Shown: in pieces, positions 1 to 64,000 of the stretch
Layout of the letters: the number at the start of each line of letters is the position of its first letter
Numbering within the stretch: the stretch's first letter is position 1
IMG/VR virus record: IMGVR_UViG_3300047444_000753
Span: 69,256-133,255 of that record
DNA length: 64,000 nucleotides
Reading direction: 5' to 3' (one strand)
Source: a virus
Taxonomy: Duplodnaviria > Heunggongvirae > Uroviricota > Caudoviricetes
Made by a program: the position numbers and the translations under genes
Notes under the pieces: generated by a model
Seen by the model: only the letters and a program-made list of their open reading frames with translations
Database searches by the model: none
Told to the model about the DNA's origin: nothing

Positions 1-1
1 G

Positions 2-394
2 GGCACCGATGAAGACGAGGGGACCCGCCCGGTCGTACACTCCATGGGGCTACACTACTGGGCCATTGAATCGGCTGTGCAACGTGTCGTGGACCACGGC
101 CCGCAACGGGATGACATGGACGTCTGGAACTTCTTCGAGCACGACTGGCACAAGGCCGGACCTGCCTGTGAGACACACCTGATGCAGTCGCGTAAGCGTC
201 TTGTACAGGGGAACTTCTCGGGAGAGGTGTTCAAACTTGTCCAAGAAAAGCAGGTCGGCGGGATGTCCATCGATGGTGACAGGTACTGGCGCAAGTCATC
301 CACCACGGGACGAGAGCACTGGTGCGAGCTGCCACCCGAGGAGACCTGCTACTGGTCCGGGGATCCGTACGCGCCCCACGAGCTGGGCTTCTAG
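2..394 (+). CDS. hypothetical protein, probably 5'-truncated by window edge
   Basis: Frame is open from base 2 through ATG 44 to TAG 394, which overlaps the next GTG. Confidence 0.6.
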   Translation, partial: GTDEDEGTRPVVHSMGLHYWAIESAVQRVVDHGPQRDDMDVWNFFEHDWHKAGPACETHLMQSRKRLVQGNFSGEVFKLVQEKQVGGMSIDGDRYWRKSSTTGREHWCELPPEETCYWSGDPYAPHELGF

Positions 395-675
395 TGGATG
401 GGGTGCGGGAGCTGATTCACCGCAGGCGCAGGCAGATCCTTGTGCACTCCATCATCTACTACGCCCGGGGTACGAACATCATCTCCGACGCGCAGTTCGA
501 TAACTGGAGCCACGAGCTGGTACAGCTGCAGGCGGACCACCCGGAGGACTCCGAGGCCGTGGAGTACATGCGTGAGGAGTTCCGGGACTTCACCGGGGAC
601 ACCGGGTTCCACCTGCCGCTGGCCAATGTGTGGGCACGGGGCGTGGCGAAGTCGCTGCTTCCCGGGTGGTCTTGA
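394..675 (+). CDS. stand-alone NAD-dependent DNA ligase domain Ia-like protein
   Basis: IIYYARGTNIISDAQFDNWSHELVQLQADHPE matches the LigA N-terminal YY-x6-ISDAxYD-x3-EL-x2-LE pattern; GTG 394 overlaps upstream stop; no adenylation domain follows. Confidence 0.7.
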   Translation: MDGVRELIHRRRRQILVHSIIYYARGTNIISDAQFDNWSHELVQLQADHPEDSEAVEYMREEFRDFTGDTGFHLPLANVWARGVAKSLLPGWS

Positions 676-700
676 CGGGCACGGAGTAATCACATACACT
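672..700 (+). promoter_or_regulatory. sigma70/SigA-type promoter
   Basis: TTGACG-N17-TACACT, followed by AAGGAG RBS and ATG 729. Confidence 0.75.
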
Positions 701-728
701 TGTAATACATACAACGAAGGAGAAACGC

Positions 729-830
729 ATGAACATCACCATGGACGCAAACACCACGTGGGTCCTGATCGTCGCCTGCTTCTGCGCCTACTGGTCCGTG
801 GCCGCGTGGGCAAACCGGGGCAAGTCATGA
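729..830 (+). CDS. small membrane protein (33 aa)
   Basis: AAGGAG RBS, one hydrophobic stretch, stop overlaps next ATG. Confidence 0.65.
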   Translation: MNITMDANTTWVLIVACFCAYWSVAAWANRGKS

Positions 831-1051
831 GCGCGGGCAAGTACACGGTCAACTGGGATGACCCGGCCTACCCCCGGATCGAGCGGGTGGCCCATGGCGG
901 GGTACGGTTCGCCGACGCCAAGCGCGAGGTCTACGACACGCTCTACGAGCAGATCGATGACCTGCGCTACACGATCGCGGCCATGCGCAGGCTCAAGGCC
1001 CGGGACGTGGAAGATGCCGAAGACTATGACCAATTTGATGAGGACGAATGA
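827..1051 (+). CDS. hypothetical protein
   Basis: ATGA overlap with previous gene; start trimmed from ORF 440..1051. Confidence 0.7.
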   Translation: MSAGKYTVNWDDPAYPRIERVAHGGVRFADAKREVYDTLYEQIDDLRYTIAAMRRLKARDVEDAEDYDQFDEDE

Positions 1052-1251
1052 GCACGAAGACACGCGTGGCGCAGGCCCTCAAGAAACTGAACAAGCCGGA
1101 CCTGAACTGGAACCACGAGTCGTGGGAGGGTGACGGCGAGCTCTACATCTCCATGGAGTCGGAGAGATCCGCACAGCTGTTGAGGGAAGCACTCTGGATG
1201 ATCTTCAAGTCCCAGCGCCGCCAGCTCATCCACAAGGGAAGGAAGCCATGA
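1048..1251 (+). CDS. hypothetical protein
   Basis: Stop/start overlaps at both ends, GAGGA RBS. Confidence 0.75.
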   Translation: MSTKTRVAQALKKLNKPDLNWNHESWEGDGELYISMESERSAQLLREALWMIFKSQRRQLIHKGRKP

Positions 1252-1484
1252 CTAGCCCCGTAGACATTCTGGTCCACCACGTGCTGCTCACCAGCCGGGG
1301 AGGCCTTGCCGCCTGTGCCGCCGAGGGCTGCCCGTGGGAGGACAGGTTCTGGGCAGGCAGGGACAGGTATGGCTTGGATCGCGGGGTTCCACTCTCCATC
1401 CGGGTCTCCCACGCGGAGCACCAGCTGGCCCTGTTGAACGGAACGGTGACGGAGCAGACCGAGACGCCGCGAGGCGGCTGGTAA
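1248..1484 (+). CDS. hypothetical protein (Cys/His-containing)
   Basis: Overlapping stop/start, GGAAG RBS. Confidence 0.7.
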   Translation: MTSPVDILVHHVLLTSRGGLAACAAEGCPWEDRFWAGRDRYGLDRGVPLSIRVSHAEHQLALLNGTVTEQTETPRGGW

Positions 1485-1696
1485 TGGACAAGATCCGGGT
1501 CTACCGGCGCAACCCTGTCGAGAACCGAATGGGGCTGTCAGTGAACCGACCGTGGATGGTGGCCAACGTTCCGGAGGACTATGGCCGGGAGACCTGCTGG
1601 CCGACTCTCTCTGACGCCTTGGACTGGGCCACCATGGATCCGAAGGTGCGCAAGGCGATCATTGAGAATGACCTGAAGATGGAGGGCGGCTGGTAG
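1484..1696 (+). CDS. hypothetical protein
   Basis: TAATG overlap; stop abuts next -35 box. Confidence 0.7.
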   Translation: MDKIRVYRRNPVENRMGLSVNRPWMVANVPEDYGRETCWPTLSDALDWATMDPKVRKAIIENDLKMEGGW

Positions 1697-1761
1697 TTGA
1701 CATCTGTCTGCTCTGGACTTATGCTTAGTGTACAAGGAAAACGACGACAAAGGGATTAGGT

Positions 1762-2058
1762 ATGGCGAAGAACAGAATGGCAGCGGAGCGGGCGATGATC
1801 ATCTCCGACACCTTCAAGGAGATCATCCGGCTGCGGCAGGAGATCTCCCTGAAGATGGGCGTGATCAAGGCGCTCGTGGAGGCCGACAAGCATCCGGACC
1901 ACCCGGCGCAGCAGGTGATCAACCTGATGCTGGCACACGAACTGGCGTTCCATCGGGAGTTCACCGGGCACCAGTCGGCATGGCACAACGTGGCCTTTGC
2001 CCGGGGCTTCTTCGACATCGAAGAGGGTCCGAAGAAACTCAGTAAGTCGGACCAGTGA
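1762..2058 (+). CDS. hypothetical protein
   Basis: First gene after promoter 1697. Confidence 0.75.
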   Translation: MAKNRMAAERAMIISDTFKEIIRLRQEISLKMGVIKALVEADKHPDHPAQQVINLMLAHELAFHREFTGHQSAWHNVAFARGFFDIEEGPKKLSKSDQ

Positions 2059-2282
2059 TGCATCGGTACTGGCACTTCTGGGTGGCCCTTGTACTGATGG
2101 TTCTCTCGGTGGTGACCTACCTTGTCGGGGCACACCTGTGGGCGTCCTACGATGAGGTGGGGCCGGGGTGGATACTGTTCGTCGGCGCTGCGGTGATGCA
2201 GGGGGCATCACTAAGCCTGCTCTCAAGGATGGACTACCTGCGGCGCAAAGCAGATACAGTCGGCAGACACTCGGGGGGATGA
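2055..2282 (+). CDS. membrane protein (2 TM)
   Basis: Two hydrophobic segments; GTGA overlap. Confidence 0.7.
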   Translation: MMHRYWHFWVALVLMVLSVVTYLVGAHLWASYDEVGPGWILFVGAAVMQGASLSLLSRMDYLRRKADTVGRHSGG

Positions 2283-2283
2283 A

Positions 2284-2502
2284 GTGAGGGAGATACGCAC
2301 GAAGGAGGACGGGACTCCATGCTGGGAGTGGCGGCTTGCTTGGAAGATCGAGGAGTTCTTCTGGGACTTCATCGAGGCGCTGGAGGACTATACCAAGGCT
2401 CTGTGGCATCTGCTGACGAATCCGGCCATGGCATTGTTCCTTGGATTCATGACGGGGCTTTTTGTAATTTCTGTAATGGGCACGAAGTGGTGGGGCTGGT
2501 GA
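2284..2502 (+). CDS. membrane protein
   Basis: C-terminal hydrophobic helix. Confidence 0.65.
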   Translation: MREIRTKEDGTPCWEWRLAWKIEEFFWDFIEALEDYTKALWHLLTNPAMALFLGFMTGLFVISVMGTKWWGW

Positions 2503-2667
2503 CCGGGTTCACGGACGGCTACGGCTGGATTGAAACGGACGGCCCTGTTGAGGTGGTCACACGGCTCAGTGAGCTTGACTGGCTGGTAAAGATTATCAAC
2601 GACACCTGCGTTGACAGATCTGTCTAAACCATATACACTTGTACTAACAGACCAACAAGGGAGAAAC

Positions 2668-3132
2668 ATGAAGCAGATTTTTGAAAAGGGCGACCGGGTC
2701 AAGCTGGTCGGGGGCGAGTATTCCGGGAACTTCATCGGGACCAGCGGGACCGTATCATACGTCGTCCCGGTACCCCACGATGACGGGAGTTTCACGGTAA
2801 CCTATGTCCTCGATTCCGAGAGCCAGATCCGGATGAATCGTGTCCCCGGATTCGGTGTCCAGTGCAACTCGAAAAACTTGAAGTACCTCAAGCCCAAGGA
2901 CAAGAACAAGGAAGCCAAGATCGATGTCAAGTTCGCCAAGAAGGTGGACAAGCTAGTGGACAAGCTGGTGAAGCTCGCGATGAAGGCCAACATGACCAAG
3001 CGGGAGCAGGAGCTGGTTTCGGCACTGGATAGGACGCTGGAGGCGCTGGATGTTCTGGCGTACATCGAAAGCACGGAGCCTGACGTCAACATTGCCAAGC
3101 TCAAGAAGTCCATGCTGGTGGAACTGCGATGA
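2668..3132 (+). CDS. SH3/KOW-like domain protein with helical C-terminus
   Basis: FEKGDRVKLVGGEYSG...GTV; promoter 2611 and GGGAG RBS. Confidence 0.8.
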   Translation: MKQIFEKGDRVKLVGGEYSGNFIGTSGTVSYVVPVPHDDGSFTVTYVLDSESQIRMNRVPGFGVQCNSKNLKYLKPKDKNKEAKIDVKFAKKVDKLVDKLVKLAMKANMTKREQELVSALDRTLEALDVLAYIESTEPDVNIAKLKKSMLVELR

Positions 3133-3449
3133 ACAAGACACGACAGGAAAAGCTGGAGGACCTGCGCTCGGTGGAGACGCTGCTCTGGACCCGGCACCGC
3201 GAGGAGCAGGTCTTCAATCTGGAGACGTACGGGGCACGCGAGTATGACTCGACGGAGCCCACAAGCTACTCGCAGGCGGCGACGGCTATGGCGCAGCTGC
3301 TGGACATGGTGGAGGAGCTGCTGGAGCTGGCGGACGAGGACTTCGCCGCTGCCGACATACAGGGAGCACCACACAGCACCGCCAAGACCTACACGGCGAA
3401 CGTGCTGCAGATCATCGATGAGCATCTGGCCGACGACGAGGATGCATGA
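3129..3449 (+). CDS. hypothetical protein
   Basis: ATGA overlaps at both ends. Confidence 0.75.
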   Translation: MNKTRQEKLEDLRSVETLLWTRHREEQVFNLETYGAREYDSTEPTSYSQAATAMAQLLDMVEELLELADEDFAAADIQGAPHSTAKTYTANVLQIIDEHLADDEDA

Positions 3450-3724
3450 TGGCGACCCCCACGGATACACTGGCCAAGGAGATCAGCAGGTTCGACACGA
3501 TCACCGGGACCCACACACCGTTCAACGCGATCGAGGCGCTGCTGATCGACAAGTTGAAGGCAGCCACCCGCGTACTGGAGATGATCGAGGGGCTGGATGA
3601 CGAGGTTAAGATCGGCGATCGGTCCTATGCCCAGACCGTGGACGTCGCCCGCCTCAAGACACTTACGGTGCTCGCACTCCGCACACCGGGGAAAATGATC
3701 AATCTGGATGGGAACAAGGCATGA
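3446..3724 (+). CDS. hypothetical protein
   Basis: GAGGA RBS, overlapping stop/start. Confidence 0.75.
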   Translation: MMATPTDTLAKEISRFDTITGTHTPFNAIEALLIDKLKAATRVLEMIEGLDDEVKIGDRSYAQTVDVARLKTLTVLALRTPGKMINLDGNKA

Positions 3725-4032
3725 CAAACTGGATACTGGACAAGGACTTCAAGGTCGGGGACCGGGTCGAGTCGCGGGACGGGACGTTCCGGGGCAACAT
3801 CACGAAGATCGAGGAGTCGGCGGAGAAGTGGCCCTACACGGTCGAGAACGGCAGCGGTGGGGAAGCGCTCTTCAGCGCGTCCGAGCTGCGCAAGACGGAT
3901 CTGGAGATCTCGCTGGTCTCGGTCTCGGAGGCGCTGGCACAGCTGGACGTGATGATCGATGCCAAGCAGAAGGAGCTGGCCACCCTGCTGATGTCCCGGC
4001 GCGTGCTGGAGCAGGTGGAAGACCATGGCTGA
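3721..4032 (+). CDS. SH3/KOW-like domain protein
   Basis: FKVGDRVESRDGTFRGNITKI followed by a coiled segment. Confidence 0.75.
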   Translation: MTNWILDKDFKVGDRVESRDGTFRGNITKIEESAEKWPYTVENGSGGEALFSASELRKTDLEISLVSVSEALAQLDVMIDAKQKELATLLMSRRVLEQVEDHG

Positions 4033-4327
4033 GACGGAACCTGTCGAGATCGGATTCCTGTGCCGGAGAGGGCACTTCATCTTTTACGATGAGCCGGACG
4101 TGGACACGTCGTGCGGATCCAAACGCATGGCCGGGATCTTCGTGGTGCCCGAGGAGGGTGTGTATCCGCACTACTTCGCCGATGCACTGGCTGATGCCCG
4201 GGAGGACTTCGGGGAAGATCTGGGACGGATGTATCCACCAGAACCCGAGTCATGGTCCCGCGAGGACCGGGAGATCTTCAACAAGTTTGAGTCCGACGAG
4301 ATGGCAAGGATCCGGGGCGAGGCGTAA
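4025..4327 (+). CDS. hypothetical acidic protein
   Basis: GGAAG RBS; ends before terminator. Confidence 0.7.
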   Translation: MAETEPVEIGFLCRRGHFIFYDEPDVDTSCGSKRMAGIFVVPEEGVYPHYFADALADAREDFGEDLGRMYPPEPESWSREDREIFNKFESDEMARIRGEA

Positions 4328-4334
4328 TAAGGAC

Positions 4335-4359
4335 GGGCACCTGAGGGTGCCTTTTCTTT
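4335..4359 (+). terminator. intrinsic terminator
   Basis: GGGCACC-TGAG-GGTGCCT followed by TTTCTTT. Confidence 0.75.
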
Positions 4360-4431
4360 GGGCCGGTAGTTGACATCCTTGTATGGAGGGCGTACTCTTT
4401 TAGTAAGAGACCAACAACAAAGGAGCAAATA

Positions 4432-4656
4432 ATGGCGAACGCTGACGGAACCAACATGTTCATCCAGTACAAGGGCACGGACCTGTGTGCCGACCTCTGG
4501 TGCGAGTGCGGGAAGCACCTGCACGTGGATGACTACTTTGCCTACGCCGTGCAGTGCCCGAGCTGCAAGGCAATCTACGAGCTGCCCCAGCTGGTCACGG
4601 CGGTCAAGGTGGCGACCACCACGTTCCCCGTGCTGGTGCTGGATGATGAGGACTAG
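4432..4656 (+). CDS. zinc-ribbon-like protein
   Basis: CECG and CPSC pairs; promoter 4370 plus AAGGAG. Confidence 0.75.
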   Translation: MANADGTNMFIQYKGTDLCADLWCECGKHLHVDDYFAYAVQCPSCKAIYELPQLVTAVKVATTTFPVLVLDDED

Positions 4657-4871
4657 TGGCCTACTGCACGGACCCCAAGAACCACAAGAAGGGCTGGTGG
4701 AGCGACCCCGGACGCTTCACGCACTTCGACTACCGCAGGAAGCGGATCATCCCGTCAAGGACGGCGTGGGTGCACTGCGAGTTCTGCCACAACCACTGGG
4801 GCACCACCAACAAGGAACTGGTGGACCAGTTGCCGATGCAGCGACCGGAGGTTGACAAGGGTCTACAGTAG
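4656..4871 (+). CDS. small Cys/His protein
   Basis: CEFCHNHW motif; TAGTG overlap. Confidence 0.65.
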   Translation: MAYCTDPKNHKKGWWSDPGRFTHFDYRRKRIIPSRTAWVHCEFCHNHWGTTNKELVDQLPMQRPEVDKGLQ

Positions 4872-4913
4872 ACCTACACTTTTAGTAATAGACCAACAAC
4901 AAAGGAGAAGGAC

Positions 4914-5303
4914 ATGAGCTTCAAGACAGGCGACAAGGTACGCGTCGTACAAGGAAACAGCCGCTACTACAATCAGGTGGGCACCGTCGTGAACACCTAC
5001 GAGGACAACGCCGGACATCTCGTGGAACTGGACAGCGGCCTGCAGCGGTCCTTCTTCAACCACGAGCTGGGTCTGGACAACCCGCTGATCGATCTGGCGG
5101 AGACGCTGAACAATGCGCGTATGCAGGCCAACGCGATCCCGGAGATGGCACCGCAGGGCGGGGTCTACGGCGACATCTCGCAGATAATGGTCGAGGTGCT
5201 GTGCACGATCACCGGGCGGTTCGAGGTGGGGGATATCTACGACTCGCTGAACGACGGCAACACCGTCCGTGAAGCACTCGCGCTGGCGGAGGTGGCAGAG
5301 TGA
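4914..5303 (+). CDS. SH3/KOW-like domain protein
   Basis: FKTGDKVRVVQGNSRYYNQVGTVV; promoter 4852. Confidence 0.8.
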   Translation: MSFKTGDKVRVVQGNSRYYNQVGTVVNTYEDNAGHLVELDSGLQRSFFNHELGLDNPLIDLAETLNNARMQANAIPEMAPQGGVYGDISQIMVEVLCTITGRFEVGDIYDSLNDGNTVREALALAEVAE

Positions 5304-5665
5304 TTGATGAAGAAACGCTGAAGCTGTATGAGTCGATGGCGCAGAACCTGAGGGTCCTTCACGTTGAGCATGGCATCAACCCTCCGATCATTCTGCGGAT
5401 GGCGGACCAGACGGAAAAGCTGGTGGAGGAGGTGCGGCGGTTGCGCGTACTGGTGGGTATACAGGAACAGCCCTTCAAGGTTGGGGACCGCGTGGAGGAA
5501 ATCTGCGAGGGCGAGCTTGAGGAAGTGCCGGTCGGCACGGTGGTCGAGCTGGAGGATCACAGGGGCGCGACACTGTTCAGGATCAAGCTGGAGAACACCA
5601 AGCATGCCGGACTGGAAATCCTGTACTGGCAAGACGAAATCAAGAAGATCGAGGAGGGGCAGTAA
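5300..5665 (+). CDS. protein with C-terminal SH3-like domain
   Basis: FKVGDRVEEI...GTVVEL. Confidence 0.75.
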   Translation: MIDEETLKLYESMAQNLRVLHVEHGINPPIILRMADQTEKLVEEVRRLRVLVGIQEQPFKVGDRVEEICEGELEEVPVGTVVELEDHRGATLFRIKLENTKHAGLEILYWQDEIKKIEEGQ

Positions 5666-5835
5666 TGACGCAGAGATTCGGCCCGTGGGATGACGCACTG
5701 AACCGGGAGCTGCTGGACAAGATCAAGGAGATCGTGGCTGAGTATCGGAGCGATGACGGCGGGTATATCTTCGCCGAGGATGCGCTCGATGCCATCGCGG
5801 CATCCATCAACGAGACGGAAGGGACTGATCTGTAG
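5665..5835 (+). CDS. hypothetical protein (56 aa)
   Basis: GAGGAG RBS, TAATG and TAGTG overlaps. Confidence 0.7.
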   Translation: MTQRFGPWDDALNRELLDKIKEIVAEYRSDDGGYIFAEDALDAIAASINETEGTDL

Positions 5836-6212
5836 TGGCTTGGGAAGAAGAGTACAAGGCGAAGCTGCGGGACTTCATGGCCCGCAAGGGGACCCCTGCG
5901 AAGATCAACCGGGACGCGGAATCGGACTGGAACCGGGTCAGCGTCTACGGCTGGATCTCGACGGACTACCGGCACATCTACGATGACCAGTGCTCGTGGG
6001 TGGTGCCGGAGGGTGCACGCTTGGAGGAGCACACCTACTCACAGTTCACCGATACGTTCCACGACAACGCGGACGAGGTGGGCATCGAGGCCTACCCGGT
6101 GCACTGCGCGTGCGGGCAGAAGCAGGACGTGACCCTGCGCTACACGGGATCCTTGGGAGACGTGATCCAAGACATCATCGGGATCAACTACTCCAACGGG
6201 ATCGATCTGTAG
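5835..6212 (+). CDS. hypothetical protein
   Basis: Overlapping start; typical codon usage. Confidence 0.75.
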   Translation: MAWEEEYKAKLRDFMARKGTPAKINRDAESDWNRVSVYGWISTDYRHIYDDQCSWVVPEGARLEEHTYSQFTDTFHDNADEVGIEAYPVHCACGQKQDVTLRYTGSLGDVIQDIIGINYSNGIDL

Positions 6213-6253
6213 CGTTGTAAGAAATACAAAACACTATTACAAAGGAGAGACGG

Positions 6254-6712
6254 ATGGGACTGGATCAGGCAATACGGAAGCTGTCGCCGGAGCTTGCGGC
6301 GAAGATCATCAAGCGGCAGGAACTCGGCTGGAACAGGCTGGACGATGCCGACAGTGAGGAGTGGGAGCTGACCCGCGAGGAATACCGCAGCATGGAGCAG
6401 CTGTGGACCGGGCGCAAGGAGAACCACATCCAGCGGGCCATCGAGGACATCACCGGGCAGACCGTGGAGAACTGCGACTACCTGCTGCTGACCAAGCGCC
6501 ACGTCGAGCTGCTCGTGTCGCGGCTGAACGGGGTGAGCGGTGACCATGGGCGGGCTACCGAACTGCTGCCGACGCAGGACGGGTTCTTCTTCGGCGGGAC
6601 CGAGTATAGCGAGCGGTACTTTCAGGACATCGAGGACGAGCTGGAGGCCTTCGAGAACATCCTTGAGGGCTGGGACGACGATGCCCACTACGCGTACTGG
6701 GCATGGTGGTAG
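6254..6712 (+). CDS. hypothetical acidic protein
   Basis: AAGGAG RBS; GFFFGGTEYSERYFQDIE...YxAWW phage-type motif. Confidence 0.8.
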   Translation: MGLDQAIRKLSPELAAKIIKRQELGWNRLDDADSEEWELTREEYRSMEQLWTGRKENHIQRAIEDITGQTVENCDYLLLTKRHVELLVSRLNGVSGDHGRATELLPTQDGFFFGGTEYSERYFQDIEDELEAFENILEGWDDDAHYAYWAWW

Positions 6713-6726
6713 CCTGCTGAGTGAGA

Positions 6727-6750
6727 GGGACATCTCCGGGTGTCCCTCTT
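6727..6750 (+). terminator. hairpin, probable terminator
   Basis: GAGGGACA-TCTCCGGG-TGTCCCTC. Confidence 0.5.
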
Positions 6751-6812
6751 GCGTTGTGTGATACAACCGTGTATGCTGAATACATAAGGAACCAACGACA
6801 AAGGAGCACACC

Positions 6813-7208
6813 ATGGAAGACCCCTACAACCTCGACCTGACCACCCCCGATGCCTACGCCAAGAACTACGGCGTGGACGTGGAGAAGAACGAACACGACC
6901 CGCAGTACGGGCAGATCAACCTGAAGTTCCGGCACAACAGTTTCCAGAGCACGCAACTGATGATGGGACTGGAGCAGGCCAAGGAGCTGCACGAGAAGCT
7001 GGGCTCGGTGATCATTGAGCTGGAAGGATCGAAGCCGGTGGCTGGAATCACGGTCGGCACCGTGGTCAGGATCCTTGTCAGCTCGCACGCTGACCTGATC
7101 GGACGGACGGGCGTGGTCACGTACATCATGCCGAGCGGGAGCCTGCAGGTGGATCTTGGCAACGAGGCCCTGATCACCGAAACGAAATTGGTAGAGGTGG
7201 TGAAGTAA
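6813..7208 (+). CDS. protein with C-terminal SH3/KOW-like domain
   Basis: ITVGTVVRILVSSHADLIGRTGVV; AAGGAG RBS. Confidence 0.8.
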   Translation: MEDPYNLDLTTPDAYAKNYGVDVEKNEHDPQYGQINLKFRHNSFQSTQLMMGLEQAKELHEKLGSVIIELEGSKPVAGITVGTVVRILVSSHADLIGRTGVVTYIMPSGSLQVDLGNEALITETKLVEVVK

Positions 7209-7516
7209 TGGCGGACTTCAACGACGAGATGCGCTATGACCCGGAGCTGCGGGCCAAGGTGGCGGAGGTCCACAGGGCACGGCAGGCGATGCTGCTCAAG
7301 GCTGCGAGGCAGCTGAGGGATCTCAGCGAGCAGATGCGCGGACTCGGGATGTATGTGGACGACTCGATCTACAACCGCTGCTGGCAGGAGGTATGTTTGG
7401 CGGCGTCTTCGGTGGAACGGGATGCTGAGTTCATGCAGAAGATCGGTGGGGAGACCTACATCGGCAACCTTGCCGCTGGACATCTGGGGCATCTGATCGA
7501 GGGGAAGGAATGGTAA
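7208..7516 (+). CDS. hypothetical protein
   Basis: TAATG overlaps. Confidence 0.75.
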   Translation: MADFNDEMRYDPELRAKVAEVHRARQAMLLKAARQLRDLSEQMRGLGMYVDDSIYNRCWQEVCLAASSVERDAEFMQKIGGETYIGNLAAGHLGHLIEGKEW

Positions 7517-7887
7517 TGGACCTCTCACGGAGAGCGGCCAAGGTCTACGCGGACTTCAACGGGTACTTCTGGCTGCCCTGCCCGTACCCCGGATGTGGGC
7601 GCATGTTCGGCGGACACGAGGCCGGGAAGTACGTAATGCAGTACCCGGACGAGCCATCGTCGGGCAAGATGTGCTGCAAGCTCCACGACGAGGTCACACC
7701 CGAGAAGGTGTTCCTGCGCACGGGGGAGTGGGGGGAGCAGCTGACGCTGGCGGAGAACTACCACCCAGAGCCCGTGTTCACTGTCCCGGTGGGTACCGAG
7801 GTGCGGACAAGGTCCGGAGTGTTCCCGTCCGTCCCGTACGTCAAGCAGCAGGACGGCAGCTGGAAACCGAAGTACGGCACGGAGTAG
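7516..7887 (+). CDS. Cys/His-containing protein
   Basis: CPYPGCGRMFGGHE motif; TAATG overlap. Confidence 0.7.
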   Translation: MDLSRRAAKVYADFNGYFWLPCPYPGCGRMFGGHEAGKYVMQYPDEPSSGKMCCKLHDEVTPEKVFLRTGEWGEQLTLAENYHPEPVFTVPVGTEVRTRSGVFPSVPYVKQQDGSWKPKYGTE

Positions 7888-7960
7888 GCAGGTATTGCAC
7901 ACTGGGAGACAAGTGTGTATGATGTATACAGAAGGATCAACCACTACAAAGGAGACAACC

Positions 7961-8350
7961 ATGGCACACATGACCGACAGCGAAGCCAAGGAAATCATCA
8001 ACAGTCTGGCCGGGGAGATGCTGGCGGACGTGGCCGCGCTGACGCGCCGGATCCCGGAGCTGCAAGAGGACTTCGAGAAGGACCCGTGGCCGGACACCAA
8101 GGTGCAGATCACCCGCCTGAAGGATCGACTGGCCAAGCGTGACGGACAGGTAACGGCGCTTATCATCGCGATGGAGAAGTTCGGTGAGCCCGTCCCGGAG
8201 GCCTACGACATGGACAAGGCGTGGCGGTTCGTGGCGGACTCCTATGACGGCATGGCCTACTCGCCGACCCGGAGCGAATGGCTGGACAAGGAGATCTTGG
8301 AGTTTGTCCGGGAGCACCACGTCGATGGACTGGACGCGTTCAAGCGGTGA
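7961..8350 (+). CDS. hypothetical protein
   Basis: AAGGAG RBS after promoter-like sequence. Confidence 0.8.
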   Translation: MAHMTDSEAKEIINSLAGEMLADVAALTRRIPELQEDFEKDPWPDTKVQITRLKDRLAKRDGQVTALIIAMEKFGEPVPEAYDMDKAWRFVADSYDGMAYSPTRSEWLDKEILEFVREHHVDGLDAFKR

Positions 8351-8520
8351 TGGAACTGATGCTCTGTGAGGCGTGGACCTCACACGATGACACCGGGGAG
8401 GGCGAGATGACCTTCTACCACGAGTGCGGCAAGGGCTTGGACCACAGGGGCACGCACAGCTGCATCGGACACATGGACCTGAATACACACGAAGCAGACA
8501 GCTGCAGATGGGAGTGGTAA
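8350..8520 (+). CDS. small Cys/His protein
   Basis: TGATG and TAATG overlaps. Confidence 0.6.
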   Translation: MELMLCEAWTSHDDTGEGEMTFYHECGKGLDHRGTHSCIGHMDLNTHEADSCRWEW

Positions 8521-8699
8521 TGGAAGACTTTGAAGTAGGGGAGACAGTGCGGATCAACGTGCCCGGGGAGTCCGAGCATGAGCGGACGGGCGTGGTGACG
8601 GGCACCTCGCACTATGCCTTCGGCGACCGGGTCTGGGTCGATCTCGGGGACGTGACGTGGCAGTACAGTCCCGGGGAACTGGTGAGGGAGAGCAAGTGA
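8520..8699 (+). CDS. SH3/KOW-like protein
   Basis: FEVGETVRINVPGESEHERTGVV. Confidence 0.75.
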   Translation: MEDFEVGETVRINVPGESEHERTGVVTGTSHYAFGDRVWVDLGDVTWQYSPGELVRESK

Positions 8700-8893
8700 G
8701 TGCACTGATTGCCTATGGGATACAAGCCATGCTGTGTCTGATGGCCGTGGTGTGTCTGGCCCCGCTGTCGAAGGTGCTCAAGGATGACGGGGCACCGGAG
8801 ATGGTCGCGGCGATTCCGCTGGGTCTGGCCGTGCTGTTCTTTGTCGGGATGCTGCATGCCCTGTACAAGTTCTGGAGGACGGAGAGCAAATGA
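8696..8893 (+). CDS. membrane protein (2 TM)
   Basis: GTGA overlap, two hydrophobic segments. Confidence 0.7.
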   Translation: MSALIAYGIQAMLCLMAVVCLAPLSKVLKDDGAPEMVAAIPLGLAVLFFVGMLHALYKFWRTESK

Positions 8894-9198
8894 GCACGGA
8901 GCTTGACCTAGACCTGCGCACGCTGGTGGGGGAGATTCCCGCGCAGCCGTGCGAGTCGGCCAACCACGGCCACCCGACCTTGGGGGTGAACCACGACGAC
9001 GGACCCGCCACGCACTACCTGCAGATGATGCACGAGTGCTCGTGGATGCCCAAGGGGGACATCTACGCTGGCTGTCAGAAGACCGCGACTCGGGCCGCAC
9101 TCAACATGACCCGGGATATCAACTGCATGGACTGCGGCACCCGCAGCATATTGCCCGGAGAATGGATCCGCGTGGTAGGGCCGATTGGCAATGGTTGA
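8890..9198 (+). CDS. putative zinc-binding protein
   Basis: Several Cys/His clusters including CMDCG. Confidence 0.7.
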   Translation: MSTELDLDLRTLVGEIPAQPCESANHGHPTLGVNHDDGPATHYLQMMHECSWMPKGDIYAGCQKTATRAALNMTRDINCMDCGTRSILPGEWIRVVGPIGNG

Positions 9199-9255
9199 CA
9201 TGTAGATACACTAGGCTTATGCTTAGTGTATAAGGAAAGCTAACTAAGGAGAACC

Positions 9256-9723
9256 ATGACAGAGTTTGACTACTACAACGTGCCCGACGAGATGAATGTC
9301 TCGGCGCTGCCGGAGGAACTGTACGGACCCGCGCTGGAAGTGATTGCACGTCTGGCCGTTTCGGGGGACGTGTTGGCGAAGGAGATCAAGATCGCCCACG
9401 CCTACGACCGTAAGGGCTACATGGAGCTGGACACCTTGGGCGGACACCGGAACCCGTCCTACCCCTCCCCCACCGATGACCTGATTCTGCAACTGACCAT
9501 GCGGATCAAGCACCCGTCGTCCGGCTACGGGCGGACCCCTGAGGCCATGCAGACGGCCAAGGCGCTGGAGGCGCTGGAGACGCGGGTGAAGGAGATCAAC
9601 ACGGAGAAGGAGCGCAAGGCGCTGGAGGCGGAGATCGCACAGGCCGAGGAGGCGATGCGTGGTGCCGAGAAGCTGGCACGGGAAAAGCGTGAGCGTCTGG
9701 CGGCACTGAAGGCGAGGAAGTGA
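9256..9723 (+). CDS. protein with C-terminal coiled coil
   Basis: Promoter 9195, AAGGAG RBS. Confidence 0.8.
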   Translation: MTEFDYYNVPDEMNVSALPEELYGPALEVIARLAVSGDVLAKEIKIAHAYDRKGYMELDTLGGHRNPSYPSPTDDLILQLTMRIKHPSSGYGRTPEAMQTAKALEALETRVKEINTEKERKALEAEIAQAEEAMRGAEKLAREKRERLAALKARK

Positions 9724-9962
9724 TGAGCCCGACAGCGCTTGGATTTCTAATACTGTTCGGGATCTTCGGCGGGGGAGCACTCTTCTTCTGCTGGCTGTAC
9801 TCGTGGATGCACGACGGTCGGCGGTCGCTGATTGAGGATTCGGCGGAGGCCATTGGTTGGGCGATGGATGGGACAGGTGGAGCGCCTGACTACGGTGTGC
9901 CGGACAAGGCCCCGGAGCAGACCGGCACAGGCTACACGAGGACTGAACGGAGGACGCAGTGA
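9720..9962 (+). CDS. membrane protein
   Basis: N-terminal TM helix; overlap. Confidence 0.7.
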   Translation: MMSPTALGFLILFGIFGGGALFFCWLYSWMHDGRRSLIEDSAEAIGWAMDGTGGAPDYGVPDKAPEQTGTGYTRTERRTQ

Positions 9963-10192
9963 TCGAGATCCTGCTGCTGAGCATTCTGGGGTTGGCTGCT
10001 GCGGGCTACGCGGGGCTCTGGCTCTGGAGCCGCAGGCGGAACCGGCGTCTGGCTGCCGAGCGGGCGCTGAGGGTGTCCCAGACATGGGGCGACATCCTGC
10101 GACGGGAACAGCACGAGAGGTTCAACGCCGAGTTTCTGGAGGCGCTGGGGGATGACCGTGAGGAGTTCCTCAGACACTGGAGGGGGGAGTAA
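9959..10192 (+). CDS. membrane-anchored protein
   Basis: N-terminal TM then basic stretch; GGAGG RBS. Confidence 0.75.
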   Translation: MIEILLLSILGLAAAGYAGLWLWSRRRNRRLAAERALRVSQTWGDILRREQHERFNAEFLEALGDDREEFLRHWRGE

Positions 10193-10836
10193 TGCTGCAC
10201 TGGATCATACTGGTCGGCGTGCTGGCCGTACTGGTCCCGGGGTCGGTCGCGGTGTGGCGCTGGCTTGCGGGGGATCCCGTCATACAGTCGAAGGCCTACC
10301 GGAGCGTGCAAAGGCAGGCCAAGGAGGCTGAGGTGAGGGCAAACCAGCTCGCATTGAAGCGTGGCATGAGACACACGTCACACAACGAGTGGCTTTTGAT
10401 GTGGTATAATGCGCTGCCCGAAGACAGGAAAAACCACTTCGAACGGGTCTGGGCGGAGAAGGTGATGGACGCCACCGGATCCGTCGAACTCTATGACCGG
10501 CAGAAGCAGGGCTTCCTCTTGAAGTGTGCGTCCAACATGGTGGATGCTGTACTCAACCCGCCCAAGGAAGTTACAAAGTTTGCAACGGCCAAGGCGGTCG
10601 GAGCAATGGTGGTGGGGCATGTTCGTGCTGACCGTATTCGGACTACTTCTGCTGTACATGACAATACTGCTGTGGGGGTGTCGGTTAGTGCTGCTGAAGC
10701 CCGGCGCTGGAAGGATGTCCGACGCCAGTGGGCCGAGAAGCAGAACTGGCCTGATCCGGAGAGGAGGCGGGTCAGTGCGAAGACGCCAAGGCAGGCGTGC
10801 GTCACCTGCGCCTGCGGGCCAAACGACGCTTGTTGA
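10192..10836 (+). CDS. membrane-anchored protein
   Basis: N-terminal TM; TAATG overlap. Confidence 0.65.
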   Translation: MLHWIILVGVLAVLVPGSVAVWRWLAGDPVIQSKAYRSVQRQAKEAEVRANQLALKRGMRHTSHNEWLLMWYNALPEDRKNHFERVWAEKVMDATGSVELYDRQKQGFLLKCASNMVDAVLNPPKEVTKFATAKAVGAMVVGHVRADRIRTTSAVHDNTAVGVSVSAAEARRWKDVRRQWAEKQNWPDPERRRVSAKTPRQACVTCACGPNDAC

Positions 10837-10861
10837 GGACAAGGCTACACACCAGAAGCGC

Positions 10862-11017
10862 ATGCACCGGGAATGGATGCAGGGCTGGGTGGACCTGATG
10901 ACCGAGGACGAGACGTGGTATATCAGGAAGCAGCCCGGGATTTCCAAGGAGGAGGTCGCCAAGCGGCTGCTGCACTGGGAGTGGCGGAAGATCCAGAACC
11001 GGGCCAAGTACTGGTAG
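10862..11017 (+). CDS. hypothetical protein
   Basis: 3' part of ORF 10526..11017; start uncertain. Confidence 0.45.
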   Translation: MHREWMQGWVDLMTEDETWYIRKQPGISKEEVAKRLLHWEWRKIQNRAKYW

Positions 11018-11077
11018 TTGACAAGGGTATGTCTATGCCCTAGACTTTATACATACGGTACCAACAAAGGAGACACC

Positions 11078-11692
11078 ATGGAAATTCTGAGCGACAGCAC
11101 CAAGACGAAGGTGGTCCACACCCGGGTCATCACCCTGAGCAACGCGCCGAAGATGAAGTCCAACAACTACTACTACCCCGAGGAGATGTGGCAGCCCGAG
11201 CAGCTAACCGTCGAGTGGTATGACGACAAGGCCCCGGTGCACGTGATCGCCGAGGGAAAGACCGACAGGTCCGTCTGGACCACGCGGTCCTACTCGATGG
11301 ACCGAATCCCGGAGTGGATAGCCAAGGTTGTCAACCCGGAGTCGGTGCGGGAGCCTGATCTGGTCGTGAAGGTCAACCCGCGTGAGGTCATCTCGGTACC
11401 GAAGCCGGAGGCACCCGCACCGCTGGTCAAGCCCAAGCTCACCCGGAAGCGGGTCGGGGACCGGAAGTACGAGATCGTCACCAAGGACGGCGCACTGGTC
11501 GCGACGGTCGCGATGACCGGGGAATACAGCCGGGACAGCTACCCGTGGGAGTGGCACGTGACCGACGAGCTGACCCGGCAGCTGAAGGAGGCCGGAGCCC
11601 CGGATCGGAAGAGCGGCGGGTCCAGTGACTCGCTGGGGGATGTCGTGGACATGCTGGCCACCTCCGTCGCGAAGTACAACCTGAAGCCCTAG
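11078..11692 (+). CDS. hypothetical protein
   Basis: Promoter 11018, AAGGAG RBS. Confidence 0.85.
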   Translation: MEILSDSTKTKVVHTRVITLSNAPKMKSNNYYYPEEMWQPEQLTVEWYDDKAPVHVIAEGKTDRSVWTTRSYSMDRIPEWIAKVVNPESVREPDLVVKVNPREVISVPKPEAPAPLVKPKLTRKRVGDRKYEIVTKDGALVATVAMTGEYSRDSYPWEWHVTDELTRQLKEAGAPDRKSGGSSDSLGDVVDMLATSVAKYNLKP

Positions 11693-11707
11693 CAGAAAGG
11701 AGGCGTC

Positions 11708-11995
11708 ATGGAACTGAGCAAGAACAAGGACCGGACCCTGCGCTCGGAGGAGATTGAGGCGGCGGAGCTGAGGCCGTACCACCACTTCTGGCATAACGTC
11801 TACAACCGCTGCATCGTGTACTCGGTGGAGCAGACCGAGGGCGGGCACTGCTCGGTGCGCTTCAAGGCTGTCAGCGAGGGCAGGGACGGGGTACTGCATG
11901 AGGCGGTCTACCCGAAGGACAGCACGTTCACCAAAGTGTGGAACATCAAGATGAACAACGAGGTCCGGTACGGTGCCAAGAGGTTTCGGAGATGA
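11708..11995 (+). CDS. hypothetical protein
   Basis: AAGGAGG RBS. Confidence 0.8.
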   Translation: MELSKNKDRTLRSEEIEAAELRPYHHFWHNVYNRCIVYSVEQTEGGHCSVRFKAVSEGRDGVLHEAVYPKDSTFTKVWNIKMNNEVRYGAKRFRR

Positions 11996-12159
11996 GAGAG
12001 ACGTTCGTGCTGATCAAGGACGGCGTGGTCTGGGACTACGCGCACCACATGGTGGACGTGCTGCGCTGGGGCTGCAAGGTGCGCAAGGAGGAGCCCGACG
12101 CCGTTTTGGAGATCGGGGTGCGTACGCAGGAGGAATGGGATATGTGGCGGGACTGGTGA
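11992..12159 (+). CDS. hypothetical protein
   Basis: ATGA overlap. Confidence 0.65.
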   Translation: MRETFVLIKDGVVWDYAHHMVDVLRWGCKVRKEEPDAVLEIGVRTQEEWDMWRDW

Positions 12160-12235
12160 TTTGCTATGCCCTGAGGGTTGACAAGGGTATGTACTAAGCG
12201 TAGACTTTAGATATACCAACAACAAAGGAGAGACC

Positions 12236-12463
12236 ATGGACGTTTACGAGATGACCCAAGAGCAGTTCGTTGCGGCGCTGGCGGAGAGGACCACGGCGCA
12301 GTACATCTTCGAGAACGCGGACAAGATCTACCAGACCATGACCGGGGTCATGGGGCAGGACTGTTCCGACAGCGTGCTGCGGGAGTGGGCCTTCGAGTGG
12401 GCCAGCACGGAGCTGGGGTGCGATTACGATGACATCTACAACCGCTGGCTCTACACAGACTAA
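12236..12463 (+). CDS. small acidic protein
   Basis: Promoter 12178, AAGGAG RBS. Confidence 0.8.
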   Translation: MDVYEMTQEQFVAALAERTTAQYIFENADKIYQTMTGVMGQDCSDSVLREWAFEWASTELGCDYDDIYNRWLYTD

Positions 12464-12473
12464 GGGGGATCGG

Positions 12474-12671
12474 ATGACACAGCTGAAGGTAGGGGACAGG
12501 GTGGAGAACATCTTCGCAGCCGAGGATGGCTGGGAGGATGAGTACCGCTACGGGGTGGTCAATGAGATCTACCTTGACCGGGACGGTGAGGAAATGGTCG
12601 AGGTGGAGTACCCCGGCCACTACTACGCGGAGATCCGGGAGGAATACCTCAGGCCGGACACGCGCAGCTAG
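12474..12671 (+). CDS. SH3-like protein
   Basis: LKVGDRVENIF...YGVVNEI. Confidence 0.75.
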   Translation: MTQLKVGDRVENIFAAEDGWEDEYRYGVVNEIYLDRDGEEMVEVEYPGHYYAEIREEYLRPDTRS

Positions 12672-12733
12672 TTGACAAGGGTATGTGTTAAGGGTTAGAC
12701 TGGAACTACCAACAACCAGACATAAGGAGCATC

Positions 12734-12946
12734 ATGGACATCACCTATCTCAAGCGAGCCAAGGGCGGCTACTACGCCACCGTGGCAGGGGAGAACTTCT
12801 TCTGCACCGTGGAGCCCCGGTACATCTTCACCATCCGGGACAAGGGCTGGTACGCGTGGCACAAGGGCACGAAGGTCTACGGGGACACGCGCAAGGAAGC
12901 CGTGGAAATCCTGTGCCGGACGCTGATGAACCGGAAGGAGGGCTGA
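12734..12946 (+). CDS. hypothetical protein
   Basis: Promoter 12672, AAGGAG RBS. Confidence 0.8.
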   Translation: MDITYLKRAKGGYYATVAGENFFCTVEPRYIFTIRDKGWYAWHKGTKVYGDTRKEAVEILCRTLMNRKEG

Positions 12947-12951
12947 CCGAG

Positions 12952-13158
12952 ATGAAGGCACGGAGGTTTGCCGAGGGCGACATCGTCCGGATCGAGAGGG
13001 AAGGTCCGGACTACGGCAAGGTGGGCATCGTCAAGGAGGTGCTGAAGCCGGAAGGGTCGGACCTGACGTGGGACTACACGTGGGACTACGCCCTTGCTCT
13101 GGATGAGACCGGGCAGACGTACGGGTTCTACGACGAGGAACTGGACCCGTTCGGCTGA
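12952..13158 (+). CDS. SH3/KOW-like protein
   Basis: FAEGDIVRIEREGPDYGKVGIV; GGAGG RBS. Confidence 0.75.
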   Translation: MKARRFAEGDIVRIEREGPDYGKVGIVKEVLKPEGSDLTWDYTWDYALALDETGQTYGFYDEELDPFG

Positions 13159-13230
13159 GCTGATAGTTGACAAGGGTAGAGGCTAGGGCTTAGACTTGAG
13201 GTAAGAAAGAACAAACACTAAGGAGAAACC

Positions 13231-13545
13231 ATGGAACAGGATCAGACACAGGCACCGGAGTTTAGGGTCGGGGACATCGTGCAGAAGGTGGCCCCGCTGG
13301 GCTGGGAAGGTGTGGTGGTCTCGGTGACGGACGGGGGCTATGTGGATGTGAGGACCGAGGGTACCGTCTTCAGCTACTGGCCGAACGAGCTGGTGCACAC
13401 CGGGGAGAAGATCGACCCGGAGAAGCTGGAGATCGTGCTGGATCTGTTCACCTCGATTGATACTGCGCAGCGGGCCGTGTACCGCCTGAACAACCTTCGG
13501 GACCGGATCGTTGCCGAGAGCCGCGTGCCGGTAGGTGAGGCGTGA
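13231..13545 (+). CDS. SH3-like domain protein
   Basis: FRVGDIVQKVAPLGWEGVVV; promoter 13167. Confidence 0.8.
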   Translation: MEQDQTQAPEFRVGDIVQKVAPLGWEGVVVSVTDGGYVDVRTEGTVFSYWPNELVHTGEKIDPEKLEIVLDLFTSIDTAQRAVYRLNNLRDRIVAESRVPVGEA

Positions 13546-13625
13546 TTCACTGGAACCTGTACTACCTCATCCCCCTCGGGGCGATGCTGGTTACAATGTG
13601 GCTCTACTCGCGAGAGGAGAAGTAG

Positions 13626-14159
13626 ATGGCGTGGCTGGGACTGCTGTTCGGGCTGGTGGGCCTTGTGCTCGGGGTGGCGGCACTGGTGCGGGTCTTCGGG
13701 GTCAAGGTGTACATGGATGATGACACCTACCTGACGGTGGAGCACCACACGCGCCAGTCGCTGAAGATGGCGCGGGACAAGCGGAAGGCTGTCGGGGGTG
13801 CGGAGCTGGACTTCTCGGCCAAGCGGGCTCGGCGGGAAGCGGAGAAGAAGGAATGGGACCGGGAGTTTCTGGCAGGGTTCGGGGAGAACCGGGGGACCTT
13901 CGTGCGGGAGTGGAAGGCCGGGAGCGTTCGGGTGATGCTGCTGGAGCGTCTGCAGATCGAGAAGGATCTGGCGGAGAAGGATTTCCGGATCCGGGACGCG
14001 ACGGTGCTGGAGAGGCTGCAGGCGGACGTGTGGGCGAACCCGGAACGGGTGCTGGATCTGCGGGTGAGGGCGAGGGCGGAGGAGTATCTGCACCGGCTGG
14101 AGCAGGAGCGCGGGAAGCGTTCGCTGCTCTCGTATGAGGCGGCACCGTGGAGGTTCTGA
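13626..14159 (+). CDS. membrane-anchored protein
   Basis: N-terminal TM; GAGGAG RBS; extremely G-rich coding strand. Confidence 0.7.
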   Translation: MAWLGLLFGLVGLVLGVAALVRVFGVKVYMDDDTYLTVEHHTRQSLKMARDKRKAVGGAELDFSAKRARREAEKKEWDREFLAGFGENRGTFVREWKAGSVRVMLLERLQIEKDLAEKDFRIRDATVLERLQADVWANPERVLDLRVRARAEEYLHRLEQERGKRSLLSYEAAPWRF

Positions 14160-14433
14160 CGTGCAGTAGCTGGCGTGAGGGGCGTGCAGTGAGGTGGTGA
14201 GGAGCGTGACAAACTTTTCGGATCCGGAGGTTTTCGGAGGGGTGTGGGAAGATTTTCGGGGCTCTTGGAGGGGTTGCGTCTTAAGCGAACAGCGAGGTAA
14301 AAAGTGGACAAAGAGGGCGAAATGCTGTATATGATAGCTAAGTTTGTCACGCTCGCCGCTGGGAGCCGTTTCGATTTTGGGGGGTCTTACCCAGTACTGG
14401 GGCGGAAAAAGTTTTGATCGGTCTCTCTCTTAC

Positions 14434-14557
14434 CGTTTAGTTATTTTTTAAAGTAGATGCCTCTAAGAGAGAGAGGGAAGTATATAGTATTTGAATGAAG
14501 GTATGAATGTACCATCAGAGCTTCCTAGAGGATCTGAGTTTAAAAAATAACTAAACG
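14434..14557. repeat. perfect 19-bp inverted repeat in AT-rich intergenic DNA
   Basis: CGTTTAGTTATTTTTTAAA (14434-14452) and TTTAAAAAATAACTAAACG (14539-14557). Confidence 0.85.
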
Positions 14558-14639
14558 TTTGGGGGTCTCGGAAGGGGCTAGATTTGACCCTTGTGTATGC
14601 TGTGTTGACTCGGGGTGTCTGGGCGTGTACTATATGAGT

Positions 14640-15020
14640 ATGGCAAGCGAAATAGAAACCAAAGTACAGCAAAAAGAACAGGCCCTGAAGAACTCTCAGG
14701 CAAAGATCGATGCAGCGAAGCATGCGATCGCCGGACGGCAGATGATCCTTGACCGACTCGTGGAGGACCACGAACGCAAGGCAGAGGACCTGACGCGGAT
14801 GAAGGAGCTGGCCAAGGCCCATGCCCCACTGCAGAAGCGGTACGACTTCTTGGTGGACCGGATCAACGAGATGATTAGGACACACAACCACGAGGACGGG
14901 ATGCTCCAACAGGATCCCGAGTACATCGCCCTGAAGAAGGAGCGAGAGGAACTGGAGCCCAAACTTGCGGACACCCTGCCCCTGATCAAGAAGATCTACT
15001 ACGGCAAGGACCGGGCATGA
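14640..15020 (+). CDS. coiled-coil protein, probably leaderless
   Basis: TTGACT-N17-TACTAT (14605-14633); ATG 6 nt downstream, no RBS. Confidence 0.7.
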   Translation: MASEIETKVQQKEQALKNSQAKIDAAKHAIAGRQMILDRLVEDHERKAEDLTRMKELAKAHAPLQKRYDFLVDRINEMIRTHNHEDGMLQQDPEYIALKKEREELEPKLADTLPLIKKIYYGKDRA

Positions 15021-15373
15021 GGCGGGCACAACGGAGTGACCAGCGGGACGGCTTTGTCTTCGAGGCTTACGCGGACGCGAGCTCGAAGGTGGAGGATCTG
15101 CGACGGATTGCCGACAAGATGGTTTTGGATCCGACGAAGGCTCCCCAGCTCATGGAGCTCCACCGCAGAGCGAGGAACGAGCGGGAACAGGCCCGGAAGC
15201 GACTGGAGCCTTTTGCGGAACTGTGTGACGAACTTCTGACCCCAGCACTGCTGACCCCGGAGCGCCGGAAAGAAGTCATGAAGGAACGGGACAGGTTGGC
15301 CGGAGAGATCTTCATCCGGCTCATGCACATTGATCTTGCAAGCGTAGCCTCACGGAAAGTACTGGGAGCATGA
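15017..15373 (+). CDS. hypothetical protein
   Basis: ATGA overlaps. Confidence 0.75.
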   Translation: MRRAQRSDQRDGFVFEAYADASSKVEDLRRIADKMVLDPTKAPQLMELHRRARNEREQARKRLEPFAELCDELLTPALLTPERRKEVMKERDRLAGEIFIRLMHIDLASVASRKVLGA

Positions 15374-15708
15374 ACAGAGTAGTAGTATCCACAGCGACAG
15401 CGGTGGGATTGTCGGCGGTGCTGACCCTTGGAGGTCTGACCGCGTGCGGTGCGCAACAGGACTGCAGGAGCCCCCGGAGTCTGGGACAGATGAGCGTGAG
15501 CACGGTGTCGCTTCCGGCCAAGGGTGGCGGAGGCGGAGGGCATGCAAGCGGCGGGCATGGAAGCAGTGGCGGACACGAGTCGAGCACGTCGGGGCACAGC
15601 AGTGGTTTCGGTGGCCGGTCGGTCTTCAGTGGTATTCGTCCGGGATGGTACCCGGGATGGATGCCGTGGTTCGGTGGATCCAGCACGTCGAACACGGCCT
15701 GTCAGTGA
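15370..15708 (+). CDS. lipoprotein with Gly/Ser/His-rich tail
   Basis: Signal peptide with lipobox LTAC; GGGGGGHASGGHGSSGGH. Confidence 0.75.
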   Translation: MNRVVVSTATAVGLSAVLTLGGLTACGAQQDCRSPRSLGQMSVSTVSLPAKGGGGGGHASGGHGSSGGHESSTSGHSSGFGGRSVFSGIRPGWYPGWMPWFGGSSTSNTACQ

Positions 15709-15848
15709 TTAGCTGGTGGGAGCGGAAGCTTTACTATCTGGTGACGTGGATGCTTGGTGAACCCGAGACTGCCGAGGACTATCTGAAGAAGGCAGTCAAG
15801 GAGTACGACGAGCGCCTGAAGGCGATTCAGGAGGAGGACCGTGACTAG
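15705..15848 (+). CDS. hypothetical protein
   Basis: GTGA overlap. Confidence 0.55.
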   Translation: MISWWERKLYYLVTWMLGEPETAEDYLKKAVKEYDERLKAIQEEDRD

Positions 15849-16038
15849 TCCGTGGGAGATCTGCACGTGCACCGGGAAAGAGTCCTGCTCACTGTGCGAG
15901 GGCGGGACGATAACGCCGGAGTCACGGCGCTACTTCGAGGGAATCGCAGCGGCGGCAGAGAAGGATCTGGATAGTCTGCCGGAATCCTCGCAGCCGTTGT
16001 GGTACCGGCTACATAAGCAGGCCATGATACAGGGCTGA
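15841..16038 (+). CDS. small zinc-finger-like protein
   Basis: CTCTG...CSLCEG; GGAGG RBS. Confidence 0.7.
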   Translation: MTSPWEICTCTGKESCSLCEGGTITPESRRYFEGIAAAAEKDLDSLPESSQPLWYRLHKQAMIQG

Positions 16039-16068
16039 TATACTGTAGTCAAATCAGCAAGGAGTATC

Positions 16069-16578
16069 ATGGACGACGATTACGAAGAGTTTGGCGACGA
16101 CGTCGAGACTCTGGAAGAGTGTGGGATTGACCTCGGAGAGATCGTCCTTGTGAGCACTGTGCAGGGTCCTGAGATCGGGATGCTGATGGACACCTTCGAG
16201 GAAGGCGTCTGGCTCAAAACGACACACAAGAACACCAAGATTGCTGTCGAGGTCGGAGTCAAGGAGAAGGCGGCGCTGCTGTGCGAGGTGGAGAAGTTCA
16301 CCGTGCGCGAGCTGCAGAACTACGCCCGTGAGAACGGGATGCGCTGGACCTTCAACAAGAAGCGCGAATTCTTGGTAGACTTTGTCTTTGAGGACCTGCT
16401 GAAGAACCGGATCGCCAACAGCACGACTGAGGTACTGGTCAAACTGAACAGGCCGATCTCGATGTTCATTCCCCTGCCGCACGTGCTGCGGGTGGTGTCG
16501 TATGACGAGTGGGCGGAAGAGAAGGCACTGCGCGACACGGCTGCAGATCTGGGCGACCTCAAGGTTGACGAAGACTAA
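16069..16578 (+). CDS. hypothetical protein
   Basis: AAGGAG RBS. Confidence 0.8.
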   Translation: MDDDYEEFGDDVETLEECGIDLGEIVLVSTVQGPEIGMLMDTFEEGVWLKTTHKNTKIAVEVGVKEKAALLCEVEKFTVRELQNYARENGMRWTFNKKREFLVDFVFEDLLKNRIANSTTEVLVKLNRPISMFIPLPHVLRVVSYDEWAEEKALRDTAADLGDLKVDED

Positions 16579-16622
16579 GAACTTGTGTATCCTTGTTATA
16601 TACCAACCAACAAGGAGATAAC

Positions 16623-16832
16623 ATGGAATTCAAGTTCGACATAGGTGACCGAGTCAGGCTGACCAACGCGTTCTTCAAAGGTGAACTGGCTCCCGGTGCC
16701 ACCGGAACTGTCCTCAACAGGGGCGTACTGTTCCCCGGTCGGCCCGAGTACTGCATCAAGCTCGACACTGACGGCAGTGACATCGAGGCATGGTGGGTCT
16801 TCGAAGTAGATCTGGAGGCCGAAGATGTCTAA
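16623..16832 (+). CDS. SH3-like protein
   Basis: FDIGDRVRLTN...GATGTV; AAGGAG RBS. Confidence 0.8.
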   Translation: MEFKFDIGDRVRLTNAFFKGELAPGATGTVLNRGVLFPGRPEYCIKLDTDGSDIEAWWVFEVDLEAEDV

Positions 16833-17052
16833 GTTCAAAGAGGGCGACCGGATCCGTCTGGCGGAGAACATCTCACAGGAGCTGCCCTTCCTGCGCAAGG
16901 GTGCTGTTGGGGCGATACAAGGCGGCTTCCCAGCATACAAGGATGACGAGCCAGCCTACTTCCTCATCATGGATCCTGTGGGTAAGTACTCAGGCGAAGA
17001 CCTTGACTACTGGGTAGCGACGGAGAGCACGCTGGAGGCTGAGAGTGATTGA
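16825..17052 (+). CDS. SH3-like protein
   Basis: FKEGDRIRLAEN...GAVGAI. Confidence 0.8.
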   Translation: MSKFKEGDRIRLAENISQELPFLRKGAVGAIQGGFPAYKDDEPAYFLIMDPVGKYSGEDLDYWVATESTLEAESD

Positions 17053-17206
17053 GCTGGCACTCGTGCTGATCGTAGTGGCGATGGTCCTGATGTCGGTGGC
17101 ACTGGCATCGAGGAACCTGACCTACGGGGGCAGGGCACTGATGTGTTTCATTGCTGCTGGCATGTCCGCCTGCGGGGCAGTGCTGGCGTTCCTTAGCAGG
17201 ATATAA
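17045..17206 (+). CDS. small membrane protein (2 TM)
   Basis: Hydrophobic 53 aa, GGAGG RBS. Confidence 0.6.
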   Translation: MIELALVLIVVAMVLMSVALASRNLTYGGRALMCFIAAGMSACGAVLAFLSRI

Positions 17207-17211
17207 CAACC

Positions 17212-17289
17212 CGCGTGTCGATGTATAAGAGGCAAGTACGCCCACCTGCGGAGGTGGGAGGCGTCGGTTCGATTCCGGCCACGCGACCA
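17212..17289 (+). tRNA. atypical tRNA-like gene (possible Arg-GCG, 8-nt anticodon loop)
   Basis: CGCGTG/CACGCG acceptor, GTCGG-TTCGATT-CCGGC T arm, CCCAC/GTGGG anticodon stem, encoded CCA. Confidence 0.6.
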
Positions 17290-17366
17290 TTTAGGTGCCG
17301 ATAGTTCGGCTAAGCAACGCAGCATCTAGCGGCCTAACAAACGACGAAAGATGAAGGAGAACGAGA

Positions 17367-17543
17367 ATGAGCCCTGATCCGGCATGGCGGGCAATGATTG
17401 ATTGGTTCGGCTGGTACGTTGTGCTGCCCGCGACGATGTTGTTCATTGTGGTAGGGATGATTGCGCTGACAGTCTTTGTCGTCGTATCCGTTGTAGATAT
17501 TGTAAAAAGCCGTAGGGGGCGGGCGAGATGGACGAAGAGGTAG
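17367..17543 (+). CDS. small membrane protein
   Basis: AAGGAG RBS, long hydrophobic stretch. Confidence 0.65.
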   Translation: MSPDPAWRAMIDWFGWYVVLPATMLFIVVGMIALTVFVVVSVVDIVKSRRGRARWTKR

Positions 17544-17698
17544 AACGTATCGCAGCAGCGTGGGTTGTGCAGCCGTGTCCTCCGGATGAGGCGCAGTGGT
17601 GTGATCCAGAGTGCCACGTCTGGGAGAACATGGATGAGGGCGACAAGGACTACCACCGGCAGTTCGTGGCCTTTGTCATCAAGGAGGCGATGAAGTAG
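17528..17698 (+). CDS. hypothetical protein
   Basis: GGGG RBS; acidic, Cys-containing. Confidence 0.6.
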   Translation: MDEEVERIAAAWVVQPCPPDEAQWCDPECHVWENMDEGDKDYHRQFVAFVIKEAMK

Positions 17699-17854
17699 TC
17701 AACACTATATGTAGTCGTCGGAGGGGCATCGAGGCACAAGTCGGCGAGTCTCCATAGGTTGACTTATTATACACCGTTGTCCATACAACACAATAGTGTC
17801 GCGGTGTATACTTTAGGGGAGACCTTATAGAACAAGACACCCCATGGAGCTAGC

Positions 17855-18457
17855 ATGATCGCCGATCCTTTTGACGATACCCCACCCACACTCGATGACC
17901 TAGAGAATGGTACTGTCAAGTCCCATAGCGCAGGCATGAACTCGGCTGCAGAGCAGGGTCGGAACACCCCAGTTGCATGGAAGCAGACCGTAGCTGAACC
18001 AGTTCCTGTCGTGCGCTGTACGGGCACTGTCCGGAACGGTGACAGGAAGGGCGAACGCTGCCCTAAGTGGAGCATCCGTGGTGCCACGGTCTGCCTGCAG
18101 CACGGCGGTCACCTCCCATCCGTCAAAGAGCACGCACAGGCCGTTGTCGAAGCAGCACGCATGCGAATGATCGGGCTGGCAGACGAAGCCATCGACGCGA
18201 TCGAAGACCTCGTGACCAACCCGGGCACACAGCAAAACGTCCGTCTAAAGGCCGCTACCGAAATACTCGACCGCATCGGAGTCAAGGGCGCACCTGACCT
18301 TGCCATCACCGTGGAAGTCTCCGCGAGCCCTTCAGACATGATCGCCGAAAAACTCAAGGCCATCGCTAAACGCATGGAACCCAAGGAAAACCCTGAGGAT
18401 CTAGGCGAAGTCGAGACCGAGGACGACGTAGTTGACGAAGAGCCCCCTGTGCTGTAA
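17855..18457 (+). CDS. putative terminase small subunit-like protein (CxxHGG plus helical domain)
   Basis: RCPKWSIRGATVCLQHGG and VRLKAATEILDRIG motifs seen in actinophage TerS-like proteins. Confidence 0.55.
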   Translation: MIADPFDDTPPTLDDLENGTVKSHSAGMNSAAEQGRNTPVAWKQTVAEPVPVVRCTGTVRNGDRKGERCPKWSIRGATVCLQHGGHLPSVKEHAQAVVEAARMRMIGLADEAIDAIEDLVTNPGTQQNVRLKAATEILDRIGVKGAPDLAITVEVSASPSDMIAEKLKAIAKRMEPKENPEDLGEVETEDDVVDEEPPVL

Positions 18458-18511
18458 ACTGTAAGAGTTCCCCGTCCCGTCGATAAGGAACTGGTGGGCG
18501 TAGGCCTGACG

Positions 18512-18553
18512 AGAAACCCCAGCCTCAGCTGTGAAGAGGCTGGGTTTTCTTTT
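18512..18553 (+). terminator. intrinsic terminator
   Basis: AAACCCCAGCCTC...GAGGCTGGGTTTTCTTTT. Confidence 0.75.
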
Positions 18554-18656
18554 GCCCTTCAGCATATACCCTTTTACAATTCTTGCAAGGGTTGACACCC
18601 ACTAGATACACCTGTAAACTAGACATATACCAACGGCCACAACAAGGAGAAACACT

Positions 18657-19178
18657 ATGAACTCTGCATCACTCGGCAGCAAGAACCTCTTCACCAACTC
18701 AGCCAACAGCAAAGAACTCAACTTCCGGAACAAGACCAACGACCGGACCTCCGTCTCCTCCATCGAGATCCGCAAGCTGTACCCCACCGGGGGCTGCGAA
18801 AGCTTGGAGAGCATCTCCGTCAAGGAAGAAGACAACGTCGCCATGGCGATCGCGATCCTCGGTGTCGGACGGGTGACTGATGATGTCGAGAGCGAGGCGA
18901 AGATCCGTGCGGAAATGATCCTCGATGCGAACTACGGTCACACCGAGGACGGTGTCCTGAAGCAGGCCATCATCGCACTTCGCTCCATCCTGATCGCCCG
19001 CGAGATGGAGGCAGCTGCGGCCACCAAGGATCTGGACGACGCCTACGCCCTCTACAAGCTGGCCTACCCGAAGACGACCACGGAGTTTGAGAGCTTCAAG
19101 GTTCTCTCCATGAAGGACCACTGGCTCTCTGTCCTGCGTCGGATGCGCAAGGACCCCACGGTCCTCGGCACGTTGTAA
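18657..19178 (+). CDS. hypothetical protein
   Basis: TTGACA promoter 18592, AAGGAG RBS. Confidence 0.85.
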   Translation: MNSASLGSKNLFTNSANSKELNFRNKTNDRTSVSSIEIRKLYPTGGCESLESISVKEEDNVAMAIAILGVGRVTDDVESEAKIRAEMILDANYGHTEDGVLKQAIIALRSILIAREMEAAAATKDLDDAYALYKLAYPKTTTEFESFKVLSMKDHWLSVLRRMRKDPTVLGTL

Positions 19179-19213
19179 GAAATACAAACCCACAACAAGA
19201 AAAGGAATCCACC

Positions 19214-19594
19214 ATGAAGAACATCTACATCACAGGCGACCGCTCCATGGAGCCCTACCTCGCAGCAGGCGCAGTCAACGCCATCCTCAAGGATCTCGTG
19301 CGCCAGAACAACGGCGACCTCGCCATCGGCACAGGCAACTGTAACGGTGGCATCGAACGGGCCGTGCGCTACCTGATCGCGGAGGAGTTCATGAACCTCG
19401 CGCACTACTCCACCGACGAAGACGGCAAGCCGGACTTCGAGTCCACGTTCCGGGAGCTGGAGGACGTCATCGATCAGGTGGTCTTCATCCACACGGATCC
19501 GCTGAGCTCCCGTATCGGGCGAGCAGTCGCTGCCGTGTTCCCCGAGGACAAGGTCTCGATGCCCTTCCAAGAAGTGATGGCAGCTTCGTTGTAA
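19214..19594 (+). CDS. divergent SLOG/YspA-like protein
   Basis: IYITGDRS...GTGNCNGGIE echoes the ITGSR...SGACPSGAD motif of 44511. Confidence 0.45.
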   Translation: MKNIYITGDRSMEPYLAAGAVNAILKDLVRQNNGDLAIGTGNCNGGIERAVRYLIAEEFMNLAHYSTDEDGKPDFESTFRELEDVIDQVVFIHTDPLSSRIGRAVAAVFPEDKVSMPFQEVMAASL

Positions 19595-19606
19595 GAATTG
19601 CAAAAC

Positions 19607-19645
19607 AGAAAACCCCCGGCACCCTCTAAGGACCGGGGGTTCTCT
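19607..19645 (+). terminator. intrinsic terminator
   Basis: AACCCCCGG...CCGGGGGTT stem. Confidence 0.7.
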
Positions 19646-19744
19646 GTGTCTCGTACTCTCAACCACTAGACCCTTAAAGGGTATGCGAGGGTGGGTCTGG
19701 GGTCAAGTCCACATAACTGCATATTACTGTGGTACACTTAATGC

Positions 19745-20242
19745 ATGACACTTACTAAGACTTACCCATTCATGTCCAACCTGATCTTCCAGAATGTCAT
19801 AGTCCATGACGAATGCTGGGAGTGGCAGGGAGTCCAGCGCAAAGGCTATGGCCGGATCTCGGTCGATAGCAAGCAGTACTCCGTACATCGTGTGGTCTTC
19901 GCAGACATTCATGGCCCCATTCCTGAGGGGATGACCGTGCTACACACCTGCGACAATCCTCCCTGTTGTAGGCCTGAGCACCTCAGGCTAGCGACACAGG
20001 CAGAGAATATGGCTGACATGCTGGCCAAGGGTAGGCACGTACCGGGGACGGGAGGGACACCACCCCACGCATTCGGAGTAGGACACGCTAACGCGAAGAT
20101 GACGGACGAGATCGTTCTTGCGATCCGAGCGAGGTACGCAGAGGGTGCTATCACACAGAAGGAACTGGCCACCGAGTTCGCAGTGCACCAGAGCCAAGTC
20201 TCCCGGGCCATCAGTGGTAAGGGTTGGGGCCACCTCCTCTAA
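19745..20242 (+). CDS. HNH endonuclease with C-terminal HTH
   Basis: CWEWQG...GYG...VHRVVF...VLHTCDNPPCCRPEHL...ENMAD; C-terminal TQKELATEFAVHQSQVSRAI; leaderless after TGTGGTACACT. Confidence 0.9.
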   Translation: MTLTKTYPFMSNLIFQNVIVHDECWEWQGVQRKGYGRISVDSKQYSVHRVVFADIHGPIPEGMTVLHTCDNPPCCRPEHLRLATQAENMADMLAKGRHVPGTGGTPPHAFGVGHANAKMTDEIVLAIRARYAEGAITQKELATEFAVHQSQVSRAISGKGWGHLL

Positions 20243-20247
20243 CGCGA

Positions 20248-20628
20248 ATGCGGTACACCCTAATGCGGTTGCGGTCTTAGTGGATGCGGTACACCCTAAT
20301 GCGGTGCACATGGATGCGGTTACGGCTATTAAGGATGCGGTGCCTGCCATGCGGTACTAGTGCATGCGGTGCGGTATCCCGGATGCGGTTGACTAGGATG
20401 CGGTACTAGGGCATGCGGTGCGGTGTTCCGGATGCGGTTGCGGTCAGATAGCATGCGGTGCGGTTGTAGGCATGCGGTGGCCCTCCTTTTGCGGTTAGGG
20501 GCATGCGGTGCGGCTAAGTCGATGCGGTGGCCCTCCTTTGCGGATGCGGTGATGCGGTTGCCGTTTTTGGCATGCGGTGATGCGGTTGACTCGATGCGGT
20601 CGTAAATTGATGCGGTGCGGCATGCGGT
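20248..20628 (+). repeat. array of about 23 same-strand ATGCGGT heptamers
   Basis: Copies at 20248, 20263, 20284, 20299, 20314 ... 20610, 20622; spacing mostly 14-22 bp with variable spacers. Confidence 0.9.
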
Positions 20629-20813
20629 TGCAACTTTTGTAAGTAGGGGTGGTCAGGGGTGGTCAGAGCTCCTCTGTGGGAGAAACCCCCGGCGTGTTTC
20701 AGATGCCGAAAACGATTTCCACCTCAACAAAAACCAATTTTCGATACGTTAGTTGACATCTATGTATGTATAAGATATACTTGATACATACCCAACGAAA
20801 GGAATCAAAGACT

Positions 20814-20942
20814 ATGAAGAAATTTCTCGACTACCAGCTCAACCCGGTGCTCTTCGTCATCGTTTTCATCTACGTGATGACTGACAAGTTCGCCCGGTCG
20901 ATTTTCGTCAAGGATTACAAGCCCAAGCGCCTGTACTTCTAG
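20814..20942 (+). CDS. small membrane protein (42 aa)
   Basis: TTGACA-N17-TATACT (20753-20781), AAGGA RBS, one TM. Confidence 0.7.
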   Translation: MKKFLDYQLNPVLFVIVFIYVMTDKFARSIFVKDYKPKRLYF

Positions 20943-20962
20943 CACACCGACTGAAACTCACT

Positions 20963-21254
20963 AGCGCTATATAAGCGCTATAGAAACACACCAACACAAG
21001 CTCACCACCTCGGGGCGAAGCTCACCAGCTCGGCGGAGGTTCACCACCTTAGCGCTACATAAACACAATAGCGCTAGCGCTTCAGCGCTACACATACACG
21101 CATACGCACACAGGCACATCGCCACACCACCTCGGGAGAGGATCACCACCTCAAATCGTCTCACCACCTCAAGCGCTAGCGCTAACACATAGCGCTTTAG
21201 CGCATAGCGCTACGCGGAGGTTCACCAGCTCGGGAGGGCGAGACTCACCAGCAC
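20963..21254. repeat. alternating blocks of AGCGCT palindromes and CACCASCTC repeats
   Basis: 10 AGCGCT and 8 (T)CACCA(C/G)CTC-like copies in interleaved blocks; non-coding. Confidence 0.8.
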
Positions 21255-21449
21255 ATGGGTTTAGCCCCTTACAAAATTTGCAAGGGGTTAGGGGGGGGGG
21301 GGTGTTGGGTTTTCGATTCCGGGGGGCGGGACCTTCTGGCCGGGTGGGGTTCAGGCCGTCGCCCTACTTCCCACCCGTTTACAATTCTTGCAACGTCTCG
21401 CAAGAATCATAACCAGTGGCCCGGGGCCGTCGCTCCGGTTGATGACTTC

Positions 21450-21588
21450 AGTATTGCATATTCAATTGCACGTGTCAACATATCGCCCTGCCCAACATGC
21501 AGGGCGTTTAGCGACTCCCATAACTCTCCCCTATGGATCTGGAGATGTCAAGTCGCTGCAGGACTTGCGCATTGGTTTACATGCGTGT
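21450..21588. promoter_or_regulatory. divergent promoter pair
   Basis: Minus strand TTGACA(21478)-N17-AATACT; plus strand TTGCGC-N17-TATTGT upstream of 21629. Confidence 0.65.
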
Positions 21589-21628
21589 ATTGTAGAGATA
21601 TCAGCTCAACCAAACCAAGGAGCACACC

Positions 21629-21913
21629 ATGACTGTACAGGTCCGTTACACCGCGTCCGTCGTCAATTTCGACACTGCCGAAACTTTTACGGGCTGGGTT
21701 GATCCTAGCTGGAACCGCTGGGAACTGCGGAGCACGGCGGAAGATGTCCGTACGTTCGAATACGCGGATGAGGCGGAAGCGCTGGCCGCGATTGAATCGG
21801 AGATTGGCGCACCCGATAATTGGGACGGTGAGTCCTATTACGCGGCGGACGCGGCCATCAACTTGGAGTCCGGCGAACACTGGCTGTACGCGGCGCACGT
21901 GACCGAAAGCTAG
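21629..21913 (+). CDS. acidic early protein
   Basis: AAGGAG RBS; 19 D/E versus 4 R in 94 aa; followed by terminator. Confidence 0.85.
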   Translation: MTVQVRYTASVVNFDTAETFTGWVDPSWNRWELRSTAEDVRTFEYADEAEALAAIESEIGAPDNWDGESYYAADAAINLESGEHWLYAAHVTES

Positions 21914-21977
21914 GCCCCCGCGAAAGTACCCCGGCGCTGAGCGCGTCGGGGGCTTTTGCATTTTTTGCAACGGGGCT

Positions 21978-22048
21978 AAAAAAAAGACCCAGAGTGGGCC
22001 TTCCCCGGGACCCGTCTCAGGGCCCCTATCATGTTCGGCTTCCGCCTA
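21978..22048 (-). ncRNA. putative small RNA (family 1, copy A)
   Basis: Minus-strand TTGACA(22084)-N18-AATAAT, three hairpins, T8 tract; no ORF; homologous to 23221-23296. Confidence 0.5.
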
Positions 22049-22238
22049 TACTCAATTATTGCATACAAAATACACACGTGTCAACCCCTAAACCAGACTT
22101 GCGTATCAACATATACCCGTGTACAGTATAGGTATCAGCAACGGAGTAAGGGCCACGGGCCAGACTCAACCGGCGCTGACCAACACTTTACAGGTCCCAA
22201 CGCCTGACCGCTTATCCGCTAGCCCAAGGAGTCTTATA

Positions 22239-22499
22239 ATGTTTGCAAAGCAGATCCGCATCCGTCCGCTACACCTCCCCACCGCGTGGAGTGTCGTACT
22301 GTTGCTGCTGATCCTCCCGGCCCTGTACGTCGAGCTGACGGGAGATTTCCCGGGCCGCGTGTGGTTCTACGGGCAGGAGGAAGATAGCGAGCTGGCGGGC
22401 GTATTCCTCAACGCTCACAACTACATCTTTACAACTCTTGCAACCACGTGGGACGTCGTCGGACGGCTTGCGGGCAGCGTCAAAGAATTCTTTGCCTGA
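22239..22499 (+). CDS. membrane protein
   Basis: AAGGAG RBS; TM helix; start codon overlaps a TTATAA-N3-TTGCAA site. Confidence 0.7.
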   Translation: MFAKQIRIRPLHLPTAWSVVLLLLILPALYVELTGDFPGRVWFYGQEEDSELAGVFLNAHNYIFTTLATTWDVVGRLAGSVKEFFA

Positions 22500-22561
22500 C
22501 GGGTTGACATCCGTATACCTTATGCCTTAGACTAGTAGTACACCAACAAAGGAGAAACACC

Positions 22562-22888
22562 ATGGCAAATCTCACCGCTACCCCCAAAGACCTCACCTCG
22601 GCCATCGCGGCGCTGAACGGTAAGAGCGTCCGGAAGATCGGGAACAACACGGAGCTGCGCTTGGAAGTGACCCCCAAGGGCCGTAGCGTCGTGGCCACGC
22701 TGCACGGCAACAGGATTGTCCGCTATGAGGCTGACGGTGTCTACGTGAGCTGGGCAGGTTACACCACCAGCACCACCCGTGACCGGCTGAACCAGCTCTC
22801 CCCGGCCCGATTCAACATCGCCGGACGCCTCCCCCACATCGACGGCGAAGAGGTATTTAGCCTCGAATGGGTCAAGGTCACCAACTAA
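22562..22888 (+). CDS. conserved-type phage early protein
   Basis: LHGNRI...WAGYTTSTTRDRLN motif; own promoter, RBS and terminator. Confidence 0.85.
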   Translation: MANLTATPKDLTSAIAALNGKSVRKIGNNTELRLEVTPKGRSVVATLHGNRIVRYEADGVYVSWAGYTTSTTRDRLNQLSPARFNIAGRLPHIDGEEVFSLEWVKVTN

Positions 22889-22963
22889 CCGGGACGCCCG
22901 GGGTCTAACAAGCCCCGGGCTATCCGCCCTTACAATTCTTGCAATTCTTACAAAGGAGACATC

Positions 22964-23152
22964 ATGTCGGCACTAATCGTGAACCACTCACAGACTGTGG
23001 CGGAACGGCTCGAATACATCCGGGGCGAGATTGAGGCGGAACGGGTGAGCTACTGGGAGATTTCGGAGCTGCAGGGACTGGCGGCTTTCATCGACCCGGG
23101 CGACGTGCTGCTGCTGGAGTGGGCAGGAGTCCCGGAATTCCCGGAAGACTAG
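22964..23152 (+). CDS. small acidic protein
   Basis: AAGGAG RBS, downstream terminator hairpin. Confidence 0.8.
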   Translation: MSALIVNHSQTVAERLEYIRGEIEAERVSYWEISELQGLAAFIDPGDVLLLEWAGVPEFPED

Positions 23153-23220
23153 CCTAAACAAATATCCCCCGGCGCTACGGCGTCCGGGGGTATTTGCGTT
23201 GCAATTTTTGCAACGGGCCT

Positions 23221-23296
23221 AAAAAAAAAGGGTCAGACTCGGCCTACCCCCCGACCCCGCTGCAGGGCCGATATCTACGGGCTGCTTGCCCGTCTA
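23221..23296 (-). ncRNA. putative small RNA (family 1, copy B)
   Basis: Minus-strand TTGACA(23331)-N18-TAGAAT, hairpins, T9 tract; no ORF. Confidence 0.5.
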
Positions 23297-23421
23297 CTTC
23301 AATTCTAAGGCATAACGTATACAGATGTCAAGCCCAAAAGAAATAAAAGATTATCGGGTTTAGGGCTTGCGTAGGGGTTTACATGCATGTATAGTAGATA
23401 TTACCAACGAAGGAGAACATC

Positions 23422-23598
23422 ATGGGAATGACCCGAAAAACTCAGCAGGAAGGCGTTATCTACGTCACGCCTAACCGGGCAGTATTCGCATCGCCGGACG
23501 GTGAGGGCCGTGTCTGGTTTGACACGGTCAACGAAGCTAAGGGCGAAACGGGCCTGACAAAAGTTGTCTACTTGCTGGAAGCGCCGGAAGACTACTGA
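23422..23598 (+). CDS. hypothetical protein (58 aa)
   Basis: TTGCGT-N17-TATAGT promoter, AAGGAG RBS. Confidence 0.8.
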   Translation: MGMTRKTQQEGVIYVTPNRAVFASPDGEGRVWFDTVNEAKGETGLTKVVYLLEAPEDY

Positions 23599-23675
23599 GC
23601 AACCGGGGCCGGGTGGACATTCTGCCCGGTCCCGTGTATGCTAGAACTACCAACAAAGAACAAAGGATATGCAAA

Positions 23676-24308
23676 ATGGTCTTCCGTCTTGATAACACTC
23701 TCACCGAACCGCGCAACGTTGTGTACGCTGCTAAGCCTAACTCGGCGCGTATCCTCGACGTGTACCGTCAAGCGACGTTGCAGGAATTGCAGGATGGGCT
23801 TGATTGGTACCGTGACGCTCACGCTATCGCTGCTGCACTGGATCCGGCGCGGCCTCACGCTGCAGCGGGCGTACTGGCGGCGCTCTCGCCTATGCAGAGC
23901 TGGGGGCAGAATGTAAACCTTGCAGCGCGGGCCTACGCTGACGGCAGCGCCACGGGCACCCTGTTTCGTAACTGCGCCAAAGCTGACGCGATTATGGCCG
24001 GTGCTGAACCGCTCGACGTGTTGCGCGGGGATAAGGTTTGCAACTTTTACAAAGCTATTGCAGATCCCCACGACGGCGGCGCTGTAGTGATTGACCGCCA
24101 CGCGTTTGATATCGCGGTAGGCCGGATCACTAACGATAAGTCCCGGACGGCACTGGGCCGTAAGGGCGTCTATGACGCGTTCGCTAGGGCCTACGTACGG
24201 GCAGCTAAGGCCGTGTCTGTAGAGACTGGGCTGGACGTATCGCCCTGTCAGATGCAGGCGATAACGTGGACAGTCTGGCGGCGTCTCAAGGGCCTTGACG
24301 GACTGTAA
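23676..24308 (+). CDS. phage early protein, possibly HhH DNA-glycosylase-like fold
   Basis: GLDWY...AALSPMQSWGQN...KVCNFY...VVIDRHAF...AY..AA...PCQMQAITW. Confidence 0.55.
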   Translation: MVFRLDNTLTEPRNVVYAAKPNSARILDVYRQATLQELQDGLDWYRDAHAIAAALDPARPHAAAGVLAALSPMQSWGQNVNLAARAYADGSATGTLFRNCAKADAIMAGAEPLDVLRGDKVCNFYKAIADPHDGGAVVIDRHAFDIAVGRITNDKSRTALGRKGVYDAFARAYVRAAKAVSVETGLDVSPCQMQAITWTVWRRLKGLDGL

Positions 24309-24382
24309 GAATTGCAACGGGCCGGGGTAGACAAACTATCTCGGCCCGTGTATGCTTAGAGTACCAACAAAGGAGAAACACC

Positions 24383-24697
24383 ATGTGGATGAATGAATAT
24401 GAAATTGAAGACGCGCTGCGACTGACGGCCCGTTTTGAATTGCCCGTCGCACGTCGGGCCGCTGAAATTCTTTCGGAGCTGAAAGACTGGACCAATGATC
24501 ACTCGGACGGGTGGCCCTACTGGCAGAAACCTGCTAAGGCCGCTGACAAGCTCATGACGGCCCTGCAGTCTGCCATTGGCGCTAGCCGTCAAGGGGACAA
24601 CGTAGACATGACGGAGGCGCAACTCAAGGCCGCGCTGACGCCCGTCAAGTCATTCCTGACCCGTCACGGCGCTGACCACACGGAGGTAATCAAGTGA
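24383..24697 (+). CDS. hypothetical early protein
   Basis: Promoter plus AAGGAG; NDHSDGWPYWQKP motif. Confidence 0.85.
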   Translation: MWMNEYEIEDALRLTARFELPVARRAAEILSELKDWTNDHSDGWPYWQKPAKAADKLMTALQSAIGASRQGDNVDMTEAQLKAALTPVKSFLTRHGADHTEVIK

Positions 24698-24978
24698 ACA
24701 GCATTCCGGGGTTTGCATCGGCCCAACGGCAGTGGGAGAACATGGAGCCGGACTGGGCAGACGAGTGCATCTGTGAACCGCGCTATGAATGTCCCGACTG
24801 TGGATCCGATCACTACAAAGAATCGGATCTAGACACGCCCTGCACGTGGGAACACTGCGACGGACGCGGCGTTACAAAAATTGTAACCGTGGAACACGGT
24901 ACGCCGGTTGCAGGATGTCGGGAACACGGATGGTGCACCGGCTGCAGTAGCCGGAACTGTGAGGACTGCAACGGCTAA
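24694..24978 (+). CDS. Cys-rich protein
   Basis: Several CxxC pairs; GTGA overlap. Confidence 0.75.
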   Translation: MNSIPGFASAQRQWENMEPDWADECICEPRYECPDCGSDHYKESDLDTPCTWEHCDGRGVTKIVTVEHGTPVAGCREHGWCTGCSSRNCEDCNG

Positions 24979-25052
24979 AAGAATTCTGGCGGGGGACTAG
25001 ACATTAGATCCCCCGCCGTGTATGCTTAGAGTACCAACAAAGGAGATACACA

Positions 25053-25307
25053 ATGGCAAAGAATCAGCCCATGGTAGTAACCGTCAACGCCGACACGGCA
25101 CACCGGACGGTCACCGTCGTTATCGAGCACGCCGACTGGCAGAGCTTTACCCGGGCCGTCCAGCCCCGGGCAACCAAGGAATTCAAGCGCTGGGTATCTG
25201 AGAACATCATGTTTGGGAACCTGCTCCACACCCGGTCATCACTTGGTTGGCACGACGTGCGCAACGAGTCGGGCCGCTGCCTGTCGTTCATGACCTACAC
25301 GTACTAA
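25053..25307 (+). CDS. hypothetical early protein
   Basis: Promoter plus AAGGAG RBS. Confidence 0.85.
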   Translation: MAKNQPMVVTVNADTAHRTVTVVIEHADWQSFTRAVQPRATKEFKRWVSENIMFGNLLHTRSSLGWHDVRNESGRCLSFMTYTY

Positions 25308-25382
25308 CCGGGCGGGCCGGGGCCTACGGGTCCCGGCAGCACGTCTTACAATTCTTGCAATACCAACAAACAAGGAGTCACC

Positions 25383-25580
25383 ATGGCAGAGCTTCAGGCA
25401 TCCATTGAGGTCACTAGTTCCCGGTTCACTGATGCACGGCGGGTACGAATCGTAGTAGACAGTATCACGGCGGTTGGAGATGAGGCCAATGGACGTGGCT
25501 TTATCACCACTGCGGGTGGTCAGCATTTTACTGTCATGGAGTCCTATGACCAAATTTTGGCGAAGATAGCCGCCGCCTAA
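25383..25580 (+). CDS. hypothetical early protein
   Basis: AAGGAG RBS. Confidence 0.8.
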   Translation: MAELQASIEVTSSRFTDARRVRIVVDSITAVGDEANGRGFITTAGGQHFTVMESYDQILAKIAAA

Positions 25581-25660
25581 CCGACGCGGGCGGGCCTTGC
25601 AAAAGTTGCAAGAGCCCGCCTAGCCGGTGGGTTGACAAGCCTGTATCTTTATGCGAGAAT

Positions 25661-25782
25661 TGAAACATGAAGCGGATATCCCCGGGAGGGATAAGCAGGG
25701 AAACCAGAGCTGCCCTAAAACGGGGCGGGTTATTTTTGGGGTCCTCTGGTGACCCAGCTTCAATCGGTTGCTTCATACTTCA
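25661..25782. ncRNA. convergent pair of homologous short transcripts (family 2)
   Basis: Plus TTGACA(25632)-N17-GAGAAT and minus TTGACA(25811)-N17-TAAAAT, both followed by TGAAnn-ATGAAGC. Confidence 0.45.
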
Positions 25783-25898
25783 ATTTTACAGACAACATAC
25801 ACAGATGTCAAGCGAAAAGAAATATTGGTTTGGACTTGCGTGAGGCTGTACATGGGTGTATAGTAGAGGTATCAGCAAGGGACAACCGAGGAGTCAAA

Positions 25899-26231
25899 AT
25901 GACTGCATGGATCATCACCAAAGACAAGATCGAATCTGACGCCAAGGGCGTGACCGGCCCGGGTATGGCGACGGACAACGACGTCAAGCGCCTGCAGGCC
26001 GGTGAGGGCGTCCGTTTCCGGATGCTGGACGACGACGGCGAGATCTATTACTACGGGCGGCAGCTGGAGACGTCGGACTGCACTGGGGCCTATGAGGATG
26101 GGTACTACGGAGCCGAGTCGGAATTCGCCCCACTGGATAACTTCGGACGTCCCAACGCCGGGTGCACCGAGATCCAGTTTGACCGGGGCGCAAAGGACGC
26201 CAAGGGCAAAGTGATCTGGGAGTCTTTGTAA
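25899..26231 (+). CDS. conserved-type phage early protein
   Basis: FRMLDDDGEIYYYG...FAPLDNFGRPNAGCTEI motif; promoter and RBS. Confidence 0.85.
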   Translation: MTAWIITKDKIESDAKGVTGPGMATDNDVKRLQAGEGVRFRMLDDDGEIYYYGRQLETSDCTGAYEDGYYGAESEFAPLDNFGRPNAGCTEIQFDRGAKDAKGKVIWESL

Positions 26232-26307
26232 AAACTGCAACGGCGGTGGGGTTGACACCTCACCGCCAACGCGGTATGCTTATAGTACCAACAACAAAGG
26301 AGTAGCT

Positions 26308-26580
26308 ATGAAGCTCAAGTACACTGAATTCCGTCCGAGCGTCAACCGCTTCAGCGCGGAAGAGACGTCCGCCGAGATCCACAACGTAGACGAGTTCACC
26401 AAAGTCGTGTTGAAAGAGGTCGGCACGTGTCTTGAATTCGAGTCCCACGACGCGGCGCACAAGCTGCTGGACTGGCACCGGGAAGTCTATGGCACGGGCA
26501 AGCTGACCGTTGGTCAGAAGCTGGTCCACAACTACGGGACTGGACTGGATCCAGTCGGCACGTGGGAAATCATTAGCTGA
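26308..26580 (+). CDS. hypothetical early protein
   Basis: Hairpin promoter, AAGGAG RBS. Confidence 0.85.
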   Translation: MKLKYTEFRPSVNRFSAEETSAEIHNVDEFTKVVLKEVGTCLEFESHDAAHKLLDWHREVYGTGKLTVGQKLVHNYGTGLDPVGTWEIIS

Positions 26581-26635
26581 TTGCAAACTTTGCAAGGGGG
26601 GCCTACGGGCTCCCCTTGCTTGCGTAGGAGGAACA

Positions 26636-26839
26636 ATGGATAGGTCTGGATGGTGCATGAAGATGCCTGTAACCGAGTCGAATCAGGCCGAGCATGACGG
26701 ATGCCCTGAGCACTTTCAGACGCGCTCATGCGCCTGCACGTGTGGGCATAAGGGGTCGAGGTCACTGGAGAGTCGGGCCATGGTCTTCCAGCCACGGCTG
26801 ACGCCCAAACCGCTAAGGGTTGACAACGATGTACCATAG
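26636..26839 (+). CDS. small Cys/His protein
   Basis: AGGAGG RBS; HDGCP...CACTCGH. Confidence 0.65.
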   Translation: MDRSGWCMKMPVTESNQAEHDGCPEHFQTRSCACTCGHKGSRSLESRAMVFQPRLTPKPLRVDNDVP

Positions 26840-26886
26840 GGCTTATGCTTGATACACAAGCTAACCGCTACGCCTAGGAGGGCACC

Positions 26887-27210
26887 ATGACTGAGTCCGC
26901 AGACATTGCAAAGATTACAACCAAGCTGGAAATCTTTGCGGACACAAGTATCAAGCGGATGCAGGTCACGTGTCCCAACGGACGCGGCGTGAGCATTATC
27001 CGGGGCTATGGGACGTACGGAGCTACTGCGGGACTCTTTGAGGTGGCCGTGCTGGACTTTGATGGAAATCTGGACTACTCCACGCCCATTACCGATGACG
27101 TACTGGGCTGGCAGTCACCCGAGGATGTCCGGGCCGTTGTGGCGGCAGTGGCAGCACTTCCGGGCCGTGAGATTGAGGCACCGGCTGGACGGGGCGCTAT
27201 CGAGGGCTAG
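26887..27210 (+). CDS. conserved-type phage early protein
   Basis: NGRGVSII...GLFEVAVL...YSTPITDDVLGW motif; promoter and RBS. Confidence 0.85.
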   Translation: MTESADIAKITTKLEIFADTSIKRMQVTCPNGRGVSIIRGYGTYGATAGLFEVAVLDFDGNLDYSTPITDDVLGWQSPEDVRAVVAAVAALPGREIEAPAGRGAIEG

Positions 27211-27270
27211 GGCTTGACCCAGGGGTATACATGGGTGTATGCTTAGAGTACCAACCAAGAAGGAGACATC

Positions 27271-27615
27271 ATGGAACTTCCCATCACCAAAGATCAAGCG
27301 TTCTACCTGAACACGCTGGGCCGGACGGCGCAGCTGTACCGGACAACGAACGAACGGATGCAGCGGGACCTGACGGACAACATGGACCGTCTCAGTAAGG
27401 GTCGAGCCCCGGCTGCAGTCCGCCCCAACGAAGCTGCAGATTTGATGACAGCGGCGGCGCAGATTGACGCGATGACATCCATTGCTTATGCAGTCTTCCC
27501 GTACCCGGATGCATCCGATAAGGCGGCGTATCTGGCCCACCCGAACACAGTACAGGAGTACTTGCAGGCGGCGCTGACGCTGGACGCCATGGACTATATC
27601 CTGATCAAGCGCTGA
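27271..27615 (+). CDS. hypothetical early protein
   Basis: Promoter plus AAGGAG RBS. Confidence 0.85.
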   Translation: MELPITKDQAFYLNTLGRTAQLYRTTNERMQRDLTDNMDRLSKGRAPAAVRPNEAADLMTAAAQIDAMTSIAYAVFPYPDASDKAAYLAHPNTVQEYLQAALTLDAMDYILIKR

Positions 27616-27689
27616 GCAGATTCTCTCGCCTAGTTGGCACCAACTAGGCGGGGGTGTATGCTTAGAGTACCAACCAAGAAGGAGACATC

Positions 27690-28103
27690 ATGAAAGACGT
27701 TGCAAAGATTGAAGCTGACATGCAAGTTCTGATGCAGGACTTGATGGTCATGGACTTTTCAGACCCCAACTTCAGCGAAACCATGGCAGCTGTCAGCGAG
27801 CTGAAGAAGGAGCTTGACGCGGAACGGACGCGCATTGGGGACGTGAACGCCGCCAAGTACCTGCTGAGCAGGCACGGCTACGCCTTCAAGATCTTTGGCC
27901 CGGAGGACGTCGAGCGGCACCTGTTGTCCATGGAAGACAATGACGGCGGCGGACGGGAGATTGCAAAAATTGTAGATCACGTCGTGAACGGGGATGACTG
28001 GCAGACCATGGCCGACGTCACCGACGCAGACGAGGCGAACATCTGGGCCTTGATTGAAGGCACCCGAGGTGACCACCCGGAGTGGTTCGGGCCGGAAGAA
28101 TAA
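27690..28103 (+). CDS. acidic early protein
   Basis: Hairpin promoter plus AAGGAG RBS. Confidence 0.85.
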   Translation: MKDVAKIEADMQVLMQDLMVMDFSDPNFSETMAAVSELKKELDAERTRIGDVNAAKYLLSRHGYAFKIFGPEDVERHLLSMEDNDGGGREIAKIVDHVVNGDDWQTMADVTDADEANIWALIEGTRGDHPEWFGPEE

Positions 28104-28271
28104 CCGCTACGCGCCTAGGGTTGACACTACAGCCCTAGGCGTGTATGCTAGTAACATACCAACGAACGAAGGACACACCATGAACATTACAGCTGGGGGG
28201 TTTGTATTCTTTGTAAAGACTACTGAGACACCTGAGACGAACACCAACACCACCGAACGAAGGAACACAAA

Positions 28272-28454
28272 ATGAGCACTCCGACATCACGCGCACGTCA
28301 CCGGGACAACGCAGCCAAGTTGGGGAAATTCCAGCTGGCCATGACCGAGGGCTTCCGGATGGTCAACGCGTGGATGGACACCACGTCGGGACAGCTGACA
28401 CTTATCGGAATTGTGGGCGCGGCGCTGCTGCTGGCCATGACTATCAAGCCATAG
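28272..28454 (+). CDS. small membrane protein
   Basis: AAGGA RBS, C-terminal TM. Confidence 0.7.
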   Translation: MSTPTSRARHRDNAAKLGKFQLAMTEGFRMVNAWMDTTSGQLTLIGIVGAALLLAMTIKP

Positions 28455-28646
28455 GGCTTGTGTCACCATGTATATGGTGATACACTAAGAGCATAAACCA
28501 AACATAGAGGACCGGACGGGTGAGAGAATCCCCGTCCGGTTCTTTCAATTGTGACGCGTTTCACTCCCTTTTGATGCTATACTATAGGAAATACAGCCGC
28601 CCCGACATCCGTTGGGTGTGGCTATTCTTGTTTAGGGGTGGACAGC

Positions 28647-29018
28647 ATGGATAAAGCGTTTGAGGGCTTCAGTTCCTTCATAACGGCTATCGGTCCAGCT
28701 GGGTACCCGACGTCGATTCTCGGCGGTGTACTGATGCTCTTCTTCTACTTGCGCAAGCAAGAAGCCGGGATGCGTACTGAGATTGTGGCGTCTTTGCAAC
28801 GTTTGCAAAAGGACAAGGAAGCGCTGCAGGCGAGGATTGATGCACTGCAGCTGAGGATTGACACGCTGCAGAAGGAACTGGACTCCCGGGACGATGACAT
28901 TGATGCACTACGCATGCAACGCAGGGAGCTAGAAGACAAAGCGTATAATGAATCTAGGCGTGCTGACTCCGCGTTGGAGCAGGTACGGAAACTGCAACGG
29001 GCAAAAGAATCGGACTGA
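28647..29018 (+). CDS. membrane protein with coiled coil
   Basis: N-terminal TM plus heptad repeats; extended -10 (TGCTATACT) upstream. Confidence 0.75.
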   Translation: MDKAFEGFSSFITAIGPAGYPTSILGGVLMLFFYLRKQEAGMRTEIVASLQRLQKDKEALQARIDALQLRIDTLQKELDSRDDDIDALRMQRRELEDKAYNESRRADSALEQVRKLQRAKESD

Positions 29019-29019
29019 C

Positions 29020-29346
29020 ATGGGACTACACAGTGATCTAGAAGCGTTGGGGGCGGCTCTGCTGGTCCGTAGAACGAAGGTTCTATATGCTGCAGTCGGC
29101 CTACTGTTGTTCGGAACACTGGGCATGATCGTACAGGCAACGGAGAGCTCTAGCGCAGTCGGGGTCGTTGCTCCAGCTCTGTCGGATGCTTGCAAAGATT
29201 ACAAATTCTATGTCGGACACGTCGAGGCCTGTGGAGCTGCAGCACAGATCACGTCAGATCCGTCCACACCTCCGAGCCCGTCGCCGACATCGGACACCAA
29301 TGTCATCGCCGACGTGGCCCCCATAACCACTACCGTAAACCGCTAG
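29020..29346 (+). CDS. membrane protein
   Basis: TM helix, two Cys, Pro/Ser/Thr tail. Confidence 0.7.
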   Translation: MGLHSDLEALGAALLVRRTKVLYAAVGLLLFGTLGMIVQATESSSAVGVVAPALSDACKDYKFYVGHVEACGAAAQITSDPSTPPSPSPTSDTNVIADVAPITTTVNR

Positions 29347-29353
29347 GAACATC

Positions 29354-29758
29354 ATGACCATGACCATGGACACCACTGCACTACTGAACATTGTGACGGC
29401 AGCTGTCGTCGTCGCCTCACCACTGCTGACATCCGTTTTCACGCATACTGGGATGTCTTCCCGGACGAAGAACACCATTGCAATGGTTGTAAGTCTTGTA
29501 ATCGCCGTAGTGTACGAAGTATTGACCGGGGGCATCACAGACTGGACCAACATCCTCATTGCTTTCCCCGTCGTGTACGGGCTGCAGCAAGCTGTCTATA
29601 ACACGCTGCTGAAGGCTCTGGCGACGAGTGTTGAGGCGACGGTGGGTGTAGCGCCGAAGGCGGACGCAGGGACGGTGCAGGCGGTCACTACGCAGGCGTC
29701 GGACGGCTCCGAGGTAGTCGTGGCAGCTCCCGTCGAGGAGACACCGGCCATGGGCTAG
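29354..29758 (+). CDS. holin-like membrane protein
   Basis: Three TM segments with PLLTSVF...SSRTKNTIAMVVSLVIAV pattern typical of actinophage holins. Confidence 0.55.
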   Translation: MTMTMDTTALLNIVTAAVVVASPLLTSVFTHTGMSSRTKNTIAMVVSLVIAVVYEVLTGGITDWTNILIAFPVVYGLQQAVYNTLLKALATSVEATVGVAPKADAGTVQAVTTQASDGSEVVVAAPVEETPAMG

Positions 29759-29889
29759 TCGTCAGGAATTCAGGGCGTTAGACGGGATCCTACGGGGTCC
29801 CGTTTTTCGTTGGTTGACACGGGGGTTGACGGCGCGGTATGATTGATGCAGGCGCTCTATAGGCGCAACCAACTGATAGAGGAGACAAC

Positions 29890-30438
29890 ATGTGGATCTT
29901 TACCACTGAAGGATTTATTAGCGCGGTGCAGGACAGCACGGATGATGAGAAATTGGTTATCCGAGCCCGTGACCGGAAGTCTCTTGAGAGCATGCTGCAG
30001 ACTATCGAGCTTGCTGGGGAGGCTATCAACCGGGACGCCGAGGAAGGTGTCGAGCCCGTGGTGTTCGGCCCGTACAAAATTGAGACGGGCAAGGGCACAG
30101 ACTACAGGTGGCGCGTGTCCGGGATTGATCGGGGGACGTTCGCCCTGTTCATGCAGTTCGAAATCATGAATTTCCTGCAGTACACCAATTACAAAAACGC
30201 CCTCACGGAGAGTCGAGGCAAGGTCTACCATGACGCAGCTATGCGCGTGTGGGTGGACATGCTGGCCGTTGACGACGGGGTAAAGATTCCCGGGCGTCAG
30301 TGGGACTTGTCCGGCGCAGATTGGGACGAGGATGAGCCCTCATGGGAGGAGATCCGTGCCATGGAGCTGGAAGACGGCGCAGGGCCTGAGACGGACGAAG
30401 AGTTCGCCGAGCTGATGTCCGAGGCTCCCAATGCTTAG
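29890..30438 (+). CDS. conserved-type phage protein
   Basis: MWIFTTEGFISAV...LVIRAR...DYRWR...YTNYK motif; promoter and GAGGAG RBS. Confidence 0.85.
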   Translation: MWIFTTEGFISAVQDSTDDEKLVIRARDRKSLESMLQTIELAGEAINRDAEEGVEPVVFGPYKIETGKGTDYRWRVSGIDRGTFALFMQFEIMNFLQYTNYKNALTESRGKVYHDAAMRVWVDMLAVDDGVKIPGRQWDLSGADWDEDEPSWEEIRAMELEDGAGPETDEEFAELMSEAPNA

Positions 30439-30601
30439 GGATGTCCGCTGGTTTGTAATTTTTGCAACCGTCCTGATGGTGGGCTCACTGGTGATGGCGC
30501 TGCTGGCCGGAACGACGGTGGCGCTGCAGCTGCTGGCTATCTACGCTGCAGTAGTCGCCGTGTTCCTGCTGCTGGCCGAGGTGCTGGTCCGGCTCAAGTA
30601 A
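30431..30601 (+). CDS. small membrane protein (2 TM)
   Basis: Hydrophobic 56 aa overlapping previous stop. Confidence 0.65.
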   Translation: MLRDVRWFVIFATVLMVGSLVMALLAGTTVALQLLAIYAAVVAVFLLLAEVLVRLK

Positions 30602-30669
30602 CGGGTGTGTCCCGGCCTCACAAGGGCCGGGGCAGCCGGCTTGACAAGTGTGTATGGTGTGGGTAAGCT

Positions 30670-30740
30670 TGAAGCATGAAGCCCACGGGAGCAGGGTCAC
30701 CGGAGCTGCCCGAAAATAAACGGGGGGTGTGAGGGCATGA
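30670..30740 (+). ncRNA. third copy of family-2 short transcript
   Basis: TTGACA(30641)-N17-TAAGCT-TGAAGC-ATGAAGC...AGCAGGGTCACCGGAGCTGCCC; ends at bidirectional terminator near 30740-30765. Confidence 0.45.
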
Positions 30741-30769
30741 AAAAGCCCCGCCGTAGCGGGGCCTTGGGG

Positions 30770-31063
30770 CTAGAAGCCCTTGATGCAGATTGGGCCGATA
30801 CCCTGAGCAACGGATGTCGGGTCCGTCAGCGTCCGTCCGCAGATGAGGCAGACACCCGTCCGGCGTCCGTATTCGGCTGCTTGCTCTTTGGTCATCCGAG
30901 TCTCGGGACGAAGGTTGAAGATTGCGCCCTTGTCATATTCGAACTTGCCCGTGTTGGTGTCGAGCTTCATGGCGTACAGGTTGCCCGATACCTTAGCGGC
31001 CTGAACCTTGAAGGCTCCAGCGTTGCAAAGGTAGAAACCGGGGGTGACGTTGATCTTGGCCAT
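30770..31063 (-). CDS. DUF6011-like zinc-binding protein
   Basis: CLICGRTLTDPTSVAQGIGPIC; AAGGAG RBS; own promoter. Confidence 0.85.
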   Translation of the reverse strand: MAKINVTPGFYLCNAGAFKVQAAKVSGNLYAMKLDTNTGKFEYDKGAIFNLRPETRMTKEQAAEYGRRTGVCLICGRTLTDPTSVAQGIGPICIKGF

Positions 31064-31178
31064 TTTGACTCCTTGGTTGTTTCTTGCTGATGTATCAATT
31101 ATTGCATGCAAGATAGACAGCTGTCAAGCACTGGGCAAAAGAAAATCCCCGCCCTATTGGACGGGGACTCTCGGGGGT

Positions 31179-31427
31179 CTAGAAGTGGATAGCGATGAGG
31201 TTGTGGGGGAGGTAGTTGTTATAGGACGGGGAGAAGATTTCAACCGCGCCATGCTCGGGGGAGATAACGGAGAGGGTGTTGCCCTTGGGGTCGAGGGTGA
31301 CGCGAGGTTCGCCCTTGAAGTGGACGTGGGAGGTTTCGACGTAGATTTCGTCAGCTTCCATGAACTCGAAGATGGCCGGGAGGGACTTGCCAACGGAGAT
31401 GATCTGGTCACGGTTCAGGGTAGTCAT
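31179..31427 (-). CDS. hypothetical early protein
   Basis: Cassette promoter, AAGGA RBS, terminator. Confidence 0.8.
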   Translation of the reverse strand: MTTLNRDQIISVGKSLPAIFEFMEADEIYVETSHVHFKGEPRVTLDPKGNTLSVISPEHGAVEIFSPSYNNYLPHNLIAIHF

Positions 31428-31545
31428 TGTCTGTCCTTTGGTTGTTTCCTGCTGATGTATCTAGTCTAAGACCTGGGATACACACTTGTCAACCCCGGGG
31501 GCAAAAGAAATCCCCCGGCCATGGTGACCGGGGGAATCTTGGGGG

Positions 31546-32241
31546 CTAACCCGCTAGTGTAGCGGTGCAATACTTACCGGAGAGGGTGCACGGTACTTGG
31601 TAGGCGGCGTACAGGTTCCCTTGAATCTTTAGGTCATTCGGGGTGCAGCGGATGACAGTGGTAGAGGCGTAGACACTAGCATCACAGGATGTGATGACTC
31701 CCCCGGTGTAATGCACCACTACGGAGATGAGCGGGAGAGGCTGCGTAACGGGCCGGGGCCGGGACGGGATAACTATTCCGGGGCCACCGGCCATGTTGCA
31801 GAGTCCGGGGGCCTCATGGCCTGTGCACTTGTGGGCGACGGGCGCAGGTTCCGCGTGAGGTGGGACGCGGAAAGTCTGCCCGGAGGCGGATGTCTGGCCC
31901 TTGATGACGGGCGCAGGCTTGACGGCAGCTGTAGGGGCAACGGGTGCAGGCGCTGGGGCTGCTGCAGGAACGACGGGCGCGGGGGCCGTGATGGTGTCAG
32001 CCGGGGGCGTTGCAACTTTTGCAACGGGCTTGGCTGCAGGCTTGAGGGTGTGCTTGACGGGTGTCTTGTGTGTTGGGGCCTTGACTACAGCCGGGGGTGT
32101 GGCCACGGGAGTGGCGAGGCTCTGGGAGATGTAGGGCACGTCGGACGGTGGGACGGGCGCAGCCTGTGGCGTCGAGGTGCAGGCGCTCATAGTGAGGGCT
32201 GCAGCGAGGGCAACGGGGGCGAGAGCTTTGGTGAGGTTCAT
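31546..32241 (-). CDS. lipoprotein with Pro/Ala-rich linker and Cys-containing C-terminal domain
   Basis: MNLTKALAPVALAAALTMSAC lipobox; own promoter. Confidence 0.8.
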   Translation of the reverse strand: MNLTKALAPVALAAALTMSACTSTPQAAPVPPSDVPYISQSLATPVATPPAVVKAPTHKTPVKHTLKPAAKPVAKVATPPADTITAPAPVVPAAAPAPAPVAPTAAVKPAPVIKGQTSASGQTFRVPPHAEPAPVAHKCTGHEAPGLCNMAGGPGIVIPSRPRPVTQPLPLISVVVHYTGGVITSCDASVYASTTVIRCTPNDLKIQGNLYAAYQVPCTLSGKYCTATLAG

Positions 32242-32366
32242 GGCGACATCCTTAATTGGTTTCTGGTATATGTCAAGTGTACCGCTATCATGGACGGCTG
32301 TCAACAGGTGTGTAGGTTGCAAAAAAAAAATAGACCCCGCCTAGTGGCGGGGCCTATCTCTTGGGG

Positions 32367-32753
32367 CTAGGCGTACTGTACTGCAGTCTCCCCGACGCCG
32401 ATGGTGTACACGGCGCGTTCCCCGCGTTCCTGAGCAAAGAACAGGGCTGCTGATACGGAAGTGAAGGCGTCCGAGGCGTCGAGGATCACGCGGCCATCCT
32501 CAATCCACGTTCCGATGTAGGAGTCTGAGGCAAGAACGGACATGCGCCGGATGTAGGACTCGGCGAACTCGGGGGTGAAATCATCCACAGGGACGGAGGT
32601 TTCGGGGACACGGGCACCAGTGATGTCGGTAGCGCCGCCCACGAGGGTGACCGGGGACGTTTCAAGAGTGAGCGTCTTGGGGTTCATGGTTGCGCCGCCG
32701 TCGTTGAGCGTGGCAGAGATGAGGGTCTGGGCTGCTGCTGCGAAATCAGTCAT
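32367..32753 (-). CDS. conserved-type phage early protein
   Basis: YIGTWIEDGRVILDAS...AQERGERAVY; cassette promoter. Confidence 0.8.
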   Translation of the reverse strand: MTDFAAAAQTLISATLNDGGATMNPKTLTLETSPVTLVGGATDITGARVPETSVPVDDFTPEFAESYIRRMSVLASDSYIGTWIEDGRVILDASDAFTSVSAALFFAQERGERAVYTIGVGETAVQYA

Positions 32754-32876
32754 GGCATGTTCCTTTTGTTGGTAGTTCCTGCTGATGTATCAATCATCTC
32801 ATTAATAGATACACTTGTCAAGTAGTCGAGCATAACGGCTAGATTCTCGGCCCGTGTGAGATACACGGGGGCGGGG

Positions 32877-33161
32877 TCACTTTGCATTTTTTGCAAGTCG
32901 GCGCTCAAGCTCGGCGCGGAACAGCTGCCAGTCGTTGGCGTAACGGGGGTCATTTTCATCCTTCATGGCGCGGTAAACCATCTCACGACGGGCGCGGGCT
33001 CGGTTGTCCACAAGATCCAAGATGGTCCACCGGATAGCGACGATAATTACGAACAGGGCAACGACTGCGAAACCAACCAACAGGGCAATGGCTCCAGCTT
33101 CCGAGTGCACGTGGTTTGCATTGTTTGCAATGATGATCGGGAGGATGTTGGTGGGGTTCAT
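32877..33161 (-). CDS. membrane protein
   Basis: AAGGAG RBS; central TM. Confidence 0.75.
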   Translation of the reverse strand: MNPTNILPIIIANNANHVHSEAGAIALLVGFAVVALFVIIVAIRWTILDLVDNRARARREMVYRAMKDENDPRYANDWQLFRAELERRLAKNAK

Positions 33162-33289
33162 GGCGGGCTCCTTAGTGGAATCTTGCTGATGTATCAAGAC
33201 TACAGGTGGGATACACAGATGTCAACACGGGGGCACAAGAAAAGACCCGCCGTGGTGACGGGTCGATTCTTGGGGGTGGGGCGAGGTGG

Positions 33290-33694
33290 TCAGCCTTGAC
33301 GGAAGATGTGCCACTCGTTGGGGTGGGCGACGGACTGCAGCGTGAATTCATTCATGGGAAGGTGGGCGGGCTCATGGTCCAGCGTGGAGACGTACACGGC
33401 GTGCGCAACGACTGCAGGGGCGAAGTTGTAAGTATTGAAAGTTGTCCAAGCCTCACGGGCCGTGACCGGGGACGTGATGTTACAGGTGAGGTTTCCCATG
33501 GTGTGGCAATTCCAGCACGGCTCATCCTCTTCACAACGGGGTGCAGGGGTGGGTGTAGGGGACGGCGTGGAGTCGGGGGCGGAGATTACTGCAGGGACGT
33601 ACGTGGGGGCGGCTGACGGAGCTGCAGGGGCGCAGCCGGTGAGGGCTAGGGCTGCAGCTACGGTGACGGGGGCGAGGATGTGGGCGAGGCGCAT
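33290..33694 (-). CDS. lipoprotein
   Basis: Lipobox LTGC, Pro-rich linker, CEEDEPCWNCHTMGNLTC. Confidence 0.8.
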   Translation of the reverse strand: MRLAHILAPVTVAAALALTGCAPAAPSAAPTYVPAVISAPDSTPSPTPTPAPRCEEDEPCWNCHTMGNLTCNITSPVTAREAWTTFNTYNFAPAVVAHAVYVSTLDHEPAHLPMNEFTLQSVAHPNEWHIFRQG

Positions 33695-33702
33695 AGGGGC
33701 TC

Positions 33703-34266
33703 CTAGTGAGTCGGGGGGTTCAGTTTGTCGAGCATGGAATTTAGGAAAGACTGTACAGCCTTGACGGCGGGCTCAAAGAAGTAAGGGTCGGCCTTGATGT
33801 CGTACGTCGAGGCCTTGACTATTTGGCGGCGTTCCTTGACCGGGGTGCAGGCGTTGCAAATTTTGCAAGAGTCGCCGGGGTCGGTGGACGTCTCCAGAAT
33901 CTGGCCCGTGTTGGTGCAGGTGAGGTTCCAAACAATTTTGGGGACGGGCCACTCGTGAGGGACCATCTCGCCGTGTTCATAGCCCAGACGGCGGGCAATT
34001 TTGAGCCACTTGTCATCATGGCCGTTGACACGGTGGGGGCGAACGGGGCCGCGTAGGGCGTGGGCTAGTTCATGCTTCATGATCTGGGACACTTGGTAGG
34101 GGGTGTAGGCCTGCATAAATTCCACAGACAGCTCTATGGTTCCCTTGGAGTAGTCGCAACGGCCTGCCCATTCAAGGGAATTGGCGAGGCGTATCCTGTA
34201 CAGGCAGTGAGGGGCTTTACGCGCCCGGATCTGGTTCGCTAGGCGAAGTGTAGCGTCGGGGTTCAT
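33703..34266 (-). CDS. SprT-like metalloprotease domain protein
   Basis: WAGRCDY...IELS...MKHELAHA...GHDDKW; C-terminal Cys cluster. Confidence 0.8.
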   Translation of the reverse strand: MNPDATLRLANQIRARKAPHCLYRIRLANSLEWAGRCDYSKGTIELSVEFMQAYTPYQVSQIMKHELAHALRGPVRPHRVNGHDDKWLKIARRLGYEHGEMVPHEWPVPKIVWNLTCTNTGQILETSTDPGDSCKICNACTPVKERRQIVKASTYDIKADPYFFEPAVKAVQSFLNSMLDKLNPPTH

Positions 34267-34274
34267 GGAAGTCC

Positions 34275-34406
34275 TTAGCGCCGGGTGGAGAGGTTGGCGT
34301 TGAATTGTGTGAGCATGGCGTTGGTACTGGCCATGATGTCGGCGAGCTGGTCAGCGTCGGCCTGCGAAGTGGTGGCGGGCTGGGGCTTAGGCCTGCGTCC
34401 GAACAT
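34275..34406 (-). CDS. small hypothetical protein (43 aa)
   Basis: AGGAG RBS; fills the gap between neighbours. Confidence 0.6.
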   Translation of the reverse strand: MFGRRPKPQPATTSQADADQLADIMASTNAMLTQFNANLSTRR

Positions 34407-34429
34407 TTTGGGCTCCTAGGTGGTGAGGA

Positions 34430-34585
34430 CTAGCGACGGGCGGCTTTACGGGCCTGCTTTGCGTGCCAGCGGCGGGCGCTCCATGCTGACTCGTCAACGA
34501 GGATGTAGAGCTTGACCGCTCCGAAGACGAAGGCAAGGGCGAGGATAGCTCCGATGATGTAGGCTACGAAGTTCATGGCGGTCAT
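34430..34585 (-). CDS. small membrane protein
   Basis: Cassette promoter, AAGGAG RBS, TM. Confidence 0.75.
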   Translation of the reverse strand: MTAMNFVAYIIGAILALAFVFGAVKLYILVDESAWSARRWHAKQARKAARR

Positions 34586-34698
34586 TTTGTGCTCCTTGGG
34601 TGGTTCCTGCTGATGTATCAAGTATTGCACGTGGGATACACAGATGTCAACACGCAAAAAATCCCCACCCTGTTGGGGGTGGGGACTCTTGGCGAGGG

Positions 34699-35109
34699 CT
34701 AGTGGTGACGGCGGGGGGTGATGTACTTGAAGATGATCCACGTCTTCCGCGTGTCTACAGACTTGACGATCACGTAACCGCGCTTCTTGTGTGGGGCTTT
34801 GTGCACAGTGGTGACGTAGGCGAGTACGTGAGTATCGTCAAACAACGGCGGGTCTTGAAGGGCGTCAAAACTGTCCCATGCTTCCGCGAGGCGGGGGTCA
34901 TATGACTGGTGGGTTCCGCTCGTGTCGGTGTCGTACCCGGGCCACCATTCACAAGACCCGGCCCAGATGTAGCCGCGTGGATCCTTGGCCGTCGAACAAT
35001 GGGTGGTTGCTTTTTTCGGGGCTGCTTCCGCAGACGGTGCCACGGCGAGGCCTGAAAAAATAAGACCGGCTGCCAGAACGACGGGTGTAATTACGGGCGT
35101 GAATTTCAA
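34699..35109 (-). CDS. secreted protein, paralogous to 33290-33694
   Basis: Signal peptide ending AEA; shared EAWxxF...YVxT...SV...WxIF domain. Confidence 0.7.
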   Translation of the reverse strand: MKFTPVITPVVLAAGLIFSGLAVAPSAEAAPKKATTHCSTAKDPRGYIWAGSCEWWPGYDTDTSGTHQSYDPRLAEAWDSFDALQDPPLFDDTHVLAYVTTVHKAPHKKRGYVIVKSVDTRKTWIIFKYITPRRHH

Positions 35110-35139
35110 GGCATGTCCTTTTTGAGGGGGTTGTTCTTA

Positions 35140-35430
35140 CACCTCTAGAGTCTCACACAAGATACACACGTGTCAACTCGTGGCAGTGGGCAAAGCTTGC
35201 ACGTGTGCAGGGTGTTGAGTAGGCAGGCAGGGCAGGGGCTAGCTGGGCCTGTATAGGGGCAGGCAGGGGCGCACGCGCACACACGTACGTGTGCACGCGT
35301 ACACGCGAGGCAGGCAGGCAGAGCACACACAAGAGATCTCACACACAAGCAAGTCACTCACTCCTCACTCACTCACTCAAGTCTTGTGTGTCTCACTCCC
35401 AAGACAAGACGCAAGAGACAAAGACAACGA
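35140..35430. repeat. low-complexity non-coding tract
   Basis: GCAGG repeats, 39-nt perfect purine/pyrimidine alternation (35269-35307), CACTCA and CAAGA repeats. Confidence 0.75.
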
Positions 35431-35687
35431 CGTCGCTAGGCCGGTGGGCCGTGTGGGGCGTTGCAAAAATTGCAAGCGGGCTGCGACACGCGACGGCTGC
35501 AGCATGCGGTTGCGGTACTTTCATTTTGCACCCCGGGGAGGCCCCCCATACTACGCGGTACCCGCTCACCAAATTTTGGAAAATTTCTACTTAGCATACA
35601 CCCATGTCAACCCCTTCTCCCACCTGCCTAAACTTTTCCCGACACGCCCTATTGACACTTGACTTGACCACCCTGTACCTTTGAGCT

Positions 35688-36194
35688 ATGAAAACATTTC
35701 AGACCGCCCACGACGGCGACACAACACTGACCATCGATGACACGCACATCGAAATCGACTCCCACGGACAGGAGGTGGACTTCACCCCCACGGACGACGA
35801 CCGACTGCATATCGCTCTCGCCCTGCTAGGCGAGGCTCCACCACTGGACGAGGCCTACGGATCTCCCGAGGAGATCGCCTCCGACATCTCCCAGTCGGAC
35901 GGAGAAATCCGCTACCGTGCGATTGCCGCACTGGAAGCGCTCCGCATCCGACGCGAGATCATCCTCCGCAAGACCCGCGAGCGTCAAGAACGAGACGCCA
36001 AGATTCAAGCCGAGGCCAAGCACCGCCTGCGCCAGATCCAGCTGCTGGAAGAGGCCTACCTCTCCACCCAGCCGAACCGGGCCAAGCGCACCCGCACCCA
36101 AGCGTCACAGAACATCGCCGCAGCCTTTTACGAGGCAGGCATGCGCGTGGCCGACCCCGACACCGAGGAAGAAGACGGAACGACCGAGGCCTAA
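35688..36194 (+). CDS. hypothetical protein, probably leaderless
   Basis: TTGACA(35652)-N18-TACCTT; ATG 6 nt downstream. Confidence 0.8.
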   Translation: MKTFQTAHDGDTTLTIDDTHIEIDSHGQEVDFTPTDDDRLHIALALLGEAPPLDEAYGSPEEIASDISQSDGEIRYRAIAALEALRIRREIILRKTRERQERDAKIQAEAKHRLRQIQLLEEAYLSTQPNRAKRTRTQASQNIAAAFYEAGMRVADPDTEEEDGTTEA

Positions 36195-36317
36195 GGAACC
36201 TCACCCACGCTCGACAAGCGGTCTCAAATATATACAGAAGGTCCTTGCATTCGGTTGGACGGTTGGCTATACTAGGGAAGAGCCAACAACCACTACCACG
36301 AATGCAAGGACTTTTCT

Positions 36318-36887
36318 GTGTCAGACCCCGCACTCCTCTACCGCAACAACGCCACCGGATGCACCGTTGAGGCCATCGTCTACCTCCGGGACGAGACCAA
36401 CGTCGGTTTCGTCCGCCACTTCCTCGAAGCCCGTGCACAGTCCGTGTGGCCCGGACCGCGTACCGACATGGGCGGCGGACGCTACGAGACCATCTGCTTC
36501 CACTACGCCCCGGGATCCACGCTCTACGTGAGCCCCGGACAGGTTGTCTATGTGTATACTGATACACTCGAACCTTCGGTCATGTCCGCCGAAACCTTTA
36601 ACCAATACTTCACCAAAGAACCTGCCCCCGAAACCCCCAAGGAACCCCCCGTGACCCGTCCCACCATTGAAGACCTGACCTTCGACGTTGACCCCAGCAC
36701 CGAGTTCGGCGAGCACGTCGAAGAAGTCCTCGATGCCCTCGCCATCCTGCGCGAGTCCACCAGCCCCACCCACATCGACATCGCCACCCGCGACATCATG
36801 GGCCTCCTCACCGCCGCCTACACCCGGGGCTGGAGCAAGGGCGTCGAACACGCACAGGTCAACCCCTACATTAACTGGGGCGAGTAA
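36318..36887 (+). CDS. two-domain hypothetical protein
   Basis: AAGGA RBS; C-terminal DIMxLLxxAY..G...NPY module. Confidence 0.75.
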   Translation: MSDPALLYRNNATGCTVEAIVYLRDETNVGFVRHFLEARAQSVWPGPRTDMGGGRYETICFHYAPGSTLYVSPGQVVYVYTDTLEPSVMSAETFNQYFTKEPAPETPKEPPVTRPTIEDLTFDVDPSTEFGEHVEEVLDALAILRESTSPTHIDIATRDIMGLLTAAYTRGWSKGVEHAQVNPYINWGE

Positions 36888-37162
36888 TGTTTGCGATAAA
36901 GCCCTACACCAAGGCGTTTGCCGAGATTTACTCCGATCTCCGCGAGAAGTTCAAGGGTTGGGACTACCTGTTCGGGGCGGAGAAGGTCGAGCTCACGATT
37001 GACATCATCGCCCTGATGGAGCAGGCCTACGACCAAGCCTTCGCCGACTGCGAGGAGCAGGACTCAGGCTTCGCCGGATCCACCCAATGGACCAACAACA
37101 ACCCCTACCGGAAGGACGCCGATGTCCTCGACATCATTGCCGACGTACAGCGAAATCTATGA
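36887..37162 (+). CDS. hypothetical protein (DI..L..AY...NPY family)
   Basis: TAATG overlap; paralogue motif. Confidence 0.75.
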   Translation: MFAIKPYTKAFAEIYSDLREKFKGWDYLFGAEKVELTIDIIALMEQAYDQAFADCEEQDSGFAGSTQWTNNNPYRKDADVLDIIADVQRNL

Positions 37163-37370
37163 GAACGTCCTTGACCGCGTCGAGCGCAAGGTAGCCGAGT
37201 CCAAGACTCTTGCTGACCGCGAGGCCTTCGCCCAAGACATCATGGACGCCCTCGCCGAGGCATGGCATCTCGGCAGCAACAGCGGTATGAAGCTCGTCGC
37301 CTCCCTTCTCACGTCCGACACCGTTCCAGAGTTGGAGCCCAACCCCTACGAAAAGGTCCCCTGTGTTTGA
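37122..37370 (+). CDS. hypothetical protein (DI..L..AW..G...NPY family)
   Basis: GAAGGA RBS; paralogue motif. Confidence 0.7.
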   Translation: MSSTSLPTYSEIYENVLDRVERKVAESKTLADREAFAQDIMDALAEAWHLGSNSGMKLVASLLTSDTVPELEPNPYEKVPCV

Positions 37371-37620
37371 GGAAAAAACATTGACAGAGTACGAACAAAA
37401 GCGCCTCGATCTCGCCACCCTCATCCTGCAGGAGGCCCCCTTGATCGCGGACTTCGCCCAGCTGTTTCTGCCCGACGAGCTGGAGAACCTGCTCGACGCC
37501 CTGATGGAGTCCAAGGCACTGGCCTTCCTTGAGGGCCGCTACTACCAGATGGTCCGCATCACCCCTCCGCTAGACCAAAGCCCCGCCCTCAACCTCTACG
37601 ACAAGGAACCCAATGACTGA
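37363..37620 (+). CDS. hypothetical protein
   Basis: Overlapping gene run. Confidence 0.7.
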   Translation: MFEEKTLTEYEQKRLDLATLILQEAPLIADFAQLFLPDELENLLDALMESKALAFLEGRYYQMVRITPPLDQSPALNLYDKEPND

Positions 37621-37834
37621 GCCCCACGACGATGAAGGCTTCATCGACATCCGCTTCGCCCTCACCCGCGACGAGGACGGGACCTACCTCACCGACACCG
37701 AACTGCGCGGCCACCAGATCCCCGAAGGCACCACCCGGGACGATCTGCAGAACATCGTCCTCGGCTTCTGGGAGTACCCGAAGGATGTCCTGTCCGACAT
37801 CTCCGCCGCCATCAACGCGGTGCCCCTTGACTGA
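37613..37834 (+). CDS. small acidic protein
   Basis: AAGGA RBS. Confidence 0.75.
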   Translation: MTEPHDDEGFIDIRFALTRDEDGTYLTDTELRGHQIPEGTTRDDLQNIVLGFWEYPKDVLSDISAAINAVPLD

Positions 37835-38078
37835 GGCCAAGCACGTCGGCACCGAAATGGTCCGCGTCGAGATCAGCGTCCTCATCCAGCGCGACATCTT
37901 CATGTACGGGGACGAAAAGGCCACCCTCCTCACCTTCGACAAGGTCCACTGCTCCCACAACGAGCTGACCGCCGAGGAGAAGGACCGCATCGTCTCCGAG
38001 ACCATTGAGTCCTATCGCTCCAACCAGATCATCAACGGCATGATCGAAGCCCTTTCAGGAAAGAGTTCCCGACTGTGA
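37827..38078 (+). CDS. hypothetical protein
   Basis: TTG start overlapping previous stop; start uncertain. Confidence 0.65.
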   Translation: MTEAKHVGTEMVRVEISVLIQRDIFMYGDEKATLLTFDKVHCSHNELTAEEKDRIVSETIESYRSNQIINGMIEALSGKSSRL

Positions 38079-38317
38079 CCCAGCAACGCTTCATGGACAT
38101 CCGTATCGTCTTCGACAAGACCGCCGATGACTACGAGCCCGACTACGAATACTTCACCCCCGTCAAGTCCTTCCGCCTCGCCACCAACATCCCCGACGAG
38201 GACCTCGACTCCGTGGCCGAGACGTGGGCACAATCCGACCACTACCTCCTCCTCTCCGACAACGTCATCCTTGACGCACTCTCGGACCCCGACACAGAAA
38301 CGGACCTGACCCGATGA
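38075..38317 (+). CDS. small acidic protein
   Basis: GTGA overlap. Confidence 0.7.
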   Translation: MTQQRFMDIRIVFDKTADDYEPDYEYFTPVKSFRLATNIPDEDLDSVAETWAQSDHYLLLSDNVILDALSDPDTETDLTR

Positions 38318-38502
38318 CCGACACCCCCGACGAAGAATACGAAGACACCTACCCGCTCCTCGGAGCGATCGGCCCCTACCTGTCCTTCACCACCGGCCAC
38401 ATGAACCCGATCGAGCCCGAGTCATTTGACGAACCCAACGAAGTTGTGTATCCTGAAGAGGACGACAGCAGCACCGACTACTGGGAAGACGAAGAACAAT
38501 GA
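38314..38502 (+). CDS. extremely acidic small protein
   Basis: 20 D/E and no K/R in 62 aa; ATGA overlaps. Confidence 0.7.
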   Translation: MTDTPDEEYEDTYPLLGAIGPYLSFTTGHMNPIEPESFDEPNEVVYPEEDDSSTDYWEDEEQ

Positions 38503-38768
38503 GCGAACAATATGCAGAAAGCCTCTACGGCCCACCTCCCGAAGGTGACGGCCCCCAAGGCGAAGAACTTGTGACCGACCCCGGTGACGCACCCTCCTAC
38601 GCGGTACTGAGCCCCACGCCCCCATCGCCGGGGCGCATCGAGCTCGAAGCCCTGCTCCGTTCCGCGATCAACCTCCCGGCCCACCCCTCCGACGAGGAGC
38701 TCAGCGAGGCCCTTGGCACCGCAGCCTCCGTCCTCTGGGGCGCAGGCTACCGCAGGATCCTGCAGTGA
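38499..38768 (+). CDS. hypothetical protein
   Basis: ATGA overlap. Confidence 0.7.
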   Translation: MSEQYAESLYGPPPEGDGPQGEELVTDPGDAPSYAVLSPTPPSPGRIELEALLRSAINLPAHPSDEELSEALGTAASVLWGAGYRRILQ

Positions 38769-38950
38769 TCCCGGACGGTCCCAAGGGCGTCCTCGGCCAC
38801 ATGTCCGTGATCCACGCCACCGACGACCCGTCCCAGCTCTCGACCCGCCTCATCTTCACCCAGCTGGCCCCGCGTTTTCCCCCGGGGGATCCGGACCACG
38901 ACCCGACCCCGCTCTATCAGATCTCCGTAGTACTGGAAGAAAACCAATGA
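38765..38950 (+). CDS. hypothetical protein
   Basis: GTGA overlap. Confidence 0.6.
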   Translation: MIPDGPKGVLGHMSVIHATDDPSQLSTRLIFTQLAPRFPPGDPDHDPTPLYQISVVLEENQ

Positions 38951-39180
38951 CCGAAGACAACTCCACCAATCCGCTCCGCTCCACCAAGACCCTCGTGCTG
39001 ACCGCCGCAGGCGTGTTGCAGTGGCTCGACCTTGAGATCGACTACCTCAAGGACCGCTTCAACAACGAAACCAGCGAACTAGCCCGCCTTGTTCTTACAG
39101 GTACGGCGCTCCACCTCGAAGTCATGAAAGAGCAGTTCACCAACTACGCCATGCAGGAACTCGACAAGGAAGCCAAATGA
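38947..39180 (+). CDS. hypothetical protein
   Basis: ATGA overlaps. Confidence 0.7.
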   Translation: MTEDNSTNPLRSTKTLVLTAAGVLQWLDLEIDYLKDRFNNETSELARLVLTGTALHLEVMKEQFTNYAMQELDKEAK

Positions 39181-39596
39181 TCTCACTGACCAACGCCGGA
39201 CGCGGTTCCGGCAAAACGCACGGCCTGATCGAGTGGGCCAAGGGCGCACCCAACCGCTTCGTGATCGGCACGCACGGCTGCACCGGGGACGCCATGGAAG
39301 AGGCCGGTCTCGAACGCCAGTTCGTCCATGCCATGCAGGCCAAGAAGTTCTTCCAAGGCCGCAGGGACTACGAGGTGGCGATCGACAACCTCGAAATCCT
39401 CCTCCCCGGCATCCTGCACAGTGAGTACGGCATCCACCCCGAGCGGGACGTCATCATCACGTCGTGCTTCCCCGAGGCCAACATGGGCAAGACCCGCGAG
39501 GTCCCCCTCATCCCGAGCGATCTCCTCGATTACGGCATCGAGTTCATGAAGAGCCTCAGGTCCCTGAAGTCCCCAAATTTTGGGGAGAAAAAGTGA
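39177..39596 (+). CDS. small P-loop protein
   Basis: Walker A-like GRGSGKT near N-terminus; VAIDNLE possible Walker B. Confidence 0.6.
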   Translation: MISLTNAGRGSGKTHGLIEWAKGAPNRFVIGTHGCTGDAMEEAGLERQFVHAMQAKKFFQGRRDYEVAIDNLEILLPGILHSEYGIHPERDVIITSCFPEANMGKTREVPLIPSDLLDYGIEFMKSLRSLKSPNFGEKK

Positions 39597-40024
39597 AACC
39601 GTTTCATCTTTACCTCGCTGGACCGATGACAAATATCGAACACTACAACTTCCCTGCCTTCGATGAGGCCACAGTCGCCCTGCGTGCCCGGGGCTATACC
39701 GTCTTCAACCCGGCAGAGGCCGACCGCGAGAGCGGCTTCGACGCCATGGGCCTCGAAGGACACGAGGCGGCAGAGCACGGCTTCGACCTGCGCAAGGCCT
39801 TGAAGATGGACCTGAGCTGGATCTGCGACCACGCCACCGGCATCGCCGTTCTCCCGGGCTGGGAACACTCCCTCGGGGCCAACGCCGAGGTCGCACTCGC
39901 CAAGGCGCTGAACATCCCCGTGATGGCTGCTCGGGACTGGGAACTGACCACCCCGGTGCACTTCGAGACCGACTTCCCGTACATCCAAGAGCCGCTGGCG
40001 GGCGCGGAAGCAGGGATCTGGTGA
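39593..40024 (+). CDS. DUF4406 / nucleoside deoxyribosyltransferase-like protein
   Basis: YLAGPMT...NFPAF...VFNPAE...LPGWEHSLGANAEVALA. Confidence 0.8.
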   Translation: MKPFHLYLAGPMTNIEHYNFPAFDEATVALRARGYTVFNPAEADRESGFDAMGLEGHEAAEHGFDLRKALKMDLSWICDHATGIAVLPGWEHSLGANAEVALAKALNIPVMAARDWELTTPVHFETDFPYIQEPLAGAEAGIW

Positions 40025-40302
40025 ATCTCATCTCCCAGATCGTCTACGAGCACCTGCGCAAGTACCATTCGGCCATCGACGCGGCCTGTGCCGCCTCACT
40101 GCACCACGACTGCGGGGTCAAGGTTACCTTCCGTGACGACGCCAGCTTCACGGTGGAGCTGAGCCCGGAAGTACCACCCCTGCAGGTCTACGAGTACCGT
40201 AACTCTGGCCTCATTGCTTACGGATTCGACCCCTACAAGCTCCCGTACGTAGAAAATATGCTTTCTTCCGCCGACACGCCGGGAAATGGTCAGTCGGACT
40301 GA
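40021..40302 (+). CDS. hypothetical protein
   Basis: GTGA overlap. Confidence 0.65.
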   Translation: MNLISQIVYEHLRKYHSAIDAACAASLHHDCGVKVTFRDDASFTVELSPEVPPLQVYEYRNSGLIAYGFDPYKLPYVENMLSSADTPGNGQSD

Positions 40303-40521
40303 CTTTCTGCTGCTAGTGTGGTCGGAAACACCCGGTTTTACCGGGTGGGTACTCGGTTTGACAGGTTTTGACACTTGGTTGTGACAGAAATGTTCGTCTA
40401 AGCTCTGGACAAACGACAAACCGGGAAGTAGACTTACTATATACACCGCAAGTAGCCACGGATACCACATGCTGAGGGGCATTTCCGCGACTGACATTAC
40501 CTTTAAGCACTAGGAACGACA

Positions 40522-40737
40522 ATGAACGCCGCAGAAATGGTCTCGATTCGGGCTGGGATCCTCGCAGCACGTGAGGATTTCCCCACCCTGTACAGCTTCT
40601 ACACCGGAAGCATGTCTCTGGACATGCTGGATGACTTCCTGACCCTCGGGGACCTCTTCGAGGACGCCCTGAAGGGCCGCGCATGGTCCCGCACCATGTG
40701 CAAAGAGGTCTACCGGCTCGAATCCCTCTTCGTGTAG
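40522..40737 (+). CDS. hypothetical protein
   Basis: AGGA RBS. Confidence 0.7.
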   Translation: MNAAEMVSIRAGILAAREDFPTLYSFYTGSMSLDMLDDFLTLGDLFEDALKGRAWSRTMCKEVYRLESLFV

Positions 40738-40795
40738 ACTGGCCACGCGACCAACCGCACCAATCTCTCAACCAACTACGACCAAAGGAACACTC

Positions 40796-41122
40796 ATGTC
40801 CACTGATCACCCCACAGAATTCGACGTGGCAGGCCTTGTGATCTTCGATCTCAACGATCTGCCCGCCGTCACCGCCGAATCCGACCGTTTCATCGCTGGA
40901 AACACCGCGATTCCGCGCTCCGGCAGCAATCTCAGCTACGAAGACCTCCGCGAAACGGCCCGGGAGTATTACGCCCTCGCCCTGAAGGTCCGGGACGAGG
41001 CCACAGCGCCTGAACTGGAGCGCGTCATGGGCGTCCTGATGGAGAATTCGGACCATTCCCGCGAAGAGGCACGCCAGATCGCCCTCGGAATGCTGAAAAT
41101 GGGGGCAACCCTTGACGCCTGA
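40796..41122 (+). CDS. hypothetical protein
   Basis: AAGGA RBS. Confidence 0.8.
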   Translation: MSTDHPTEFDVAGLVIFDLNDLPAVTAESDRFIAGNTAIPRSGSNLSYEDLRETAREYYALALKVRDEATAPELERVMGVLMENSDHSREEARQIALGMLKMGATLDA

Positions 41123-41453
41123 GACCGAATTCAAGGCCACGCCGGACCAGATTGCCCGGATTGCCTCCACCGCGATCCGCCAGCTGGCCGAAACGCACGT
41201 CATCATCACCAAGGAAGAGCTCCGCGACATCATTTCCGAGTCGATCGAGAAGCATTCCATCGAGATGTGGGACCTCGTACTCAACAACTACCACGAGACC
41301 GGCATCCATCTGGCCGGAGTCATCCCTCCGGAGCAGCTCAAGGGCTACCAGATCGGTGAAAACCTGCTGCACCGGATGAAATCGGTCATCGAGGAGGAGA
41401 ACGCAGCTGTTTTCAGCCCGAAATCCGAGGAAAATCCCCCGAAAACTGTGTAA
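41112..41453 (+). CDS. hypothetical protein
   Basis: TTG start overlapping previous gene. Confidence 0.7.
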   Translation: MTPETEFKATPDQIARIASTAIRQLAETHVIITKEELRDIISESIEKHSIEMWDLVLNNYHETGIHLAGVIPPEQLKGYQIGENLLHRMKSVIEEENAAVFSPKSEENPPKTV

Positions 41454-41481
41454 ATATATACAGTTGTCAAATAAATAGCCC

Positions 41482-41530
41482 CACAAAGGCCTCCCGAGAT
41501 GATCTTCCACCTTCTCCGGAGGCCTTTGTG
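41482..41530. terminator. long hairpin (13-bp perfect stem)
   Basis: CACAAAGGCCTCC / GGAGGCCTTTGTG. Confidence 0.55.
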
Positions 41531-41663
41531 CAGGGCGTTAAATGTCATAGTTTACAACGGATTCTTACAGATCCGCCCCGATTCTTGCAATATATCCCCC
41601 TGAATGCTTGACGAATGCTCTTTCTCTGCATATACTTAGACACATAACGACATAAGGAAACAC

Positions 41664-41831
41664 ATGCAGAGCATTTTGATAGCGATCATCCTCGCGATGG
41701 TGGTGCTAGGGATCCTTGTCCCTGCCCTCCGCAGAGATATCAAGACAGTCCGCGAGACGTTCGCCGCTCCCAAAACGGACTCTGACTTCATCCGCCTGTT
41801 CAAAAAGATGAAAGACCACTTCAAAAAATGA
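41664..41831 (+). CDS. small membrane protein
   Basis: TTGACG promoter, AAGGA RBS, TM. Confidence 0.7.
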   Translation: MQSILIAIILAMVVLGILVPALRRDIKTVRETFAAPKTDSDFIRLFKKMKDHFKK

Positions 41832-42118
41832 CCGAGACACCCATCGACTACGAGACCGCGTTCGCGGAGCTCAACAAGCTCAACTACCTGTTCGGCAATC
41901 ACGCCGCCTACACCATTCCGCGCCTGAACCCCGTTGAATTTGAGACCACTCACGACGACGGATCCCTCATTGTCGTCCGTGGCCTGCGTTCCGGCATCTA
42001 CTACGGCTCCTCCCGTGTCCGCACCACCGACCAGTACGGCAACGACGACTACCACTACACGGCGCTTGTCCGGGTCACCCCCGAGAAGCGCACCGTGACC
42101 GACTGGGTCCGCCCGTGA
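41828..42118 (+). CDS. hypothetical protein
   Basis: ATGA overlap. Confidence 0.75.
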   Translation: MTETPIDYETAFAELNKLNYLFGNHAAYTIPRLNPVEFETTHDDGSLIVVRGLRSGIYYGSSRVRTTDQYGNDDYHYTALVRVTPEKRTVTDWVRP

Positions 42119-42351
42119 TCCGCAAGGCCTTCCTGTTCCGGGCCGTCGAGCTTGACTCCCCCAGCATCCTCGGCATGCTGCTCTACACCGACCGCGAGAA
42201 GGGTCCCGACGCTTGGTACCGTCGCGGCGTGATCGACAGCGTCGAGATCGACATGGACAGCCGCGTCGTGACCATCGGCGTGGACCAGCGTGACTACATC
42301 CACATGGACGCAGGCCGCGAGGTCCTGCTGATGGAAAGGCCCCTGCAGTGA
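42115..42351 (+). CDS. hypothetical protein
   Basis: GTGA overlaps. Confidence 0.7.
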   Translation: MIRKAFLFRAVELDSPSILGMLLYTDREKGPDAWYRRGVIDSVEIDMDSRVVTIGVDQRDYIHMDAGREVLLMERPLQ

Positions 42352-42572
42352 CCACTATCATCTACCGATTCCCGCCCCGCGAGGTACGCAGGCTGGCCGA
42401 AGCCCAAGGCATCACCTTCGAGGATGCCCTCAAAGAATTGTCCAACGGAACTCTGACTCTGCCTGAACGGCTCCCCATCTCCCCTGAGGAAGCACAACAG
42501 AGCTTTGAGGAAGAGATCCTTGAGGCAATGTCCCGCCCAATCCTGCCCGATTACTTCGGGCAAACCCTTTAA
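42348..42572 (+). CDS. hypothetical protein
   Basis: GTGA overlap. Confidence 0.7.
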   Translation: MTTIIYRFPPREVRRLAEAQGITFEDALKELSNGTLTLPERLPISPEEAQQSFEEEILEAMSRPILPDYFGQTL

Positions 42573-42584
42573 CGAAAGTACATC

Positions 42585-42710
42585 ATGCTTCTTGTTTGGA
42601 TTCTCACGTGGATTCTCGATTCCCTCAACTTCGAGCCCGCCGTGCTGCTCTGGCACTGGTTCGGAGAACACGTCCTGCTCACCATCCTCATGCTGATCTT
42701 CCTCGCGTGA
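42585..42710 (+). CDS. small membrane protein (41 aa)
   Basis: Hydrophobic; stop overlaps next GTG. Confidence 0.5.
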   Translation: MLLVWILTWILDSLNFEPAVLLWHWFGEHVLLTILMLIFLA

Positions 42711-42922
42711 AACCGGGCGAAGTTCTCGTCGGCACCTGTCGGGCCTGCGGACAGGAACTGCTCCTCACCGACAACGACTGCTGGCACCCGTACAACGTGG
42801 AGAAGGCCTGCCCGCCCGAGATCGATTTCGGTCAGGGCTTCGGCGTCCCGGCATGGGGCGGCTACGGTCGCCCCGGTGTCGCGTACTTCATCCCGAATGA
42901 GGTGCAGCCCGATGACCTCTAA
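42707..42922 (+). CDS. Cys-containing small protein
   Basis: GTCRACG...CWH...ACP. Confidence 0.6.
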   Translation: MKPGEVLVGTCRACGQELLLTDNDCWHPYNVEKACPPEIDFGQGFGVPAWGGYGRPGVAYFIPNEVQPDDL

Positions 42923-43145
42923 GATTGACGCTGCAGATTTTACAAACTCTTTGATCAACAAGCTGGACAACACCACACTCAATGTCGCTGGCAGGGACTA
43001 CATCGTGCTGGCCTGTGCAGCGTCCGCCGACGACTATCAGAAGATCTTCATCGAGGCCTTCCCGTGGACCGACGACGCCGAAGATCACTACGAGTTCTCC
43101 ATCACCGTCCGCAAGATCAGGAAGAAGCCCATTGTCAACAGCTGA
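42912..43145 (+). CDS. hypothetical protein
   Basis: GAGG RBS. Confidence 0.7.
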   Translation: MTSKIDAADFTNSLINKLDNTTLNVAGRDYIVLACAASADDYQKIFIEAFPWTDDAEDHYEFSITVRKIRKKPIVNS

Positions 43146-43527
43146 AATCCTTATCTTCGCCGTCGCGGCGCACTTTGTCGGGGACTACCTCCTGCAGACC
43201 AACCACATGGCCCAAGAGAAGACGAGCCGATGGACCCCGGCGATCCTGCACGGGATCACCTACACCATCCCGTTCCTCTTCCTGACCTCCGCCCCGCTGG
43301 CGCTGTTCTTCATCTCGGCCACGCACATCCTCATCGACCGCTTCCGGTTGGTGAAGTACGTCATCTGGTTCAAGAACCAGCTGGCTCCCAAGCGTCACCG
43401 ACACCCCATGACGCCCACCGGCTACCACCCGGACACCCCGGACTGGCTGGCCATCGGCCTCATGATAGTCACCGACAACCTCATCCATATTTTGCTGAAC
43501 GCCTTCGCGCTCACACAACTCACCTAG
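43132..43527 (+). CDS. DUF3307-like membrane protein
   Basis: AHFVGDYLLQT...HGITY...HILID...DNLIH. Confidence 0.8.
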   Translation: MSTAEILIFAVAAHFVGDYLLQTNHMAQEKTSRWTPAILHGITYTIPFLFLTSAPLALFFISATHILIDRFRLVKYVIWFKNQLAPKRHRHPMTPTGYHPDTPDWLAIGLMIVTDNLIHILLNAFALTQLT

Positions 43528-43536
43528 GAAAGACAC

Positions 43537-43848
43537 ATGACAGAACTTCTCGAACTACTGGAGCCGCTGGAGGTCCCGACAGCGGAAATCCAGACGGTGA
43601 TCGACTGGATCAAATCCGAGCAGGTCCGCTCCATCCAGCAGGACCGCACCCTCAACCCCTACAAGGTCCAGAAACTGGACTGGCTCAGCGATACCGTGGA
43701 CAACCTCAAGGTGCTGCACGAGCGTGCCGAGGCCGACAAGCGTGAGGTCGAGAGCAAGAACAATTGGCGTAAGCGCCAAAATGAGGAGATCGCAAAACGC
43801 TCCGCGTGTGTCTGCGAGCACGGCTGCGCCTGCCAGAGGGGCAACTAA
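43537..43848 (+). CDS. hypothetical protein
   Basis: AGGA RBS. Confidence 0.75.
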   Translation: MTELLELLEPLEVPTAEIQTVIDWIKSEQVRSIQQDRTLNPYKVQKLDWLSDTVDNLKVLHERAEADKREVESKNNWRKRQNEEIAKRSACVCEHGCACQRGN

Positions 43849-43998
43849 ATGGAAGCCGCTCTCGGTGCCCTGCTGGGCCTACTGATCTTGGCCTTCGTCG
43901 CCATCGCCGTCGTGGCGGTCTACATCTTCGTGACCGTCCTCAACCGCCAGCGCAGGTTCCGCAAGGACTTCGACCGCCGCTGGAACAACCGCTTCTAA
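43849..43998 (+). CDS. small membrane protein
   Basis: TM plus basic tail. Confidence 0.65.
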   Translation: MEAALGALLGLLILAFVAIAVVAVYIFVTVLNRQRRFRKDFDRRWNNRF

Positions 43999-44023
43999 CT
44001 CTCAACCACTTTTAGGAAACACT

Positions 44024-44302
44024 ATGAAAATGTCCTTTGTCTGGCTTGTCTTTACCTGCATCAACGGCGTCAGCGCCGTACAAGACATCGTGAAGAACGA
44101 CTACAGCATCTGGTTCTACATCACCCTCATCACCTTTGCCCTGTCGATCTGGCTCTACTCCGACGCCCGCAAGACCGAGCGCCGTCAGGCCGAGGCCAAG
44201 CGCCAGCTCATCAACGTCTTCATCAACACCTCCGGCACGAGTGAAGATGATGTGGCGAAGCGTGCTGCGGAGGCGCTGAAGACCTATGGCCGGGACCTGT
44301 GA
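44024..44302 (+). CDS. membrane protein
   Basis: AGGA RBS; TM segments. Confidence 0.7.
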   Translation: MKMSFVWLVFTCINGVSAVQDIVKNDYSIWFYITLITFALSIWLYSDARKTERRQAEAKRQLINVFINTSGTSEDDVAKRAAEALKTYGRDL

Positions 44303-44514
44303 AGTACCCATTCAGCGCCGCCTTCGGGGCGGGGCTCGTTGCCCTGATCCTTGTCGGCTGCGGCTCCGCCTCCGGAGCCGGTGCTAGTGATTTCGACTCG
44401 GATAACTTCAACGAGATGCACAAGCATCTCTCCGATGGCAGGACAGTAACCTGCTTGGACAGTCTCAACGGCTACGGGAACTCCGTCTCGTGTGACTGGG
44501 AACACGCCAAATGA
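44299..44514 (+). CDS. lipoprotein
   Basis: Lipobox LVGC; DGRTVTC...VSCDW. Confidence 0.75.
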
Positions 44515-44888
44515 CGCGCATTCTCATCACCGGCTCCCGCGACTGGAGCAACCGTGAGCGCATCGACACTGCCCTCTACGTCTGGTGGCGTGACAACGGC
44601 AAGCCCACCGATGCAGTCCTTGTCTCGGGTGCCTGCCCCAGCGGTGCCGACGCCTGCGCAGAGGATGTCTGGGAATCACAGGGGTTCACGGTAGAGCGCC
44701 ATCCGGCAGACTGGGACCAACACGGACGCCGAGCGGGCTTCGTCCGCAACGCCGAGATGGTTGTCCTCGGTGCAGACATCTGTCTGGCCTTCATCAAGAA
44801 CAACTCCAAGGGCGCAACCATGACCGCGACCTTGGCCGAGAAGGCGGGCATCCCCGTCCACATCTTCAGGGAAGACGACAAGGGTTGA
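44511..44888 (+). CDS. SLOG superfamily YspA/DUF2493-like protein
   Basis: ILITGSRDW...SGACPSGAD...HPADW...[10 protein letters not shown]...SKGATMT. Confidence 0.85.
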
Positions 44889-44918
44889 CAAAAACGCCTG
44901 ACTGGGTATCATTGAGAA

Positions 44919-45170
44919 ATGAAAACTTCAATGAATCTCAAAGGATCTGTCACCACTAGAAGAGGTACATACTTCTGGTCCGTCAAAGACGCCAACGGCA
45001 ACACCATGGCGTCGGGCGAGGAGTACCGACTCAAGCACGCATTTCAAGCCGCATACGATACGGTCTCCGCCGTCCGAGCATGGATCATGTTCGGACGCGG
45101 GGACCTTGTCGTTAAAACCAAGTTCCTTGAATGTGAATTCAAGCCCCGCAACCGCGTCGGCTCCATCTAG
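44919..45170 (+). CDS. hypothetical protein, probably leaderless
   Basis: TTGACA-N16-TATCAT then ATG; YFWSVKDANGNTMASG. Confidence 0.75.
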   Translation: MKTSMNLKGSVTTRRGTYFWSVKDANGNTMASGEEYRLKHAFQAAYDTVSAVRAWIMFGRGDLVVKTKFLECEFKPRNRVGSI

Positions 45171-45206
45171 CTGGACAATCTAAACATACAAGGATATACT
45201 TACATC

Positions 45207-46106
45207 ATGATCACCTTCAAAGCACGCACAGCATCCGGCGAGATTATCAAGTCCGCCCTCTCTCCCTTCACCTTCCCGGCAGGGGAGAAGCACCTCAAGC
45301 GCGAGGAACAGCGCGAGCTGGAACCCGTCGAGATCGCCATCATCCAGCCCGACCCCAACTCCCTGCATGACGACCTGTTCCAGCTGGCCATGTGGGCGTA
45401 CCGCCTGCTCGGGTCGGGCCACAAATCCGTCCTGCTCATTCCGTACCTCCCCGGTGCACGTGCCGACCGTGGGACCCCCTTCGGTGCCCGCGTCTACGCC
45501 CAGTTCATCGGCGAGATGTGGATTGACCAGATCATCTGCTACGACCCGCACTCCGGCACCATCGTTGAGGAGCTGAAGCTCTGGGTACATGATGAGGCAG
45601 TTGTCACTGTCCTCCGCCCCGAAGACATCCTCAACACCCAGAACTCCAAGCTCGTCATGCCCAACATCTACGACGGCATCATCGCCCCGGACAAGGGTGC
45701 CCACGACCGGGCTCACGGGGTTGCACAGGCCTTCGGGCTCCCGCTGTACACCGCCGAGAAGACCCGCGACTTCGAGACCGGCAAGCTTTCCGGCTTCAAC
45801 ATCGACCTGCCCGGTACCGGACATTTCCTGATAGTGGATGATATCTGCGACGGCGGCGGTACCTTCCTTGGATTGGCCGGAGTGGTTCCGAAGGCGGTCT
45901 ACCTTGACCTCTATGTCTCCCACGGCGTCTTCTCCAAGGACGCCCTGTACAACCTCAAGCAGGGATTCGTCAACATCTTCACGACCAACTCCTATGCCCC
46001 CACCCGCGTGCTGAATGATCACGGCGACTTCGGGGACCCGGATGCTGTTGACAAGTTCCACCGGATCGACATCATCCGTCCCATGCTGGACCGCATCTCG
46101 GTTTGA
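45207..46106 (+). CDS. ribose-phosphate pyrophosphokinase-family protein (probable Adps of NARP1)
   Basis: FTFPAGE, PYLPGARADR, DPHS, IIAPDKGA, KTRD, IVDDICDGGGTF, YVSHGVFS; leaderless after TGGACA-N17-TATACT. Confidence 0.85.
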   Translation: MITFKARTASGEIIKSALSPFTFPAGEKHLKREEQRELEPVEIAIIQPDPNSLHDDLFQLAMWAYRLLGSGHKSVLLIPYLPGARADRGTPFGARVYAQFIGEMWIDQIICYDPHSGTIVEELKLWVHDEAVVTVLRPEDILNTQNSKLVMPNIYDGIIAPDKGAHDRAHGVAQAFGLPLYTAEKTRDFETGKLSGFNIDLPGTGHFLIVDDICDGGGTFLGLAGVVPKAVYLDLYVSHGVFSKDALYNLKQGFVNIFTTNSYAPTRVLNDHGDFGDPDAVDKFHRIDIIRPMLDRISV

Positions 46107-46167
46107 CAAAACCAAGATACATAGATACCTTTATATCAACGACGTACCGACAACCAGAAAGAGACTA

Positions 46168-47700
46168 ATGCTTCTCATTAACCCGCTTCTCAATACAGAT
46201 TCTTACAAGTTGAGTCACCGAATCATGTACCCGGAGGGTCTGGAATTTGTCCAGTCCAACTACACCAACCGCAAGTCCCGCGTCGAGGGCATCAACCATG
46301 TCGTCCAGTTCGGACTGCAGGCGTGGCTGAAGGACCTGCAGGAAGACTACGAGCGCTTCTTCGCCGCCGACAAGGCCACCGTGGTTCAGGAATACAAGGA
46401 CGCCACATCCACCTTCGTCTCCCCCGGCTTCAGTCTTGAGATGGTCGAAGACCTCCACGACCTCGGCTACCTGCCCCTGCGCTTCTCCGCAGTCCCGGAA
46501 GGCACGCTCGTGCCGATCGGTGTCCCGTCCGTACTGATCGAGTCCACCCACAAGGACTTCGCATGGCTTGTCAACTACGTCGAGTCCGATCTCTCCGCTG
46601 GCATCTGGCACCCGTCCACTGTCGCGACCATTGCTTGGTCCCTGCGCCGGGTCTTCGAGAAGGCCGCTAAGGAAACGGGCGGAGCAATGGAGGCCGTTGA
46701 CTTCCAGCTGCACGACTTCTCCTACCGTGGACAGGTCAACCGCGAGGCCGCAATGTCTTCCGGTGCCGCGCACCTGCTTTCCTTCTACGGCTCCGACGCC
46801 GTCCCGGCTGTGCAGTGGGTCAACTACTACTACCCGGGTGAGGACAACGGCCTGATCGCCGCCTCCGTCCCTGCCACCGAGCACTCCGTCATGTGCGCCG
46901 GAGGCAAGGAGGACGAGATCGAGACCTTCCGCCGCCTGCTCAAGACCTTCCCGACCGGCATCCTGTCCATCGTGGCCGACACGTGGGACCTGTTCAAGGT
47001 CCTCACCGAATACTTGCCGCTCCTCAAGGACGAGATCATGGCCCGCGACGGCAAGCTCGTCATCCGCCCGGACTCCGGCGATCCGGTAGACATCATCTGC
47101 GGAACCTCGCAGTACTCCATTGCCACTAATGACGACAAGTTCAAGCACATCTTCTACCCTGACCAGACAACCCCGGAAGGGAAGGGGGCCATGGAACTTC
47201 TGTGGGACACCTTCGGTGGCACTGTCAACGAGGCGGGTTACCGGGAACTGGACCCCCACATCGGCCTGATCTATGGCGACGGCATGTTCAAGGCACGCAT
47301 CGAGGACATCAACTCCCGCCTGAAGGCCAAGGGCTTCACCTCCATCGTCTGGGTGGCTGGCATCGGCTCTTGGGCCTACCAGATGCTCACCCGAGATACC
47401 TTCGGCTCCGCTGTCAAGGCTACCTACGTCATCGTCAACGGCGAAGGCCGGAACATCTTCAAGGATCCGAAGACCGACGACGGCACCAAGAAGTCCGCCA
47501 CGGGCAAGTTGGCAGTCGGCTACACGGGTGACGGCACGCTGTACCGCATCGAAAAGGCCAACGAGGAGCAGATCGCCCGCAGCCTCATCCAGCCTGTCTG
47601 GGAGAACGGCAAGTTCCTGAAGGAATACGCCTACTCCGAGGTCCGCGCCAACCTCAAGCGCTGGACCGGAATCCTCGAACGGAATGGTGGAATCGCGTAA
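46168..47700 (+). CDS. nicotinamide phosphoribosyltransferase-family protein (probable Namat of NARP1)
   Basis: LNTDSYKLSH, LHDFSYRG, VPATEHSVM, SIVADTWD, VIRPDSGDP, LIYGDG, TRDTFGSAVKA, KDPKTDDGTKKSATG. Confidence 0.9.
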   Translation: MLLINPLLNTDSYKLSHRIMYPEGLEFVQSNYTNRKSRVEGINHVVQFGLQAWLKDLQEDYERFFAADKATVVQEYKDATSTFVSPGFSLEMVEDLHDLGYLPLRFSAVPEGTLVPIGVPSVLIESTHKDFAWLVNYVESDLSAGIWHPSTVATIAWSLRRVFEKAAKETGGAMEAVDFQLHDFSYRGQVNREAAMSSGAAHLLSFYGSDAVPAVQWVNYYYPGEDNGLIAASVPATEHSVMCAGGKEDEIETFRRLLKTFPTGILSIVADTWDLFKVLTEYLPLLKDEIMARDGKLVIRPDSGDPVDIICGTSQYSIATNDDKFKHIFYPDQTTPEGKGAMELLWDTFGGTVNEAGYRELDPHIGLIYGDGMFKARIEDINSRLKAKGFTSIVWVAGIGSWAYQMLTRDTFGSAVKATYVIVNGEGRNIFKDPKTDDGTKKSATGKLAVGYTGDGTLYRIEKANEEQIARSLIQPVWENGKFLKEYAYSEVRANLKRWTGILERNGGIA

Positions 47701-48500
47701 TGAATATCACAGGTAATGTCGTGCTCGCCGGGGACTGGCACGGAAACGCTCCACAGGCCCTGAATGTGATCGACTACGCTATCCGCGAGGATATCAAGAC
47801 CATCATTCAGGTGGGTGACTTCGGCATCTGGCAGGATGACAAGCCCTACCTGAACAAGATGCAGAAGCGTCTGGGGGATCACGACATCACCCTGTACTTC
47901 ATTGATGGGAACCACGAGGACTTCCCGCGCCTCTACGACAAGAGGATCCTAGAGGACGGCACCCGCAAGGTCCGCACCAACATCTTCCATCTGCCTCGCG
48001 GCTTCCGCTTCACGTGGGAGGGCTACACGGTCCTCGCGCTAGGCGGGGCCGCGTCCATCGACAAGCCCTTCCGGCGTGAGGGCAGGAGCTGGTGGCCGGA
48101 GGAGCTGATCACCGAGGAGGATGTACAAGCGTCCATCAAAGGCGGTAAGGTAGACATCCTCCTCTCCCACGACAGCCCGAACACGGCACCCAACTCGATC
48201 ACAGATGACCCCCACGGCCAGCGAAACGCTGCAAGATTTTTCGGCTCCGACATGGTGGAGATGTGTAACGACCACCGAAAACAACTTCAGCGCGTCACCG
48301 ACGCTGTCACCCCGCGTTTGATCTTCCACGGCCACTACCACATGGCCATGTCGGGACTCTTCCGACACGAGGACGCGGACAAGACCCCCGCCCGAGTCTA
48401 CGGACTCGATCAGGGCACCGGGAGCCTTCCAAGGCACACGGTCACCCTGAGGGCCGACTGGGTCGCTGAAGAGTTGTCAACCCTTGACAACATACATTAA
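47700..48500 (+). CDS. calcineurin-like metallophosphoesterase
   Basis: GDWHG, VGDFG, DGNHE, LSHDSP, HGHYH motifs. Confidence 0.9.
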   Translation: MNITGNVVLAGDWHGNAPQALNVIDYAIREDIKTIIQVGDFGIWQDDKPYLNKMQKRLGDHDITLYFIDGNHEDFPRLYDKRILEDGTRKVRTNIFHLPRGFRFTWEGYTVLALGGAASIDKPFRREGRSWWPEELITEEDVQASIKGGKVDILLSHDSPNTAPNSITDDPHGQRNAARFFGSDMVEMCNDHRKQLQRVTDAVTPRLIFHGHYHMAMSGLFRHEDADKTPARVYGLDQGTGSLPRHTVTLRADWVAEELSTLDNIH

Positions 48501-48518
48501 TCTGATATACTAAGGAGC

Positions 48519-49049
48519 ATGACTACTATGACTGAAAAATCCACTCTTCCGGAACTTTCCGAAGAGACCGTTGCTACACTGAAGCGACTCCGTGAGACCG
48601 ATCGTCCCACCTTCTACCAGCACGTGGCATCCCTGCGCAAGAATAAGTGGCCACTCCGCGCCATCTCCCAACCGCTCGGTGTCTCACGCTCGATCGTCCA
48701 GATCTGGGAGAACAAGGTCCCCGACACTTCCGCGCTGCCCCAAACGGAGCAGCTGCCCAAGGCCATCGATGATCAGGTGAAGCCGATCTACCTGCGCTAC
48801 GAGCTGACCGACGAGGAGTCCGTACGCCTGTACACCCTCGCCCGTGAAGCCTCCAAGGTGCGCCGGTTCACCGACACCGATTCCCCGGCCCGTGAAGCCG
48901 CCAAGGAGCTTGAGGACCTGCTCCACTACCACAAGGATCGCGGCGCGTCTTTGAACACGCTCAAGGTCGCCTGTGGGGTTTCCCGCCGAGCCATTGCCCA
49001 GCGTCTGGAAAAGCGTGACAAGCCAGAGGTGCAGGACAAGGCGTCTTGA
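48519..49049 (+). CDS. tandem helix-turn-helix DNA-binding protein
   Basis: WPLRAISQPLGVSRSIVQIW and ASLNTLKVACGVSRRAIAQRL; own promoter. Confidence 0.75.
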   Translation: MTTMTEKSTLPELSEETVATLKRLRETDRPTFYQHVASLRKNKWPLRAISQPLGVSRSIVQIWENKVPDTSALPQTEQLPKAIDDQVKPIYLRYELTDEESVRLYTLAREASKVRRFTDTDSPAREAAKELEDLLHYHKDRGASLNTLKVACGVSRRAIAQRLEKRDKPEVQDKAS

Positions 49050-49378
49050 GCTTCGACCTCCAGCCTGCAGAATACGTCTACCTTGACCTGTTCCCTGCCG
49101 ATGTCGTGGAGACCATTGACGATGTACCCCTAGGTGATGAGCTTAGGGTCGTCGTGACCGAGAACTATCTCTACGTGCTCCGGGACACCCCGGACGGCCC
49201 GGAGATGCTCTCCCAAGAGCCTCTGCGCGACTTCTCTGGCACGAACAAGACTGGCTACACCATCGAGACCGTATTCAACCGCTACTACGTCAAGCGTGCC
49301 CCGAACTGCGGGTGTGGTGCGGCCCTGCGCGGCATCACCCTGTTCCCCGGAGCCGTCTACGTTCGACCCACTTCCTAG
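49046..49378 (+). CDS. hypothetical protein
   Basis: TTGA overlap; NCGCGAALR motif. Confidence 0.75.
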   Translation: MSFDLQPAEYVYLDLFPADVVETIDDVPLGDELRVVVTENYLYVLRDTPDGPEMLSQEPLRDFSGTNKTGYTIETVFNRYYVKRAPNCGCGAALRGITLFPGAVYVRPTS

Positions 49379-49384
49379 GAACTC

Positions 49385-49585
49385 ATGCCCAGCCCCATAC
49401 CGAATCCGCTCTACGGAGACGTCAACAAGCCCGGAGGCACCACCCAAGTCGGCTGTGTCAACTGCCTCGCCGAAGGTGTCCATGCCCCACAGGAAATCAT
49501 CTACCACTACGGCGGATATTCGATGTGTATGAAGCACGTCCAGAACGCCCTCCAGAAGGCCCAGAATGCGTCCAATGCCTCTTAG
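49385..49585 (+). CDS. small zinc-finger-like protein
   Basis: CVNC...SMCMKH; AGGA RBS. Confidence 0.7.
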   Translation: MPSPIPNPLYGDVNKPGGTTQVGCVNCLAEGVHAPQEIIYHYGGYSMCMKHVQNALQKAQNASNAS

Positions 49586-49895
49586 CCCCACCGCAGCCCT
49601 TCTAGTCGATACAGCAGCCGTCTACCGCCTCACCAAGCTGGTTACAGAGGACTACCTCACCGAGGATCTGCGTAAACTGGTGCAGGAGAAGTTCCCCGCC
49701 GTAATGGACAAGCGCACACGGATGAAGCGTAAGCACAAAATCGTTTACTTCATCAATTGCCCATGGTGCGTTTCCATTTGGGCGGCAGGTTTTATCTTTG
49801 CACTACGGAAAATAAACCCGGAATTGGCAACATACCTATCGTCAATTCTTGCAGCATCAGCACTAACAGGGATCGCCGCAACTAAGGGTATATAG
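49566..49895 (+). CDS. DUF1360-like membrane protein
   Basis: AVYRLTKLVTEDYLT...INCPWCVSIWAA. Confidence 0.8.
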   Translation: MRPMPLSPTAALLVDTAAVYRLTKLVTEDYLTEDLRKLVQEKFPAVMDKRTRMKRKHKIVYFINCPWCVSIWAAGFIFALRKINPELATYLSSILAASALTGIAATKGI

Positions 49896-49942
49896 AATGA
49901 TAGAATTGTCTACAGACGTTTTTTCTGATAGCGGAGTAGACA

Positions 49943-51640
49943 ATGCCTTTTTTCACACGCGCCAACGAGCCTTCGCCTGAAGAGAACAATCCTTTTGGTG
50001 CCGCACCCTACAACACCCCGCGACCGCTGACTGCCAGCGCCGCCCGTGTTGACCTCAAGAGCGGCAAAGAGCTCGAAGCCGTGGCCAGACGACGTCAGGT
50101 GGGGAGGTGGCAGACCGATGCATGGGAATACTATGACCTCATCGGAGAACTCAAGTTCGCTGCCACCATCCTCGCCAACGTCCTCTCCCGTGTCAACATT
50201 TACCCTGCATACATTGCAGACTCCTCGCAGGTTCCCGCCCGCGTAGCCGTCATCGACCACCTCGATGACGACTTCAAGGAGAAGGCTTCCTCCCTCCTGT
50301 ACCTGCTTGAGACCGGAAACGGCGGGACTGCAGGCCTGCTCCGCTCCGCTGCCCTGAACCTCTTCGTCGCCGGAGAGTGCTACCTTGTGCGCGAGCCCGC
50401 CAAGTGGTCCACCGGGGAACCGGAGAAGTACCAGATCCGCTCGATCGATGAGATCGTGGCCACCCCCTCTCAGCGCAAGAAGGCTCGCGGCAACGCCGCC
50501 CCCAAGAGCGGATGGTCTATCAAGCCCAGCCGTGACGCCACACAGGACGAGTACATCGAGATTCCGGAGAACGGCTACATCGCCCGTCTCTGGCGTCCGC
50601 ACCCCCGCTTCTCCGATGAGGCGGAATCCTCGGTCAAGGGCGTGCTGGATCTTTGTGATGAACTATTGCTTCTGGCCCGCACGGCTTCTGCCGCTGCCAA
50701 GTCCCGCCTGAGCTCCGGCGTATTCTTCGTACCGGATGGTCTTTCCTACGCAGCTGGCTCCGACGCCGACATGACCGATCCCGATGATCCGAACGCAGTC
50801 TCCACCGATGATCAGGATGATTTCGAGGAACAGCTCATCGACGCCATGGTCACACCGATCTCGGACCCATCCAGCGCCTCCGCCGTCGTGCCTCTCTTGG
50901 TCCGTGGCCCGGAGGAACTGGGCGCAAAGATGTTGCACCTCAGCTTCGCCCGCTCGTGGGACGTCAACCTCGCTAAGCACATGGACACGGTCCTGAACCG
51001 TATCATCTCCGGCATCGATCTGCCTAAGGAAATCGTCGGCGGTATGGCGAACCTCAAGGGTGCCAACGCCAAGATCGTTGAAGAGACCATGTACTCCTCT
51101 CACATCGAGCCGATGATCCTCATGCTTTGTGACATGCTCACCGTCGCCTTCCTGCGTCCGGCTCTGCGTGCCATGGGCTTCGAGGAGCAGCACATCATGC
51201 GTACGGTCATCTGGTATGACCCGTCCGCTGTCACGGCCAAGCCGTCCAAGTCTGAATCCGCCACCCTTGGATTTGACAAGCAGATCATTTCTGCGGATGC
51301 TTGGCGTCGTGCCCACGGCTTCTCGATCTCGGATGCACCGACCCAGCTGGAAATCGCACAGCGTCTCGCGGTCGCCAAGGGCCTCATCTCCGAGCCGCTT
51401 GCCGAAAAGCTCATCTCCACCCTGATCCCGGACCTGATGGCCGATCTCCGCAAGGAACAGCTCCAGCAGTCCGATCCAAACTCCGCAGCGGCGCTGAACG
51501 ACGCTCTGAGTGGTGATACACCACCCGTTCCGGACGCCTCTCCAGCCGGTGACACGCCTGCCGAACCGGCAGCCGATGCCCCCGCATCTGGTACAATAGA
51601 CACTAGTACACCGCCTCCTTCAACGCTACTGGAGCCATAA
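49943..51640 (+). CDS. portal protein
   Basis: WQTDAWEYYDLIGELKFAATILANVLSRVNIY, LWRPHPRFSDEAESSV, GIDLPKEIV; size and position at start of head genes. Confidence 0.85.
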   Translation: MPFFTRANEPSPEENNPFGAAPYNTPRPLTASAARVDLKSGKELEAVARRRQVGRWQTDAWEYYDLIGELKFAATILANVLSRVNIYPAYIADSSQVPARVAVIDHLDDDFKEKASSLLYLLETGNGGTAGLLRSAALNLFVAGECYLVREPAKWSTGEPEKYQIRSIDEIVATPSQRKKARGNAAPKSGWSIKPSRDATQDEYIEIPENGYIARLWRPHPRFSDEAESSVKGVLDLCDELLLLARTASAAAKSRLSSGVFFVPDGLSYAAGSDADMTDPDDPNAVSTDDQDDFEEQLIDAMVTPISDPSSASAVVPLLVRGPEELGAKMLHLSFARSWDVNLAKHMDTVLNRIISGIDLPKEIVGGMANLKGANAKIVEETMYSSHIEPMILMLCDMLTVAFLRPALRAMGFEEQHIMRTVIWYDPSAVTAKPSKSESATLGFDKQIISADAWRRAHGFSISDAPTQLEIAQRLAVAKGLISEPLAEKLISTLIPDLMADLRKEQLQQSDPNSAAALNDALSGDTPPVPDASPAGDTPAEPAADAPASGTIDTSTPPPSTLLEP

Positions 51641-51643
51641 AAT

Positions 51644-54600
51644 ATGTTTGATCGCAGCGCCGCAGTAAAGCTCCAGCTACGAGATGCCAAAGGCCGATTC
51701 ATCAAGATGGGTTCCCACGTAAAGTGGACATCCCTCTCCAGTGGCAATGATGTTTCCGGCATCGTGCGCGGCGAAGACGGCAACAACGTCATCATCGAAT
51801 TCCAGCATGGCGGAAAGCCGTACACTATCCATGTTCCGCACACCAAGCTCAATGTCATCAACGAGAAGGCATCGCTTGACTCTGCGTACGTGCAGAAGAT
51901 GGGCGGACACGTTGACACCCCGAACGTCAACGACCCCGGCGTAACCCCCGGACACGCACCCAGTGCCCCCGCTGCACCGTCCAGCCCGGGTACACAGGGT
52001 GGCCTGATCAAGAACTTCGCCACGTTCAACACCAACGAGACCACCTATAAGGTTGGCTCCGCTGACGGCGAAAAGATTATGACCCCGGTCTCCGACCTCA
52101 AGCTCGGCGATCAGGTCTTCCCTGTCGCCAAGGCCAGTACGTTCCAGAAGAGCCCCTACAATGCCAAGGGCAATGGGTCCAACACCCTCATCCAGAAGTT
52201 CGGTCCCGGCGTCGGAACCGTCACCAAGATCGACCCTAAGGGCAACTGGGTAGTCATTACAGATGACTCCAAGCCACCCAAGACCTACGCGATCTCCAGC
52301 GGTCACTTTGTCTTCAAGCGTGATGCCAACACCGAGCGGGCCGTCCTCAACGCCCAGAAGATGGAAGCCTCCACCATCTACGCTGGCAAGACTCCGCCGT
52401 CCCTCCCGTGGATCGACGGGCTCAAGACACCCAACGCACCCGAGACTCCGGCCCCCAACGTTCCGGCTGAGCCGAACATGCCAATTTCCGACCACGTCGG
52501 TGTCTCCGACATGCCTGTTGGGTCCCGCATCCCGCTCGGCGGCGAACAGGGCTTCGCCACAAAGACCGGCGACAACAAGTGGGTCAACGAGAAGACCGGC
52601 ACCCAGTTTGACGACAAGTCCGCAGAATACATCCTGAAGACTCCGACCCCGGAGAAGACAGCCGCCGACCCGAACCAGCACGTCGGCCCTGCCCACGCGG
52701 ACCAAGTTGCCAAGGACAAGGCGAGCACCGTGGAGAACCCGCTGGGGGACAACTTCAGCGAGCTCCCACCGATGACCTCCTACCAGAAGGGTGACGTTGC
52801 CCTCCTCAAGGACGGCACCCTCGCACCATGGATCGGCAAGGGCCAGATCACCCTCGAAGACGGCTCCAAGGTCATGGGCAACAAGTTTGCCGTTGACGGC
52901 GTCGGCAAGGGTGTGGCCGGTAAGGACATCGCCAAGTCCTACCGTCCGAAGAGCTTTGTCATCCACTCCCCAAGCGAGAGCCCGTTCGGCCCTGACGCCC
53001 ACGGCTACAGCTTCGATCTCTCCAAGCCCAACAACGAGAACTTCAAGGCCGGAGACCTCGTTGTCTACGGCAAGGAGAACAATCAGGGCAAGATCTTCTC
53101 CGTCAACCCTACGAACATCCTTGTCGAGAAGATGAACTCCGACAAGACCGTCCACGGCACAGCCACCATCGTCGCCGGTCAGGTCCACGGAAAGTACATC
53201 AAGGATAAGTCCTCCTCTGCTGTATCTGCACCGGACAGCAAGCTGGATTCGATCAGCCCCGCCGAGGATCTTACCCCTGCCGAAGAGCAGAAGATCGCGG
53301 ACAGTACGGCACAGAAGCTTGCCGACTTCGCCGAGAGCGTAGACTTCACGGTCTACCCTGCTGGCACATCTTTCTGGGCCAAGGACGGCAACCCGCTGGT
53401 TTCCGCTGCGCTCGAAAAGATGGGCGTGGCCAAGAACAAGCCGACCCTCGTTTCGGATGAGGAATTCGCCAAGCTCAGGGATGAGGGCCACCACGTCATC
53501 TACCGTGGAATCAGTGGCGCAGTTCAGGGCACTACTGCAGAGCAGGCCCAGCAGGACATCATCTCCTCCGACTCTCCGAAGATCGGCAACGGTCTCTACG
53601 GCGGCGGCACATACTTCACAAACAACCCCGATGCTGCCGCGCACTACGGCCACAGCAACGGTGCAGTCTCCACCTACGCCCTGACACCTGACGCCAAGAT
53701 GGTCACGATGGATGACATCGAAAAGATCAGGGACGACATCAAGGCCGAGCTCGGCGACAAGATGACGCCCAAGGTGTCGGCTGCGCTGGATGATGTCGGT
53801 TTTGTCGCAGTGATGTCGGGATTCGATGGCATCTTTGTGCCCGGGGGGAACGGCAACGACAACGGTGCCACGAACTTCTACACCATGCTCAACCGTGGGA
53901 CCATGGCACACACCGAGAACAACATCGTCCCCACCGATAAGTTCACCTTCAAGAATACAGATATGCCATGGGGCAACAAGAAGGAGACGGCCTTCGGCAA
54001 GGCTGTGCCTACCGGCAACCCGGCCCTGAAGAACCCCGAGGCCGCTCCGGCAGAACCGAACGCGCCGAAGCCTCAAGGCAAGGCACCAGCCTTCAAGCAG
54101 ACCCCTGCAGCCCCCGCTGAGGCACCCGCAGAGCCTTCGGCACCTGCCACACCCGACGCACCTGCTGAGCCTGCTATAGCCCCAGAGCCAGCGGCTGAGG
54201 CACCAAAGGCTGATGAGGCCACACCGACCTTCCCAGACAAGGGCAAGACCGGCACGGACAGCGCCGGAAACACCGTCAAGGTCAACGACCAGATCGTCCA
54301 CCCCAAGAAGGGTAAGGGAACGGTCGCCATCGTGCTGCCGTCCACGGACTCGGTCAAGGCGTACTACCCGGACGGCACTTACGCGGTCCACAAGCAGCAC
54401 ACCATCACCAAGGTGGATGCTGAAAAGTCTGCCGCCCCGTCGTCCCTCCCGTCCAACATGGCGGTTGGCGACTCGGGCATGGACCCCGCGACCCACACCA
54501 AGTTCATGGTGGGCAAGAACAACTCCATGCTCCACATCGGTGATAAGGTTACCCACAGTAATGGGGATACCGGAACCATCACCGCCATCTACACAGGGGA

Positions 54601-57600
54601 GAAGAACAAGACCGCCAGTGTCCTGTGGAGCGACGGCACAAAGTCCACCAAGAAGGCATCCGTCCTAGAGTCCGAGCACAAGCTGCCCGACGCTTCCGGA
54701 AACGCTCCGGAGGCCTCCAAGGCGGGCGAAGCTCCCGCCGAATCTGCCGGAAGCCCCGAGGGGAAGACGCTCTCCGAATTTGGCAAGGACAAGCTCTCCC
54801 AGCTTCCGGTCGGAACTGAGCTCAAGCACGACGGCTCTAACATCACCATACGCAAAATGGGTGAAGACCAGTGGCACGCGTTCTACAACGGACAGAAGAT
54901 GGAGAACGCTCCGGAGCTGTCCAATGATGACTTCAAGGGATTCCCGGACGCCAAGGCCGACAAGTACGCCATCTCGCTGCCAAGTGCAGCAGATGCGTCC
55001 GCTGCGGCACCAGTAGCCAAGCCGGATGCAGTGCCATACACACCTGCCCACGAGAAGGCACTGGTTGACTTCAAGGCCAACCAGATCGCCATCGGACAGC
55101 ACCTGCGTGGCAACGGTGAGGGTTCCACGGAGAACGCCGGACCTATCATCTACGCCATGGATGACCTGCTCAAGGACTCCACCCTCAAGGAAGCCGCCAC
55201 TGTCTGGCGCGGCTTCACCTACAAGGATTCAATCGATCCGCACGCCACGAAGCTCGGGGACACCTTCGCCCCCGGCGTCATCTTCCGTGACAAGTCGTTC
55301 ATCTCCACCTCCCATGACCAGAACGTCGCCCTCCAGTCCATGGAGAACGAGGATGGTCACAAGGTCCTCGTCAAGTTCGACCTGCCTGCCGGATACCACG
55401 CACACGATGTCAACTACGACGGTATCTCCGACGAGGCAATCAAGGGCCAGAGCCACGAGCAGGAAATGCTCCTGCCCCGCAACATGGACTTCATCATCAC
55501 GGGCGTGGACAAGGGTACGGATGTCAACGGCAACCCCATCACCCACCTGTCCGTCACTGGCGTGCTCATGGATCCTGCGGACGGCCAGATCAGCAAGGGC
55601 ATGGTCGAGGTCAACCCCGACACTGGTGTTGCCGACAAGCCGTTCCAGATCCTCGCGGACTCCGGAGCTGACGGCGACGGCTACCACCCTAGCGGCTCTT
55701 GGGGCCTCTTCGGTGCCGCAGGTGTCATGGTTGAAGCCAACGACCCGAACACGGGCGAAAAGCGATACCTTATCGTAGAAAACGGTGCGCTTCACGAGAA
55801 GAAGAATCAGGGTCTCTGGCAGCTTCCGGGCGGTGCCCTCAACGGGTCCGAAAACGCCTACCAAGGCGCTGCCCGCGAGATGCACGAAGAGCTGGATGTC
55901 CACCCGGACACCCTTGCCAACTTCTCCCACGCCGGAGACGTGGTCTACTCCAACCAGCAAGAGGGTGCCAAGGAGTGGAAGTACACCAACATTGCTGCCG
56001 TCCACGACGGGCCGACCTTCGATGTAAAGATCGACGTCATCGAGACCTCCGACCACAAGTGGGTCACCGCTGATGAACTGAAGCAGATGGGTGCTGACGG
56101 TAAGCTCCTGCCTGCCTTCGCGGCCAACGTAGACAAGCTTCTGGATGTCTACGGGAAGAACAACGGTACCGACACCAAGACGCTGGACATCAAGAACTTC
56201 GAAAAGGTCTCCGGCCCAATGGGCTCCAACTCCGGTGGCACATACACCGATAAGGCCACGGGCGAGAAGTACTACATCAAGTTCGGCATGTCAGAGGACC
56301 ATGCCCACAACGAGATTCTGGCCTCGAAGATCTATCAGGCCATGGGCGTCAATTCGTCGCACCAAGAGCCCGTCAATATGGGCAACGGCAAGCTTGGCAT
56401 CGCATCCAAGATCATTGAATCCGATGACAGCCACACCTTCTCCAACCTTGAGAACCCCGAGTACCTGAAGAAGATTCAGGACGACTTCGCTGTAGATGCC
56501 CTGCTCGCCAACTGGGACGTCGCAGGCATGGGCTATGACAACATCATCACCGATAAGAACGGTGACCCGGTTCGTGTCGATCCCGGCGCAGCACTGCGCT
56601 ACCGCGCACAGGGATCCCCGAAGTCCAAGTTCGACGGCACCGCCGATGAGTGGGACTTCCTGCGCGACGGGTCCAACCACGAGTCCTCTGGCCTGATCTA
56701 CAACAAGAAGCTGTTCGGCTCCATGAGCAACCAGCAGCTGATCGACTCCGCTGACAAGCTCAACGGGTTGACAGATGACAAGATCGATAGTATCGTAGAC
56801 TCTGTAGGGTTTGATAAAAAGGACAGCGAGTTCTTCAAGCAGACCCTGAAGGAACGCCGAGATGATATTCTCAAGCGTGCCTCACTACTAAACGACCCAA
56901 CAAAGAAGGATGACAATGGACAACATCAAGAAGGATCCGGAGACTCCGGACACAACGACGCCAAAGCTGGATCCGAAGAGGGCCAGCCTGTACAGCTGGA
57001 CTCCGGATCAGGTGCAGATCATGGTGCCGCCCAAGCCGGAGAAATAGCCCCGAAGGTCGGGGACCAGCTTACTCTCAAGCAGCTCGACAAACTTCCTACG
57101 GGAAGTGTTGTCCAGTACGGAGAGAGTGGTGCGCCTCTCGAACTGACCAAGAACGGCGACTGGGAGCTCCCGGACGGCAAGGTACTGGAATACGACTATG
57201 TCCGGGACCTCTACGACGACGGCGACCTCACCCTCACGCACTTCCCGTCTGCCCCGCAGGCCGGGAAGCTTGCAGTCGGCGACAAGATCAAGGGTGCCGA
57301 CATCCGCCAGCTCCCTGTCGGCTCCAAGCTGTCACAGGGTTCGATGCACTATGTCAAAAAAGAAGACGGTACTTGGAGCCAGAACGGCACCTCCGTCAAG
57401 ATCAATAACCAGCAGCTGGCTGATTTCTATGACAACGGTCTGAACCTTGACGCAATCGGGGCTCCTACCGAGGAGTCACCTGCTGCCGCTGCGGGCCACA
57501 AGGTCGGGGATCAGGTTGGCAGCATGGATACCCCTGACCTGCCAGTGGGCACCAAGATCAAGAGCAAGTACGGATCCGAGTACACCAAGAAGGCCGCTAA

Positions 57601-60600
57601 CCACTGGGTCTCCAAGACCGGGATGGAGTATAGCGACCACGACTTCTCCGACGATCCCGACTACGTCGTTGACTCCCTTCCCGCGATGGCCACCACTACA
57701 GGTGACAACGGTCTTGCTGCTGGCGACATCATCGACATGCAGAAGCTTGATAAGCTGCCTATCGGCGGTGTCATCGAAACTTCTAACGGCCTGAAATTCA
57801 CCAAGGACACAGAAAATTACTGGTCATCCAACGGAGTATCAGGGTGGGCTACCAGCAGCCTCTCGCATGCCAACAAGGGCGAATCCGCTGTCAAGGTCAT
57901 CAGCGTCCCTGACACAGCCAGCTCCGCCCCCGGATCTGATCCGATGGTCGGAAAGAGGCTGGGATCAGACGGCGTACCCAAGGCTGCGGATCTACCAGTA
58001 GGTACCGTAATCAAGGGAGAGTCCTCCACATATACCAAGATGGCCGATGGTGCAGGTAATGGCACTGGTATGTGGAAGAACGACTCAGGAAACCTTGTAC
58101 ACGAGGGCACACTCGATTACTGGGCAGAAGGCGGTAACTCCAATTTGGAGATTACCTCGATGGGATCTGCAAATGGTGTGGCAGATAGTGGTCCTAAGGT
58201 TGCCAAGTTCAGCGACCTCAACTCTTACGCGCCCGGAACTGTGCTCAGCCCGGGTGGCAGCGCCAAGCTCATCAAGCAGGCGGACGGTGGCTGGAAGTCT
58301 ACCTTCAGCGGCTCAGTATTCTCTACTCAGCAGGTGAAGGATAGCTACAATGAGGGTGACCTTACCATTGACTCTACACCTGACCACAAGGTTGGTGATA
58401 GCGTCTCTAGCGCTAACCTTGGGACACTTCCGGTAGGTACTGAGCTAGAGAATGGGTCCGGGGTCCTGTTGAGCAAGACAGCACACGACGAATGGACTTC
58501 TGAGTTCGGAACACCATACAGCGACAGTGAGCTGCAGGGTGCGCAGTCCAGCTACAAGATTTCTACCGTTGCGGAGGCTCAGGCTCCGGGTCAGGCTGAA
58601 GAGGATCCTATCGGACCTGAAGCTGCTTCATCGACTCCGTCAGTTCCGGGAAAGAACGGCGAAGCCATCAGCGTGGGCGACAACATTATCTGGCAGACAA
58701 AGGGTACCCCCGGCGTTGTAGCGGACATCAATGTTGAATCTGGTAAGGTCCAGATGCAGTTTGAGGATGGGACCAAGAAGTGGTACCAGTCTTCCAAGAT
58801 GGTCAAGCAGGCCGTAACTGCTCCGGCATATCAGGCCCCCGTTATCAAGAAGAAGGAGGCTGACCCGTCAAGCCCGCTCTATGGCCAGCCTAAGCCTGAG
58901 ATGCCTAAGGAGCTCGACGCTCCACAGGCCGAGACCTTCCTGCCTGATGGATTCATCGAGGAGATCGAGCAGCGCTATGCCGCAAAGATCAACCCTTCGT
59001 GGTCCAAGAGCTCCCCACAGGAGTCTTTCTACTGGTCAAAGGTTACCGAGTTCCAGAATACTGGGGATCTCTCAGCACTGAAGACGCTTCATGAGAAGAA
59101 GTACATCAGTGATGCGATGTTCATCAAGGCTGAGGACCGCATTGATGAATTTGCCAAGAAGAAGAAAGCTTTGGACGCTGAAAAAGCCAAGGCAGCCTCT
59201 GACTACGCGATTCAGCTAAAGGCATGGAACGATGCCAACGGTATCTCCACTACATCCGGATTCGAGGACCACTTCCCGGAACCGGCAACTGCAGCCGATG
59301 AATGGACCAAGGAAAACGGGTTTGTCACTATGCCCGATGGTTCAGTCATTGCTGACTGGTCCAAGGCAACAGAGGGAAGCCACTCGGTAGCCTCCATCCT
59401 CGACTCCATGGGCAAGGATGATGCGCTGGCGGGCCACGGAATGTCCGCCATGGTTGACTCGGACTGGATCCGAGACAACAATGTCCGCTTCACCAAAGTC
59501 GTGGACGATAACGGTGTGGCCAGACTACAGGCTCGTTTTGAAGTGTCCGAGTTCCACAAGAAGGATGTCGTCGCGAACATGGGGACAGCGGACAGCTACG
59601 GATTCCAAGCAGGGTTCTTCGGCAAGGCGTCCAACAAGCTGTTCAGCATCTTCTCAAAGAAGACCAAGGGATTCGATAATGTTAGTGGCAAGACCTACGA
59701 TAAGAAGGTTGGAAACACTGACATCAAGTTCCAGTCAGCACAGTCTGGTGGCGCGGGTAATAACCGAAGTGCTCTTTCGGCAGCTGCATACATCACTCTT
59801 CCGGAAAACGGAACCATACAGGATTTCGAAGCAGCTTTGAAGTCCATGGGTATTACTGATGCTCACCCGTCCCCGAAGGAGTCTGTGGACTTCAGTAAGA
59901 AGAAGCAGCTTGTCTCAACCTTCAAGGGATTTGTTGGTGAGGGTAATACAATGTACGAGCAGAATCCGGCTCTTCTTGATACCCACGTCAATAGTGTCTT
60001 GGCTGATCTTGGATACAACATTGAAGATTTCAAGCTTCTCCACACCGAGCTTGGCTTCTACCAGTACCGGGTACCAAGCAAGCTTCGTGACAAGCTGGCT
60101 GCAGAGAGTGGCGTCAAAGCCTACTCCCACGGCAACATCGACTTCCTCAATGAGACCCACCACAGCAAGTATGAGTATGCTGAGGATGGCACCAAGGTAA
60201 GCAGCCTCAATAAGTGGAAGTTCGACCCGAACAGCCCGCTACGTTCCGTTGCCCGTTTCGCTGGGGCTGCCAAGGGATACCTTTCCACAGGCCGTCGTAT
60301 CCAAGAGGGCGACAACTCGGTCGGAATGTCGCCGGACGCGGACATCCGCTCCGGAGGTGCCCGCTACCTCTTCACTACACCAAGGAAGAATAGCGGCTGG
60401 ATCCACGATCTCGGATACCCTTCGGGAACTGTCCTACACCCGACCCTTGCCTACCAGTACCTAGGAAACTACGCCAACCACGAGGATAACGGTGACGGCA
60501 GCCGCTACGAGGGCAATGTGCTACATGACACACTGTCCGGGTACTTCGGCAGCAGTCCGGAGATGATGGTCCTCAATGGTGTCTCTGTCAAGGATACTTG

Positions 60601-60763
60601 GTTCTCCTTCACCAACTCCGAGCAGAAGCCGTTCCTCATCGACCAGCTACACGCTGCAGGTGTGGATGCAATCAACGGGATTCCCGTTGAGCAGTACTTC
60701 GTAATCCCCGGAGTAGACCAGATCCCTGACTGGATCGACCCGCACGCAAATGATGGACCGTGA
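51644..60763 (+). CDS. 3039-aa multidomain head-associated (polyvalent) protein: ART-like, VIP2-type ART, Nudix, kinase-like, repeats
   Basis: Continuous ORF after portal. YRG...GLYGGGTYF (about 53.5 kb); VWRG/FISTS/EQEMLL (55.2-55.5 kb); Nudix box GALNGSENAYQGAAREMHEELDV (55.8 kb); YIKF...ANWD...DN...VDPG (56.3-56.6 kb). Confidence 0.85.
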   Translation: MFDRSAAVKLQLRDAKGRFIKMGSHVKWTSLSSGNDVSGIVRGEDGNNVIIEFQHGGKPYTIHVPHTKLNVINEKASLDSAYVQKMGGHVDTPNVNDPGVTPGHAPSAPAAPSSPGTQGGLIKNFATFNTNETTYKVGSADGEKIMTPVSDLKLGDQVFPVAKASTFQKSPYNAKGNGSNTLIQKFGPGVGTVTKIDPKGNWVVITDDSKPPKTYAISSGHFVFKRDANTERAVLNAQKMEASTIYAGKTPPSLPWIDGLKTPNAPETPAPNVPAEPNMPISDHVGVSDMPVGSRIPLGGEQGFATKTGDNKWVNEKTGTQFDDKSAEYILKTPTPEKTAADPNQHVGPAHADQVAKDKASTVENPLGDNFSELPPMTSYQKGDVALLKDGTLAPWIGKGQITLEDGSKVMGNKFAVDGVGKGVAGKDIAKSYRPKSFVIHSPSESPFGPDAHGYSFDLSKPNNENFKAGDLVVYGKENNQGKIFSVNPTNILVEKMNSDKTVHGTATIVAGQVHGKYIKDKSSSAVSAPDSKLDSISPAEDLTPAEEQKIADSTAQKLADFAESVDFTVYPAGTSFWAKDGNPLVSAALEKMGVAKNKPTLVSDEEFAKLRDEGHHVIYRGISGAVQGTTAEQAQQDIISSDSPKIGNGLYGGGTYFTNNPDAAAHYGHSNGAVSTYALTPDAKMVTMDDIEKIRDDIKAELGDKMTPKVSAALDDVGFVAVMSGFDGIFVPGGNGNDNGATNFYTMLNRGTMAHTENNIVPTDKFTFKNTDMPWGNKKETAFGKAVPTGNPALKNPEAAPAEPNAPKPQGKAPAFKQTPAAPAEAPAEPSAPATPDAPAEPAIAPEPAAEAPKADEATPTFPDKGKTGTDSAGNTVKVNDQIVHPKKGKGTVAIVLPSTDSVKAYYPDGTYAVHKQHTITKVDAEKSAAPSSLPSNMAVGDSGMDPATHTKFMVGKNNSMLHIGDKVTHSNGDTGTITAIYTGEKNKTASVLWSDGTKSTKKASVLESEHKLPDASGNAPEASKAGEAPAESAGSPEGKTLSEFGKDKLSQLPVGTELKHDGSNITIRKMGEDQWHAFYNGQKMENAPELSNDDFKGFPDAKADKYAISLPSAADASAAAPVAKPDAVPYTPAHEKALVDFKANQIAIGQHLRGNGEGSTENAGPIIYAMDDLLKDSTLKEAATVWRGFTYKDSIDPHATKLGDTFAPGVIFRDKSFISTSHDQNVALQSMENEDGHKVLVKFDLPAGYHAHDVNYDGISDEAIKGQSHEQEMLLPRNMDFIITGVDKGTDVNGNPITHLSVTGVLMDPADGQISKGMVEVNPDTGVADKPFQILADSGADGDGYHPSGSWGLFGAAGVMVEANDPNTGEKRYLIVENGALHEKKNQGLWQLPGGALNGSENAYQGAAREMHEELDVHPDTLANFSHAGDVVYSNQQEGAKEWKYTNIAAVHDGPTFDVKIDVIETSDHKWVTADELKQMGADGKLLPAFAANVDKLLDVYGKNNGTDTKTLDIKNFEKVSGPMGSNSGGTYTDKATGEKYYIKFGMSEDHAHNEILASKIYQAMGVNSSHQEPVNMGNGKLGIASKIIESDDSHTFSNLENPEYLKKIQDDFAVDALLANWDVAGMGYDNIITDKNGDPVRVDPGAALRYRAQGSPKSKFDGTADEWDFLRDGSNHESSGLIYNKKLFGSMSNQQLIDSADKLNGLTDDKIDSIVDSVGFDKKDSEFFKQTLKERRDDILKRASLLNDPTKKDDNGQHQEGSGDSGHNDAKAGSEEGQPVQLDSGSGADHGAAQAGEIAPKVGDQLTLKQLDKLPTGSVVQYGESGAPLELTKNGDWELPDGKVLEYDYVRDLYDDGDLTLTHFPSAPQAGKLAVGDKIKGADIRQLPVGSKLSQGSMHYVKKEDGTWSQNGTSVKINNQQLADFYDNGLNLDAIGAPTEESPAAAAGHKVGDQVGSMDTPDLPVGTKIKSKYGSEYTKKAANHWVSKTGMEYSDHDFSDDPDYVVDSLPAMATTTGDNGLAAGDIIDMQKLDKLPIGGVIETSNGLKFTKDTENYWSSNGVSGWATSSLSHANKGESAVKVISVPDTASSAPGSDPMVGKRLGSDGVPKAADLPVGTVIKGESSTYTKMADGAGNGTGMWKNDSGNLVHEGTLDYWAEGGNSNLEITSMGSANGVADSGPKVAKFSDLNSYAPGTVLSPGGSAKLIKQADGGWKSTFSGSVFSTQQVKDSYNEGDLTIDSTPDHKVGDSVSSANLGTLPVGTELENGSGVLLSKTAHDEWTSEFGTPYSDSELQGAQSSYKISTVAEAQAPGQAEEDPIGPEAASSTPSVPGKNGEAISVGDNIIWQTKGTPGVVADINVESGKVQMQFEDGTKKWYQSSKMVKQAVTAPAYQAPVIKKKEADPSSPLYGQPKPEMPKELDAPQAETFLPDGFIEEIEQRYAAKINPSWSKSSPQESFYWSKVTEFQNTGDLSALKTLHEKKYISDAMFIKAEDRIDEFAKKKKALDAEKAKAASDYAIQLKAWNDANGISTTSGFEDHFPEPATAADEWTKENGFVTMPDGSVIADWSKATEGSHSVASILDSMGKDDALAGHGMSAMVDSDWIRDNNVRFTKVVDDNGVARLQARFEVSEFHKKDVVANMGTADSYGFQAGFFGKASNKLFSIFSKKTKGFDNVSGKTYDKKVGNTDIKFQSAQSGGAGNNRSALSAAAYITLPENGTIQDFEAALKSMGITDAHPSPKESVDFSKKKQLVSTFKGFVGEGNTMYEQNPALLDTHVNSVLADLGYNIEDFKLLHTELGFYQYRVPSKLRDKLAAESGVKAYSHGNIDFLNETHHSKYEYAEDGTKVSSLNKWKFDPNSPLRSVARFAGAAKGYLSTGRRIQEGDNSVGMSPDADIRSGGARYLFTTPRKNSGWIHDLGYPSGTVLHPTLAYQYLGNYANHEDNGDGSRYEGNVLHDTLSGYFGSSPEMMVLNGVSVKDTWFSFTNSEQKPFLIDQLHAAGVDAINGIPVEQYFVIPGVDQIPDWIDPHANDGP

Positions 60764-60776
60764 TATAGTGGATAGT

Positions 60777-61430
60777 ATGGATGATGCAAAAGATACGTTT
60801 GATGTTCTGGCAGATATCTCTCTGCCAGAGCTTCAACACACCCAAGTCAATTCTAATATAGCAGACGGACCATTTGCTGTTGAATATGGCAAAGACCTGC
60901 TCTCTTTGGGTGCACAACTCGACATCCTCCCGACCGGGATGATCTCTTTCCTCCTTGCGAACAAGATGAAGTTCATTCCGAAAGGTACTCCGGTCAGCGT
61001 AGACACTGCTCGCCAGACCATCACCTTCGGCAGCAACAAGGGCATGGTCTACCGGATCCGTCCGCTAACCACGGGTGACCAGAAGCACTTCTACCCAAAC
61101 CTCAGCTTCGCCGACCTAGACGAGTTCAAGGATTTTGTCGCGGCCAAGGCGTGGTCAATCTTGGGGGACACCTCTGATCCGACAACGTACGGACTGACCT
61201 CGGAGGACGGTAACGTTCTTGGGATTTTCCGGCAGACCAGCCAAGGATTCTTTAGGCGCGAAAAAGGACGCTGGGTCAAGCTCAACAAGGACGAGGCCAG
61301 CGACTGGGACGATGTTGACGACAAACTCTGGTCACCTGTACTTAGCGGCGCAATCGGGGTCTATGATAAGGCCATCACATCATCCGATAGCATTGCTCTT
61401 GACCTTTTCACCCCTTACATCGTCTCCTAG
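60777..61430 (+). CDS. hypothetical head-region protein
   Basis: Extended -10 TGATATAGT then ATG 60777; alternative start 60750. Confidence 0.75.
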   Translation: MDDAKDTFDVLADISLPELQHTQVNSNIADGPFAVEYGKDLLSLGAQLDILPTGMISFLLANKMKFIPKGTPVSVDTARQTITFGSNKGMVYRIRPLTTGDQKHFYPNLSFADLDEFKDFVAAKAWSILGDTSDPTTYGLTSEDGNVLGIFRQTSQGFFRREKGRWVKLNKDEASDWDDVDDKLWSPVLSGAIGVYDKAITSSDSIALDLFTPYIVS

Positions 61431-61436
61431 GAAATA

Positions 61437-61706
61437 ATGCCAGAATCCAAATCAAAAGACTCACTGTCGTTCACGTTCAGCGACGACGATCATGTGCTCG
61501 CCCTCACCCGAATCACGGATGACGGGTCCCTCTTCACACGACGAGCAGACCACTGGGTTCCCGTCACGGACAATGATCGCGGGGTCTATGATCGGACCAT
61601 GCGTGACATTTCTCCCGAACATTATAAAGATGCTCTATCACAATTTGATGCAGATCCTGCTGGTCTGACTAAGGATGATATTCTAGCATTTCTCGCTGCT
61701 GTATAG
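61437..61706 (+). CDS. hypothetical head-region protein
   Basis: AGGA RBS; FTRRADHWV similar to FRREKGRWV of previous gene. Confidence 0.75.
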   Translation: MPESKSKDSLSFTFSDDDHVLALTRITDDGSLFTRRADHWVPVTDNDRGVYDRTMRDISPEHYKDALSQFDADPAGLTKDDILAFLAAV

Positions 61707-61767
61707 TAGTGTATGCTATACTTGGTGTGAAACAGTACAGTAGTTTTACACCATTGATAGGTTGCAC

Positions 61768-63789
61768 ATGCCAGAAATCCCGGAAGACTTCCGTGCTAAG
61801 TCGATGAAGGCAGTCCGCATTTCGCGAAGCGGAAAAGCGGCGATCGTAAAAAATGCAGACAACCTATACCTCACTGTGTCACTAGCTACGGGTGAGGCAT
61901 ATACCAAGCCGACTTCTGAGCTCGCCGACCAGACCTCTTTCGGTACTTGGCGCATGGCCAGTCCGATGGAGCAGACGGCGATCGTCGCGTCCCTGACTGC
62001 ACCCGTGGAAGATGTCATCACCGTCGAGGAGAAGGAGCCAGTAAAATCTTACCGCGTTCCTTCTGCAGTTAAGGCCGAGGTATCCCGAGCACTGGAGCTC
62101 TCCGGAGACAGTCTCTCGGACGAGGACCGACAGTTTGCCACCACGCTCGCGACCAGCGACTCCGTAGGGTATCCGGAAGTCAACTGGATGAACGATTTCT
62201 TCAACCAGTATGACACCCCTCAGCGCCTTCGCGGTGGCTACAAGGGACAGACGTGGGCCTCTAAGATTGTCAACGATGAGCCTGAAGAGGTTCTGCCCGA
62301 TCCCGTCGATGACCGATACAATTTCGAGGCCGACGACGACATCCTTTTCTTCGGGCTTGGCTCCGATCCTGACACTGTCGAATGCAATAACCTGATGGCG
62401 GTTGACTTCGATTCGGGGGAAGCCTTCCTCTGGGGTCCTGATGGCTTCGAGCACACGGACGAGGTTGACATCACCAACTTTGATCACCCGATGGCACTAC
62501 CCATCGATCGTGACACAGCCGAGCAGCTGGCCCGCTGGATCGACTCCGGCGAAGAGTACCAGTCCTATGACATCCGGGACACGGATCCAGACGAGAGAAA
62601 CCTCTTCGGTCTGGCAGAATCGGATTTGGATTTCGATGACTTGGATCGGCGCGGCTCCATCATCGCCGATGCTTCCGGATACACCCCTGCCGAGCGCAGC
62701 CTCAACGCCCGCCGCCAGATTCGTGGTCCGGGTGGAACCTTCGGTGGCCGTCAGGTTGAACAGGGCGACAAGCTCCTTGCCTTCAAGAAGGGCAAGCTCT
62801 CGGACAACCCCCCTCTGGTGGCCGATGTCGCTGCCCGCATCCAGCAGTTCATTAAGGATGCCACGACTACCGACGACGCTGCTGCAGTGCCCGCCACGGC
62901 CCCTGTAACAGCCGCAGCGCCCAACCCTGCCCCACCGGCAGACGAGGAGGCTCCGGCCCCCACAACGTCCAACGCAACGGCGGGAGCGCCCACTGGCGGA
63001 CCTTCCGGTGCCGCCATCTACTTCGCCATCGTGGATCCCACGGACACTACCGCAGTTCTTGAGGTTGTCTCCATTATCAAGGACTCCACCGGCAACCCAC
63101 AGGCATGGATCCGCAATCGCGGGACGTGGAAGAATGACCCCGCCACGCTGGCCAAGCTCACAGGACCAACCCCGCCGCCCGTCATCGAGCTCACCACCCC
63201 CGAGCCTGCCAAGACGGTTCTGGCACAGGTCGATAAGTACGACGCCAATGTGGCACACTTCCCGACCGACGCGGTTCCCGACAAGGCACCCGTCACGGCG
63301 GCTGGTTTCGTGGTTCCCGGAACGGATCTGGGCATCTACAACGAGCAGGATATTGTTGATGCAGTATCAACTTTCGATACCCTGAGCCCGGAGACCCAGA
63401 GCGCAGCAAAGCGCATCATCCGGAACCGTGCCATCGCCATGAACCGCAAGGACCTAATCCCTGCCGACTGGCGAACGCTCTCCGCTGTGGAGGAGGGTGA
63501 GGCATTTGCCTCCGAGTCCCCGCTGTTCAGCGAGTACGGCGACATCATTGTTGCTGCCGGTCACCCCTTCAAGGGTGCTAAGGGCGCAGAGCGCCTGAAG
63601 GAGTACTGGACCCACGGTAAGGGTGCCCTCAAGATCCGCTGGGGCACCAAGGGAGACCTGACACGCGCACACTCGCACCTAGCCAAGTTTGTTGGCCCGG
63701 TAATGGCGTGGGGCCTTGCACAGAATTATCACAAATCAGTCTTTGGCATGTCCAATGCCAAGCACGACAAGCTGACCGGCCAGCGGTAG
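61768..63789 (+). CDS. prohead-associated multidomain protein
   Basis: VPSAVKAEVSRAL and AERLKEYWTHGKGALKIRWGTKGDLTR motifs seen in actinophage head-assembly proteins. Confidence 0.7.
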   Translation: MPEIPEDFRAKSMKAVRISRSGKAAIVKNADNLYLTVSLATGEAYTKPTSELADQTSFGTWRMASPMEQTAIVASLTAPVEDVITVEEKEPVKSYRVPSAVKAEVSRALELSGDSLSDEDRQFATTLATSDSVGYPEVNWMNDFFNQYDTPQRLRGGYKGQTWASKIVNDEPEEVLPDPVDDRYNFEADDDILFFGLGSDPDTVECNNLMAVDFDSGEAFLWGPDGFEHTDEVDITNFDHPMALPIDRDTAEQLARWIDSGEEYQSYDIRDTDPDERNLFGLAESDLDFDDLDRRGSIIADASGYTPAERSLNARRQIRGPGGTFGGRQVEQGDKLLAFKKGKLSDNPPLVADVAARIQQFIKDATTTDDAAAVPATAPVTAAAPNPAPPADEEAPAPTTSNATAGAPTGGPSGAAIYFAIVDPTDTTAVLEVVSIIKDSTGNPQAWIRNRGTWKNDPATLAKLTGPTPPPVIELTTPEPAKTVLAQVDKYDANVAHFPTDAVPDKAPVTAAGFVVPGTDLGIYNEQDIVDAVSTFDTLSPETQSAAKRIIRNRAIAMNRKDLIPADWRTLSAVEEGEAFASESPLFSEYGDIIVAAGHPFKGAKGAERLKEYWTHGKGALKIRWGTKGDLTRAHSHLAKFVGPVMAWGLAQNYHKSVFGMSNAKHDKLTGQR

Positions 63790-63798
63790 AGGAACACC

Positions 63799-64000
63799 AT
63801 GAAAATTTACCCACCGATCTCTTCGGACATCCTTTCTTCGCTAGACTTTGATGAAAAAGTCATCGAGATGGCGATCACGGCTGCCGCTAGCTTCCTTGAA
63901 GACACAGGATACGATCTCCCGCAGTCTGCGGAAGACGTCGAGTCCTCCGGAACAGCCTTCGGCGCAAACTTCGTCATCCCTCTGGCCCTGCCCGAAGGTG
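63799..64000 (+). CDS. probable capsid maturation protease, N-terminus (3'-truncated)
   Basis: GAGGA RBS; open to window end; FVIPLALPEG; position in head module. Confidence 0.45.
   Translation, partial: MKIYPPISSDILSSLDFDEKVIEMAITAAASFLEDTGYDLPQSAEDVESSGTAFGANFVIPLALPEG

Follow-up and report, generated by a model that had tools for sequence, protein, structure and literature searches.

Why would a phage repeat one short palindromic word dozens of times within a single part of its genome, and what reads it? The window analyzed here, a stretch of 64,000 nucleotides from the 158,613-bp genome of a large uncultured soil phage, contains about 35 copies of a 15-letter symmetric word, TTRYAA-N3-TTRYAA, in an early-gene block of about 18 kb. 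The window had 25 perfect sites, against a mean of 0.00 expected from 100 dinucleotide-preserving shuffles, and 38 matches with at most one mismatch, against 0.40 expected. All 25 perfect coordinates in the preliminary description were exact, and its 12 one-mismatch sites were all recovered, with one addition at 17491. It had also called the motif too rare to occur by chance and absent from 35.5-64 kb. The shuffles bore out the first point, and no match was found in that part of the window, even with one mismatch allowed.

The motif is not equally frequent genome-wide, since 24 of the 27 perfect sites in the whole genome lie within genome positions 87829-104730, which correspond to window positions 18574-35475. 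By this whole-genome count, the excess in perfect-site density in the 17-kb segment is about 60-fold. The segment also holds 60 of the 121 TTRYAA hexamers, and 27 of the 33 hexamer pairs no more than 40 bp apart are exactly 9 bp apart. Sites occur about once per 560-800 bp in the block, with a coefficient of variation of 0.56-0.72 compared to 0.96 for random placement, and are thus more evenly spaced than random.

The preliminary description read the motif as a mark of early or first-injected DNA. A special early or terminal location agrees with the homology of the segment to a terminal repeat:

17806..35650 (boundaries approximate): homolog of the direct terminal repeat (DTR) of Arthrobacter phage Mimi, which is 19,868 bp (19.9 kb) long

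The left end of Mimi aligns at about window position 17806, gene 17855-18457 and Mimi gene 1 share 49% identity, and the minus-strand block matches Mimi gene 44. Mimi's own motif sites appear a second time, shifted by +172,660. The segment contains about 45 small genes, in a plus-strand block (17.9-30.6 kb) and a minus-strand block (30.7-35.1 kb), and 30 sigma70-like promoters, compared to 8.5 expected. The extent of the array is close to that of the DTR homolog, with the array starting some 0.8 kb in from the left boundary and running to the right boundary gap. The block makes up the long DTR in cultured relatives; on homology only, the segment may be a physical terminal repeat in this genome too.

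Selection was assessed with two relatives, G002 and G003, at about 72% DNA identity. The sites, given without strand, are as follows:

10571..10585: perfect outlier beyond the segment; not aligned in relatives
18574..18588: perfect, intergenic; the promoter of gene 18657 has its -35, TTGACA, 3 nt downstream
19173..19187: one mismatch; left hexamer TTGTAA includes the TAA stop of gene 18657-19178
19589..19603: perfect; TTGTAA includes the TAA stop of gene 19214-19594, then terminator hairpin; kept in G002
20628..20642: perfect; end of an ATGCGGT repeat array
21269..21283: perfect, intergenic; CCCC/GGGG on either side
21379..21393: perfect, intergenic; TTACAATTCTTGCAA, one of four identical copies
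21956..21970: one mismatch; between convergent terminators
22234..22248: perfect; overlaps the ATG of gene 22239-22499; sole TTATAA half-site
22429..22443: perfect; within gene 22239-22499
22930..22953: triplet (three hexamers, 9-bp period); between terminator hairpin and RBS of gene 22964; triplet in G003 too
23199..23213: perfect; between convergent terminators; imperfect copy in G003
24038..24052: perfect; in the DUF7178 gene, codons GTT TGC AAC TTT TAC AAA; kept in G002 and G003, where the spacer alone is altered, synonymously
24303..24317: one mismatch; gene 23676-24308 stops at its TAA; a -35 lies 10 nt downstream
24872..24886: perfect, full palindrome TTACAAAAATTGTAA; not kept in G002
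25346..25360: perfect; between terminator hairpin and leader/RBS of gene 25383
25597..25611: perfect; in a GC-hairpin loop; the -35 at 25632 follows after 20 nt; kept in G003
26226..26240: one mismatch; gene 25899-26231 stops at its TAA; a -35 lies 11 nt downstream
26581..26595: perfect; directly 3' of the TGA stop of gene 26308-26580, then hairpin; kept in G003
26906..26920: perfect; codons 7-11 of gene 26887-27210; kept in G003 with an amino-acid change (ACA to GCA), still within the motif
27961..27975: one mismatch
28202..28216: one mismatch
28794..28808: perfect; in coiled-coil ORF 28638-29018, TTG CAA CGT TTG CAA, all rare codons; kept in G002, spacer differs
29190..29204: perfect; kept in G002, there part of a triplet
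29478..29501: triplet within gene 29354-29758, whose Mimi homolog lies outside the Mimi DTR; kept in G002 and G003
30453..30467: perfect; kept in G002 and G003
32010..32024: perfect; within minus-strand ORF 31546-32241
32882..32896: one mismatch; 3' end of minus-strand gene 32877-33161
33116..33130: one mismatch
33426..33440: one mismatch
33854..33868: perfect; within SprT-like minus-strand gene 33703-34266; kept in G003
35461..35475: final perfect site; in a 578-bp divergent gap where the terminal repeat probably has its right end; part of a triplet in G002

By our own gene calls, roughly 10 of the 24 perfect sites (about 40%) lie inside genes, in line with the earlier estimate of about half. 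These sites use rare codons: TTG accounts for 6% of Leu, CAA for 12% of Gln, and TTT for 17% of Phe codons. Many sites contain or abut stop codons and others fall in the first 4-22 nt of a gene, both here and in close kin; an RNA-level signal would explain these positions too. GC hairpins are flanked by many sites.

At orthologous positions, 228 of 240 half-site letters were identical (95%), compared to 42 of 60 spacer letters (70%) and 3958 of 5462 flanking letters (p = 8e-19). Synonymous third positions of in-gene half-sites were conserved in 32 of 32 cases, compared to 460 of 831 (55%) elsewhere (p = 1e-8), which supports the earlier proposal that the DNA sequence itself is selected. Some amino-acid changes in in-gene sites remain within R/Y, and distant DUF7178 homologs in motif-free phages do not share the site-encoded peptide. 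These alignments indicate that the motif is under strong purifying selection. The syntenic block carries 23 sites in G002 and 18 in G003, with none elsewhere on those contigs. A third relative, G005, has about 28 sites (one mismatch or fewer) in the corresponding 20 kb and five more perfect sites scattered far outside the block. The two triplets described earlier (22930/22939 and 29478/29487) are real and are conserved in relatives.

The two arms of the word do not co-vary: on the sense strand, A.C mismatches are as common as G.U wobbles (21 of each), and compensatory pairs between arms are not enriched. This rules against an RNA hairpin. A promoter element is ruled against by the flanks, where positions outside the 15-mer are unconserved and carry no information, and by how few sites (4 of 37) precede a -35 box by 30 bp or less. 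Since the word behaves as neither a hairpin nor a promoter, it is predicted to be a duplex-DNA site for a bipartite or dimeric protein.

Cultured and uncultured kin (Mimi, Atuin, and G006-G009) have an asymmetric version of the motif, consisting of TAG, then TTACAAAA, plus clade-specific bases. It occupies each intergenic stop-codon/promoter junction of their DTR and is always oriented in the direction of transcription. In Mimi, 17 of 26 plus-strand sites begin 0-3 nt past a stop codon, and every site faces the way its genes are transcribed. The kin cassette runs in the order stop, motif, hairpin with the -35 in its loop, -10, ACCAAC leader, RBS. The motif is 10-14 bp upstream of the -35 box and not over the core promoter, a placement that is compatible with a roadblock but differs from that of a classical operator. 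Motif and hairpin swap places between clades, with the motif first in Mimi-type phages and the hairpin first in G005, where at least nine sites lie between hairpin and RBS. The variable halves take four different forms among the kin. Those of Mimi (TTGAATA) and Atuin (TTTCGGTA) differ even though both phages were isolated on one A. globiformis strain, suggesting that the reader is probably phage-encoded.

Because the word is confined to an early-gene block and conserved even within genes, it most likely forms an array of docking sites for a phage DNA-binding protein. We give about an even chance to an operator/stoperator-like array for coordinated control of the DTR early genes. The closest comparison is with the operator/stoperator arrays of Cluster A mycobacteriophages, whose reader (L5 gp71, TipsytheTRex repressor) is one chain with two DNA-binding domains (PMC9283540). 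In both systems, a single short word occurs more than 20 times in the phage DNA, in short intergenic spaces and at promoters, and the kin word resembles stoperators in being asymmetric and oriented with transcription (PMC9283540). In contrast to the genome-wide stoperators, the word here is a symmetric 6-3-6 dyad restricted to the terminal-repeat early block, with about 40% of its sites within genes. The kin were isolated solely as plaque-forming phages and an immunity role is not indicated. SPO1 likewise has a long terminal repeat with 12-20 kb of small early genes driven by strong promoters, but the lineages are unrelated and a repeated dyad word was not reported in the paper on SPO1. Cluster O mycobacteriophages carry about 30 copies of 17-bp dyad repeats with a 3-bp variable center at gene junctions over the genome. 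Those repeats are also a dyad-symmetric multi-copy word in an actinobacteriophage genome, but they differ in sequence and are spread genome-wide.

No DNA-binding domain was found among 20 segment proteins. A tentative candidate for the reader, possible but doubtful and already named in the preliminary description, lies outside the segment:

48519..49049, plus strand: 176-aa protein with two helix-turn-helix (HTH) domains and a disordered linker

This protein has weak Pfam HTH_23/HTH_11 matches and no sequence match to any PDB chain. Its AlphaFold model (mean pLDDT 81) contains two four-helix domains, residues 15-65 and 98-164, a two-domain single-chain architecture like that of the Cluster A reader. 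Orthologs are present in all kin, and that of G005 is 54% identical. The putative recognition helices, SRSIV(Q/N)IW and SRRAIAQRL, are common to all four symmetric-motif genomes and differ in asymmetric-motif genomes, a match that is confounded by phylogeny and covers only 10 genomes. The gene lies among packaging and head genes, next to the portal gene, and is beside terminase genes in Microbacterium kin. Given these neighbors and its presence in Microbacterium phages without the motif, the tandem-HTH protein may instead be a packaging protein.

Another possible explanation, which we consider unlikely, is that the word acts in early transcripts, where an RNA-binding protein or nuclease would read it for polycistronic mRNA processing, translation control of the next gene, or termination tuning at adjacent hairpins. 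The stop-codon and first-codon positions, the co-oriented Mimi sites, the flanked GC hairpins, and the G005 sites between hairpin and RBS are consistent with this, but genome compaction can also yield stop-codon adjacency. The word has no RNA-hairpin signature, its order relative to the hairpin reverses between Mimi-type phages and G005, and a dyad-symmetric word that also occurs as triplets is what one expects of a duplex-DNA site. Moreover, Mimi-type cassettes place the motif upstream of the promoter and, thus, it is missing from the downstream gene's own mRNA.

An identity mark for the 17-20-kb terminal repeat is rather improbable. A packaging-associated DNA-binding protein, such as the tandem-HTH protein whose gene adjoins the portal gene, would read the mark to define, pair, duplicate, or protect the repeat as concatemers form or as the DNA is packaged or enters the cell. 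The array covers the same stretch as the DTR homolog, is indifferent to coding status, and is evenly spaced, and the candidate binder is encoded in the head/packaging neighborhood described above. However, the kin motif flips with gene direction within the repeat, which ties it to transcription units and not to genome ends, and the five further G005 sites lie far outside the block. We know of no precedent for a mark of this kind.

It is quite improbable that the word is a boundary element, with no reader of its own, of mobile promoter/terminator cassettes spreading and recombining among the early genes. The model would be the PeSL (promoter-early stem-loop) cassettes of T4-type phages, in which a strong sigma70-type promoter and a stem-loop lie between small early genes (Arbiol et al. 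2010, PMC2839356) and which mediate shuffling (PMC2839356). As with PeSL, small non-essential early genes are split by stereotyped promoter/stem-loop cassettes, such as the stop-motif-hairpin-promoter-leader-RBS cassette of the kin, and the block is mosaic between relatives. Unlike PeSL, the TTRYAA dyad is a separate module, mostly away from promoters and also conserved within coding sequence at synonymous positions. Its flanks carry no information, whereas copied cassettes would have common flanks.

Sites or decoys for a host regulator, PerR/Fur-like or another actinobacterial factor, are very improbable: the 6-3-6 geometry is similar to the Fur-family 7-1-7 box and some actinobacterial XRE regulators bind TTTGCAAA-type palindromes, but the spacer lacks a T-N-A core, the PerR-box analogy drawn earlier fails with TTATAA at only 1 of 130 half-sites, and the earlier decoy proposal is not supported, given the differing variable halves of Mimi and Atuin and the four forms among kin.

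Of the four roles offered in the preliminary description, stoperator-like shut-off is the best match, given that the motif of the kin is asymmetric and points in the direction of transcription. In such an operator/stoperator-like array, the TTRYAA-WWN-TTRYAA words would be duplex-DNA docking sites for a sequence-specific phage protein that recognizes a pair of hexamers at 9-bp spacing, acting as a dimer or with two DNA-binding domains in a single chain. With sites spread fairly evenly across small, strongly promoted early genes, one protein would most likely control the whole block jointly. Its likeliest role would be the shut-off of early ("host-takeover") transcription, with RNA polymerase blocked at gene junctions and within genes, as at the stoperators of Cluster A mycobacteriophages.

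A pattern search of the window recovered 25 perfect sites of the 15-mer TTRYAA-N3-TTRYAA, each at exactly the position given in the preliminary description, and none in 100 dinucleotide-preserving shuffles. With one mismatch allowed, there were 38 matches compared to 0.40 expected; these include all the one-mismatch sites reported earlier and an extra one at 17491. No match was seen past 35475, even with one mismatch, confirming that the motif is absent from 35.5-64 kb. The segment at about 17.8-35.6 kb holds 24 perfect and nine one-mismatch sites. The motif is not equally frequent genome-wide, since the whole 158,613-bp contig (G0) has 27 perfect sites, and 24 of them fall within 16.9 kb, or 11% of the genome. 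Half of all the TTRYAA hexamers in the genome are also found in the segment. Because 27 of the 33 hexamer pairs lying 40 bp or less apart are spaced by exactly 9 bp, the unit is a hexamer pair or triplet, not the single hexamer. Both triplets (three hexamers with a 9-bp period) are real and conserved in relatives, which carry extra triplets of their own. Approximately 40% of the sites are intragenic, and their positions relative to genes and signals are listed below.

Placement of motif sites in the window
18574, 24303, 25597 and 26226: a -35 box follows within 30 bp (true of only 4 of 37 sites)
19173, 19589, 24303, 26226 and 26581: stop codon inside or abutting the site
22930 (triplet) and 25346: flanked by a terminator hairpin and a ribosome-binding site (RBS)
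21956 and 23199: flanked by convergent terminators
22234, 26906 and 30453: over or just after a start codon
24038, 28794, 29478 (triplet), 32010 and 33854: mid-gene

The segment was identified by comparison to the closest cultured relatives, the ~194-kb Arthrobacter globiformis phages Mimi, Racecar, Atuin, and Talia1610, whose portal proteins are 53% identical. Mimi carries about 29 copies of a related word at positions 842-19765, and each is found again at +172,660, through the end of the record, which indicates a direct terminal repeat of 19,868 bp. Mimi gene 1 has its homolog in the gene at window 17855-18457, and Mimi gene 44, which lies at the right edge of the repeat, is matched by the minus-strand block at 30.7-35.1 kb. 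The physical left end of Mimi, in turn, aligns at about window 17806. Since these three agree, the segment is the terminal-repeat homolog, present as a single copy in a collapsed metagenomic assembly; its physical repetition in G0 would follow from synteny. Metagenome contigs aligned to the segment were fragmented, low-depth pieces that gave neither usable depth nor ends. The segment contains about 45 small ORFs, most of 50-200 aa and almost all without a Pfam family, and 30 sigma70-like promoters compared to 8.5 expected in 19 kb. Thus, it has the many small genes and strong host-type promoters of a long terminal-repeat early block. Scanning viral contigs with the gene-1 protein gave no match, and a protein-atlas search pointed only, and below threshold, to small terminase subunits.

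Other features in and next to the segment (window coordinates)
17855-18457, plus strand: first gene of the repeat, 49% identical to Mimi gene 1, no family assigned
19745-20242, plus strand: 165-aa ORF in the early block, C-terminus with weak HTH_3 and Sigma70_r4 matches, nothing in NCBIfam; resembles an HNH homing endonuclease by eye
20234-20640: array of ~400 bp with ~35 irregular ATGCGGT(G/T) repeats, ending at site 20628; possible origin, packaging signal or further binding array
20960-21260: second repeat array, units TCACCACCTC/TCACCAGCTC and TAGCGCTA, in a 686-bp gap without a called gene
30.7-35.1 kb, minus strand: genes with their own shared promoter cassette (TTGACA-N2-TGTGTATC..., extended -10, leader TGATACATCAGCAAGAAACAACCAAGGAG); no TTRYAA site in any intergenic gap of this block
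35221-35440: low-complexity tracts GGCAGGCAGG, CACACACG and CTCACTCACTCA in a 578-bp divergent gap, the counterpart of the right terminal-repeat boundary in Mimi
35503-35515: one further ATGCGGTTGCGGT just past the last site, 35461

Conservation was examined in two close relatives from IMG/VR, G002 and G003 (portal 84-90% identical), which carry 23 and 18 perfect sites, every one in the syntenic block. This block is a mosaic with a DNA identity of only 65-80%. Where G0 sites fall in alignable DNA of the relatives, the 12 hexamer letters are identical in 228 of 240 cases (95%), compared to 42 of 60 (70%) for the three spacer letters and 3958 of 5462 (72.5%) for the flanks (hexamer versus flank, p = 8e-19). 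At in-gene half-sites with identical amino acids, third positions are conserved in 32 of 32 cases, as opposed to 460 of 831 elsewhere in the same genes (p = 1e-8). The codons used at these sites are rare in G0 (TTG is 6% of Leu, CAA 12% of Gln, and TTT 17% of Phe), and several amino-acid replacements (ACA/GCA, GTA/GCA) are exactly the R/Y changes that the motif allows. In addition, the peptide carrying site 24038 is absent from distant DUF7178 homologs in motif-free phages. The conserved hexamers and synonymous positions, the rare codons, and the unshared peptide together support the earlier proposal that the DNA sequence itself is under selection. This shows that a DNA-level constraint can override codon choice, and even amino-acid choice, in phage early genes.

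Next, 65 sites from the three genomes were pooled and oriented by gene direction. Positions outside the 15-mer carried no information, and no -10 element was found at a fixed distance; a stand-alone promoter was therefore rejected. An obligatory upstream promoter element was rejected for G0 given the small number of sites by a -35 box. The first two spacer positions are A/T-rich (W-W-N). One transition is tolerated per hexamer, with TTGCAA seen 81 times, TTGTAA 29, TTACAA 19, and TTATAA once. The preliminary description had equated the geometry with that of a PerR box, but that box is TTATAAT-N-ATTATAA (7-1-7), TTATAA accounts for one of 130 half-sites, and the spacer has no fixed T..A, so the analogy does not hold. 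The arms of the pooled sites showed no covariation: A.C mismatch combinations and G.U wobbles were equally numerous, at 21 each, without any enrichment of compensatory pairs. Pairing of the arms in RNA or as a cruciform is thus not selected, and a hairpin or cruciform of the two arms was rejected. Clusters of sites are spaced more evenly than random (CV 0.56-0.72 vs 0.96; P = 0.007-0.09 per genome). Taken together, the lack of flank information, arm pairing, and promoter link, the even spacing, and the conserved triplets describe the element as self-contained and indifferent to coding status, a putative duplex site at which a dimer or a protein with two domains would bind.

When the tandem-HTH protein encoded at 48519-49049 was used as a marker, five more IMG/VR genomes (G005-G009) were found. 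G005 (153 kb) has the symmetric word of G0, with 11 perfect sites; the corresponding 20 kb holds about 28 sites with at most one mismatch, often between hairpin and RBS, and five perfect sites are scattered outside it. The other four, along with Mimi and Atuin, have an asymmetric word, TAG followed by TTACAAAA and clade-specific bases.

Clade-specific bases of the asymmetric word
Mimi: NTTGAATA
Atuin: NTTTCGGTA
G006 and G009: STTTCT(T)A
G007 and G008: AACGCNTA

In all six genomes, nearly every small gene has the asymmetric word directly behind its stop codon, as seen at 17 of 26 plus-strand sites in Mimi, and the orientation of the word flips with gene direction. Downstream of the word come, in order, a GC hairpin that carries the -35 TTGACA in its loop, a -10 box, the leader ACCAAC, and an RBS. 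The hexamer TTACAA is thus the core common to both forms, with the other half evolving by clade, and the symmetric form in the window is one derived state. The word is absent from the Microbacterium phages A3Wally and Zooman and from two distant DUF7178 loci. A3Wally and Zooman (L018 and L019, first 17 kb) have another intergenic word, approximately TTTAGTG-N4-GATTCTTGCGTG / ACTCTTGCGTG, in 7-8 copies. Hairpins with a -35 TTGACA in the loop were also seen at window 23.6-28.2 kb; there and in Mimi, Atuin, and G006-G009 (loci L017, L024, and L044-L051), the stem sequence differs per cassette while its pairing is preserved, with the 3' arm reaching as far as the -10 box. The GC hairpin with TAGTCTTT may also act as the terminator of the upstream gene. 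Consensus bacterial parS sequences lie inside the terminal repeats of Mimi (TGTTTCACGTGAAACA, L011, record 19714-19733) and Atuin (at least TTCACGTGAAACA, L024, ~16200, minus strand), and Mimi gene 5, also in the repeat, encodes a ParB-like nuclease-domain protein. A parS/ParB system was rejected for the window, which has no parS within three mismatches.

Mimi and Atuin share one host strain and differ in the variable half of the word, which argues for a phage-encoded reader that would co-evolve with the word instead of a host factor. Pfam searches of 20 segment proteins found no DNA-binding protein inside the segment. The 176-aa tandem-HTH protein, whose gene is located among head and packaging genes, gives weak HTH_23/HTH_11 matches and has orthologs in all relatives, gp72 in Mimi and gp66 in Atuin among them. 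Its AlphaFold model (mean pLDDT 81) has two four-helix domains, each ending in a helix-turn-helix, with a disordered linker between them. The putative recognition helices SRSIV(Q/N)IW and SRRAIAQRL are common to all four symmetric-motif genomes, including G005, where the protein is only 54% identical overall. Asymmetric-motif genomes have an SR(T)-type first helix that differs by clade and a nearly constant second helix, a pattern to be expected if one half-site is constant and the other variable. This is suggestive only, as the ten genomes compared are confounded by phylogeny, and a 29%-identical homolog occurs in the motif-free Microbacterium phages. Six-frame family scans of the genome found two other candidates, an XRE HTH at genome 51228-51380 and a WhiB-like gene at genome 42409-42585, and no HU, RHH, or sigma genes.

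The array in G0 belongs in kind with the repeated binding-site arrays known from actinobacteriophages. In Cluster A phages, a short asymmetric stoperator word recurs many times in short intergenic spaces, oriented along the direction of transcription, and a monomer with two DNA-binding domains binds it and halts initiation and elongation (PMC9283540). The words of the kin are likewise asymmetric and co-oriented with genes, whereas that of G0 is palindromic in form and its orientation cannot be read. Like the stoperators, the G0 array has more than 20 copies of one short word. However, Cluster A sites are spread genome-wide in promoters and short intergenic spaces, in contrast to the confined and often intragenic G0 sites. 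Also, the Cluster A reader is a repressor of the L5 gp71 type (HTH plus stoperator domain), to which the G0 candidate is analogous in architecture only, without homology; its model had no significant PDB fold match and its sequence matched no PDB chain at E <= 1. A role in lysogeny or immunity is not indicated for G0. Because it is symmetric, repeat-confined, and partly intragenic, with no immunity role indicated and no L5-type homology, the array is not a member of the Cluster A stoperator family. Its distinctive traits are that it is confined to a long terminal repeat, demonstrably overrides codon choice, and forms part of an evolutionary series leading from asymmetric, oriented words to a symmetric dyad.

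Since the word of the kin has the published stoperator features, we favor an operator/stoperator-like array through which one phage protein would control the terminal repeat's early block, with shut-off as the most probable mode, and give this reading about an even chance. An RNA-level signal could account for the tight link of sites to stop codons and translation starts, but it is fairly unlikely given the lack of a hairpin signature and an order of motif and hairpin that flips between clades. That the array marks the identity of the terminal repeat, serving packaging, pairing, or entry, is unlikely: it is co-extensive with the repeat and the candidate binder is encoded in a fitting genomic position, but kin orient the word along transcription and G005 has dispersed sites, both of which speak against it. 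A specific form, which we consider decidedly unlikely, is that a packaging-associated two-HTH protein, instead of switching transcription, would coat the 17-20-kb repeat through its ~35 evenly spaced sites to recognize, pair, or duplicate the repeat during concatemer processing or to protect the first-entering DNA. If true, an identity mark would bear on the question of how very long terminal repeats are defined by the phages that have them, to which we know of no answer. A passive cassette boundary of the PeSL type, a sigma70-like early promoter plus stem-loop (PMC2839356), is quite improbable; such cassettes lie near G0 sites, but the dyad has no conserved or shared flanks, seldom adjoins a -35 box, and is conserved at synonymous positions within genes. 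The earlier suggestion of decoy sites for a host regulator is highly improbable and was rejected, since the same word would then be expected in phages of one host and the variable halves of Mimi and Atuin differ.

In large phages with a long terminal repeat, the genes for host takeover reside in that repeat. Our literature search found no description of this word or of the terminal repeats of these Arthrobacter phages, and nothing for actinobacterial phages on the shut-off or handling as a unit of such a takeover block. The public records of Mimi and Atuin annotate only CDSs and not the element. This lineage offers a sharply defined cis-element with strong evolutionary evidence of function, and diverged versions of the word exist in cultured, freely available phages (Mimi and Atuin on Arthrobacter globiformis). 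With the short list of candidate readers, these make control of the takeover block directly testable.

Follow-up and report, generated by a model that had tools for sequence, protein, structure and literature searches.

The DNA analysed here, referred to throughout as the window, is a stretch of 64,000 nucleotides that corresponds to bases 69256-133255 of a 158,613-bp IMG/VR virus record, the whole record having a GC content of 57% and being rated 91% complete. The window encodes NAD-salvage enzymes and a portal protein with 53% identity to the portals of Racecar, Mimi, Atuin and Talia1610, which are Arthrobacter phages. In the 16-27 kb region, all of the genes with a convincing AAGGAG-ATG start lie on the plus strand, and it is within this region that we found two units on the minus strand, each positioned between the terminator of one plus-strand gene and the promoter of the next. 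We refer to the predicted small RNAs (sRNAs) of these units as type A (unit 1) and type B (unit 2). The features of the units and of their plus-strand neighbours are as follows.

21929-21975, plus strand: converging terminator of the gene at 21629-21913, with a hairpin at 21929-21951 and then the T-rich palindrome CTTTTGCATTTTTTGCAACGGGG (motif family D8); the 3' end of sRNA A directly adjoins it.
21978-22048, minus strand: sRNA type A, about 71 nt, from sequence, fold and homologues; its start is placed by the -10 hexamer, its end by the U8 tract.
22046-22037, minus strand: hairpin 1 of sRNA A, GGC-GGAA-GCC.
22036-22027, minus strand: linker of sRNA A, GAACAUGAUA.
22026-22007, minus strand: hairpin 2 of sRNA A, GGGGCCC-UGAGAC-GGGUCCC.
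22006-21999, minus strand: G-rich segment of sRNA A, GGGGAAGG.
22000-21986, minus strand: terminator stem of sRNA A, GGCCCA-CUC-UGGGUC.
21985-21978, minus strand: U8 tract of sRNA A.
22055-22084, minus strand: promoter of sRNA A, with -35 TTGACA at 22084-22079, an 18-nt spacer containing TG and -10 AATAAT at 22060-22055.
22094-22133, plus strand: divergent promoter motif of family D5 (CTTGCGTA...TGTACAGTATAGGT) for the gene at 22239-22499, from the D5 motif and the RBS and ATG of the gene.
23166-23218, plus strand: converging terminator of the gene at 22964-23152, with the hairpin CCCCCGGCGCTACGGCGTCCGGGGG and then GCGTTGCAATTTTTGCAACGGGC, from family D8 and the fold; it abuts the 3' end of sRNA B.
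23221-23296, minus strand: sRNA type B, about 76 nt, from sequence, fold and homologues.
23293-23277, minus strand: hairpin 1 of sRNA B, ACGGGC-AAGCA-GCCCGU, followed by the linker AGAUAU.
23270-23252, minus strand: hairpin 2 of sRNA B, CGGCCCUG-CAG-CGGGGUCG.
23251-23230, minus strand: G-rich 3' hairpin of sRNA B.
23229-23221, minus strand: U9 tract of sRNA B.
23302-23331, minus strand: promoter of sRNA B, with -35 TTGACA at 23331-23326, an 18-nt spacer and -10 TAGAAT at 23307-23302.
23362-23401, plus strand: divergent promoter motif of family D5, with -10 TATAGT, for the gene at 23422-23598, from the D5 motif and the RBS and ATG of the gene.

Both minus-strand promoters match at 11 of 12 positions, rank among the best promoter matches of the region and keep their position in the homologues described below. 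From the inferred starts, each RNA folds into three hairpins followed by U8 or U9, with minus-strand fold energies of -32.1 and -33.4 kcal/mol (z of -2.4 and -2.5 against shuffled sequence), whereas the plus-strand fold of the same units gives a z of only -0.5. The units align at 78% identity, the divergent D5 motif on the plus strand included, and they share the tail T7-AG(C/G)CCCGTTGCAAAAA, which occurs exactly twice in the window against 0.00 occurrences expected by chance. In these respects the first-pass annotation, made from the letters of the window alone, was accurate: it had described two homologous promoter-to-terminator units on the minus strand, at 22048-21978 and 23296-23221, with consensus-like promoters divergent from gene promoters, and with three hairpins and a T8-9 tract apiece. 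Its account of the 5' hairpins was right for unit 2 but needs correcting for unit 1, in which a GNRA tetraloop closes GGC-GGAA-GCC rather than GG-AAG-CC, and the tail that it had taken as a shared mark of the two units is indeed confined to them in the window, although the TTGCA-N-TGCAA portion is the T-tract and palindrome of the converging plus-strand terminator and belongs to a window-wide motif family (D8, D16). With a promoter, a terminator, a strand-specific fold and, as set out below, compensatory changes in the conserved helices, both units have the features of a structured sRNA gene, and A and B are paralogous, self-contained RNA genes, each with its own promoter and terminator.

A blastn search with the region gave Racecar as the sole match, over 65 nt of unit 2 at 85% identity, and homologues were sought by a pattern search and then with a covariance model (R1), with a separate model for type A (R2). 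Members identified with R1 came from four IMG/VR phage contigs and 18 soil metagenome contigs (about 20 soil contigs overall); further copies were present in the Arthrobacter phages Mimi and Talia1610, and more were found in loci reached through a neighbouring gene. Copies typed as A or B in the first searches scored 39-73 bits. The lowest R1 scores among the 29 typed copies were 28.8 bits (L063) and 22.8 bits (L038), the former copy scoring 52.8 bits under the type A model. A -10-like hexamer stands at a fixed upstream position in 28 of these 29 copies, mostly ending within about 3 nt of the start of the model, and most of the 29 have TTGACA, TTGACT or TTGCAT 17-18 nt upstream of it. Three phage genomes (G000, G002 and G004; CheckV 91-100% complete) contain exactly one type A and one type B copy each, and Racecar and Mimi have type B only, within the terminal repeat. 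A search of Atuin, A3Wally, DSL-LC01 and Phendrix gave no match to the sRNA element, and R1 detected no host homologue in 151 Actinomycetes genomes, which is a weak negative given strict filters and the lack of a positive control. Weak R2 matches in the Microbacterium phages Pumpernickel and Zooman were rejected as apparently coding sequence that lacks a promoter. Pattern matches on Streptomyces chromosomes (L007 and others), lying between divergent PspC-domain genes, were treated as chance or unrelated; their scores are no higher than 25-33 bits, the helix is not preserved in them, and they show direct repeats typical of a DNA operator.

The two types have a common core, consisting of a 5' UAG, hairpin 1, a GAUA linker, hairpin 2 and a G-rich GGGG(G/A)AAGG tail. 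The type A consensus reads AUAG, [GCC-GNRA-GGC], GAACAUGAUA, [G-NN-GCCC UGAGAC GGGU-NN-C], GGGGAAGGCC, and that of type B reads GUAGA, [variable hairpin], GAUAUC, [GGCCCUG-NAG-CGGGGUC], GGGGGGAAGGCC, where single square brackets enclose the hairpins. Stem bases change freely provided that pairing is kept. Hairpin 2 of type A is 100% paired, and its second and third pairs show 4 and 6 double changes, the combinations found being GG/CC, CC/GG, CG/CG, GU/AC and GC/GC. Its covariation score of 0.253, compared with 0.068 for shuffled alignments, was reached in none of 500 shuffles, and slid controls gave at most 0.059, although these shuffle statistics overstate independence because the sequences are related to one another. 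The same two type A helices were predicted independently by RNAalifold. Hairpin 2 of type B is also 100% paired, with three double changes in L047 and a further change, from C-G to A-U, in Mimi (four double changes in all). Hairpin 1 is formed in 25 of the 25 copies folded; at least six different stems serve in type B, and type A has the GNRA loops GGAA, GAAA, GCAA and GAGA, with flips between GCC/GGC and GGC/GCC.

Almost no variation is seen in the apical half of hairpin 2 (GCCC-U[GNRA]C-GGGU in type A and GCCCUG-NAG-CGGGG in type B), and the same is true of the G·U pairs of this hairpin, the GAUA linker and the G-rich tail. The G·U pairs are invariant in 13/13 type A copies and, at two places, in 12/12 type B copies; on the opposite strand they would turn into C·A mismatches, and they therefore fix which strand is transcribed and functional. 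The first-pass annotation had noted, from two copies, that the stems differ in sequence yet keep pairing, and compensatory changes in hairpins 1 and 2 now bear this out across the relatives; its proposal of a novel phage sRNA family, as opposed to a pair of merely bidirectional terminators, is strongly supported by the homologues, the conserved promoters and the covariation. Taken together, the alignments indicate that this is a structured RNA family conserved among the soil actinophages of one clade.

Type A has the hexaloop UGAGAC (UGCGAC in L063 and L036), which amounts to a GNRA tetraloop with a U·C closure. It had initially been described as a loop CUGAGAC with the geometry of a Leu(GAG) anticodon arm, from which it would follow that the RNA might act as a tRNA-Leu decoy for anticodon nucleases. 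An anticodon arm consists of a 5-bp stem and a loop of 7 nt (Y-U-NNN-R-N). Type A does contain the letters CUGAGAC, but its stem has 7 bp and its loop 6 nt, and to open the loop to 7 nt would leave arms of unequal length. Moreover, the relatives with UGCGAC keep the GNRA and lose the anticodon, type B has a triloop, and neither ARAGORN, which found no tRNA-like gene, nor Rfam gave a match. The anticodon-arm geometry is thus not upheld, and the decoy reading based on it appears extremely improbable.

The statement in the first-pass annotation that neither unit has an ORF or RBS is not strictly correct. Unit 1 has an 18-codon sense ORF, the AUG of which, in CAUGAUAG, is invariant in all 13 of the type A copies checked, with GGAAGG (in other copies AAGG), a weak Shine-Dalgarno-like sequence, 5 nt upstream. 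GenBank annotations, for their part, call ORFs of the opposite strand in Racecar (gp22) and Mimi (gp21). Either the sense ORF or an opposite-strand ORF of 50-62 residues might therefore be taken as a small protein gene. However, type B is homologous to type A and has no AUG or ORF of any kind, and the stop of the type A sense ORF (MI(G/A)ALRRV(P/A)GK...) varies from 18 to >98 codons, often lying past the terminator; that of unit 1 falls 2 nt beyond the U-tract. Coupled Gly/Pro and Ala/Ala changes in this ORF track the base pairing rather than any protein logic. On the opposite strand no frame is open across the homologues, the open frame differing by lineage, with only short stop-to-stop spans in L039 and L041; 1-nt indels distinguish unit 1 from unit 2, and the annotated starts have no RBS. 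As start, frame and stop are not conserved together across the homologues on either strand, the ORFs are not gene-like, and we consider a protein product very unlikely. The 'hypothetical proteins' gp22 of Racecar and gp21 of Mimi are most likely shadow ORFs over an RNA gene of the other strand. The window has a plus-strand shadow ORF of 50 aa (23194-23346) over unit 2.

The surroundings of the cassettes bear on whether they act where they lie. Relative to conserved neighbours they occur in either orientation, and A and B exchange positions between relatives, L045 having B at the A site and G001 having A at the B site; this is the behaviour of units that are mobile and self-contained. The cassettes of the window and of L061, L063 and L065 oppose the gene flow and abut the terminator of the upstream gene. 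This arrangement, in a region where the convincing genes are all on the plus strand, is what would be expected of an insulator that blocks or processes read-through between early transcription units, by convergent transcription and by complementarity to the plus-strand read-through transcripts. A precedent of a kind is the OOP RNA of lambda, a 77-nt promoter-to-terminator RNA opposite the early rightward operon, which overlaps cII and targets it by perfect antisense pairing. Like OOP, the window RNAs are predicted short, self-contained phage transcripts with a sigma-70 promoter and an intrinsic terminator, directed against the early gene flow. Unlike OOP, they overlap no gene, since the ORFs opposite are not conserved in frame, they have no complementary target in the genome, the family occurs in either orientation, and both sequence and structure are conserved across distant phages. 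An insulator needs no such conservation, yet the core is 85-100% conserved where the portals share only 53% identity, and the stems covary; in L003, L004, L034 and L047, furthermore, type B is co-oriented with its neighbours. We consider a cis-antisense or insulating role rather unlikely.

A second cis-acting role would be that of a polymerase modifier, in which the nascent two-hairpin RNA renders the polymerase resistant to the terminator that follows. The put RNA of phage HK022 acts in this way, in cis on its own polymerase, to give read-through of downstream terminators into the operon. The likeness to putL/putR, and to nutL/nutR of lambda, lies in two paralogous copies per genome with hairpin RNAs directly after early promoters, each window RNA having two hairpins between a strong early-type promoter and a terminator, and in L003-type phages type B is upstream of co-oriented genes. 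In addition, GCCCUGAGACGGG, at the apex of hairpin 2 in type A, is similar to lambda boxB in sharing GCCCUGA...GGG and a GNRA-type loop. A lambda-type boxB hairpin combines a stem of 5 bp with a GNRA-like pentaloop. When set beside the boxB sequences GCCCUGAAAAAGGGC and GCCCUGAAGAAGGGC, read from NC_001416, the type A element (GCCC-U[GAGA]C-GGGU, compared with GCCCU-GAAAA-AGGGC in lambda) has the 5' arm in common, but its loop, with a U·C closing it, is shorter by one nucleotide, and type B has a triloop; the resemblance thus appears limited to one hairpin arm. The nut sites of lambda receive no score from model R2, no boxA-like CGCUCUUA lies upstream (the linkers being GAACAUGAUA and AGAUAU), and no arginine-rich N-like peptide was seen among the neighbouring genes. 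The window also has no downstream operon, with no co-oriented genes beyond the terminators and nothing coding downstream on the minus strand, on which ground a leader function for downstream genes in the window was rejected. Unlike nut and put, the window cassettes end at their own terminators, and the family is inverted between relatives, which a cis-acting leader would not survive. Such a role seems to us improbable.

Comparison with Rfam, which the first-pass annotation had suggested together with a search for covariation across relatives (found, as described above, in both hairpins), gave no match for the window and eight related loci against Rfam 15 at gathering thresholds. The best scores in a permissive search were 12.7-15.9 bits, with E-values of 2-10, compared with gathering thresholds of 39-76 bits. 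Among described RNAs, the ANTAR target motif is comparable in that two hairpins in tandem precede a terminator and that a hexaloop is present. In the ANTAR motif, however, both hairpins carry hexaloops, in which position 1 is A and position 4 is G, whereas hairpin 1 of the window family has a tetraloop or is variable, the one hexaloop is UGAGAC and there is no Rfam match. Species 1 and species 2 of T4 (band C/D) are abundant, stable, structured phage RNAs whose function is not known, and the window family resembles them as a phage-encoded structured small RNA of no known function; it differs in having no sequence or Rfam relationship to them, in belonging to actinophages and in comprising two paralogous types with explicit covariation. 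The present family therefore matches no described family and is, on the comparisons made, a phage-encoded small RNA of a known general kind.

Variable but paired stems, combined with a near-invariant apex, G·U pairs, linker and tail, point to sequence-specific recognition by a protein, and nowhere else in the 158-kb phage genome is there a complement to the conserved single-stranded segments that might serve as an antisense target. The analysis establishes the genes together with their strand, structure and conservation, whereas we infer their expression, an action in trans and a protein partner. The reading that we favour, with a probability of roughly 0.55, is that A and B are paralogous sRNA genes transcribed early by the host polymerase, the products of which would be trans-acting protein-binding RNAs rather than antisense RNAs. 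The host RNA polymerase would transcribe both units early from their sigma-70-type promoters, against the surrounding gene flow, and a structured RNA of about 70-78 nt would be released at the intrinsic terminator. The RNA would then act in trans by binding a protein; it could be a decoy or sponge for a factor of the host or the phage, or else the subunit of a ribonucleoprotein. Decoys, RNA antitoxin mimics and protein sponges had been put forward as possible roles in the first-pass annotation.

A more specific proposal, which we advance only tentatively, is that the RNAs are early decoys in which the apex of hairpin 2 and the G-rich tail mimic a host RNA determinant and thereby sequester a host protein; a defence nuclease or toxin, a ribosome-associated factor or an RNA chaperone might be such a target. 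If so, they would represent an RNA-based device for host takeover or counter-defence in large actinophages, kept as two specialised paralogues. RNA anti-CRISPRs (Racrs) are phage-encoded mimics of solitary CRISPR repeats and are comparable in that a small phage RNA cassette has a conserved hairpin that could sequester a host protein. The type B hairpin differs in that it is not multiplied as in an array: across 401 Actinomycetes genomes it occurred 0-7 times per genome, the same as a reversed-pattern control, and CRISPR-repeat mimicry thus found no support in this set, which includes the unpublished genomes G037, G041 and G048, on none of which any claim rests individually.

The G-rich segment is open to another interpretation, as A and B have it in common, conserved and apparently unpaired, and the cassettes are independent of orientation. 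The RNAs could be base-pairing riboregulators, the tail or the GAUA linker pairing with C-rich host RNAs so as to regulate or sponge them; an mRNA, the anti-SD region of 16S rRNA or an sRNA with C-rich loops, such as the actinobacterial 6C RNA, would be possible targets. Yet the phage genome offers no complementary target, part of the G-run is within the terminator hairpin in the window copies, and, because a G-run pairs trivially with any C-run, complementarity has no discriminating power here. We regard riboregulation as a possible but doubtful alternative to the protein-binding role.

To our knowledge few structured phage small RNAs have been described, and we know of none from actinobacteriophages. 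The present family combines clear covariation with two paralogous types side by side and strong early-type promoters. Its recognition also corrects the annotation, which lacks the family in the uncultured contigs and wrongly presents it as protein in the records of Racecar and Mimi that we inspected. Three cultured members, Racecar, Mimi and Talia1610, grow on Arthrobacter globiformis B-2979, which makes the function directly testable.

Type B often adjoins a DUF7178 gene in close relatives, but in phages that are more distant the two lie 1-3.5 kb apart, or the one was not found within 4 kb of the other; we therefore read the adjacency as synteny rather than as a functional module. In Racecar-like and L003-like lineages the RNA has a conserved 3' extension of 100-130 nt. 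The copies with this extension are co-oriented with the DUF7178 gene and lie just upstream of it, and in these phages the element could serve as a leader.

Back-to-back divergent promoters occur four times in the window, and each pair combines a TTGACA-type promoter on the minus strand with a promoter of the D5 motif family, CTTGCGTA...TATAGT, on the plus strand.

Features discussed in the text
21478/21560, 22084/22094, 23331/23362 and 25811/25831, minus/plus: divergent promoter pairs
21478-21450, minus: promoter of a third unit, TTGACA-17-AATACT, with TG
23613-24308, plus: DUF7178/phrog_3842 gene
51644-60763, plus: gene for a 3039-aa protein, directly 3' of the portal gene
L001:1486-1638, strand opposite the type B sRNA: Racecar gp22, annotated as a hypothetical protein, 50 aa
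L055:1455-1604, strand opposite the type B sRNA: Mimi gp21, annotated as a hypothetical protein, 50 aa

The type B sRNA is spanned on its opposite strand by the ORFs of the Arthrobacter phages Racecar (gp22) and Mimi (gp21). Their reading frame varies among homologues, no RBS precedes these two ORFs, and both are probably mis-annotations. The true start of the window's DUF7178/phrog_3842 gene is likely to be the ATG at 23676 rather than the GTG at 23613; the ATG has an RBS and gives a product of 210 aa, as in homologues.

Besides sRNA types A and B, a third promoter-led unit lies on the minus strand at 21262-21478, extending for approximately 180 nt downstream of its promoter with a very stable fold (-76.7 kcal/mol), containing a C12 run and ending in the hairpin CCCCUUGCAAAUUUUGUAAGGGG. 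No homologue was found among the loci fetched, and the overlying plus-strand ORF at 21255-21632 looks spurious. Few genes occupy the approximately 2 kb at 19600-21600, which carry ATGCGGT-type repeat arrays at 20260-20540 (families D14, D17 and D20), have promoters facing either way, and could be an origin or regulatory region.

A conserved intergenic element was seen in nine Streptomyces loci (L007, at 1480-1640, L008-L010, L012-L014, L016 and L018), between a divergent PspC-domain gene on one side and genes for a PspC-domain histidine kinase and a LuxR regulator on the other. Within it, GACCCTGAT and CCCTGGTCG recur as direct repeats; it has no match in Rfam, and it has approximately 30 nt (GATATCGGCCCTGAGGCGGGGACGGGGGAAG) in common with the type B core. 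It scores poorly against the covariance model and does not preserve the helix, and is therefore probably unrelated to the phage sRNAs.

TTGCAA-N3-5-TTGCAA palindromes (families D8 and D16, 10568-35480) commonly stand after GC-rich terminator hairpins, of which they form the T-rich tract; relatives, for example L005 and L027, have the same arrangement. Two domains are present in the 3039-aa protein: ADP-ribosyltransferase at residues 1133-1292 and NUDIX at residues 1373-1485.

Follow-up and report, generated by a model that had tools for sequence, protein, structure and literature searches.

Why should the -35 hexamer of a promoter lie at the apex of a GC-rich hairpin, and does such a hairpin act in DNA or in RNA? 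The question is raised by six gene junctions in the early-gene block of a soil phage with a 159-kb genome, all of them within the 64,000-nucleotide stretch analyzed here (the window). An earlier note on this DNA offered two answers: a fused terminator/promoter joint, or a switch that gates the promoter by DNA topology or single-strandedness, by analogy with the promoters of bacteriophage N4. Our analysis supports the first answer and not the second. As read from the sequence, each hairpin is probably the 3'-end hairpin of the upstream gene's RNA, a weak terminator or stabilizer that is nested in the next promoter and would use its T-rich -10 as a poor U-tract; we give this reading a probability of about 0.68.

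Hairpins nested in early promoters

All six inverted repeats were recovered where the earlier note had placed them, each with a -35-like hexamer at its apex and, exactly 17 nt after that hexamer, TATGCT (Table 1). Every hairpin starts 5 to 11 nt past a co-directional stop codon, in intergenic cassettes of uniform length (74 to 77 nt). The stems have 10 to 16 pairs and the loops 3 to 6 nt, most stems stop 1 to 3 nt short of the T-rich -10, and the + strand RNA folds range from -23.3 to -32.6 kcal/mol (z from -4.0 to -6.35). Some generalizations made from these sites needed trimming. The right arm was said to fill the spacer, but at site 4 it stops 7 nt short of the -10. A canonical U-tract is indeed absent, but the 9 nt after the stem contain 3 to 5 U at five of the six sites, and a single U at 26242. 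Nor are the stems all unrelated, as sites 5 and 6 share CGCCTAG/CTAGGCG and several sites of relatives share a GGGGTAGACA..CTGCCCC core.

Table 1. Nested modules and comparators (window positions unless marked as genome positions; distances in nucleotides)
Feature	Coordinates	Strand	Hairpin	Promoter elements	Flanks
Module 1	23604..23642	+	23604-23634, 14 pairs (3 G.U), loop CAT	-35 TGGACA 23614-23619; -10 TATGCT 23637-23642	stop codon ends 23598; ATG 23676 (DUF7178 gene)
Module 2	24317..24356	+	24317-24349, 14 pairs (2 G.U), loop ACAAA	-35 TAGACA 24328-24333; -10 24351-24356	stop ends 24308, within TGTAA-N3-TTGCAA motif; ATG 24383
Module 3	24988..25026	+	24988-25017, 9 + 3 pairs, 1-nt bulge	-35 TAGACA 24998-25003; -10 25021-25026	stop ends 24978; ATG 25053
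Module 4	26242..26280	+	26242-26267, 11 pairs (1 G.U), loop TGAC	-35 TTGACA 26252-26257; -10 26275-26280	stop ends 26231; ATG 26308
Module 5	27623..27662	+	core 27627-27650, 10 perfect pairs; extended 27623-27654 with 2 G.U	-35 TTGGCA 27634-27639; -10 27657-27662	stop ends 27615; ATG 27690
Module 6	28108..28149	+	core 28112-28141; extended 28108-28145, 16 pairs (2 G.U), reaching into -10	-35 TTGACA 28121-28126; -10 28144-28149	stop ends 28103; ATG 28180
Seventh nested hairpin, outside window	genome 63173-63204
Canonical U-tract terminator, outside window	genome 53805-53842		TTGACA in loop	TATCTT 17 nt after TTGACA
Different overlap register	6721..6777	+	6721-6752, UCCG loop, U-rich tail in spacer	-35-like TTGCGT in 3' end of stem; TATGCT at 6772	ORF ends 6712
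Post-stop GC hairpin	25316..25337	+	UACG tetraloop, 1 G.U, no U-tract	no TATGCT promoter
Post-stop GC hairpin	26592..26619	+	UACG tetraloop, 1 G.U	no overlapping TATGCT promoter
Same-class promoter	26820..26849	+	none	TTGACA-N18-TATGCT	upstream ORF ends 26839, in spacer
Same-class promoter	27214..27243	+	none	TTGACC-N18-TATGCT, identical leader	upstream ORF ends 27210, 3 nt before -35
Separate terminators	31535-31511 and 32362-32325	-		TTGACA downstream of each

By sequence, the promoters are of the sigma-70/sigma-A type: a scan recovered each of the six, with hexamers 17 nt apart and 9 to 10 matches over their 12 positions, and the region holds 30 promoter-like sites compared to 8.3 expected. 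In the same scan none of the modules showed a canonical TGn extended -10; instead, a conserved GTG abuts TATGCT. A short leader, TACCAACAAAGGAG, is conserved among the modules, and AGGAG lies in the conserved leader before each ATG. A search of the genome, which may miss such domains, recognized neither a T7-like RNA polymerase nor a sigma domain.

Over the whole genome, 7 of the 12 promoters that belong to this class have a hairpin, while a comparable hairpin occurs at the equivalent position in about 1.6% of random 62-nt genome windows; by our own arithmetic the binomial P is about 2e-10. Chance does not account for the overlap of hairpin and promoter. The remaining five promoters, TTGAC(A/C)-N16-18-TATGCT at 1720, 9218, 26844 and 27238 in the window and at 9444 in the genome, have no hairpin, so that the claim of a -35 always at the loop holds for the six window sites but not for the class. 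All five lie against or across upstream sequence, which in four cases is confirmed to be the end of an ORF.

Selection on pairing, and its strand

In 13 sites drawn from six relatives as well as the window, 94.7% of stem cells pair compared to 81.9% in shuffles, and none of 500 shuffles reached the observed value. The site counts here and below are not fully independent, since the relatives' sites are partly paralogous or orthologous copies. Pairing is merely 38 to 51% in slid registers, and four stem pairs (19 cells) have changed on both sides. Metagenomic relatives show the same geometry with compensatory changes, and so does a cultured Arthrobacter phage, Talia1610. Covariation in relatives was a check that the earlier note had itself proposed, and it bears out the contention that the geometry is selected.

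Palindromes overlapping a -35 and its spacer might be operators for dimeric DNA-binding repressors, but the stems differ among sites and compensatory substitution conserves pairing rather than a recognition sequence. Moreover, protein binding to duplex DNA leaves the wobble asymmetry described below unexplained, and the operator niche of the region is already filled by a separate conserved palindrome, TTGCAA-N3-TTGCAA. An operator function is scarcely credible.

Selection on the stems acts on the + strand only. With mismatch-neutral scoring, 25 distinct sites read on the + strand comprise 282 Watson-Crick pairs and 35 G.T against a single A.C, plus one transversion; the RNA fold of the + strand is more stable than that of the - strand at 23 of the 25 sites, and the reverse is found at none. 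Talia1610, an independent replicate, gave 160 Watson-Crick, 15 G.T and 1 A.C. As a positive control we used the canonical terminators of the genome, oriented by their U-tracts: those on the + side have 12 G.T and no A.C, and those on the - side, read on the + strand, 2 G.T and 5 A.C.

This asymmetry bears on the proposal that a DNA cruciform, formed under negative supercoiling, hides or exposes the -35 and gates the promoter by topology after injection. In its favor, each repeat has the -35 at its center, the loops are short, sites 3 and 5 come close to symmetry, and either DNA strand can fold at the six sites (-9.9 to -12.8 kcal/mol for the + strand, -8.6 to -11.9 for the - strand). However, a cruciform needs both arms, and one-sided selection, in this set as in Talia1610, therefore counts against it. 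Rather than near-perfect symmetry and equivalent hairpins on both strands, we found two to three A.C mismatches on the - strand arm of sites 1 and 2, and - strand folds that, computed as RNA, are weaker at each of the six window sites and, with DNA parameters, at four of them. Five of the 12 same-class promoters have no repeat, and where hairpin and promoter lie apart in relatives (see below) the repeat goes with the gene end. We consider a cruciform very unlikely.

A symmetric cruciform is excluded more firmly by the asymmetry than a hairpin in single-stranded + strand DNA, because single-stranded DNA also tolerates G.T. Such a hairpin could be the active form, either as an N4-like promoter or as a signal during injection or replication. 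N4 virion-RNAP promoters likewise associate a hairpin with an early phage promoter. They have a 5-7-bp stem and a 3-nt loop near -11, on the template strand and with specific bases, and are used by a dedicated injected RNA polymerase. The phage stems differ in being long (10 to 16 pairs) and variable in sequence, with loops of 3 to 6 nt centered near -33, and the + strand, which is favored and more stable, does not serve as template for the downstream gene. The flanking conserved blocks, in addition, form a standard -35/17/-10 arrangement. A single-stranded DNA signal is thus highly improbable, and the switch suggested in the earlier note, along with its N4 analogy, finds no support in view of the selection of one strand, the preference for the non-template strand and the five hairpin-less promoters.

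Hairpins at gene ends: possible termination or stabilization

Judged from sequence arrangement, the hairpin is part of the upstream gene's end and not of the promoter. At the orthologous junction of two relatives (L135 and L129), a separate hairpin with a U-tract directly follows the stop codon, and about 110 nt of other sequence come before a promoter that has no hairpin. Where the upstream ORF runs up to or into a promoter of the same class, the hairpin is likewise missing, and post-stop hairpins without a promoter occur, with UACG tetraloops. The spacing from terminator to promoter forms a continuum in the genome, from separate elements through a -35 in the tail to a -35 in the loop. Segregation with the gene end, the nearby stop codon, the covariation of the stems and G.U on the transcribed strand as in canonical terminators all speak for the fused joint.

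The hairpins share with intrinsic terminators a stable GC-rich RNA stem-loop, a position just after a co-directional gene, and selection for pairing in the strand that is transcribed. A 7-9-nt U-tract directly after the stem was not found, the tract being suboptimal at best; tails average 3.7 U in 9 nt and score 1.1, where random sequence scores 0.5 and the genome's canonical terminators 3.1 to 3.8. Mycobacterial RNA polymerase performs better than the E. coli enzyme at imperfect U-tracts, with help from NusG (Czyz et al. 2014, PMC3993855). The same enzyme does not terminate at hairpins without U-tracts (PMC3993855), which makes efficient intrinsic termination doubtful here.

We propose that two ordinary signals would be packed in one cassette of about 75 nt. 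A host-type, sigma-70/sigma-A-like promoter, T(T/A/G)GACA-N17-TATGCT, would drive the downstream small early gene, and the GC-rich hairpin would work in the upstream gene's RNA, whose rightward transcription would start at the previous promoter. The arms would use the sole sequence-free segments near the promoter, one being the 10 to 15 nt ahead of the -35 and the other the spacer of 17 nt, and because they are confined to these the -35 core would have to be the loop. The end of the stem would lie directly ahead of the -10 region, whose T-rich sequence, GUGUAUGCUU, would serve as a poor U-tract, and the hairpin would form as the upstream RNA polymerase arrives at the next -10. A fraction of complexes would then terminate, and/or the 3' stem-loop would shield the upstream mRNA from decay, leaving each gene largely autonomous and the next promoter cleared of read-through polymerase. 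Promoter activity, transcription start, and termination or stabilization with its efficiency are predictions.

It is also conceivable that the RNA hairpin is a 3'-end stabilizer or processing site only, such as an RNase III-type cut or an exonuclease block, within polycistronic early transcripts that do not terminate. Early RNA of T7 has comparable hairpins between its genes. The RNA-level evidence (G.U asymmetry, covariation, terminator control) is the same as for the terminator, and the weak U-tract and the U-tract-less post-stop hairpins without a promoter at 25316 and 26592 would fit. However, stems ending 1 to 3 nt before the T-rich -10, as most do, have the geometry required of a terminator, the equivalent hairpin in relatives has a real U-tract, and in Talia1610 U-rich tails come after stems that span AATA to TATT. 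Classical RNase III substrates are, moreover, longer than stems of 10 to 16 pairs. We regard a role without termination as unlikely.

Known junctions and consequences for phage early regions

The modules, read as weak terminators or stabilizers, resemble actinobacterial intrinsic terminators with imperfect U-tracts (Czyz et al. 2014, PMC3993855) in their post-stop GC-rich RNA hairpin, their partly U-rich tail and G.U solely on the transcribed strand, and the RNA polymerase and NusG of the host lineage tolerate suboptimal tracts. They differ from these in their tail, which is formed by the -10 region of the following promoter and scores below every canonical terminator of the phage genome. The loop, furthermore, is not free, being taken up by the -35 hexamer, and no module has a UNCG tetraloop. 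Tandem phage junctions, in which a terminator precedes a promoter (for example, the two - strand cases in Table 1), combine the same two functions at gene boundaries, and their order is the same. There the elements stand side by side (hairpin, U-tract, 5 to 20 nt, -35), whereas the six modules are nested, which saves about 20 to 30 nt per junction. Extensive coupling between the promoters and the terminators of neighboring units in bacterial genomes is claimed in a preprint (bioRxiv 10.64898/2026.08.19.745784).

The nesting could itself be functional, in that termination on the next -10 would retain or deliver RNA polymerase there, in a relay of termination and re-initiation, or in that a + strand DNA hairpin would modulate the promoter; we think this quite unlikely. 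If the relay were true, the hand-over would compensate for a weak -35 (TAGACA or TGGACA); these hexamers are found at 19 of the 25 hairpin sites, and TTGACA at 12 of 21 hairpin-less ones.

The modules would compress two transcription signals, the terminator loop being the next -35, its right arm the spacer and its tail the -10, and the uniform 74-77-nt cassettes would make each small early gene semi-autonomous. For annotation, hairpins centered on a -35 in the early regions of actinophages are best taken as RNA signals of gene ends, and the asymmetry between G.U and A.C offers a quick test of the strand and the molecule that a hairpin serves. The cassette is also present in cultured phages of Arthrobacter globiformis (Talia1610 and relatives), where it offers a natural system in which to study actinobacterial RNA polymerase at hairpins with poor U-tracts, and the physical coupling of termination to initiation.

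Geometry and conservation of the hairpin-promoter cassettes

The six inverted repeats described in the earlier note are all present, and in 6/6 a -35-like hexamer spans the junction of left arm and loop, with TATGCT exactly 17 nt downstream. The promoter class to which they belong has a TTGACA-like -35, a spacer of 16 to 18 nt and a TATGCT -10; we designate as hairpin-promoters those with the -35 at a hairpin apex. Stems start 5 to 11 nt 3' of the upstream stop codon, stop-to-ATG spans of the six cassettes are 77, 74, 74, 76, 74 and 76 nt, and the leader between -10 and ATG is nearly invariant (TAGAG-TACCAAC-AAAGGAG). The six + strand RNA folds range from -23.3 to -32.6 kcal/mol (z -4.0 to -6.35). 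A comparable hairpin at the same offset occurs in 1.6% of random 62-nt genome windows, versus 7 of the 12 class promoters in the genome. The geometry is nonetheless not universal: the -35 had been said to lie always at the loop, and five promoters of the same class are hairpin-less. Likewise the right arm, said to fill the spacer, stops 7 nt short of the -10 at site 4; the stem of site 3 is bulged. A canonical TGn extended -10 was ruled out, as GTG directly adjoins TATGCT, and one AT-rich apex hairpin, within the ORF of the Nampt-like protein, was taken as a chance occurrence.

Coordinates of the features discussed (window positions unless marked genome)
Feature	Position	Detail
Hairpin-promoter, site 1	23604-23634	+ strand
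Hairpin-promoter, site 2	24317-24349	+ strand
Hairpin-promoter, site 3	24988-25017	+ strand
Hairpin-promoter, site 4	26242-26267	+ strand
Hairpin-promoter, site 5	27627-27650	+ strand
Hairpin-promoter, site 6	28112-28141	+ strand
Seventh hairpin-promoter	genome 63173-63204	outside the window
Hairpin-less promoter	1720	ORF end 1696, -35 start 1697
Hairpin-less promoter	9218	stop TGA within TTGACA
Hairpin-less promoter	26844	stop in spacer
Hairpin-less promoter	27238	stop 3 nt upstream of -35
Hairpin-less promoter	genome 9444	TGA 1 nt upstream of -35; putative ORF end
Hairpin overlapping a promoter	6721-6752	-35 in hairpin's 3' end and tail; TATGCT at 6772
Canonical terminator	genome (G000:C1) 53805-53860	outside the window; hairpin 53805-53842, 16 pairs, then CUUUUAUAUAU; TTGACA in loop, TATCTT in tail, 17-nt spacing
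Promoter-free GC hairpins, C-UACG-G tetraloop	25316-25337, 26592-26619, 29780-29805, 42854-42875; 30765-30742	last on - strand
Apex hairpin taken as chance	46126	ORF 46015-47700
Stems lengthened by RNAfold	23599-23643, 24314-24355, 27616-27661	
GTATGCT-to-ATG stretches	23636-23675, 24350-24382, 25020-25052, 27237-27270, 27656-27689	~35 nt
TTGCAA palindromes between stop codon and hairpin	24303, 26226	
Face-to-face promoters	25632 (+), 25811 (-)	terminator-like hairpin 25710-25728 between
3039-aa ORF	51644-60763	

Two further observations concern the cassette itself. RNAfold lengthens three stems by pairing an upstream GCA, part of a TTGCAA-like motif, with the UGC within the -10 UAUGCU; this could be a coincidence, or the terminator helix could be lengthened into the -10. 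The GTATGCT-to-ATG stretch is almost identical across cassettes and near-invariant between phages with different flanking genes (contigs L123 and L129, for instance, have different genes following the DUF7178 junction); such shared boundaries could be homologous linkers for gene shuffling.

Relatives were gathered by several routes. Megablast and blastn searches of the phage record collection listed no close relative; their only matches, to Arthrobacter phages, were short and coding. With a degenerate promoter-leader pattern, almost all IMG/VR matches were single chance ones, and contig L001 was the only true relative; L121, L123 and L124 were recovered from JGI metagenomes via a promoter-leader word, and L125-L135 through DUF7178 homologues, 66-90% identical to the window protein. 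Across these contigs 46 distinct class promoters were found, 25 of which have the -35 at a hairpin apex; in every one of the 25 the spacer is 17 nt long and the loop begins 0-4 nt into the -35. In Talia1610, a cultured Arthrobacter phage, at least 10 consecutive early intergenic regions carry the same module, in the order stop codon, TTACAA-N3-TTG(A/C)AT, -35-at-apex hairpin, -10 and TACCAAC leader. The module is mostly absent from the more distant relatives L125, L130 and L134.

The earlier note had proposed covariation in relatives as a check, and compensatory changes were indeed found. Thirteen same-register sites, partly related or paralogous, from the window and six relatives were aligned without gaps, a MAFFT alignment that placed gaps in the upstream arm having been dropped. 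The 13-pair helix of the ungapped alignment is 94.7% paired, compared to 81.9% in column shuffles, none of 500 of which reached that value, and pairing falls to 38-51% when the 3' partner is slid by 1-3 columns. Both sides have changed at four pairs (19 cells); one of these, for instance, is G-C, C-G or U-A, and another A-U or C-G. Orthologous junctions also change register: in L001, after the DUF7178 gene, the left arm is kept and a different right arm pairs in the new frame. These comparisons show the stem to be under selection. That the hairpins are operators is scarcely credible, because it is pairing, not sequence, that is conserved.

Association with gene ends and with the + strand

Several arrangements show that the hairpin goes with the end of the upstream gene rather than with the promoter. 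All five hairpin-less promoters abut or overlap upstream sequence, and at four of them the upstream ORF ends beside or inside the promoter, so that a left arm has no non-coding sequence to occupy. In L135 and L129, about 110 nt of extra sequence lie between the orthologue of gene 25899-26231 and the next promoter; the hairpin remains immediately 3' of the stop codon and TTGCAA motif, its loop is UACG and it has a genuine U-tract, and the promoter downstream is hairpin-less. The hairpins at 25316 and 26592 follow stop codons, with a UACG tetraloop, one G.U pair and no promoter. The genome displays terminator-promoter proximity of every degree, from separate units (chiefly for - strand genes, at 31-35 kb), through the overlap at 6721-6752, to a canonical terminator that is the fully terminator-like form of -35-in-loop nesting. 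The C-UACG-G tetraloop recurs in promoter-free GC hairpins of the window and in equivalent hairpins of L135, L129, L001 and L127; as an RNA-specific stability motif, it supports an RNA-level function of gene-end hairpins.

Mismatches in the arms, all penalised equally in scoring, were read on the + strand. The 25 sites hold 282 Watson-Crick, 35 G.T, 1 A.C and 1 transversion positions, the lone A.C being an artefact of forcing bulged site 3 into the ungapped alignment; the independent Talia1610 set holds 160 Watson-Crick, 15 G.T and 1 A.C. The + strand RNA fold is the stabler at 23/25 sites and the reverse holds at none; separate RNA folding gave the same strand for 6/6 window sites. Local GC and AT skews about cancel, so that base composition does not predict this asymmetry. 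As positive control we used the genome's own canonical terminators, with orientation taken from the U-tract only: with the U-tract on the + side they show 12 G.T and 0 A.C, and with it on the - side 2 G.T and 5 A.C, again as read on the + strand. The asymmetry is therefore a marker of the transcribed strand, which for hairpin-promoters is the + strand, that is, RNA from polymerases coming out of the upstream gene. Going by sigma-70 spacing, transcription of the downstream gene would itself start about 7 nt past the -10, and its RNA would hence lack the hairpin.

These data do not support the switch gated by topology or single-stranded DNA that the earlier note had offered. Since a cruciform driven by supercoiling requires both arms, the A.C mismatches of the - strand arm, whose reciprocal was never tolerated on the + strand in evolution, make it very improbable. 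An N4-like or single-stranded DNA hairpin is more improbable still: the favoured strand is the non-template one, stem size, loop size and position do not fit, and the flanks are a standard -35/17/-10 arrangement. A phage RNA polymerase or sigma factor was also not detected in the genome by a weak search: the T7-like RNA polymerase family had no match there (the search's control had none anywhere), and neither sigma-70 region 2 nor region 4 was found.

Terminator strength and a proposed origin of the geometry

Hairpin tails average 3.7 U per 9 nt, and their tail score is 1.1, versus 3.1-3.8 for canonical terminators of the genome and 0.5 for random 15-mers; the hairpin is probably a poor terminator. 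The RNA polymerase of mycobacteria depends on a U-tract, tolerates imperfect tracts more readily than its E. coli counterpart does and is assisted by NusG (Czyz et al., PMC3993855). Weak tails together with this requirement lead us to read the hairpin as an element at the 3' end of the upstream gene's RNA, acting as partial terminator, 3' stabiliser or both, with a probability of roughly two in three. The main rival, a hairpin that is purely a 3' stabiliser or processing site, we consider unlikely.

Packing would account for the fixed geometry. Around a two-block promoter, complementarity could evolve freely in just two places, upstream of the -35 and in the 17-nt spacer; the -35 core, which cannot pair with itself, would become the loop, replacing the UACG tetraloop found where loops are free. 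A stem ending at the spacer end would put the -10 region (GUGUAUGCUU), the only T-rich sequence available there, at the terminator's U-tract position. Nesting seems to cost -35 quality: consensus TTGACA is present at 5/25 hairpin sites versus 12/21 hairpin-less sites, a comparison weakened by the partial relatedness of the sites.

The locus, its neighbouring elements and novelty

The window covers bases 69256-133255 of a single 158.6-kb virus contig (57% G+C, CheckV ~91% complete) from a rhizosphere metagenome assembly. Among the sequencing runs listed as holding the contig, nine are of rhizosphere metagenome DNA and none is of RNA. The contig's proteins are closest to those of jumbo Arthrobacter globiformis phages, the Nampt-like protein sharing 71-74% identity with counterparts in Racecar, Mimi, Talia1610 and Atuin. 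Hairpin-promoters occupy a run of small + strand genes of unknown function; among ten flanking small genes searched against Pfam and PHROGs, DUF7178 is the sole Pfam match, and any further matches were to families of unknown function. Sigma-70-like promoter matches number 30 in the hairpin region against 8.3 expected, and an Rfam scan of the whole window gave no family match. Elsewhere, in the 3039-aa ORF, residues 1133-1292 form an ADP-ribosyltransferase exoenzyme domain and residues 1373-1485 a NUDIX domain; its product, possibly a large multi-domain protein, is not recognisable as an RNA polymerase.

Two neighbouring elements stand out. The 15-bp palindrome TTGCAA-N3-TTGCAA (up to two mismatches) occurs in 37 copies against 1.4 expected, all within 18.5-35.5 kb (window 18574-35475) and some intragenic; it lies between stop codon and hairpin in two window modules and nearly every Talia1610 module, and looks like an operator set for a phage regulator. 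Between the face-to-face promoters, a block (TTTTTGGGGTCCTCTGG...CTTCATA) is conserved at L135:2500-2600 and L129:10620-10700, there on the opposite side of the 110-aa gene; it is a possible mobile small-RNA unit.

Junctions in which a promoter follows a terminator are well established, as are suboptimal terminators in actinobacteria. The -35 hexamer in a terminator loop, as a repeated cassette along a phage early region, was found nowhere described in our literature search. A 2026 preprint (bioRxiv 10.64898/2026.08.19.745784) claims genome-wide promoter-terminator coupling in bacteria; it apparently uses none of the terms '-35 element', 'spacer' and 'terminator hairpin'. The hairpin-promoter architecture is neat and conserved, is found in cultured phages, and is easily testable.
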